This document shows, piece after piece, positions 1 through 37,122 of a DNA stretch of 37,122 bases. The notes beneath the pieces are model-generated. The model searched no databases. It saw only the letters and a list, made by a program, of their open reading frames with translations, and was not told the origin of the DNA. Each line of letters begins with the position of its first letter. Positions within the stretch are counted from its first letter, which is position 1. A program made the translations under genes and the position numbers. The stretch comes from Chiloscyllium plagiosum (Eukaryota), in NCBI RefSeq assembly GCF_004010195.1, contig NC_057757.1:9340423-9377544 (forward strand), read 5' to 3'.

Positions 1-1130
1 CCCATCGATAACTCTTGCCCTGTGGCATGTACCTATCCCTTTCCATAGCTAAACTAAATGTAACTGAATTATGGTCACTCTCTCCAAAGTGCTTACCTAC
101 AACTAAATCAAATACCTGGCCTGGTTCATTACCAAGCACCAGAGCCAGTGTGGCCTCCCCTCTTGTCAGCCCTTCGACATACTGTGTCAGGAAACCCTCC
201 TGTACATATTGGACAAAAACTGATCCATCCGACATACTGGAGTTATAACATCTCCAGTCAATGTTGGGGAAGTTAAAGTCCCCTATAATGACCACCCTGT
301 TCCTTTCACTCCTACCTAGAATAACTATGCTAATCCTCTCTTCCACCTCCCTGGAACTCTGCAGAGGCCTATTAAAAAAAACTCCCTGCAGTGTGACCTC
401 TCCTCTCCTGTTTCTAACCTCAGCCCACACTACCTCAGTAGACGAGTCCTCATCAAAAGTTCTCTCAGCCACCGTTATACTATCCTTGACTAACAAGGCC
501 TCACCTCCCCCTCTTTTACCATCTTGCCTGTTCTTAATGAAAGATCTAAACTCTGGAACCGGCAACATCCATTCCTCACCCTGTTCTATCCATGTCTACG
601 AAATGGGCACAACATCGAAGTCCCAGGTACCCATCCATGCTGCAAGCTCACTGACCTTATTTCGGACACTTTGGCGTTGAAGTAGACACACTTCAAACCA
701 GTTTGCTGTCTGCCAGCACATTCCTGTGACTCTGAAATTCTGTCCCTGTCCTCCCTACTGTCATCCTCCTGTGCACTGTAACTACACCTCCAGTTCCCAT
801 CCCCCTGCTGAGCAGTTTAAACCCACCCGAATAGCACCAGCAAATTTTCCACCCAGGATATTCGTACCCCTCTGGTTCGAGTGAAGACTGTCCTGTTTGT
901 ACCAGTCCCACCTTCCCCAGAATGAGCCCCAATTATCCAAGTACCTGAAACCCTCCCTCCTGCACCCTTGCAGCCACGTGTTCAGCTGATACCTTTCCCT
1001 ATTCCTTGCCTCGCTATCACGTGGCACAGGTAACAAGCCAGAGATAACAACTCTGTCCTAGCTCTCAGCTTCCACCCGAGCTCCCTGAAACCCTGCCTTA
1101 CATCCCTATCCCTCTGTCTACCTACGTACC
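1..1130 (-). mobile_element. CR1/HER1-type LINE fragment: ORF1 esterase-like C-terminus plus ORF2 AP-endonuclease (decayed)
   Basis: Minus strand 782-1036 reads NTWLQGCRREGFRYLDNWGSFWGRWD..DSLH, typical of the CR1 ORF1 SGNH/esterase domain. Below 695 it reads CVYFNA..GKRGGG..IGDFNFPNIDW..SDHN, typical of the APE domain, with stops. Confidence 0.88.
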
Positions 1131-1914
1131 CACGTGAGGCTTGAGGCTTGTCACCCTCTCCCTTCAGGACCCCAAAGGTACGATCCGAGTCTTCAGTCTT
1201 CCTTTCTCACTCTCTCTGTCTCTCTTTTTCAGTCTTTCTCTCTCTCTATCTGTCTCTCTACCTCCCCTCACTCTGTCTGTCTCTCTCCAGAGAGCATTTG
1301 GTTATCTTGTCCATCTCGGCTAGTGCTATTAACTGAGCGAGTAGACCCCAGACTCCAATCTGGCCTGATAGATTATGTTTTATTTAATGAGGTGATCTTT
1401 CACTGAAACAGAAGCACACAATGCTGCAGATCTGGTTTTATCGGTAAATCACAAGTGTTTTGCTGAAAAGAAGATAAAATGTACTCCAATTTTAGGGAAG
1501 GAAATTCTCTATCATGTTTTATGGAGTTGACCTATCTTCCAATTCTGAGCACTGAGGGTCTAATAGTGTCTGCCTTGAGCATTCACACAATTATGATTAG
1601 ATTTTCCCTGCTTCAGGGGAATAACCCCTTTTTAGGGTTTAACGAAATATCTGGTTGAGCACTTCCAAACTACAATTCTTACACTGAAGTAATCTATTTT
1701 GTAACTTTTTAAAACTGTTTGGACTCTGAGAAACTGTTTTGTGCATTCACTTTCAATCGGGACTTCTGTAAACTGAAACCACAAGTCTTCCTCTTGATGC
1801 TTTCCCGAAGCAAACCATTCCATTTCTTACCTTTGTAGTGAAAGTAGGTGAATGCTACTCAATGTTCATTCTGTCTGCTCCAAAATAAATTCACATTAGC
1901 ATGTCAAGAACCCT

Positions 1915-2004
1915 CTCCCTCTTCTCCCCCCACCTTCTTTTCTCTCTCTCTCACTCTGTCTCTCTCTCTCACTCTGTCTCTCTCTCTCACTCTGTCTCTC
2001 TCTC

Positions 2005-2043
<39 letters not shown>

Positions 2044-2075
2044 ATGGCTCTCTCTGCCTTCCACTCTCTCTGTCA
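1915..2075. repeat. (TC)n-type microsatellite (a smaller one at about 1200-1290)
   Basis: Runs of TCTCTC interrupted by TG/AC. Confidence 0.95.
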
Positions 2076-2251
2076 TAACAGGCACTGGTTCACTCCATGG
2101 GATGTACCTGGCAGTTGTTTGTTGTTAATGGGAAGCCTCAGTGTGGAGGGTGCTGCTCCCATGCAGAGAGACTCGTTTCAGTGATAGTTGTGGGGGACCC
2201 CGCGAGCTGCCCAGTGGGGGACAGTGTTTAATTTCCACACTCTGTTCACAG

Positions 2252-2344
2252 GGAGGCGATGATTGTGAAGCGATCCGGGGGTCACCGAATTCCTGGTCTA
2301 AACTGCTGCGGGCGACATAAAGTCTGCTATCAGTGGTCAAAGAG
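2252..2344 (+). CDS. PLD2: PLD2 exon (PH domain start): [31 protein letters not shown]
   Basis: Acceptor ttcacag|G, donor AG|gtcagt, 93 nt. Contains the di-cysteine palmitoylation motif known from PLD1/2 PH domains. Confidence 0.95.
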
Positions 2345-5300
2345 GTCAGTCCAGTTTGAAACCTTCTACACTTTGGTAAAGACATCACAAATGTACGGGT
2401 GAACTGACCTCTCAGTCGGGAGTGACCTGCTGTGTCCGTGGACAGGAGCTGATACTGAGATACGCTCCCATGGGACTGGACAATACCAGTCGGGAGTGAA
2501 TCGTTCCTTTTTGGAGATGTTTTGCTGTAGCTTTTCCCTTCGCACTCAGACTGATCCAGGAGCGCCAAGTTTAAAACAATCACAGCAGTTTATATTGGAG
2601 ATGGGGAAAGAGGGGGCTGTTAGGTCGGCAAGTGGGCTGATGGGATGAGACGTTGCCATGGTGAGAGCCGTGGGGGAACCACAGGCTCTTGTCAAGTGCA
2701 TTTTGGTGAAAGATACAGTGAGAAGTGCTATATAGTGTCGCTGTTATCCGGCGTTATCGTAAAACGCAGAGAAATAAAGCGAAATCTAATGGCAGAAGAA
2801 TAAAGAACTGATGAAATTCAGCTTTGCGGTCCTGGCTAAGTGCTGGCCCACAGGCCTGACAGCCAGGCACGAGTCCCCTTTGCGCTGTCATTGTCGCTGG
2901 AATGCAAGTTGCCATCTCGCATCGAACCTTGCGCTTGGGCGGCACGGTGGCTCAATGGTTAGCACTGCTGCCTCACAGTGCCAGGGATCCGAGTTCGAAT
3001 CCCACCCTCGGGCGACTGTCTGTCAGAAGTTTGCACATTCTCCCCGTGTCTGCATGGGTTTCCTTCAGGTACTCCGGTTTCCTCCCACAATCCAAGACGT
3101 GCAGGTTAGGGTGGATTGGTGATACTGAATTACCCCATAGTGCCACAGAGATGTGTAGGCTAGGCGCATATGTTTAGGGGGTAAATGTAGAGTAATAGGG
3201 GAGGGGAATGGGTCTGGGTGGGTTGCTCTTCGGAGGGTCGGTGTGGACTTGTTGGGCCAAATGGCCTGTTTCCACACTCTGGGGATTCTTTTAAAAAAAA
3301 AACATTCATGCAAAGAATAGCGGGAATTGATTGTTTGAAATGTGGCATTCTTGCATCGTTCCAAATGGGCTGTGAGACAAAATAGAGTAATAGGGGAGGG
3401 GAATGGGTCTGGGTGGGTTGCTCTTCGGAGGGTCGGTGTGGACTTGTTGGGCCGAATGGCCTGTTTCCACACTCTGGGGATTCTTTAAAAAAAAAAATTC
3501 ATGCAAAGAATAGCGGGAATTGATTGTTTGAAATTTGGCCCAAATGGGCTGTGAGACAAAATCTTCGCCAACATTGTGTCTTTTCAGCAACATTGCACAA
3601 TATTGCAACATTCTTATCATTCCCAACTTTATGTCAACCGTGTGCTTCCTGTCTGCCTGAGTAAACCACTTTTCCTCCCAGTATTTTATGACTTTTACAA
3701 ATGAAAGAACACTTTACAAATGAAGTAAATTGAGTTATTTATTTTTGTAAAGTATTATGCCCTTTTGAGATTTGGCATTCTTGCAAAAAGTAGTGGACAG
3801 CGCAGAGGGTTACCTCCGATTACAGCAGGATCTTGACCAGATGGGCCAATGGGCTGAGAAGTGGCAGATGGAGTTTAATTCAGATAAATGAGAGGTGCTG
3901 CATTTTGGGAAAGCAAATCTTAGCAGGACTTATACACTTAATGGTGAGGTCCTAGGGAGTGTTGCTGAACAAAGAGACCTTGGAGTGCAGGTTCATACCT
4001 CCATGAAAGTGGAGTCACAGGTAGATAGGATAGTGAAGGCGGCGTTTGGTATGCTTTCCTTTATTGGTCAGGGTATTGAGTACAGGAGTTGGGAGGGCAT
4101 GTTGCGGCTGTACAGGACATTGGTTAGGCCACTGTTGGAATATNNNNNNNNNNNNNNNNNNNNNNNNNNNNNNNNNNNNNNNNNNNNNNNNNNNNNNNNN
4201 NNNNNNNNNNNNNNNNNNNNNNNNNNNNNNNNNNNNGAGGCATTTGGATGGGTATATGAATAGGAAGGGTTTGGAGGGATATGGGCCAGGTGCTGGCAGG
4301 TGGGACTAGATTGGGTTGGGATATTTGGTCGGCGTGGATGGGTTGGACCGAAGGGTCTGTTTCCATGCTGTACATCTCTATGACTCCAAGAGATGAAACG
4401 TCTCGATTACCAGCGATAGTTTGGTTCAGGGATGTGTAGGTTAGATGCATTAGTCAGGGGAAAATAGTGGATAGGGGAATGGGTCTGGACGGGTTACACT
4501 TCGGAGGGCCGGTGTGGACTTGTGGGCCGAATGGCCTGTTTCCACACTGTGGGGATTCCACAGGAAAAACATACTCGAGTTCAGTGTCGATGCATGGTTT
4601 GGAGCTGTTAGACTGGAGATGGCTGAAGCCATTTTGGAGATATTGTGTTGCTTCGGAGTAACTTGTCCTTTTTCTTCCAGGTGGATTGTCATAAAGGATT
4701 CTTTCCTTCTGTACATGAGGCCTTCGAACGGGATCATCTCCTTTGTGCTTCTGTTTGACAAGGGGTTCAACGTCCAAGTTGGTAGCAAGGAAACAGGCAC
4801 GAAATATGGAGTGATGATTGAAAATCTGTCCAGGTTCAACCTCTTGTCCTTTTTGATCTGTTTCCCCGGTCTCTCTCTTTCTCTTGCTTGGAGGGGGATA
4901 GGGACAGAAGGAGGCCATTCAGCCCCCCCCCCCGGCACCCATGCTACCATTTGAAGTGGGTTCCCCCTTTTAGAGAGAGGCTGCCTCAGGTGGGCCCCGC
5001 ATACTGCCTACACCCAAGTAAGATCTACTATAAGTTGCTCCAAAACAAAATCGTGGAGACATTCTATGAGCTCTTTTTTTGAGATCCACCACCAACCTGT
5101 TTTTCCCTGTCCGCCTGCGAATTGAAGGACCCCCCCATGATTTTTGTAATAGTCCCCTTTCTTGTATGGATTTTCTAGCTCCTGATTTATCTACTGCCCC
5201 ACATCATGACTACTGTTGGGAGGCCTGTATATAATTGCCATCAGGGTCAATTATACAATCCCTACAACAGTATGGAAACAGGCCGTTCGGCCTAACACCG

Positions 5301-8300
5301 ACTTTCCGAAGAGTAACCCACCCAGACCCGTTCCCCTACCCTGCATTTACCTTGCGCTAAGAGGCAGCAGTGCTAACCACTGAGTCACCGTGCCACCCCG
5401 AATAAGTGTGGACCATTCCAGTCCTTTAAGGTAGTTCTGCCATTCAATAAGGTCAAGGCTAGTCTATGGCTGACCTCCCTTTACCCATGTCCCTTAATAA
5501 CTTTGCTTACTAGAAATTTATCGATTGTAGATTTAAAATTAACAACTGATGCACTGCGTTTGTGGAAGGAAGTACCTTCCTTTGTGTGGGGAAGGTTTAG
5601 GGTGAGAAGGGAAAGATATAAAAGCAACTTTTTCACGCAGAGAATGGTATGTGTATGGAATGAGCTGCCAGAGGAAGTGGTGGAGGCTGGTACAATTACG
5701 TTTAAGAGGTGTCTGGATGGGTATATGAATAGGAAGGGATTGGAGGGATATGGGCCGGGTGCTGGCAGGTGGGTTGGACCGAAGGGTCTGTTTCGGTGCT
5801 GTCCATCTCTATGATTCTAAGTACTTCCTCAGAAACGATCTGGCCCTAATTCTCAAGCTATGCCCCCTAGTTCTAGAATGCTTTGTCTTTTCCCGTTAAT
5901 ATCCTGAAGACTTCGATCCAATCGCCTCTTCATCATCCAAATTCTCAGGAAGGCAGGCCTTGTTTGCATAAACCTCTCCTCCTAACTGAGTCCCTGGAGT
6001 CATTGGGACTCTGAGCAGGAACGTTCGGGAGGTGGTGAAGTCTGAGACAGCAATGGAGCTCCCAAACGTTGACAACTCTCACTGACGTCGCAATAATATT
6101 CAAGCCTCGAAATGAGTTGGCGCTTTGGTTGGGTGAGGAAGGGTCTGGATGAGGTGTCGGTGATGTGGAATTAAAGGCTCGGGAAGACCTGACGGAGAAA
6201 TCGTCTTTGACGAAGAGAGGAGGTGACTGGACGGAGCAGTAGCGTTCACGTGGACGTTTCCCTGGAGAATCGGACTCGGTTTTGGTCCCCTTCAGGAGCA
6301 ATGTTGGAGCCAGATCAGAGGAGGTTCACTCGATTTTGAATCCGGAGGTCAGGGGTTTGCCTCCCGAAGAGAGGTTGAGCAGTTTAGGCTTATACTCTCT
6401 GGACAGGATTGGAGAGGAGATCTAATTGAGCGATAAAAGAGTCTGAAGGACATTGACCGACGTAGACGTAGAGAGGATGTTTCCTCATGTGGGGCAATCT
6501 AGAATGAGGAGTCCCAGTTTTAGGACAAGGGGGAGCAGATTTATAACAAAGGAATTGAAGAACTGTTTCTCTTGAAGATTTGTGAATCTGTGGAATTCAC
6601 TGCCCCAGAGTGAGGTGGATGCTGGGACTCTGAGTAAATTTAAGGATGGATTTTTAAAATTAGTAGTGGGTTGAAGGGTTATGGGGAGAAAGATCGGAAA
6701 GTGGAGTTGAGGCCGAGATGAGATGGGCAGCGCAGGCTGGAGGGGCTGAATGGTCTCCTACTCCTAAAGGCTCTTTTGTTCTTGATGGACTGGTTGGACC
6801 TGTTTCCGAGCCACGCCCCCATAGTCATGAGGAAGCCCCAGTGTCATTTTCTTTTTAAAGTACTCATTCACGGGATGAGGGGACTGCTGGCTGGATAGTG
6901 TTCATTGTCTGTCCCTAATTGCCCAGAGGGCAGTTAAGAGTCAACCACATTGCTGTCGGTCTGGAGTCACATGTAGGCCAGATCGGTCAAATACGGTCAT
7001 TATTTAGTCGTCACTAGACTCATCAAATACGGTCATTATTTAGTCGTCACTAGACTCATAATTCCAGATTTTTCTTTTCCCCCTTTATTGAATTCAAATT
7101 CCACCATTTGCCATGGTGGGCCTCAAACACCGGCCCCCAGAGCGTTCCCTGGGTCTCGGCGATCGTACCGCTGAGCCATCGTCTTCCCTGGAACCTCCAG
7201 CAAAAAGCTCCTTCGGCCACTCTCTGACAGTGATGAGTCCGACAGCAACACCCTGGTCTGTATTAATGCTGTTCTTTTTGTGTCTTGCCCTCAGGACTCT
7301 GATCATTAAATGCAGCAGCTATAGGCAGGCCTGTTGGTGGAAACAGGAGATAACTAATCTGGCTGAGAGACACGCCCAGGATTTCCTAACCGAGCACCGC
7401 TTCGACTCCTTTGTCCCCGCTCGACACGACATCCAGACGCGATGGTAACTATCCCAGCAGCCTCCTGGCTACACTCTGTTTCATTTTCCTTCTCAGTCCT
7501 CCAGGTAAACTCCAGCGGATGGTCAGCCATGATCGTATTGAATATTGCAGGAGACCTGAAGGACCCACGCCCTGTTTTGTGTTTCTGTGAAGGGGGAGCA
7601 GGCTCAAAAGGGCTGAATGGCCTACTCACACTCCTGTTTTCTGTGTCTTTTTGTTTGGAGGTTTGTGAATGGCAGTGAATACTTCTCTGCTGTCGCTGAT
7701 GCTTTGGAGCAAGCCAAGGAAGACATTTTCATTGCGGATTGGTGGTGAGTGAGTTGATTTTGTTTTTGTGTGTGTGTGTGTATATAATTTTCCATCGTAG
7801 AATTCTCCAGAGCAGGTGGAGACAATTTGGCCCATCGTATTCGGGCCAGCTCCTCAAACGCGCTATCCATTGAGTGCATTGCTTCCCCCCACCACCATTA
7901 TCCAGCTATTTCTGAGATCTCCCCTCAGAAACTTCCAGAACTAAACAAACAGTTCTCCCCACTGGGTTCATTTGCTGATTGTCTTCAACCTGTGACCATT
8001 GGTTCTCGATCCTTTTGGGAACAATTTATCTCTGTGTTCGCTCTGGCTAAGCCCCTCGTGGTTTTCAACACCTTGAAGAAATCTCCTCTCTACTTTCTCA
8101 TCTCCCAGCGAGTGTTCCCAATCTCTCTCCATCACCGATGTTCCTCATCCCTCCAAACCGCTCTCTGCAATCTATTGCACGTCCTTCCTGATGTTCCTCA
8201 TCCCTCCAAACTGCTCTCTGCAATCTATTGCACATCCTTCTTGATGTTCCTCATCCCTCCAAACATCTCTCTGCAATCTATTGTGCGTCCTTCCTGATGT

Positions 8301-11300
8301 TCCTCATCCCTCCAAACCGCTCTCTGCAATCTATTGCGCGTCCTTCCTGATGTTCCTCATCCCTCCAAACATCTCTCTGCAATCTATTGCACATCCTTCC
8401 TGATGTTCCTCATCACTCCAAACCGCTCTCTGCAATCTATTGCGGGTCCTTCCTGATGTTCCTCATCCCTCCAAATATCTCTCTGCAATCTATTGCACAT
8501 CCTTCCTGATGTTCCTCATCCCTCCAAACATCTCTCTGCAATCTATTGCGCGTCCTTCCTGATGTTCCTCATCCCTCCAAATATCTCTCTGCAATCTATT
8601 GTACGTCCTTCCTGATGCTTCCTGCACTTGAGGGTCTGCAGGAGAAAGTTAAAAACGGATTTTACTGTTAGCAAAACAGATTTTAGCAAAGAAACCCAAA
8701 CATGTAAATGGAAAGCAGGAATTTTCAGCAGTGCTTCGCCTGAGGCCCACTGAAGATGTTACCTAGTATGGTGACGAAACGTCTGGAAATGAGCCTTCCA
8801 GCTCAGCGAGCAAACCTACATCCAAACCCGCAACCTGAGCTACAAATCTTCTCAAAACTCGCTAAGATTTGAGCTTCTTTGTGATTCTGGCTGTCTATTT
8901 ATTCATGGAATTTGTGCATCGCTAAGGGGGCGGTGTCGAGCTGGAGGGTTGGATCTGGGAATGGGGTTGGGAGTGGTGGCGCGGGTAATGAGGAAACTGG
9001 TGAAGTCGTTGTTGATGCCATGTGGTTGGACGATCCCAAGGTGGAACTCCACATCTACTTCACCGGTTTCCAAATCTCCCCTCGCCCAACCTCATCCCAG
9101 ATCTAACCCTCCAACCCAGCACCACCCTCTTGACCTGTCCTACCTGTCCACCTTCCTTCCCACCTATCCACTCCACCCTCTCCTCTGACCAATCACCATC
9201 ACCCTCCCACCTACATTCACCTATTCCCTTCCCCCAGCCCCACCTCCATCCCCCTATTTATCTCTCAGCCCCCTTCTCCTCCACATTATTCATGAAGGGC
9301 TTATTCCCCAAACGTTGACTCTCCTGCTCCTCGGATGCTGCCCGACCTACTGTGCTTTTCCAGCCTTTTCCTGCTCCGGCATCTGCCGTCCATGCTTTCT
9401 CCTGACAATGCAACCTCCCTGACCCTTCGTCCTGATCTTAATGCCCTCCCGTCCTGCCCAGGGTCACCAGTTGTCCTTCTGTGAGTCATGTGGAGCAGTG
9501 ATTTTCTGGATTATGCTGACTCCCATCGCTTCTCATTTGTAGGCTGAGTCCCGAGATCCACCTCAAGAGACCTGCCAGGAGCAACTACTGGAGACTGGAC
9601 AGGCTTCTGAAGCGTAAGGCAGTGAGTAAGGCCCCGGGCAAAGGGACGCAAGGGCTTTACCATTTTAGCGCGGGTGCACGGGTTCAGAGATTTTCAGAAT
9701 GTGGGCATTGTTCAGTCCAGTGTTCGTCCCTCGTTCCTAGTCACCTGCCAACTGAGTGGCTTGTGAGAGCCATTTTAGAGGTCAGTTAAGAGTCAGCCAT
9801 GTTGCAGCTCAGCGTATCGGCCCAGACTGGGTAAGGAGGGAAGATTGCCCTCCCTGAAGGGCATGAGTGAACCAGATGGGTTTTCACGGTCAGTCGAGGA
9901 TAGTCTCATTGTCACCGGCGCTAAAGCAAGCCTTCAGTTACAGATTTATTCCAATGGCATGAATGGGATTCAATCCAGTGTCTCCAAAACGTGATCCCCA
10001 GGATTACTCACCCATCGTCCCTGGAGGACTTGATTGGAGAAATCGGGGCGTCGTTGTTGGAGAAGAAGAGGGGATTTGTTGGAGGTATTCCTGACAAGAG
10101 TAGAGAGAGAGAGAGAGAGACACAGTTTCCATTATTGAGGTGACCAAGAGCCAGAGGGCCCCTGATTTAAGGTAGTCATCAAAATAACATTGATAGGATG
10201 GAAGAATGTCTGTGTGCAGCACACACACTCTTGGCCCTGATCTCCAGCATCTGCAGTCCTCACCACAGGCCCTGGAATACACTGCCTGAATCTGGGGGTG
10301 GGGGGGGGGGTGGGAACAGACTCAGTTCAGAGGGGCATTAGATCTGCAGAGATAAAATTGCAAAGTTGAGTTGGGGGTGGTGTCAAAGAGCTGCTTTTTT
10401 CAAGGGCTAGCACGAGCATGACCTGCTGAGTGGCCTCTTGGCATGCGTTAACAGTTCCAGAACTCAAGGGGCTTTGGAGCAAGGGGACAGTCGTGGGATT
10501 GGCAATGGTGCTGTTGTTAGACATTGTTTTGTTTCTCTCCTGTGCCCTAAAGCTGAGGGCAACACTAAGTGTTGTCCTGACGATACAATTCTGCCGATGG
10601 AACAGGCGAGTACCCCCAGCGGTTTCAGAAGAAGGATCCCCCTTCCCGTGTTTGAGTTTATTTGAGAGGTTTCGCCCTAATACAAACCTACGCGGGGCTT
10701 ACAAGAAGTCAACTCAGACTGAGACTTCACCCTGATGAGAGAGGTCCCTGCCAACGGGAGTCTCGAATCTTATTGGTGGGCAGCACATATGTCCCTCTCT
10801 AGCAGCCCCTGGGTTGGCAGGAGGTCAGAGTGCCCACAGAGCGAGCTCCCAGCAGAAAGCAGTACTCAGCAGGTCTGGCTGAGTCTGGATGAGTGCTGTT
10901 GAGCTCCCTGGCCTCCCTGACCTCCCTGGCCTCCCTGGCCTCCCTGGCCTCCCTGGCCTCCCTGGCCTCCCTGACCTCCCTGACCTCTCTGACCTCTCTG
11001 ACCTCCCTGGCCTCACTGACCTCCCTGGCCTCACTGACCTCACTGACCTCCCTGGCCTCACTGACCTCCCTGGCCTCACTGACCTCCCTGGCCTCACTGA
11101 CCTCACTGGCCTCACTGACCTCACTGACCTCCCTGACCTCACTGACCTCACTGACCTCCCTGGCCTCACTGACCTCACTGGCCTCACTGACCTCACTGAC
11201 CTCCCTTGCCTCACTGACCTCACTGACCTCCCGTCAGCAGTTAGCAAGGTCAAGGGGCATTAGCGATGGACAGGGTTAGAGAAAGGGTGGAGGGTGAGGT

Positions 11301-14300
11301 GGGTAGTAGAAGAGATGAGGGGATTGTGGCACAGCGCAAGAGGAAGTGGCACTGGCACAAAACAAAGGCATCCCCGCTGAAAGGGTAGGGAGGGCAGGTT
11401 TCCTTCCCCTGTGGACAGTGATGAAGCAGATGGGTTTACAATGTAACTGTTCGTAGCCACTTCAATTAAAAACAGCGTAAAGGTGTCTGGAATGAGCAGG
11501 TCACACTGAAACAGAACATGGGAGCAGGAGTAGGCCATTCAGCTCTTTGACCTGCTGTTCCATTCAGTATGCTGATGGCTAATTATCCAACTCAGTGCCG
11601 TGTTCCCATTCTCTCCCCCCTTTGAACCCTTTAGCCCGAAGGACAATGGCTCTCTGCTCTTTGCAGTGAATACCCAGGCTCACCGTTCTCTGGGTGAAGA
11701 CCTTCAGAGAGTCAGAGAGATGGACAGCAGAGAAACGGACCCTTCGGTCCAACTGGTCCATGCTAACCAGATAGCCAAACCTCATTGAGTCCCATTTGTC
11801 AGCATTTGGCCCATATCCCTCCAAACCCTTCCTATTCATATACCCATCCAAATNNNNNNNNNNNNNNNNNNNNNNNNNNNNNNNNNNNNNNNNNNNNNNN
11901 NNNNNNNNNNNNNNNNNNNNNNNNNNNNNNNNNNNNNNNNNNNNNNNNNNNNNNNNNNNNNNNNNNNNNNNNNNNNNNNNNNNNNNNNNNNNNNNNNNNN
12001 NNNNNNNNNNNNNNTTTCACAACATCTTTCCGATAGGAAGGAGACCAGAATTGCATGCAATATCCCAACAGTGGCCTAACCAATGTCCTGTACCTCCACA
12101 ACATGACCTCCCAACTCCTGTACTCAATACTCTAACCGATAAAGGAAAGCATACCAAACGCCGCCTTCACTATCCTATCGACTTTCCTCCCCTCAGTTCT
12201 AAATGGGCTATCCTATAAGCTCAGAGTATGTCTCCCTCCCCTCATTCCAGACTCCGCAGTCATCGAGAATATCCTTTTAACGTTTACCCTGCCTAATCTT
12301 GAGAGTTTTACAGGTTTCTGAGAGAGCTCCCCTCATTCTATAAACTCATCTTTGGTTATGCGGAAAGATTAGACAGACTGGGCTTGTTACCTCGCGTGTT
12401 GAGGAAGATGAGGGGGTGACTTGATTTGAAGTTATAATGTCAAACCTGTTCAGGATAAGATGGACATGGGACGGTCTCTGTTGTGGAGGTGGAGTGGGGG
12501 AGCGCTTAGAGGTCAGAAACTCCAGAACCGGGGTTGGGGGGGGATTTGGTTTCCCCTCACGGTTATCTTTGGAACTCTCTGGTTCGCGGGGAGGTGGGGA
12601 GGGTAACAGGCGATGAGTCGTTGAATTTGTTTGAGGTGACTTGGATCGATTCTGGTCAGGCTGAGGTATCGGGGGAGGGGGTGGGGTGGGGCTGATGGAT
12701 AGGAATGTGGAATCGAAAGCACAAACTGATTGGCCACGTGCGTATTGAGTGGCGGAGCAGGATGGAAGGGCTGAATGGCCTTTTTCTGCTCCTAATTTGA
12801 AGGGGTGTGTGAGCTGGAGAAGCTCAACAGGTCCAGCAGCATCTGTGGTGAGAAAACCAGATGTTAATGTTTTGAGTCTGGGATAATTCTTCAGAACTAT
12901 GTTTCCCCAGCATCTGCAAGACTTTGTGTTCCCATGCAATAATAATTTCCTGATGACCACCCCTGAGACTCCCTTTCAATTCCACAATTCCATAGTTGAG
13001 TTTTAATCTCACCAGCCATTGGAGTGGAATTTGAGCTCAATAGCATTTGCCTCGGGTCATTTATTATTGCAAATTCCTCACACGAATGGTCCCGGGACGG
13101 GGAACTTCAGTGGCAAGGATAGATTGGAGAGGTCAGGACTGTTCCCCTTAGAGGAAGAAGAGATTTGATCAAAGTGCTCAACGTCACGAGGAATGTGGAC
13201 AGCGTTGATAGGCAGGGCCTGCTCCTGTTGGAGGAAGGCTTAAAGCCAGGAGGCACTTGAGGAAGAGAATGAAGATAACGCTGAGTGAGATGAAGGGTTT
13301 GCGCCCTCTGAAGCCTCTAGAGTGTCTCCAGCATCTTCGATCTTTGTTTCCGATGTCGGGAAGGAGATTCCACACGGAATCTCTGCAGATTTGAAGGTGC
13401 TGTCCTGAACCTGACTGACCCTTGGTCACAGAAAGTTAATCCAACCCTTAACTTTCGTCAGTCGGAAGAGAAACAGTTAACATTTCAATCCAATGTGACT
13501 CTGGTTTCTGTCCCCACAGACACTCGGAGACCCGCGGGTTTCCCCACAGACACTCGGAGACCCGCGGGTTTCCCCACAGACACTCGGACACCCGCGGGTT
13601 TCACAGCACTTGCTGCTTTAGTTGAAGCTCTCCAGCATCTGGAGTATTTTGTTTTGATTATTGATTATTCTCTCTCTCTGTCTCTCTGTCTGTCTCTCTC
13701 CCTGTCTCTCTGTGTCTCTCCCTGTCTCTCTGTCTCTGTCTCTCTCCCTGTCTCTCTGTCTCTCTCCCTGTCTCTCTGTCTCTGTCTCTCTCCCTGTCTC
13801 TCTGTCTCTCTCCCTGTTTCCCTGTCTCTGTCTCTCCCCCTGTCTCCCTCTCTCTCTCTCTTCCCCTCCTCCTCCCCCTCCCTGTCTCCAGGAACAGGGT
13901 GTGAAGATATTTGTGCTGTTGTATAAAGAGGTGGAGCTTGCCTTGGGCATTAACAGCGGATACAGCAAGCGAACGTTGACAGCGCTGCACTCAAATATCA
14001 CGGTAGAGTCTCTTCCGAGTGTGCGACGGTTTGTGGTATGTGAGCTCATTGACCCTCTGCACAGTAGGTTTCTCCATCACAGTTTCGACTGCTGTGAGAG
14101 TTACAGCCCAAAATGGGCAAGTCTCATTCCAACATGGAGAGAGCCCCTTCAGCCCTTGGCCGAGAGTGAGCTCTCAGTGAGTCTGTCAGGGCTAAAGCTA
14201 TTCATGTCTTGTGGAACTCTGCTTTAAGGACTGGATGAGGGTGCACATGTGTAGCTCCTGATTCTCGGATTATGGAGCTCTTGCTGTTCCCACTTTGGGA

Positions 14301-17300
14301 ACATCTTTACAACCAGAAGGCACAGGAGCAGAAACTAGGCCATTCAGCCCATCAAGCCTGCTTCACCATTCAATCATGGCTGGTAAGGTTCTCAACCCCA
14401 TTTTTCTGCTGTCTCCCTGTAACCCTGGATCCCCTTGGTACTCAAGAACCTATCCATCTCCATCTTAAATATACCCAATGACCTGGCCCCCACAGCCTTC
14501 TGTGGCAGTGAATGGCCATAGATTGCCCACTCTCTGGCTGAAGACGTTTCTCCTTATCTCTGTTTGAAAAGTTCTTCCCTTTACTCTAAGGCTGTGCCCG
14601 CAGGACCGGGTCTCTCCTCCCAATGGGAAACATCTTCCCAACATCTTTAAGCCATGCCGTCCAACCCCCACTGTGTACCTGGCCCTCACAGACAGCTCAT
14701 TCGCAATGTTCTTAGAGTTGTGTTTCTCTGTCTGTTATCTGTCTCAAGTCCAGAAACTTCCCTGCAAGCCGAAGTGCTCTCTTTCTCTCGCTCGCTCTCT
14801 CTCTCTCTCTCGCTCTCTCCCTCTTGCGATCTCTCGCTCACTTTCTTGGGCTCTGTCTCTCGCTGTCTGTCTCTCGCTCGCGCTGTCACTCGCTCTCTCA
14901 CTCTCTTTCGCGTGCTCTCTCACTCTCGCTCGCACTCTCTTGCTCTGTCTCTTGCTCTGTCTCTCGCTCGCTCTCTCTCGCTTGCTGTCTCTCGTGCTTT
15001 CTTGATCTCTCGCAGTCTTGCTCTCGCTCTCGCTCGCACTCCCATGTTCTCGCTCGCTCGCTCGCTCTCTCTCGCACTCTCTTTCGCGCTCTCATTCTCG
15101 TTCGCGCTCTCTCTCTCTCTCTCTCTCACACTCTGTTTGTTCCCCTCGAGCAGGTGATGAGGCACCCGGATCATGTCTCCTCCACAGTGTTGCTCTGGGC
15201 CCACCATGAGAAACTGGTCGTCATCGATCAATCGTTGGCCTTCCTGGGAGGGTTGGACCTGGCCTACGGCAGGTGGGACGACCAGGACTATCGCCTGACC
15301 GACCTGGAAGCTCCCCAATCTCAGCCGGTACGTGCAGCTGCCTCTTTCGTGGTTGATCTGTTGTCCTCCGTCCTTTTCACGTTTCCCCATCCCCCTCTCC
15401 TCACCGCCTGTCCTCTTCATCGTCACCAACTTTGTATTTTTTGTTCCCCGCTTGTCCATGGGATGTGTCTTTTATGGGGTTGAAAGGGCTAATGCCAAGC
15501 AGTGTCACACGCACCAATTTCGATAGGTTGATATACAGAACAACCTCGATTATCTGAACAAGGCAGGTTGGGAATATTTTGTTTGGACAACTGATTGTTT
15601 GGACAACTCATCGGGGTTCCGGTGGCAGTGGCAATAGCAGGATCAGGGTTGCCATGGCGATCCTGTTCCTGTTCCCACCGCCAGCCCAGGCTGCCTGCTC
15701 TTTCTGTGCTTTTATTTAAATTTAATAAACTTTTTTCGGGACCTTGTGATCTTGTTTGGATAATCTGAAATTCGGATAATTGATGTTCGGATAACAGAGG
15801 TTGTTCTGTATCCTCCGTTTCGGTCTCCTTATCTGAGGAAGGATGTTCTGGTGAAGGAGGGGATTGTACCAAAGGTTGACCAGATGATACCTGGGGTGAC
15901 AGGACAGATGTATAAACAGACTCTCCATCAGTTAGGACTATATTCGCCGGCGTTTTTGAAAAATGAGGTGGGGGGTGGGGGAACCTCCTAGAAATCTATA
16001 AAATTCTAACAGGACCAGACAGGGTAAATACATTAAGGATGTCCCCAATGTCCCCCAGAACCTGGGGGTCGCAGTTTAAGGATGTAGGGTGGGCCATTTT
16101 GGACACAGATGAGGAGAAATATCTTCCCCCAGAGAGTGAAGAGCCTGTGGAACTCTCTTCCACAGGAAGCAGTTGAGGCCAAAGCATCTCACGTTTTTAA
16201 GAAGGTTCCTCGGGCTGAAGGGATTAAAGAGCATGGGGAGATTGGCAGGAACAGAGCACCGAGTTGGAGGATATAGAATGGTGATGAAGGCTGAATGGCC
16301 TCCTCTTGTTCTTGCGTTGCTATAAACTTGGGGTCTCGAAGGAGTGCAGCCTACACTCCACCTCATTCTGTCCGTAACTGGATGCGGCCTGAAAAGTTCC
16401 TTCCCCAGAGGGCATTCGTGAGCCAGATGGGTTTGTGTGGCCAATCGATGATTGCTTTCACTGTAATGGCCTTATCAATCCCAGAGTTTTTAATGAATTT
16501 TACTGGTTTGAGCCCGTCATCCCAAAGTGGGTTTCCAGTCCAGTCACACCATCGTTACGACAGCATTTAGACAGACGCATGAACAGACAGGGAATAGAGG
16601 GATAGCTGCCTATTACTGTCCTCTGCTCTATTTTCTGTCATTGGGTCACACGTACGCATCCCCCAAAAACACAGAGTAGCTCACAAGCTGTTATAACTTG
16701 GGGGATATCCTAAAATAATGAGGCTTACCCTGTCACAAGCAGCAGTTAAATGATCAGTTAGCCTCTCCCACTGATGAGACTTCTATTCACTTAAATAAGA
16801 GTCGATGGAAGCAGTCAGTAGGAACCATCTCCGCTGTATACAGGTTTTTTAATAAGTAGCAATACACTTAAGGTTACTTTAAAGTTGCAAAATGTTCAGA
16901 TAATATGTTTAAACGATAGCACTTTGCATAAATATTTCTGAAAATAGTGGCTGCAGGATTTTTTACCACATCCAGCCAGGAAGGCAAGGCAGGGCCTCAG
17001 TTTAATTTCTCTGAAAGATTGACCCCCCCCCCCTCCCCCAACAGTGCAGCACTCTCTCAGCACTGACCCTCTGACAGTGCGGCACTCCCTCAGCACTGAC
17101 CCTCTGACAGTGCGGCACTCCCTCAGCACTGACCCTCTGACAGTGCGGCACTCCCTCAGCACTGACCCTCTGACAGTGCGGCACTCCCTCAGCAGTGGCA
17201 CTTCAAATGTCTGCCTGCATAATGAGTTCACATTTCGGAGATTCAAGACTCTTCCTGATGTCGAGGGGAGAGGATATTCCTGTTGACCATCTCGTTAATT

Positions 17301-20300
17301 GACGTTGACGATTTGCTACATGTAGGTTTGTAATCACAGCGAAGAGGAGCGTCTTGAGGAACCTGAGGAGGAGAAGGGAATACCACTCGAGGAGGTGAAG
17401 GAATGGCGTTCTCGCTGCCGGGCTGACTCAACAGACTGTAACGCGGCTGGGCAATTCTGGCTTGGAAAAGACTATTGTAACTTCATTCAGAAGGACTGGG
17501 TTGAGCTGGACAAGCCTTTTGAAGGTAAATTGAGCTTCCTCAGGTTTAGAATTTAACCATCCAGAACCCTCCCTGTGCTTCAGGATAAGCAGGTAGCTGT
17601 TACCATGCTGTTACCTCAGAGATAATCTCTGGAGTTCCTGTTGAGTTTATACACTGACCATGAGAAGAGAATGCAGAGCTAATTAATACACACTATTCCC
17701 AGGGTTATCAGTAAAGTATAAGAGGCCAACTGAATGACTCTAACGCCGTCTGGGACAAAGGTAATTCATATCAGGTTTATCAGTAATGGATGTAGGCTTG
17801 CTCACTGAGCTGGAAGGTTCATTTCCAGATGTTTCGTCACCCTAGTAGGTAACATCTTCAGTGGGCCTAGAGGCAAAGCACTGTACATGATTCCTACTTT
17901 CTATTTAGATGTTTGGGTTTCTTTGGGTTGGTGATGTCATTTCCTGTGGTGATGTCATTTCCTGTTCTTTTTCTCAGGGGGTGATAGATGGGGTCTAACT
18001 CGATGTGTTTGTTGATAGAGTTCTGGTTGGAATGCCATGCTTCTAGGAATTCTCGTGCGTGTCCCTGGCTTGTCCTAGGATGGATGTGTTGTCCCAGTCG
18101 AAGTGGTGTCCTTCCTCATCCGGATGTAAGGATACTAGTGAGAGAGGGTCATTTTGTTTTGTGGCTAGTTGGTGTTCATGTATCCTGGTGGCTAGTTTTC
18201 TGTCTGTTTGTCCAATGTAGTGTTTGTTACAGTCCTTGCACGGTATTTTGTAAATGCCGTTAGCTGGAAAATGAACCTTCCAGCTCAGCGAGCAAACCCA
18301 CGTCCAGAACTCAACCTGAGCTACAAATCTTCTCAAAACTCGCGTATTCAGAGTAGTTTAAAGTGGGTTCACATAACTAATTGACGGGATTATCATATTT
18401 TGAACAGTCCAGACCTATATCTATTAGATTTTAAAAGAATGAAGTCCATGTAAACAGCATCATCGGCTTTTTCCTTCATTAATCATCTTCATCACCTCCT
18501 CAAATAACCCAATCAAGTTAGGTATGCACGACCCCCCACATAAAGCCATGTTGTCTATCACGAATAAGTCCGTTTGTCTCTAAACGCATATAGATCTTGT
18601 CCCTGAGAATCTTTTCCAATAATTTCCCAACCACCAACATGAGGTTCACACAGGCCTGCAATGTCCTGGATTATTCCGTGCTACCTTCTTAAACAATGGG
18701 ACAACATTGGCTATTCTCCTGTCCTCTGGGATCTCTCCAGTGGCCAAAGAGGATCCGAAGATGTCCATCCATACTCCAGCAACTTGTTCTCTCGCCTCCC
18801 TCAATGTCCCGGGACCCAGGGACTTAAAAAGCATTAAGGTTGATAAGACGCACAACACCTCTTCCTTTTTAATGGCGACTTGACTGAGAAATTCCACACC
18901 CTCTTCCCTGAGATCATTCTCCACCAATTCCTTGTGAGATTCTGAGGCGACTTGGTCAGGTGGATGTTGAAGGGATATTTCCCTCATGGGAGAGACTTTG
19001 TCCAGATATCAGAGTTTGAAAGATTAGAATTCGAATAAAAATTGGATGTTGCTGTATCCAAATACAGGAGTACAGTAAAAAGCGCACAGTGTGGTCATTC
19101 TCTGACGTCATCTTGGCTACAAAATCCCGAATTTAAAAAAAAAAGCTAAGAAACAAAAATCAGAATTTTAATAAAAGCAGGAGTATCAAATGTAGGTGGA
19201 TGTAGAAAGATTATTTCCCTCTGGCTATAGGATCTGGAGCAAGGGGACACAATATAAGAAGAAAGCAAAAATAATGACCGCCTGTGCGAGAATGAAGGAT
19301 GGGTGTGGCAAGTAACACGCGCCTTGGATGACCAGGAATGTTATGACCTTGGTCAAAAAGAAAATGGAAGCACGTGTCAGGTCTAGGAGGATGGGAAATG
19401 GCGAAGCCCTGAAAGTGCATAAGGAAAGTGGGAAAGAACTTAAACGAGGAATTGGAGAGGTTGAAAGGGTCATGAAAAGTTGTTAGCACACAGGATGAAG
19501 GAGAATCCCAAAGCGCTTTATACAAAAGGAAAAGGGTTGGCCCACTCGGGGACAAAAGAAGGAATCTGTGCCTGAAGGCAGAAGAGTTGGTGAGGTCCGA
19601 AATGAATACTTTGTGTCGGTATTCACCAAAGAGAAGGAATTGGTGGAGAATGATCCCAGGGAAGGGGGTGTGGAATTTCTCAGTCAAGTCGCCATTAAAA
19701 AGGAAGAGGTGTTGTGCGTCTTAAAAAGTATTAAGGCTGATAAGTCCCTGGGTCCCAGGACATTGAGGGAGGCGAGAGAACAAGTTGCTGGAGTATGGAT
19801 GGACATCTTCGGATCCTCTTTGGCCACTGGAGAGATCCCAGAGGACAGGAGAATAGCCAATGTTGTCCCATTGTTTAAGAAGGTAGCACGGAATAATCCA
19901 GGACATTGCAGGCCTGTGTGAACCTCATGTCGGTGGTCGGGAAATTATTGGAAAAGATTCTCGGGGACAAGATCTCGGGGACAAGAAACAAACGGACTGA
20001 TTAGTGATGGTCGGCGTGGTTTTGTGCAGGGAAGCTTGTGCCTCACTAACTTAATCGGGTTTTTTGAGGAGGTGATGAAGATGATTGATGAGGGAAAAGC
20101 AGATGAGGCTGTTTACATGGATTTCAGTAAAACCTCCTGACAAGGTCCCTCATGGCAGACTGGGACAGAAGGTGAAGTCACATGGTATCGGGGGTGAGCT
20201 GGCAAGGTGGATACAGAACTGGCTTAGTCACAGGAGGCAGAGGGTAACGGTGGAAGGATGCTTTTGGGAACGGAGGGTTGTGACTCGTGGTTTGATTAGA

Positions 20301-23300
20301 TTAGTTTCCCTGCAGTATGGCAGCAGGCCCTTTGGCCCAGCAAGTCCACACCGACCCTTCAAAGAGTAATGTGCCCAGACCCATTCCCCTACCCTATATT
20401 TACCCCTGCCTAATGCACCTAACACTATGGGGCAATTTAGCATGGCCAATCCACCCTAACCTGCACATCCTTGGACTGTGGGAGGAAACCGGAGAAACCC
20501 ACGGGTCAAAGTGCAAACTCCACACAGACAGTCGCCTGAGGCTGGAATCAAACCCGGCTCCCCTGCGCTGTGAGGCAGCGGTGCTAACCACTAAGCTACC
20601 GTGCCGCCCCCTGGTGTTCCATAGGGATCGGTGCTCGCGGTCGACATAAATGATTTGGAGAAAAATGGGGCTGGTCTGAATAGTAAGTTTGTGGACGGTA
20701 AAAAGACTGCTGGAGTTGCAGATAGTGAGGCGGATTGTCAGATACAGCAGGAGATAGATCAGTTAGAGGCACAGGCAGATAACAGGCAGATGGAGTTTAA
20801 TCCAGACATGTGACCTTTTGAAAGGTCAAGTACAGTTGGAAATTTTACAGTGAATGGCAGAACCCTTCAGTGTATTGACAGACAGAGGGATCTGGGTATA
20901 CAATGACATACAGAGGGATCTGGGTATACAATGACATACAGAGGGATCTGGGTGTGCAGTGACATACAGAGGGATCTGGGTGTGCAGTGATATGCAGAGG
21001 GATCTGTGTGTACAATGATATGCAGAGGGATCTGGGTGTACAATGATATGCAGAGGGATCTGGGTCTACAATGATATACAGAGGGATCTGGGTGTGCAGT
21101 GATATACAGGGGGATCTGGGTGTACAATGATATACAGAGGGATCTGGGTCTACAATGATATACAGAAGGATCTGGGTCTACAATGATATACAGAGGGATC
21201 TGGGTGTGCAGTGATATGCAGAGGGATCTGGGTGTACAATGATATACAGAAGGATCTGGGTGTGCAATGATATACAGGGGGATCTGGGTGTGCAGTGATA
21301 TGCAGAGGGATCTGGGTGTGCAGTGATATGCAGAGGGATCTGGGTGTACAATGATATACGGAGGGATCTGGGTGTGCAGTGATATGCAGAGGGATCTGGG
21401 TGTGCAGTGATATGCAGAGGGATCTGGGTGTGCAGTGATATGCAGAGGGATCTGGGTGTACAATGATATACAGAGGGATCTGGGTCTACAATGATATACA
21501 GAAGGATCTGGGTCTACAATGATATACAGAAGGATCTGGGTCTACAATGATATACAGAAGGATCTGGGTCTACAATGATATACAGAAGGATCTGGGTCTA
21601 CAATGATATACAGAAGGATCTGGGTCTACAATGATATACAGAAGGATCTGGGTCTACAATGATATACAGAAGGATCTGGGTCTACAATGATATACAGAAG
21701 GATCTGGGTCTACAATGATATACAGAAGGATCTGGGTCTACAATGATATACAGAAGGATCTGGGTCTACAATGATATACAGAAGGATCTGGGTNNNNNNN
21801 NNNNNNNNNNNGGGATCTGGTTGTACAATGATATACAGAGTGATCTGGGTGTACAATGATATACAGAGGGATCTGGGTGTGCAATGATATACAGAGGGAT
21901 CTGGGTCTACAATGATATACAGAGGGATCTAGGTCTACAATGATATACAGAGGGATCTGGGTGTACAATGATATACAGAAGGATCTGGGTCTACAATGAT
22001 ATACAGAGGGATCTGGGTGTACAATGGTATACAGAGGGATCTGGGTGTGCAGTGATATGCAGAGGGATCTGGGTCTACAATGATATACAGAGAGATCTGG
22101 GTGTGCAGGTCCACAGCTCACTGAGGTGACAGTGCAGGTAGATAAGGCAGTAAAAAAGGCCTAGCGCATGCTTCCTTCATTGGGAGGGGCATTGAGTATA
22201 AGGATAGACAAGTTACGCTGCAACTTTATAGATTTAGTTAGGCCACATTGGAATATTGCGTACAGTTCTGGTCACCACACTCCAAGAAGGATGTGGATGC
22301 TTTGGAGAGGGTACAGAAAAGGTTTACCTGGATGTTGCCTTCATGGGAGGATTTCAGCGATGAAGACCTGATAGAAGTTAATAAGGTTGTGAATGGCGTG
22401 GACAGAGTCGAAAGTAAGATGCTTTTCCCAGGGTGGAGAGGTCAGTGACTTGGCAACACAGATCAAGATGCGGGGAGGGAAGGGAGGTGGAGTTTGAGAG
22501 AGATGTGTAAGGCAAATTTTTCTCACAAAGTGGGGTGAGTGCCTGGAACGGACTGCCAGGGGATGAGGTGGAAGCGAGCAGAACAGCAGCATTCAAGAAA
22601 TACCTGGACAAGTGCATGAGTAGGAAGGGAACAGAGGGATACGGGTCCTGTCAGTGAACATGGAAGGGGAAAATGGGTTGGTGCAGGCTTGGAGGGCCGA
22701 AGGGCCTGTTCTTGTGCTGTATTGTTCTTTGAAATGGCCAAGAAAGCCTCTCAATTCAAGGGACAGTCAGGGATGGGGAACAAATCCCGGCCTTGCTAGT
22801 GACATCGACATCCCTTGAAAATGTAAATTAAAACAGGTATTCCCTGTCTGCTGCACTGATGACATTTAGGGACTGAAATGGGGGGGATGGGCCCCACAAT
22901 CTTTTGACTCCAGCAAAATAGTCCTGCCAACGCAGGCAAAGCTGATGGTGCAGGCTAAAACTCACAAAGGAATTTATTTGTAAGTAACATAATTACGCTG
23001 AGCGTGATCCAGCAAAGAAGCAAAATCAAAGGCGAAATGAATGAGTGAAGAATCTGAGATTTCCTTTCTCCTCCTCCTGCAGACTTCATTGACCGAAGTG
23101 CGACCCCTCGTATGCCGTGGCGTGATATCGGTGTGGTTGTCCATGGTGGGGCAGCACGGGACGTGGCAAGGCATTTCATACAGCGATGGAACTTCACCAA
23201 GGTCAGATTGCCATGGCAACAGGAAGGCCACGCGTGATTTATTTTGTCCGACACTGACACAGAATGTGTTTGTCAAATTTGCTCGAAATGTTGTTCACCC

Positions 23301-26300
23301 AATCCCATTTTCCCCTCAACCTGCAGAGCCTCCCAATTTCCCAGACTAACATCCTTACCCTTCCATCGAAGTCCCAGCAGGCTCTTGTCCAGCCCAGTAT
23401 TGGCAACCTCCTCCCTCCCTCTCTCTGTCAACTCTGGCCTTGTGGCTGTCCCCCTCCCTCCCACCCTGATTCCCACTGCTCCCATTGGTGGCTGTGCCTT
23501 CAGCTGACTAGGCCCTGAGCTCTGACATTCCCTCCTGAAACCTCTGCACCTCGCTGACTGTTCAATATCATGAGCTGGACACAGTAGATAGCGAGAAGCT
23601 GTTCCCACTTGGTAAAAGAACAAGAATGGGAGGGGCAGAGATTGAAAGAGATGTGCAAACGAAACAGCGGTGATATGAGAGAAAACGTTTTCACCCAATG
23701 AGTAAAGAACAGCAGAGCCCAGGAACGGGCCTGTTGGCCCAGTCAGCCTCCCCTCTGACACATGAGGCCTTTCTAACCTTTTGCCTGGACATGGTCCTTT
23801 CCCTCTATCCCCTGCCGAATCATATATTTGTCAAGATGCCTCTGAAACATTTATTATTGTATCTGCTTCTGCTACCCCCTCTGGCACTTACCATCCTCTG
23901 TGTGAAATAAAACCTGCTCTCACATCTCCTTTAAACTTACCCCCGTTTTATCTTAAACCTACGTCCTCTCGTAACTGGCATTTCTATCCTGGGGAAAAAC
24001 ACTCCAGCTTCCCATTCTACCCATAATTTCCGTAAATTTCCATCATGTCGTCCCCCGTCCTTCGATGTTCAAGTGAGAACAGATCACATTTGTCGGGTCT
24101 CTCCCCGTAGCTAACACCCTCCAAACCAGGCAACATCCTGGCACACCGTTTCTGTACCCTCTCCAGAGACTCCACATCCTTCTGATAGTGTGGTGACCAG
24201 AACTGGACACAATATTCCAAATGTGGCTGAACAACAGCTGCGATATGAGTTACCAATTTTTAAACGCTACTCTGACTGATCAAGGCAAGCGTGCCATCTG
24301 CCTTCTCCATTTGCGTTGCCATTTTCAGGGAACTCTGGACCTGTACGCCTAGTTCCCTCTGTATGTTGATTCTACTCTGAGTTCTGCCATTGTACATCCC
24401 TCCCGCATTAGATCTCCCAAGATGCATCATTTCACATTTGTCCAGATTAAACTCCATCTGCCACTTCTCTGCCCTAGCCTCCAGCTTATTTAGATCCTGA
24501 TGAATCCTCTGGCAATCCTCCTCGCTATCTACAGCTCCCCCCAGTCTTTGTGTCATCCACAAGCTTTCTAATCAGGCCACCTACATTCCCTCCAAATCAT
24601 TGACATATATTATAGACCACAAGGGTCCCAGCACTGATCCCTGCGGAATACCGTCAGTCACAGATCGTCAATCAGAAATATTCTCTTCCACTGCAGCTAC
24701 TCTGTTTTCTATGGCTAAGCCATATCCATCTCCCCAGTGCATTGTGGATCCCATGTGACTTCACCTTCTGTGTCACCCTGACATGGAGGGCCTTGTCAAA
24801 GGGCCTGCTAACATCGACGTAGACAACATCAGCCGCCCTGCCCTCATCAACCGTCTTCCTCACTTTCTCAAAAAAACCCAACACGTTTGTGAAACACAAT
24901 CCTCCCCACACAAAGCCTGTCGCTAATAAGTCCATACTTTTCAAATGTGAGGAAAACCTATCCCTAAGAATATTCACCAATAATTTCCCTATCACTGACA
25001 GAAGATTGACTTGCCTGTAATTTCCCGGATTATCCCTGCTGTCTTTCTTAAACAGCATTGGCTATTCTCCAGGCACCTCTCCTGTGACTGAAGAGGATAC
25101 AAAGATTTCATACAGGGCCCCCAGCAAGTTCCTCACCTGCCTCCCACTGCATTCTGGGTTAGATCTCATCAGGTCTACCTTAATGCTTTTCAAAACACCC
25201 AACACCACCACTATTTTTATATTGACATATCCCAGAAAAGCAACAAAATCCTCTCTGGACTCACCGTCCATCATAAGCTCCCCCTTTTGTGACGACCGAT
25301 GCAGTGTATTTGTTAAGGATTCACCCATTTCTGGCTCCATGCTTACATTTCCTCTTTTATCCTTGAATGGACCTACCCTTTCCAGAACTACCCTCTGTCT
25401 CCTTATATATGGATAAGACACTTCGGGATTTTCCTTAATCCTGTTTGCTAAAGGCAAGTCATGGCCCCTTTTATCCCTCCAAATTCCTTGTTTGAGTCCT
25501 TTCCTGCTATCCTTGCACTTTGCGAGGGCTCTGTCTCTCTTTAGTTTGTGTATACTTCCCTTTTTCTATTGGACTCAGCTCTCAAATTCTCTTGTCATCC
25601 AAAGTTCCCAAATCTCGCCAGTCTTATCCTCCATTTTCACAGGAACATGTTGGTCCTCAACTCTAATTGACTGACCTTTAAAAGATTCCTACTTGCCAGA
25701 TGTGGGGGATTTCCCCTCAAACAGCTGCCCCAATCTACATTCCCCAGTTCTTGCCGATACTGTGTTCATTCGCCATCCCCTAATTTAATACTTTCACCCA
25801 AGGACTACTCTTATCCTTATCCATAAATAACTTAAAACTTACAGAATTATGGTCACTGTTCCCGAAATGCACCCCTACTGAGACTTCAACCACTTGGCCG
25901 GACTCATTCCCCAATCCCAGGTCTCACATGTCCCCTTCCTGAGTTGGACTATTCACATATTGTTTCAAAAAACCATCCTGGACACACCAAACAACTTAAC
26001 CCTCATCTAAGTCCTAGTCAATATACAGGAAGTTAAAATCAGAAAAACCTGTGGTTTTCACATTTTCCATAATCTAGCCACATATCTATTCCTCTATCTC
26101 CTGCTGGCTGTTGGGAAGCCTGTAGTACAATCCCTTCAAAGTGATTGCATCCTTCCTGTTCCTGAGCTCTACCCATAAGGCCTTGCTGGATGAGCCGTCC
26201 AAGATGTCCTCCCTCAGCACAGCTGTAATATTCTCCCTTATCATAATGCAACTCCCCTCTCTCTTTTATATGTCTATCACACCTAAAACATTGATATCCC

Positions 26301-29300
26301 AGAACGCTAAGCTGGCCAGTCTTGTACCTCTCTCAGCAAAGACTCTCAAAGCTACAACATCATAGTTACATGTATTAATCCAAACTCAAAGTTAATTTTC
26401 ATTACCCGTCCTACTCCTCATATGAAAACAAATACACCTCAGAGCGCCAGTCATTCAGTAACCTCTCCCTGTCTCATAGCCTTTGTCTTAGACTCCTCCT
26501 TGGTCATTTTACTTGCTGAGCCACTGCTCTGGTTCCAGCCCCCTGCCCACACTTGTTTAAACACGCCCAAGTGGCACGAGCAAGCTCCCTGTCGGAATAT
26601 CGCTGCCCCTCTAGTTTAGGTACAAACCATCCTTTTGTGTCCCACCTACTCTAGATGATCTCCCAATGGGATTTCCCCTCAAACAGCTGCCCCAATTTAC
26701 GTTCCCCAGTTCCTGCTGATATTGTGTTCATTAGCCATCCCCTAATTTAATACTTTCACCCAAGGACTACTCTTATCCTTATCCATAAATAACTTAAAAC
26801 TTACAGAATTATGGTCACTGATTCCGAAATGCGCCCCTACTGAGACTTCAACCACCTGCCCGGACTCATTCCCCAATACCAGGTCTCACATGTCCCCTTC
26901 CTGAGTTGGACTATTCACATATTGTTTCAAAAAACCATCCTGGATACACCAAACAACTTAACCCTCATTTAAGTCCCAGTCAATATACAGGAAGTTAAAA
27001 TCACCCACCAGGATAACCTGTGGTTTTCACATTTTCCATAATCTAGCCACATATCTATTCCTCTATCTCCAACTGGCTGTTGGGAAGCCTGATGTGATTA
27101 GATTAGATTCCCCACAGTGTGGAAACAGGCCCTTCGGCCCAACAAGTCCACACTTACCCTCCAAAAAGTAACCCACCCAGACCCATTTCCCTCTGACTAA
27201 TACACCTAAGCACTATGGGTAATTTCCCATTGCCAATTCACCTGACCTGCACATCTTTGGATTGTGGGAGGAAGCCAGAGCACCTGGAGACACTGGGAGA
27301 ATGTGCAAACTCCACACAGACGGTCACCCAAGGCTGGAATCGAACCTGGGAGCCTGGTGCTGTGAGGCAGCAGTGCTAACCACTGAGCCACCGTGCCATC
27401 CCAGTTGAAACTTTATTGCTGGGACAGCACAGCAGGTCAGGCAGCATCCAGGGAACAGGAGATTCGACGTTTCGGGCACAGGCCCTTCTTCCTGGGCCTG
27501 TGCCCGAAACGTCGAATCTCCTGTTCCCTGGATGCTGCCTGACCTGCTGTGCTGTCCCAGCAATAAAGTTTCAACTTTGATCTCCAGCATCTGCAGACCT
27601 TACTTTCTCCACCGTGCCATCCCATCAAAGTGATTGCATCCTTCCTGTTCCTGAGCTCTACCCATAAGGCCTTGCTGGCTGAGCCCTCCAAGATGTCCTC
27701 CTTCCGTACAGCTGTAATATTCTCCCTTATCGTGATGCAATTCCCCTCTCTCTTTTATATTGTTCTCTATCACACCTGAATGTTGGTTAGGCCACTTTTG
27801 GAATATTGCGTGCAATTCTTGTCTCCTTCCTATCGGAAAGGTGTTGTGAAACTTGAAAGGGTTCAGAAAAGATTTACAAGGATGTTGGCAGGGTTGGAGG
27901 GTTTGAGTGATTAGGAGAGGCTGAACAGGCTGGGGCTGTTTTCCCTGGAGTGTCGGAGGCTGAGGGGTGACCTTATAGAGGTTTACAAAATCATGAGGGG
28001 CATGGATAGGGTAAATAGGCAAAGTCTTTTCCCTGGGGTGGGGGGAATCCAGAACTAGAGGACATAGGCTTAGGGTGAGAGGGGAAAGATATAAAAGCTG
28101 TGCTGTACATCGCTATGACTGTCTGCACATTAATGATTTGGATACAAATGTATGTGGATTGTTCAGTAAGTTTGGAGATGACACACAAGTTGGTGGTGTG
28201 AGACGTACAGATTTAGGCTACAGATGGACACTACAATGGCAGCTGGAATTTAATCCTGCAAATAGAGTAGATTCAAATTGGAGGACTAATGAGGTAAGGG
28301 AGCACACATTCCACAGTAAAACCCCAGAAAGTACAGAGGGGCCTTGCTGGACATGACCGTAGATTTTTGAAAACAGTGGGACAGGTCGATTAAGCTGATT
28401 ACGAAGGTATCTGGGATACTTGCCTTTATTAGTCAAGGCATTGAATACAAGAGTAGGGAGCTGTACCTAACGTTAATGAGAGTACAGATGGAGCACTGTG
28501 TGCAGTTCCGGTCGCCGTATAACAGGAAGGATGTGACTGTATTGGAGACGGTGCAGAGAGGGTCACCGGGATGTTGCCTGGGATGGAACATTCCAGCGAT
28601 GGAAGAGGAACTGGGTGGGCTCAGTTAACTTCCTCCCAGCAGAGGGGGCTGAGAGGGCAACTGATAGAGGGGTATAAAATTATAACAGGCACAGATAGAA
28701 TTAGACTTTTCACAGAGGGGCCAGTTACCCGGGAATGCTGATTTAAGGTGAAGGGCAAGAGGTTTTGAGAGAATTTAAGGAGAATTTATTTTATCAGGAT
28801 GGTAGTGGGTAAGTGGAAATCTCTGAGGTATCCAAAGCATTCAGATGAGCAATTGAAACAGCATAGCGGGCAAGGTTACAGGCCAAATGTTGGGAAATGG
28901 GATTGGGGGAGATAGGCACATGTTGACTAGCATGGACACAATGGGTGGAAGGGCCTCTTCCAGGCTGCAGTGCTTAATGACTGTGTTTTCCATGGAGAAA
29001 GGAGAACAACCCCGGAACACTGAGGAACGGGAATCCTTTATCCATTTGTGGGAAGCTTGGTGAGCCCCTTTCTCACGGGTCGTGGTGACAATCCCAGAAA
29101 ATGGACCAGTTGCAGGATACTCCTGTTCCCTGTCAGTCTGGCACAGGTTCAGCCTGCTTCGGTTGATGCAGTGGACAATACGTCGGAAGGAATTGTGGGA
29201 AATGTTTGCAACCCAGACATTGTTTTCATTTTTCAGACCGTGAAGCCAAAGTACAAACCTTCCTGCTTCCCTTACCTGCTGCCGAAATCTCACACCACAG

Positions 29301-32300
29301 CCGACAATCTTCCATTCCTCATCCCGGGCTGTGTCCCAGCTAACGTTCAGGTGAGTATCTCAAACAGGAAGTGTCCTTGCAGCATATCCCCTGCTCCTAT
29401 CTGTCTATGTAACTGAGGGGCAACCCATTGTTCCTGAAGCTTCTCATTGCTCGCTCATCAGGACACCATGCAAGAGTGCCAAATTCCAAAGTACGTTCTT
29501 CCCACAGGAAGGAAGGGGGTGTGGCAGATTGATTCTGCTTGGCTGAGGTACTGCCATGGAGAAAGCAAAGGGGCACGATAGGTTCCTGGATAATTCAAAA
29601 TGGCACAAGGCCTTGGGTGTATTTCTTGCGTGTGCAGAGGATGGGCCCCTGTAGATAAGGGCCAGTGGTCCATAAGATGAACTCTGTGCTCTTTTTGTCA
29701 CTGTCCAGGAGGGTGTGGGAGATGTTGATTTCTCCACGATAATGCCAGCACCAATCAGAGTTGACTTGTCAGCCAATTAGCATTCTTTCTTCCTGTAGGA
29801 TAAATTGCTGTGATGGTTTGAAATTTGACTACAGTCAACAGCTTGAGACAACATCAGGGCAACAAGGTGTCTCAGTGGTTGGCACTGCTGCCTCACTGCA
29901 CCAGGGACCATGTTCTTGGGGGGCGCTATTTGTGTGGAGTTTGTGTGTTCTGCCCATTTCCGTCAGGTATTCCGGTTCCCTCTCTCAATTCCCACAGGAA
30001 GGTTATCAGAAATTACTGCAGGACCTTGATCAACTGCGGAAGTGGGCTGAGAAATGGCAAATGGATATAGATAAGTGTGAGGTCTTGCATTTTGGAAAGT
30101 CAAATCAAGGTAGGAGTTTCATGGTGAATGGGAGGGCCTTAAGGTGCAGGTGCAGGGTTCTCTGAAAGTGGAGTCCCAGGTAGGCAGGGCAGGGAAGTTG
30201 TATATCTCCTTCTGCCATAGAACTGACTTCAATGCCTTGAGGCTTTCCCTCATGCACTATTTCTCCAGTCACATGTAAACAGAGATATCTTATCTTACTG
30301 TTCCTACTTTCATTAGCACATAGTGATGTCAGAACTGTGATCTATAACATGACTAAGTAATGCATCAGTTGCCTGCTGACGGACCTGTGGACTGAAGGTT
30401 GAGAAATGTGTCAAAGTCTTCCTGCATTTAACCAAGAAAAGTTCAAAGTAGCTGAAACCTTGACAGCAATTCTGAAAAATGGTCCAAAGATTTGGCGAGA
30501 GGAGTGTTTAGAGTTCATTCATATTTTCCTCTGGGAGCCAAAGACTGTACTGGCATATTTCTTCAGACAGACTGAACTAAGAGACCCTACCCCCATATAT
30601 ATAACTGACATTGTAAGGAAATCCTTCATGGACCATTAAAGTGAATCAGTCCTGTTTCTTTCTGATCTTGATTTTGAAAATATTTTGGTGTGCCCATAGG
30701 AATACCCATAGCTCAAATGTATAGAGTTCCATCAATGCAACTGTACAAACAATAATGAAGCATGCAGTATTACTTTAGATAGCTCAGCCACAAGGAAGAC
30801 TTCTGAACTTTTCTTCTGAAGCAACACTAAAACACTGTATTTAAAAATTACAACTATTCAGCAGAGGAGGTGATGCATAGTGCTAATGTCACTGTATAAG
30901 AAATCCAGAGCTCAAGACAATTAGATTAGATTAGATTACTCACAGTGTAGAAACAGGCCCTTCGGCCCAACAAGTCCACACCGACCCGCCGAAGCGCACC
31001 CACCCAGACCCATTCCCCTACATTTACCGCTGCACCTAACACTACGGGCAATTTTTAGCATGGCCAATTCACCTAACCTGCACATCTTTGAACTGTGGGA
31101 GGAAACCGGAGCACCCGGAGGAAACCCACACAGACACGGGGAGAATGTGCAAACTCCACACAGTCAGTTACCTGAGGCGGGAATTGAACCCGGGTGTCTG
31201 GCACTGTGAGGCAGCAGTGCTAACCACTGTGCCACCGTGAGAAGGATAGAGTGGGCCTGTAAGGTACAAGCAGGGTAAGCTGCTCACTGAATGAAAGGAT
31301 TGAACGAGGTACTGAAGGAATATTTTGCTTCTGTCCTTCTCAAATTAGAATGGGCTAGTTGAAAACATGGCCGTTGACCAACTGAAGAGTACAGTGACAG
31401 ATGAAGAGGAGGTGCTGAAAACACTAGCAGCACTCCAAGTAGAGAGGTCGCCTGGATCAAGTGGGGTGTATCTGAGATTACTGAGAGAGTTAAAGGAACA
31501 AATTGCAGAGCAGTTGACAGATATTTTCCAGATCTGTCTGATTACAGGGTCAGTCCCGGGTACGTGGAGGATTGTAAAAGTGACACTGTTGCTTTAGAAA
31601 GGGATGAAGGATAACCCAGGAAACTATCGACCTGTCAGCTTGACATCAGTAGTGGGCAAGTTGATGGAGGCCATAATACAGGCTAAGGTAAATATGCACT
31701 GAGAGAAAAATAAGTTAATATGAGACAGTCAACATGACTTTGTCAAGGGCAAGTCACGTCTGACAAATTCAATTGAGTATTTGATGAGGTCACCCATGGA
31801 GTGTATCATTCAGAGAATCCCTGCAGTGTGGAAGCAGGCCATTCGGCCCATCCAGTCCTCAACGGCCCTCCGAACAGCATCCCATCCAGGCCCACCCCCA
31901 CCAACCAATCCCAATAACTCTGCATTTCCCACGGCTAATCCACCGAGCCCGCACGACCCTGGACACTATGGGCAATTTCCCATGACCAATTCACCCTAAC
32001 CTGCACATCTTTGGACTGTGGGAGGAAACTGGAGCACCCGGAGGAATCCCGCACAGACACGGGGAGAACGTGCAAACTCCACACAGTCAGTTGCCCGAGG
32101 CTGGAATCAAACCCAGGTCCCTGGCGCTGTGAGGCAGTAGTGCTAACCACTGAGGGTAATGCTGTGAATGTTATATATTTGGACTTTCAGAAAAGCACAT
32201 GATGCAGTTCCACGTGGCCCTGCTCATTCCTGAAGAAGGGCCTGTGCCCGAAACGTCGAATCTCCTGTTCCCTGGATGCTGCCTGACCTGCTGTGCTGTT

Positions 32301-35300
32301 CCAGCAATAAAGTTTCAACTTTGATCTCCAGCATCTGCAGACCTCACTTTCTCCACGTGACAGATTGGTTAACAAATTAGAAATGTTTGGGATTGATGGG
32401 TCCTTGGCAGCATGGATGAGAAGTTGGCAAAAGGAAGGGTAGGTGTAGATGGGCATTTCTCAGACTGGAGATGAGTTGAAAGTGATGTTCCCCAGGGATT
32501 GGTGTGGGGACCCTTGCTTTGTCTGATTTATATCAGTGATGTGGGGGAGATGGGTGTCGAGCGCAAAATCCCTAACGTGCAGATGATACTGAGCTGGGGA
32601 GAATACTGAATTGGGGGGGATGATGCTAATCGACTTCAAAGGGGCAATGACAAGTTGGTCAAACGGTGGGTTTCAATGTGGAGAAATGTGAGGTAATGCA
32701 ATTTGGCTGAAGAAACACTGAGAGACGTTACAGGTTCAATGGGACAACTCTGAGGGGAGTACAGGGATCTCGGGGTTCACGTGCATGGTTCTGTGAAGGT
32801 GGCCAGGCAAGTTGAAACAGTCGTTATAAGGCCTTGGGTTCATAAATAGAGGCATAGAGTACAAAAGCTAGGAGCTGATGCTCCATCTGTACAAATCATT
32901 GGTCAGGCCACATTTGGAGTATTGTGTTCAGTTCTGGCTAACTTTATCTGAGGAAGGATGTTCGTGCCCTGGAGAGTTCAAAAGAGATTTATTGGAATGG
33001 TACCAGGGATGAAGGATTTTCGATACAAGGAAAGGTTAGGGAGATCGGGCTTATCCTTCTTGGACAAAGTCAGAAGTCAGAGCTTAAAAATGTGTTGCTG
33101 GAAAAGCGCAGCAGGTCAGGCAGCATCAAAGAAGGGCTTATGCCCGAAACGTCGATTCTCCTGCTCCTTTGACCTGCTGCGCTTTTCCAGCAACACATTT
33201 TTAAGCTCTGATCTCCAGCATCCGCAGTCCTCACTTTCTCCAAAGTCAGATGGCGCACAACACCGTATGACGACAGCTGAATCGCACGTGAAGGGGATGA
33301 CCTCTAATCTGATTAATTGCGGCAGAGAGAGATAATTACACAAGAAAGCAGAGCAGATTCTGCAAGGACCACAGATCCTGAACCCACTCAATTTGATCCA
33401 CAACACGCAATGCTGAGAGACTGCGCTGTGCACATCTCTCGCACACTCCTCAATCATCTCCTATACCAGCTCGACAGCAGATGCCGTGACCTTGAAATCG
33501 AGTTAGAGCCGACATTTTTCGCAAAAGGGAACTCTGCCTCAGTTAATCGGTTCGTATGCCAACCCTTCGCTTGCTCGTCAGCTGTTGACGCTGCACTCAC
33601 ACCATTGGACACTTCTGATCAACAGCAGAGACTTGTTGTTCAGCCTGTCGTCACTCTGCTCACACCATTTGTACGCAGTTTTGACACTCTTTCATTACCG
33701 GGATTTATCTAGCACTGTTCCCTCCGCTGATAAATTCTGTGCCTGTGCGCTTCCCTCCACTTCACCTGACAAAGGGGCAGCGCTCCGAAAGCTTGTGATT
33801 TCAACCAAAACCAATTGGACCGTAGCCTGGTGTCATGTGACTTTTGACCTTGTCCAGCCCAGTCCAACACCCGCGCCTCGACATCATGACTTATTCTTTT
33901 TGGAACAGAGTAGATTAGGAGGTGACCTTATTGAGGTATTCAAAATTGTGAGCAATTTTGACAGGGTAAAGAATATTCCGTTTCCTCTGATTGGTGTGTC
34001 CAGAGTTGAAGCTTTTCAGCAAGAGAGCTAGGAGTGAGATGAGGAAACTTTACTTTGAGAGTTGTTAGGTTTTGGAATGCACGGCCTGGGAGAGTGGTGG
34101 AGTCAGACTCCATCGGAGGTTTCGAAAGAGAGTTGTGTGTATATTTGAAAGTGATGAAGTTAGAGGGCTGTGGAGATGGGGATGAGGAGCTCTTTCAGAA
34201 GCTGGTATGGACACGATGGGTCGAATAGCCTCCTCCTGTACTGTAAGACTCCGTGATACTAATTAGAAGATAGAGGGACAGTGTTCAAGACTGGAGGACG
34301 CCACGGGGAAGGAGAAAGGCAAAATGGAGAAACTCTCAACTTGTCCATCCTTGTTCACTGGAGCCAATGGCTCAAGGTTCTCAATGGCTCCTTCAGGCCT
34401 CTATGTAACAAGACAACGGGCCCAGGGGCAAGGCCTGGAGTTCGGGCACAGACCAGCCATGGTTTTGTTGAATGTCGGAACAGGCTAAAGGGGCTGAAAG
34501 GCCACTCCTGTTTTTCTGTTAAGGTAGCAGTGTGGAAGGTAGTTTTCAGTCGAATGAAATCCCGCGTCCAGCAATAACCAAATGCAGTTCTGAAGAAGTA
34601 CGATTCTGTGTTTTCTCTCCAGATGTGCTGCCGGGCGAGCGGAATTTCTCCAACAATTTCTGTTTCTCTTTTTTTTGACGAAACACTCTGTTTTTGTGAA
34701 ACCGATTGAAGGGCATTAGTACAAGGTACAAGGAGAATTAGTAACAGTCCAAAGATCTTTCATATCCATCAAATGAGCCCTCGATTGAACGTAGAGAGAG
34801 GGAGAAGCTGCTTCCTCTGGTGGGAATGGAAATTTCCGGAACAAGGGGGCCCAGAGTTAAAGCCTGAGCTAGCTCTTGCAGGGCTGGTGTCAGGAACGCC
34901 CACAAAAAGGGGAGCGGAAATCTGGATCTCTCTCCCTTGATCCACCTGCATCCCATCCCAATTCCTGTCTGTGGCTCAGTTGGAAACTTGGAGTCTGCTG
35001 ACAGACCGTGTCTGGAATTGGGATTAAAGCGGACAAAGTCTGGCATGATCGGAATTGCGCAGTCCAAAGGTTTGAAGGGGCAAAGGGCCTCCCTCCGTCA
35101 ATACACTCCGTATGGGATGGGGATTGCTGGCTGTGTCTACCTTCCCCGTTGATATGAGGTTTATACACAGCTCCTACCTGTGCTGTGTATCGAAGGATTC
35201 ACAATTATTTTTAGATTGTGAATGTTGGACTCCTCACAGAAAACAGTATTAAATATTGAAATTTTTGTCATGAGCACTTCCTTTTTCAGGTTCTCCGGTC

Positions 35301-36702
35301 AGTGGAATGCTGGTCTGCAGGTTCCAGTGAAAACTCCATCTACAACGCGTACTTAGATGTGATTCGTGACAGTCAGTATTTCATATACATTGAGGTAAAA
35401 CTTAACTGCTCGTTCACCTTATTCACGTCTTCAACCGGTGATTGTTCCGTAGACTCTTGACAGAACGCTCAGCAATGACCTTTGACCTGTCTCTGAAACG
35501 ATGAGTGATCCCCTCGATTCAAGGGACGTGCTGGGTCGTCTTAAAAAAACAGTTTTGAAAAGACAGAAGCAGATCATTCAGCCCAACAGTGAACTATCAT
35601 TCCACCATCCGCACCATTCAGCAGTGAGTAACCCACCTCCCCAAAGCCTCTCCACCATCTACAAGGCCCAAGTCAGGAGTCTGATGGAATCCTCCCCACG
35701 TGCCTGGATGGGGGCAGCTCCAACAACTCTCAAGCAGCTTGACACCACTCAAGGACAAAGTAGCCCACTTGGTATCTGCTCCCTGCACCACTGATGCTCA
35801 GTAACAGCAGTGTGTACCATAATCTACCAGATGCACTGCAGAAATTCACCCAGGTTTCTGAGACAGCAAACCCAGAACCTCCACCATCTAGAAGGACAGG
35901 GGCGGTAGATAGATGGGAACACCACCACCTTCTAGTTCCCTTGCAAGGCCCTCATTCAATTGGATTTATTATTGTCACATGTAGCTAGGGACGGAGAAAA
36001 GTTCTGTTTATGTCCAGGGCATACTGAGTGCACATGGTAACTGAACAGACCAAGGGAGACAGTGTTACAACTGCAGACAAGAGGCACCATCCTGTCTTGG
36101 AAATATATCGCTGTTCCCTCAGTGTCACTGGGTCAAATTTCTGGAACTTGCTGCCGAACAGGACGAGGGGGTTTGTCTACAGCACATGGATTACAACGAT
36201 CCATGGGTGGCACAGTGGTTAGCACTGCTGCCTCACAGCGTGACGGACCTGGGTTCGATTCCAGCCTCGGGCCACTGTCTGTGTGGAGTTTGCACGTTCT
36301 CCCCGTGTCTGCGTGGGTTTCCTCCGGGTGCTCCGGTTTCCTCCCACAGTCCAAAGATGCGCAGGTCAGGGTGAATCGACGATGCTAAATTGCCCGTAGT
36401 GTTCAGGGATGTGTAGGTTAGGTGTATTAGTCAGGGGAAAATGTAGCGCAAGAGGGTAGGGGAATGGGTCGGTGTGGACTTGTTGGGCTGAATGGCCTGT
36501 TCCCACACTGTAGGGGTTCTATGATCTCCCCGTGTTGGTGTACCAGGTCCCACAAACATGGTGTGAGTCTGTTTTATTGTGTTTGACCCCCTGCTGTCTT
36601 GTTTTGTTTCCAGAATCAGTTCTTCATCACCTGTGCTGATGATCGCAGTGTCTACAACCAGATTGGAGATGTTATCGTGGAGCGAATCCTCAAAGCCCAC
36701 AG
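2252..36702 (+). CDS. PLD2: Phospholipase D2 gene, partial (12 internal coding exons, 1470 nt spliced, 5' and 3' ends outside window)
   Basis: Exons 2252-2344, 4681-4833, 7295-7444, 7661-7744, 9543-9621, 13892-14002, 15154-15327, 17326-17524, 23083-23201, 29237-29350, 35290-35394 and 36614-36702 splice GT..AG with compatible phases into one stop-free frame. It has PLD motifs (IxDWWLSPE, HxKxxxxD, PRMPWxD, IYIENQFF). PLD2-type features: [20 protein letters not shown], short RPxxxxxWRLD and WSAGxxENSI spacing, and no long PLD1 loop. Confidence 0.9.
2937..3302 (+). mobile_element. HE1-like tRNA-derived V-SINE
   Basis: A box TGGCTCAATGG, B box GTTCGAATCC, V-domain (TTTGCACATTCTCCCCGTGTCTGC..TCCGGTTTCCTCCCACA) and a CR1-like 3' tail. 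Confidence 0.88.
3188..3561 (+). repeat. Tandem duplication, about 195-bp unit (SINE tail plus flank)
   Basis: 3188-3382 recurs at 3383-3561, near-identical apart from a short deletion in copy 2. Confidence 0.9.
3786..4386 (+). mobile_element. CR1/HER1 LINE 3' fragment (RT C-terminus and tail) spanning an N gap at 4144-4236
   Basis: ORF 3895..4263 reads [29 protein letters not shown]. Tail ..CTGTACATCTCTATGACTC. Confidence 0.9.
4425..4558 (+). mobile_element. HE1-like SINE, 3' half
   Basis: Matches the 3' half of the SINE at 2937-3302. Confidence 0.8.
4681..4833 (+). CDS. PLD2: PLD2 exon (PH domain): [51 protein letters not shown]
   Basis: Acceptor ttcttccag|, donor AG|gttcaa, 153 nt. Lies within ORF 4514..4954. 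Confidence 0.95.
5060..5990. mobile_element. Nested cluster: CR1 APE fragment (-), internally deleted HE1 SINE (-, 5258-5399), CR1 3' end (-) interrupted by CR1 3' end (+, 5590-5820)
   Basis: Minus-strand IYRPPNS motif near 5215. The SINE head is fused directly to its tail. ORF 5503..5814 reads [20 protein letters not shown]. Confidence 0.75.
6300..6785 (+). mobile_element. Diverged CR1 LINE 3' end
   Basis: GAATCTGTGGAATTCACTGCCCCAGAG..GGGGCTGAATGG tail resembles the other CR1 ends in the window. Confidence 0.8.
6855..7180 (-). mobile_element. Second SINE family (unnamed here); related fragments at about 9700-10010 (-), 16395-16560 (-), 22730-22830 (+), 30863-30919 (+)
   Basis: The block GAGGGCAGTTAAGAGTCAACCACATTGC at 6926 recurs near 9778. 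GTGAACCAGATGGGTTT is shared between about 9867 and 16418. Confidence 0.65.
7295..7444 (+). CDS. PLD2: PLD2 exon: [50 protein letters not shown]
   Basis: Acceptor gccctcag|, donor TG|gtaact, 150 nt. Forms the end of ORF 7113..7448. Confidence 0.95.
7661..7744 (+). CDS. PLD2: PLD2 exon: [28 protein letters not shown]
   Basis: Acceptor tgtttggag| (GAG), donor TG|gtgagt, 84 nt. Confidence 0.93.
8137..8617. repeat. 53-bp minisatellite, 9 copies, inside a decayed minus-strand CR1
   Basis: Unit GATGTTCCTCATCCCTCCAAACCGCTCTCTGCAATCTATTGCACGTCCTTCCT starts at 8137, 8190, 8243 ... 8561. Confidence 0.95.
8688..8863 (+). mobile_element. Penelope-like element terminal repeat (pLTR), family A, solo
   Basis: Homologous to the reverse complement of 17787-17930 and to 18264-18343, which flank a GIY-YIG remnant. 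Confidence 0.85.
8747..8786 (+). ncRNA. Minimal type I hammerhead ribozyme motif (family A), core intact
   Basis: CCA-CUGAAGA-U-GUUACC(UAGUAU)GGUGAC-GAAAC-GUC^-UGG. Stem I is CCA/UGG, stem II is 6 bp, stem III is the palindrome ACGU. Confidence 0.8.
8925..9390. mobile_element. Old Penelope-like 3' end with inverted part and degenerate family-B pLTR
   Basis: Minus strand near 8985-9047 reads [18 protein letters not shown], resembling the PLE GIY-YIG C-terminus, and is mirrored on + from about 9055. 9290-9385 resembles 32226-32350. Confidence 0.7.
9543..9621 (+). CDS. PLD2: PLD2 exon: [26 protein letters not shown]
   Basis: Acceptor tttgtag|, donor GCA|gtgagt, 79 nt. Confidence 0.95.
10904..11232. 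repeat. 9-bp minisatellite CTC(C/A/T)CTG(G/A)C, about 36 units
   Basis: Variants CTCCCTGGC, CTCCCTGAC, CTCTCTGAC, CTCACTGAC and CTCACTGGC. Confidence 0.97.
11500..12800. mobile_element. CR1 cluster: older 3' end (-) interrupted by a young HER1-type 3' fragment (-, about 11705-12180, N gap 11854-12014), then CR1 3' end (+, 12350-12800)
   Basis: ORF 11832..12104 (-) reads [25 protein letters not shown]1 tail motifs are present. Confidence 0.8.
12815..12920 (-). mobile_element. Degenerate Penelope-like pLTR (family D) with decayed hammerhead; related remnants at about 13450-13655 and 34585-34670
   Basis: Minus strand 12897-12863 reads GUU-CUGAAGA-...-AAAAC-AUU-AAC, followed by CACAGATGCTGCTGGACCTGTTGAG. 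Confidence 0.55.
13511..13600. repeat. 30-bp tandem repeat x3 containing the palindrome ACCCGCGGGT
   Basis: TCCCCACAGACACTCGGAGACCCGCGGGTT at 13511, 13541 and 13571 (one mismatch). Confidence 0.95.
13668..13890. repeat. TC/CTGT microsatellite abutting an exon acceptor
   Basis: About 220 nt of pyrimidine-rich tract ending at the AG at 13890-13891. Confidence 0.95.
13892..14002 (+). CDS. PLD2: PLD2 exon: [37 protein letters not shown]
   Basis: Acceptor tctccag|, donor ACG|gtagag, 111 nt. Confidence 0.95.
14310..14660 (-). mobile_element. CR1 LINE 3' end
   Basis: ORF 14465..14689 (-) reads [38 protein letters not shown]. Confidence 0.85.
14778..15140. repeat. (CT)n/(CTCG)n CpG-rich microsatellite abutting the HKD exon acceptor
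   Basis: About 360 nt of CTCG/CTCT repeats. Confidence 0.95.
15154..15327 (+). CDS. PLD2: PLD2 exon with first catalytic HKD motif: [58 protein letters not shown]
   Basis: Acceptor cgagcag|, donor CCG|gtacgt, 174 nt. Motif H-E-K-L-V-V-I-D is followed by GGLDL. Confidence 0.96.
15536..15808. mobile_element. 273-bp MITE, Tc1/mariner-pogo/Tigger type
   Basis: TA|CAGAACAACCTCGATTATCTGAAC ... GTTCGGATAACAGAGGTTGTTCTG|TA: 24-bp TIRs with 3 mismatches, a TA duplication and subterminal GGATAA repeats. Confidence 0.88.
15815..16320 (+). mobile_element. CR1 LINE 3' end
   Basis: TTTCGGTCTCCTTATCTGAGGAAGGATG..CTGTGGAACTCTCTTCCACAG..GGCTGAATGGCCTCCT. Confidence 0.82.
16935..17200 (-). mobile_element. 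Deu-domain-like SINE remnant with a 33-bp minisatellite (about 4.5 copies, 17041-17193)
   Basis: Unit CAGTGCGGCACTCCCTCAGCACTGACCCTCTGA. The minus-strand flank GAGTGCTGCACTGT..TCTTTCAGAGAAATTAAACTGAGGCCC resembles the DeuSINE core as I recall it. Confidence 0.65.
17326..17524 (+). CDS. PLD2: PLD2 exon: [66 protein letters not shown]
   Basis: The 3' part is the conserved FWLGKDY..DW..LDKPFE, donor G|gtaaat. The 5' acceptor (catgtag|) was chosen because it is in phase 0 and keeps the frame open; the exact start is less certain. Confidence 0.85.
17787..18343 (-). mobile_element. 5'-truncated Penelope-like retroelement: GIY-YIG endonuclease remnant, 3' pLTR with hammerhead, and inverted pLTR with tail
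   Basis: Minus strand from 18260 reads [35 protein letters not shown], then after a frameshift [11 protein letters not shown]. Hammerhead motif at 17864-17825. Inverted copy at 18264-18343. Confidence 0.92.
18440..18933 (-). mobile_element. CR1 ORF2 fragment, inverted near-copy of 19634-20125
   Basis: ORF 18646..18987 (-) is almost identical to ORF 19568..19921 (+). Confidence 0.92.
20293..20610 (-). mobile_element. HE1-like V-SINE inserted in CR1
   Basis: GATTA tail, V-domain, and tRNA head ending GTGCCGCCCC. Confidence 0.88.
20880..22108. repeat. 28-bp minisatellite, roughly 44 units, with an N gap at 21794-21811
   Basis: Unit TACAGAGGGATCTGGGTGTACAATGATA and variants. Confidence 0.97.
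23083..23201 (+). CDS. PLD2: PLD2 exon: [40 protein letters not shown]
   Basis: Acceptor cctcctgcag|, donor AAG|gtcaga, 119 nt. Contains PRMPWRD and the polybasic [11 protein letters not shown] motif. Confidence 0.96.
23760..26660 (-). mobile_element. Near-complete decayed CR1 ORF2 (APE to RT to 3' end)
   Basis: Minus ORFs read [42 protein letters not shown] and NRIKENP; APE-like SDHN region near 25850. Confidence 0.9.
27093..27403 (-). mobile_element. HE1-like V-SINE
   Basis: (GATTA)n tail, V-domain, tRNA head. Confidence 0.88.
27404..27608. mobile_element. Fold-back Penelope-like pLTR insertion (family B) with a 16-bp target duplication
   Basis: 82-bp perfect inverted arms 27404-27485 and 27494-27575. 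CCACCGTGCCATCCCA at 27388-27403 and 27609-27624. Confidence 0.88.
27781..28985 (+). mobile_element. Young HER1-type CR1 fragment (27781-28095) followed by an older CR1 RT/3' end (28110-28985)
   Basis: TTGGTTAGGCCACTTTTGGAATATTG matches about 4120. ORF 28075..28356 reads HINDLD..SKFGDDT. Confidence 0.85.
29237..29350 (+). CDS. PLD2: PLD2 exon: [38 protein letters not shown]
   Basis: Acceptor tttttcag|, donor CAG|gtgagt, 114 nt. Confidence 0.95.
29865..30195 (+). mobile_element. Degenerate V-SINE head joined to a CR1 RT fragment
   Basis: TCTCAGTGGTTGGCACTGCTGCCTCAC, then [24 protein letters not shown]. Confidence 0.75.
30920..31238 (-). mobile_element. Full-length HE1-like V-SINE
   Basis: (TTAGA)3 tail, CpG-retaining V-domain, and A/B boxes on the minus strand. 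Confidence 0.9.
31808..32152 (-). mobile_element. HE1-like V-SINE
   Basis: Same head and V-domain as the other copies. Confidence 0.85.
32217..32351 (+). mobile_element. Solo Penelope-like pLTR (family B) with TCCACGTG target duplication
   Basis: Near-identical to 27494-27608. TCCACGTG at 32209-32216 and 32352-32359. Confidence 0.85.
32226..32261 (+). ncRNA. Minimal type I hammerhead ribozyme motif (family B), core intact
   Basis: AUUC-CUGAAGA-A-GGGC(CUGU)GCCC-GAAAC-GUC^-GAAU. Confidence 0.82.
33075..33240. mobile_element. Fold-back pLTR insertion (family B variant) with a 10-bp target duplication
   Basis: 42-bp inverted arms 33077-33118 and 33170-33211. CAAAGTCAGA at 33065-33074 and 33241-33250. 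Confidence 0.85.
33251..33888 (+). mobile_element. Probable Penelope-like remnant ending in a family-C pLTR with a mutated hammerhead (33762-33798)
   Basis: UCAC-CUGACAA-A-GGGGC(AGC)GCUCC-GAAAG-CUU-GUGA. It interrupts CR1 between similar flanks CTTATCCTTCTTGGA and CTTATTCTTTTTGGA. Confidence 0.65.
34700..35095 (+). mobile_element. Diverged CR1 3' end
   Basis: GTAGAGAGAGGGAGAAGCTGCTTCCTCTGGTGGG..GAAGGGGCAAAGGGCCTCC. Confidence 0.65.
35290..35394 (+). CDS. PLD2: PLD2 exon: [35 protein letters not shown]
   Basis: Acceptor ctttttcag|, donor GAG|gtaaaa, 105 nt. Confidence 0.95.
35630..36200 (+). mobile_element. LINE RT C-terminal fragment of a different family
   Basis: ORF 35501..35794 reads [35 protein letters not shown], a non-LTR RT thumb-like YKxxVRxxMEY..W motif. 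Confidence 0.75.
36205..36522 (+). mobile_element. HE1-like V-SINE
   Basis: GGTGGCACAGTGGTTAGCACTGCTGCCTCACAGC..GGTTCGATTCC, V-domain and tail. Confidence 0.9.
36614..36702 (+). CDS. PLD2: PLD2 exon: [30 protein letters not shown]
   Basis: Acceptor gtttccag|, donor AG|gtcagg, 89 nt. Completes the IYIE-NQFF motif. Confidence 0.95.
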
Positions 36703-36779
36703 GTCAGGGACCATCTGAAAATGCCCAGTCCCACTCCCATGTGTGATACCCAACATCCAGCACGCTTTCCCTCAGGAAT

Positions 36780-36990
36780 AATATCATAGGGAAAGGTGCG
36801 ACAGTCCCAGAGGGCTCTGGGATTGCTCTCCTGTTTGAGAGAGACGACTGGAGGGGGTTTGACCGTGAGGGTCACCATGCCTCGGGCGAGGGGAGAGGTG
36901 GAGAAGGAGAGTCCTTTGTGGTAACCTGAGCTGGTGTGGGAATTGAACCCACGCTGTTGGCTCACTCTGTATCTCAGGTCAGTGATTCAG
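36780..36990 (-). mobile_element. Probable tRNA-derived SINE of a further family
   Basis: Minus strand has a B-box-like GGGTTCAATTCCC followed by a body unlike the other SINEs here. Confidence 0.5.
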
Positions 36991-37122
36991 AATGAGAGCT
37001 CACTGAGCGGGGAAGCTGCAACTTTCCACGGGTCGGGTTTCACATTGTCACTACTTTCTCGCCTCACCCCAAACCCCAATTACCTCCTCCAGCCCCTACA
37101 CCCCCTCCCTATCTCTGTAACC

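Follow-up and report, generated by a model that had tools for sequence, protein, structure and literature searches.

The hammerhead motifs in the introns of bamboo shark PLD2 are very probably passive 5'-truncated pLTR insertions of endonuclease-bearing Penelope-like retrotransposons, which fall into three or more unrelated families (A; B together with the related D; and C) and probably stay uncut in the PLD2 pre-mRNA. The motifs are genuine, mostly decayed, and of an already known kind. Every hammerhead site in the window, the whole 37,122-nt stretch of DNA analyzed here, lies in an intron of the PLD2 orthologue (Table 1). An earlier sequence-only reading of the window had proposed both the gene and the intronic placement, and tblastn, tree, and splice-site analysis bear this out. 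A PDB search preferred PLD1 on one exon, and the database name reads "D1-like"; PLD1 identity was rejected because the protein groups with PLD2 in a 24-row tree (quick tree, support 100). The copies probably do not matter to PLD2 itself.

Table 1 Features of the window
Feature	Position	Strand	Description
PLD2 orthologue, 12 exons	2253–36700	+	tblastn, tree, splice sites; some exon edges approximate
Family A solo pLTR stub with tail	8688–8864	+	between 10-bp target-site duplications (TSDs) 8678–8687 and 8865–8874, 1 mismatch
Family A complete minimal hammerhead	8747–8786	+	3-bp stem I, 6-bp stem II, ACGU palindrome, GUC triplet; cleavage predicted after 8783; in sense orientation to PLD2
Older family B copy	8924–9364	.	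upstream, 3'-UTR-like sequence as an inverted pair, followed by decayed hammerhead 9286–9322
Family D stub	12790–12897	-	stem II and GAAA missing, first box retained
Family A hammerhead 3' of GIY-YIG remnant	17825–17864	-	ACAU in place of the palindrome; antisense to PLD2
C-terminal GIY-YIG endonuclease remnant of Penelope-like ORF	17954–18264	-	one frameshift; Pfam, tblastn
Inverted 5'-truncated family A arm	18264–18343	+	36-bp tail present, absent from opposite arm (ends 17787); begins at or one base from predicted cut site
Family B head-to-head palindrome	27404–27608	.	both arms cut off in or after core; tail on + arm only; exact 16-bp TSD 27388–27403, 27609–27624
Family B solo stub	32219–32351	+	10-bp TSDs 32209–32218, 32352–32361, 1 mismatch
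Family B complete minimal hammerhead	32226–32261	+	4-bp stem I, 4-bp stem II, ACGU palindrome, GUC triplet; cleavage predicted after 32257; in sense orientation to PLD2
Family B head-to-head insertion	33077–33240	.	+ arm begins within core (33129), - arm begins 3' of hammerhead; tail on + arm only; 12-bp TSD 33065–33076, 33241–33252, 1 mismatch
Family C stub	33740–33890	+	edges approximate, from read depth; hammerhead 33762–33798
Second D-like stub	34587–34650	+	stem II and GAAA deleted; absent from the sequence-only list

Two of eight named sites are complete minimal hammerheads

The window was scanned with a strict descriptor (CUGANGA-N-stemII-GAAA-N15.2:N16.2-UH plus stem I), with 100 block-wise dinucleotide shuffles as control. 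The scan returned two matches in the window and none in the 100 shuffles. These two, at 8747 (A) and 32226 (B), are the complete minimal hammerheads among the eight named sites. When one core mismatch is tolerated, the 33762 site (C) joins them, and the three matches compare with three in total across the 100 shuffles.

The CUGANGA and GAAA boxes, together with the UH triplet, are intact at 8747, 17825, and 32226, but not in the copies at 33762, 12863, 9290, 27494, and 33130. Specifically, the 33762 copy reads CUGACAA and has lost catalytic G8 (33771); 12863 (D) has AAAA in place of GAAA and no stem II; the 27494 and 33130 copies begin after or within the core; and 9290 is decayed in both boxes. 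The 17825 copy keeps the core and both stems, and its ACAU instead of ACGU creates a C15.2-A16.2 mismatch. In all A, B, and C matches, a single unpaired base separates positions 9 and 10.1, and the first stem II pair is G-C (G10.1-C11.1). The palindromic 15.2-16.2 element is ACGU at 8747 and 32226 and AGCU at 33762.

Direct sequence check confirmed the coordinates and stem I strands given by the sequence-only reading, and also its extra base after CUGANGA in the A, B, and C matches. Its claim that one architecture recurs in all families stands for A and B and fails for D and for the 33762 copy of C; likewise, the palindromic remnant of stem III holds at 8747, 32226, and 33762, and is absent from 17825. 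The description of the helices as covarying was overstated. The strands are complementary inside each family, but no compensatory, double-sided change is found between window copies of one family, and alignment fails between the tails of A, B, and C. Among the 40 of 253 variant rows listed for the reads, which are unphased, there is one one-sided G-U/A-U change, in family C, and no compensatory change. Alignment A1 consists of 52 of 100 loci picked for stem I pairing, which makes its pair counts circular, and they were not used as evidence. Model R1, whose top match is 32226–32261 (45 bits), was skewed towards family B by its search pattern and missed family C.

Chance matching to a loose hammerhead pattern is a scarcely credible source of the motifs. 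Most of the 30 CUGANGA heptamers in the window lack hammerhead context, D and 9290 on their own would fail any descriptor, and no hammerhead is present among the six Rfam matches at E<=10; a miss by Rfam is expected for motifs without stem III. For A, B, and C, however, chance origin is refuted by the shuffle test, by repeated families with TSDs, by the GIY-YIG link, and by recovery of the core at family level in reads. The same kind of pattern scan gave no match in either of two scans of viral contigs, one match in prokaryote genomes, rejected as chance, with no CUGANGA box or stem II before it, and 121 loci in metagenomes, none of them shark-like, with one 43-bp blastn match to the window.

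Family A is linked to a GIY-YIG endonuclease

The 17825 hammerhead lies ~90 bp 3' of the end of the GIY-YIG remnant, on the same strand. This linkage had been noticed from the letters, and Pfam and tblastn substantiate it. The remnant matches Pfam GIY-YIG with 22.8 bits (cut-off 22.6) and the shark RT+GIY-YIG proteins P0124 and P0126 at 67–80% (tblastn); its homologues contain RVT_1 and GIY-YIG, and read-through protein P0123 aligns across the family A hammerhead region. As read from these alignments, the family A pLTR with its hammerhead sits downstream of an ORF for RT plus a GIY-YIG domain at its C terminus, i.e., in an EN+ Penelope-like element.

Protein search found no relatives of P0134, upstream of B, or of P0135, upstream of C; both are short stretches or perhaps do not code for protein. 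No protein link to a PLE ORF was found for D. With nothing returned by the protein searches for B and C, a resemblance of the 9046–8990 peptide to the end of a Neptune endonuclease is unsupported.

Insertion anatomy and family relationships

Head-to-head inversion with a one-sided tail of 30–36 bp is seen at three loci, 17787–18343 (A), 27404–27608 (B), and 33077–33240 (B). TSDs were found at four of nine loci searched and not at the other five; none was found for the inverted family A unit. This anatomy was not seen for C or D. Head-to-head arms, one-sided tails, and TSDs have been described for PLEs (PMC8557442, PMC3846280). Compared with the inverted-pLTR units of EN+ PLEs (Arkhipova et al. 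2013, PMC3846280; Craig et al. 2021, PMC8557442), which share the truncated head-to-head arm, the tail on one arm, and TSDs, the units here are much shorter (B, 130–210 bp), and the longest TSD measures 16 bp, against ~8–10 bp there.

The D tail is identical to the family B tail at 22 of 31 positions, a score reached by none of 1000 shuffles. The count of four ribozyme families was overstated: D shares its tail with B and has no intact copy here. In family C, public reads recover the core and a Watson-Crick stem II, and the core is intact in 280 of 311 RNA reads, i.e., most copies keep G8. Separately, 224 RNA reads carry a poly(A) run directly behind the family C hammerhead.

The stubs probably arose as follows. 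The element protein would nick the target and start reverse transcription 60–100 nt 3' of the hammerhead, at either of two start sites that the one-sided tails place 30–36 nt apart; this step has been demonstrated for Anolis Poseidon (PMC11167929). Synthesis would often halt close to the hammerhead, and another arm may join in inverted orientation, a process that would yield the observed 130–210-bp stubs between TSDs. Judging from the literature, a hammerhead without its own stem III would need a partner of its own family to fold, probably aided by the element protein. Inserted copies would then decay, often at CpG, as seen for 17825 and 33762.

Read depth puts family B at ~10^4 to 10^5 or more copies, a crude estimate from public reads that counts decayed copies too, in support of the high genome-wide abundance suspected earlier. 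Copy numbers and the limits of the families are indirect here. We regard it as possible, though rather unlikely, that B and C spread as short non-autonomous units of their own (SINE-like or retrozyme-like), whose transcription would begin immediately 5' of the hammerhead and which Penelope protein would mobilize in trans, and not as random truncations of long elements. In one public run, read depth where the family C hammerhead begins on its 5' side climbs from 889 to 101,518, a rise of ~100-fold, flanks upstream of family B turn heterogeneous ~10 nt before the core (agreement 0.41–0.44), and the 32226 and 27.4-kb copies are 98.9% identical across 89 bp. The edge is, however, accounted for equally well if templates start, or RT stops, at the hammerhead, and longer copies with upstream sequence are present (8924–9364, 17787–18264). 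Moreover, retrozymes are defined by arrays in a preprint (bioRxiv 10.64898/2026.07.22.740005), and no tandem head-to-tail hammerhead units occur among 20 tandem-repeat rows or in self-comparison of the window. Such short units would concern the template only and are compatible with Penelope origin.

Probable lack of cleavage in PLD2 pre-mRNA

The copies most likely do not cut PLD2 pre-mRNA: 23.5 kb separate the two intact sense copies (8747 and 32226), whose stem I strands are incompatible. Computed double-hammerhead homodimers of A and of B are within ~1 kcal/mol of two monomers, and in a computed A+B mix no stem I forms for the A core. The double-hammerhead was never the minimum-energy dimer in any computed case.

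It seems quite improbable that intact 32226 pairs with the half-hammerhead at 33129 and cuts PLD2 pre-mRNA, with some copies active in host RNA. The half-hammerhead is in the same intron, 0.9 kb away, keeps GAAAC-GUC and the 3' strand of stem I, and is exposed in the loop of a long hairpin; the modelled complex costs ~2 kcal/mol over monomers. Stem I, however, would comprise 2+1 bp and a U-U mismatch, and cofolding gives a different minimum. Poor cleavage is reported for min-HHR dimers in PMC4209133, and eight of nine Xenopus dimers did not cleave. No pile-up of read ends was found at any position in a poly(A) single-cell run, a weak test.

Discussion

Minimal hammerheads (min-HHR) in the pLTRs of metazoan Penelope-like elements were described by Cervera and De la Pena (2014, PMC4209133). 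That paper already reports the additional base, and several families within single vertebrate genomes; as far as its accessible text goes, sharks do not appear among the lineages listed. The motifs it describes share with those in the window CUGANGA with one extra base, G10.1-C11.1, a palindromic 15.2-16.2 without further stem III, and a short stem I, and its four emergent min-HHR traits, as given there, are all present at 8747 and 32226. In both, likewise, a genome holds several sequence families, most copies are solo remnants of truncated elements, and opposite-strand pairs turn up occasionally. Family B alone, on the crude estimate that includes decayed copies, probably exceeds the 4,000–9,000 motifs given there for coelacanth and Xenopus. 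Assignment to Penelope-associated minimal type I hammerheads is supported for A (directly, by the protein link), B (insertion anatomy, read depth), and C (family-level reads), while the activity and novelty implied by the sequence-only reading were overstated. A literature search with thin coverage of subscription journals found no publication on shark Penelope hammerheads.

The Anolis carolinensis Poseidon element PAc (Frangieh et al. 2024, PMC11167929) also has a hammerhead in the pLTR and a 30–40-bp optional tail from two RT start sites. For PAc and the window alike, no RNA-seq reads end at the cut site, a weak test for the window. PAc is full length, and its cleavage in vitro needs element protein, whereas the window holds only stubs. 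Non-LTR retrozymes, reported in one cartilaginous fish in the preprint cited above, are likewise type I hammerhead repeats derived from pLTRs; as described there, they are tandem arrays of hammerhead-bearing units, whereas the window copies are dispersed solo or inverted stubs.

A far-fetched extension is that family C pLTRs provide a poly(A) signal that functions 10 nt behind the hammerhead cut site. Shark mRNAs ending in such a copy would then have a conditional ribozyme directly before the tail, and would be uncut as monomers and de-tailed with a partner copy or Penelope protein. This switch would resemble the Clec2 3'-UTR hammerhead, yet, given that same-family copies in introns and UTRs number tens of thousands or more, it would be a transposon-spread RNA-stability switch, dispersed genome-wide.

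The insertions extend a known Penelope feature to the bamboo shark. The two intact motifs and the natural core mutants are ready constructs for asking whether vertebrate minimal hammerheads depend on dimers or on element protein, and their abundance makes sharks a good system for asking what Penelope hammerheads do.

Intact and decayed hammerheads in introns of PLD2

Twelve exons of the host gene were mapped to the + strand at 2253-36700, and an exon peptide (15160-15330) matches, at 100% identity, a protein of Chiloscyllium plagiosum labeled 'phospholipase D1-like' (P0003). In a quick tree of 24 proteins picked among 120 listed matches, the host protein clusters with whale shark, zebra shark, and tetrapod PLD2, separate from PLD1 (support 100). 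The database label of P0003, which lies in the PLD2 clade, therefore appears to be a mislabel; three further elasmobranch 'D1-like' entries likewise fall within this clade. Every named hammerhead site is intronic, confirming both the PLD2 introns and the shark host proposed in the sequence-only reading.

The window contains 30 CUGANGA heptamers. A strict descriptor, following the published minimal hammerhead (min-HHR) and composed once the sites were already known, specifies both boxes, stem II of at least 4 bp, stem I of at least 3 bp, paired 15.2-16.2, and UH. It matches only 8747 (family A) and 32226 (family B), versus no match over 100 shuffles. With one core mismatch permitted, 33762 (family C) joins, and the shuffles give three matches in total per 100. 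An Rfam search of the window returned no hammerhead match. Of the eight named sites, two are complete and six defective. At 17825, the changed palindrome carries a modeled penalty of ~12 kcal/mol to the dimer.

Features mapped in the window
Feature	Position (strand)	Description
Family A hammerhead	8747 (+)	complete
Family A hammerhead	17825 (-)	ACGU replaced by ACAU
Family B hammerhead	32226 (+)	complete
Family B	27494; 33130	sequence starts past or within core
Family B	9290	both boxes decayed
Family C hammerhead	33762 (+)	first box CUGACAA
Family D	12863 (-)	first box and stem I strands alone retained
Second D-like stub	34587	
Head-to-head pairs	17787-18343; 27404-27608; 33077-33240	last 30-36 bp on one arm only
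Dispersed repeat, ~330 bp, six copies	2937-3289; 20277-20609; 27079-27397; 30921-31239; 31810-32154; 36206-36520	70-80% identical; presumably like the shark HE1 SINE
LINE reverse-transcriptase remnants	3818-4390; 11709-12182; 18440-20813; 24110-25521; 27619-27911 (both strands)	taken to be CR1/HER1-like
Inverted ~490-bp duplication in LINE remnant	18440-18933 / 19634-20126	90% identity
Minisatellite	8137-8623	53-bp unit
Minisatellite	10900-11232	9-bp unit
Minisatellite	17041-17194	33-bp unit
Minisatellite	20882-22104	28-bp unit

Reads restore family C and indicate abundance

Reads of one RNA and two DNA runs were aligned to 32200-33900 at 80% likeness. Position 33771, the G8 position of the family C copy, is G in 280 of 311 RNA reads and in 74% (X1) and 51% (X12) of DNA contig depth, restoring CUGACGA; 33776 is A in 306 of 340 reads, which gives stem II Watson-Crick pairs throughout. 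Because the reads restore both core and stem II, family C is a real min-HHR family, and its window copy is probably a CpG-type decay product. For family B, loose read ends before 33131 supply the first box and the absent stem I strand. Among the 40 of 253 variant rows listed, no compensatory change between copies appears.

Summed contig depth for family B is ~6.3 million versus ~11 for single-copy sequence, although depth is not copy number. Dividing depth by up to 31 to allow for contig overlap gives roughly 18,000 to 560,000 copies of family B and 300 to 9,000 of family C, the latter undercounted because the window copy has diverged. The supposition that the families may be very abundant genome-wide is borne out for B within this crude estimate. 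Most genomic copies of B and C start just ahead of the hammerhead. Read depth rises ~100-fold on entering the family C hammerhead from its 5' side (33739-33795), and family B flanks become heterogeneous ~10 nt upstream of the core at 32226. Read ends do not pile up anywhere in 32200-33900, a weak test with fragmented poly(A) single-cell reads; the Anolis element likewise lacks a pile-up in the part of PMC11167929 consulted.

In the RNA run X21, 224 reads stop matching the window copy at 33804; beyond it they carry AAUAAA, then 11 bases followed by an A run (agreement 0.89). Over this bin, hammerhead-sense reads outnumber opposite reads ~6.6:1. The high agreement suggests one dominant source locus. 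The 224 reads must cross the predicted cut site, which lies 10 nt before 33804, and so would be uncut. Another family C copy in the genome may carry a poly(A) site; alternatively, the A run may reflect oligo-dT priming on a genomic A-run at the source locus. AAUAAA is not a general feature behind min-HHRs, occurring in 7 of 100 metagenome motifs and, by an eye count on Fig. S3 of PMC4209133, in ~7 of 56 rows. Our literature search found no paper on AAUAAA or poly(A) behind Penelope hammerheads, and the portions of PMC6765202 and PMC2377424 consulted describe no such arrangement for Penelope.

Family number and Penelope origin

The tails (last 30-36 bp) of A, B, and C align with one another no better than shuffled sequence (112-524 of 1000 equally high). 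The D tail is identical to that of B at 22 of 31 positions (0 of 1000 shuffles as high) and scores weakly against A (3 of 1000) and C (6 of 1000). This gives a count of three families unrelated to one another, in which D figures as a decayed B relative, rather than the minimum of four proposed earlier.

The - strand frame 18261-18058 matches Pfam GIY-YIG, barely over the cut-off, and matches 10 proteins, nine named from sharks. The protein match extends to 17954 with one frameshift, and the alignment of a read-through protein crosses the family A hammerhead, confirming the reported linkage of family A to a GIY-YIG remnant. Of four of these proteins scanned for RVT_1, two score above or just below the cut-off (34.8 and 29.3 bits versus 29.6). 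Head-to-head pairs have a one-sided tail, and target-site duplications (TSDs) of 10-16 bp were found at four of nine loci searched. In the parts of PMC8557442 and PMC3846280 consulted, inverted arms, one-sided tail, and TSDs are the anatomy of endonuclease-bearing Penelope-like elements; PMC11167929, as far as consulted, accounts for the one-sided tail by two reverse-transcription start sites. The Penelope association thus stands for A by protein and for A and B by insertion anatomy, while a search for a protein link of B, C, and D found none.

The inverted family A arm begins at or one base off the predicted cut site (18262-18285), and the junction lengthens a native hairpin by 2-3 bases, as expected of fold-back priming; this is a single case, and other arms begin elsewhere. 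Two shark gene models (P0125 and P0131, MAP3K7 and CUEDC2 isoforms) terminate in Penelope GIY-YIG, through exonisation or annotation artefact. Upstream of C, low-copy repeated DNA contains an open frame of 131 codons (33317-33709) that has no relatives among 1.84 billion representatives.

Modeled folding of the PLD2 copies

In the proposed life cycle, the hammerhead of the terminal repeat (pLTR) would fold solely when two units pair into a double hammerhead, in which the partner provides each core with its cut site and stem I 3' strand. Modeled A and B homodimers lie ~1 kcal/mol or less from two monomers, yet are not the energy minimum, in keeping with low min-HHR activity in vitro (PMC4209133, in part), dependence of Anolis cleavage on protein (PMC11167929, in part), and cleavage of only one of nine Xenopus dimers (bioRxiv 10.64898/2026.07.22.740005, in part). 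In PLD2 pre-mRNA, 23,474 nt separate the intact sense copies, which, as modeled, cannot supply stem I to each other, while the 27.4-kb halves (27404-27608) are trapped in a perfect hairpin. For these reasons the PLD2 copies are probably inert relics. The 27404-27608 region is a near-perfect 174-bp palindrome (predicted -184 kcal/mol) nested in another dispersed repeat, and would make long dsRNA in a PLD2 intron, a possible editing substrate.

Comparison with described min-HHRs

A degenerate core pattern retrieved 121 metagenome loci. Flanks, which lie outside what the pattern specifies, form stem I of at least 3 bp in 60 of 100 distinct matches, versus a mean of 14 and a maximum of 27 with swapped partners. 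A model from 52 of these motifs places seven sites of families A and B at the top in the window, with D tenth (E 0.55), and misses family C. Because family B guided the design of the pattern, this shows only an architecture shared with non-shark motifs. Many of the metagenome contigs have the same minimal architecture with varied but complementary stem I strands; the hammerhead-bearing contigs are probably eukaryotic host DNA.

Sharks were not found in the part of PMC4209133 consulted, and the literature searched yielded no description of Penelope hammerheads from sharks. Penelope is listed among the repeats in the whale shark genome paper, as far as consulted, and the bioRxiv preprint, likewise in part, describes retrozymes from a single cartilaginous fish. 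The consulted part of PMC4209133 lists all architectural traits pointed out from sequence here, and gives 6-8 min-HHR families each for coelacanth and Xenopus. The shark motifs add to this already described kind of min-HHR.
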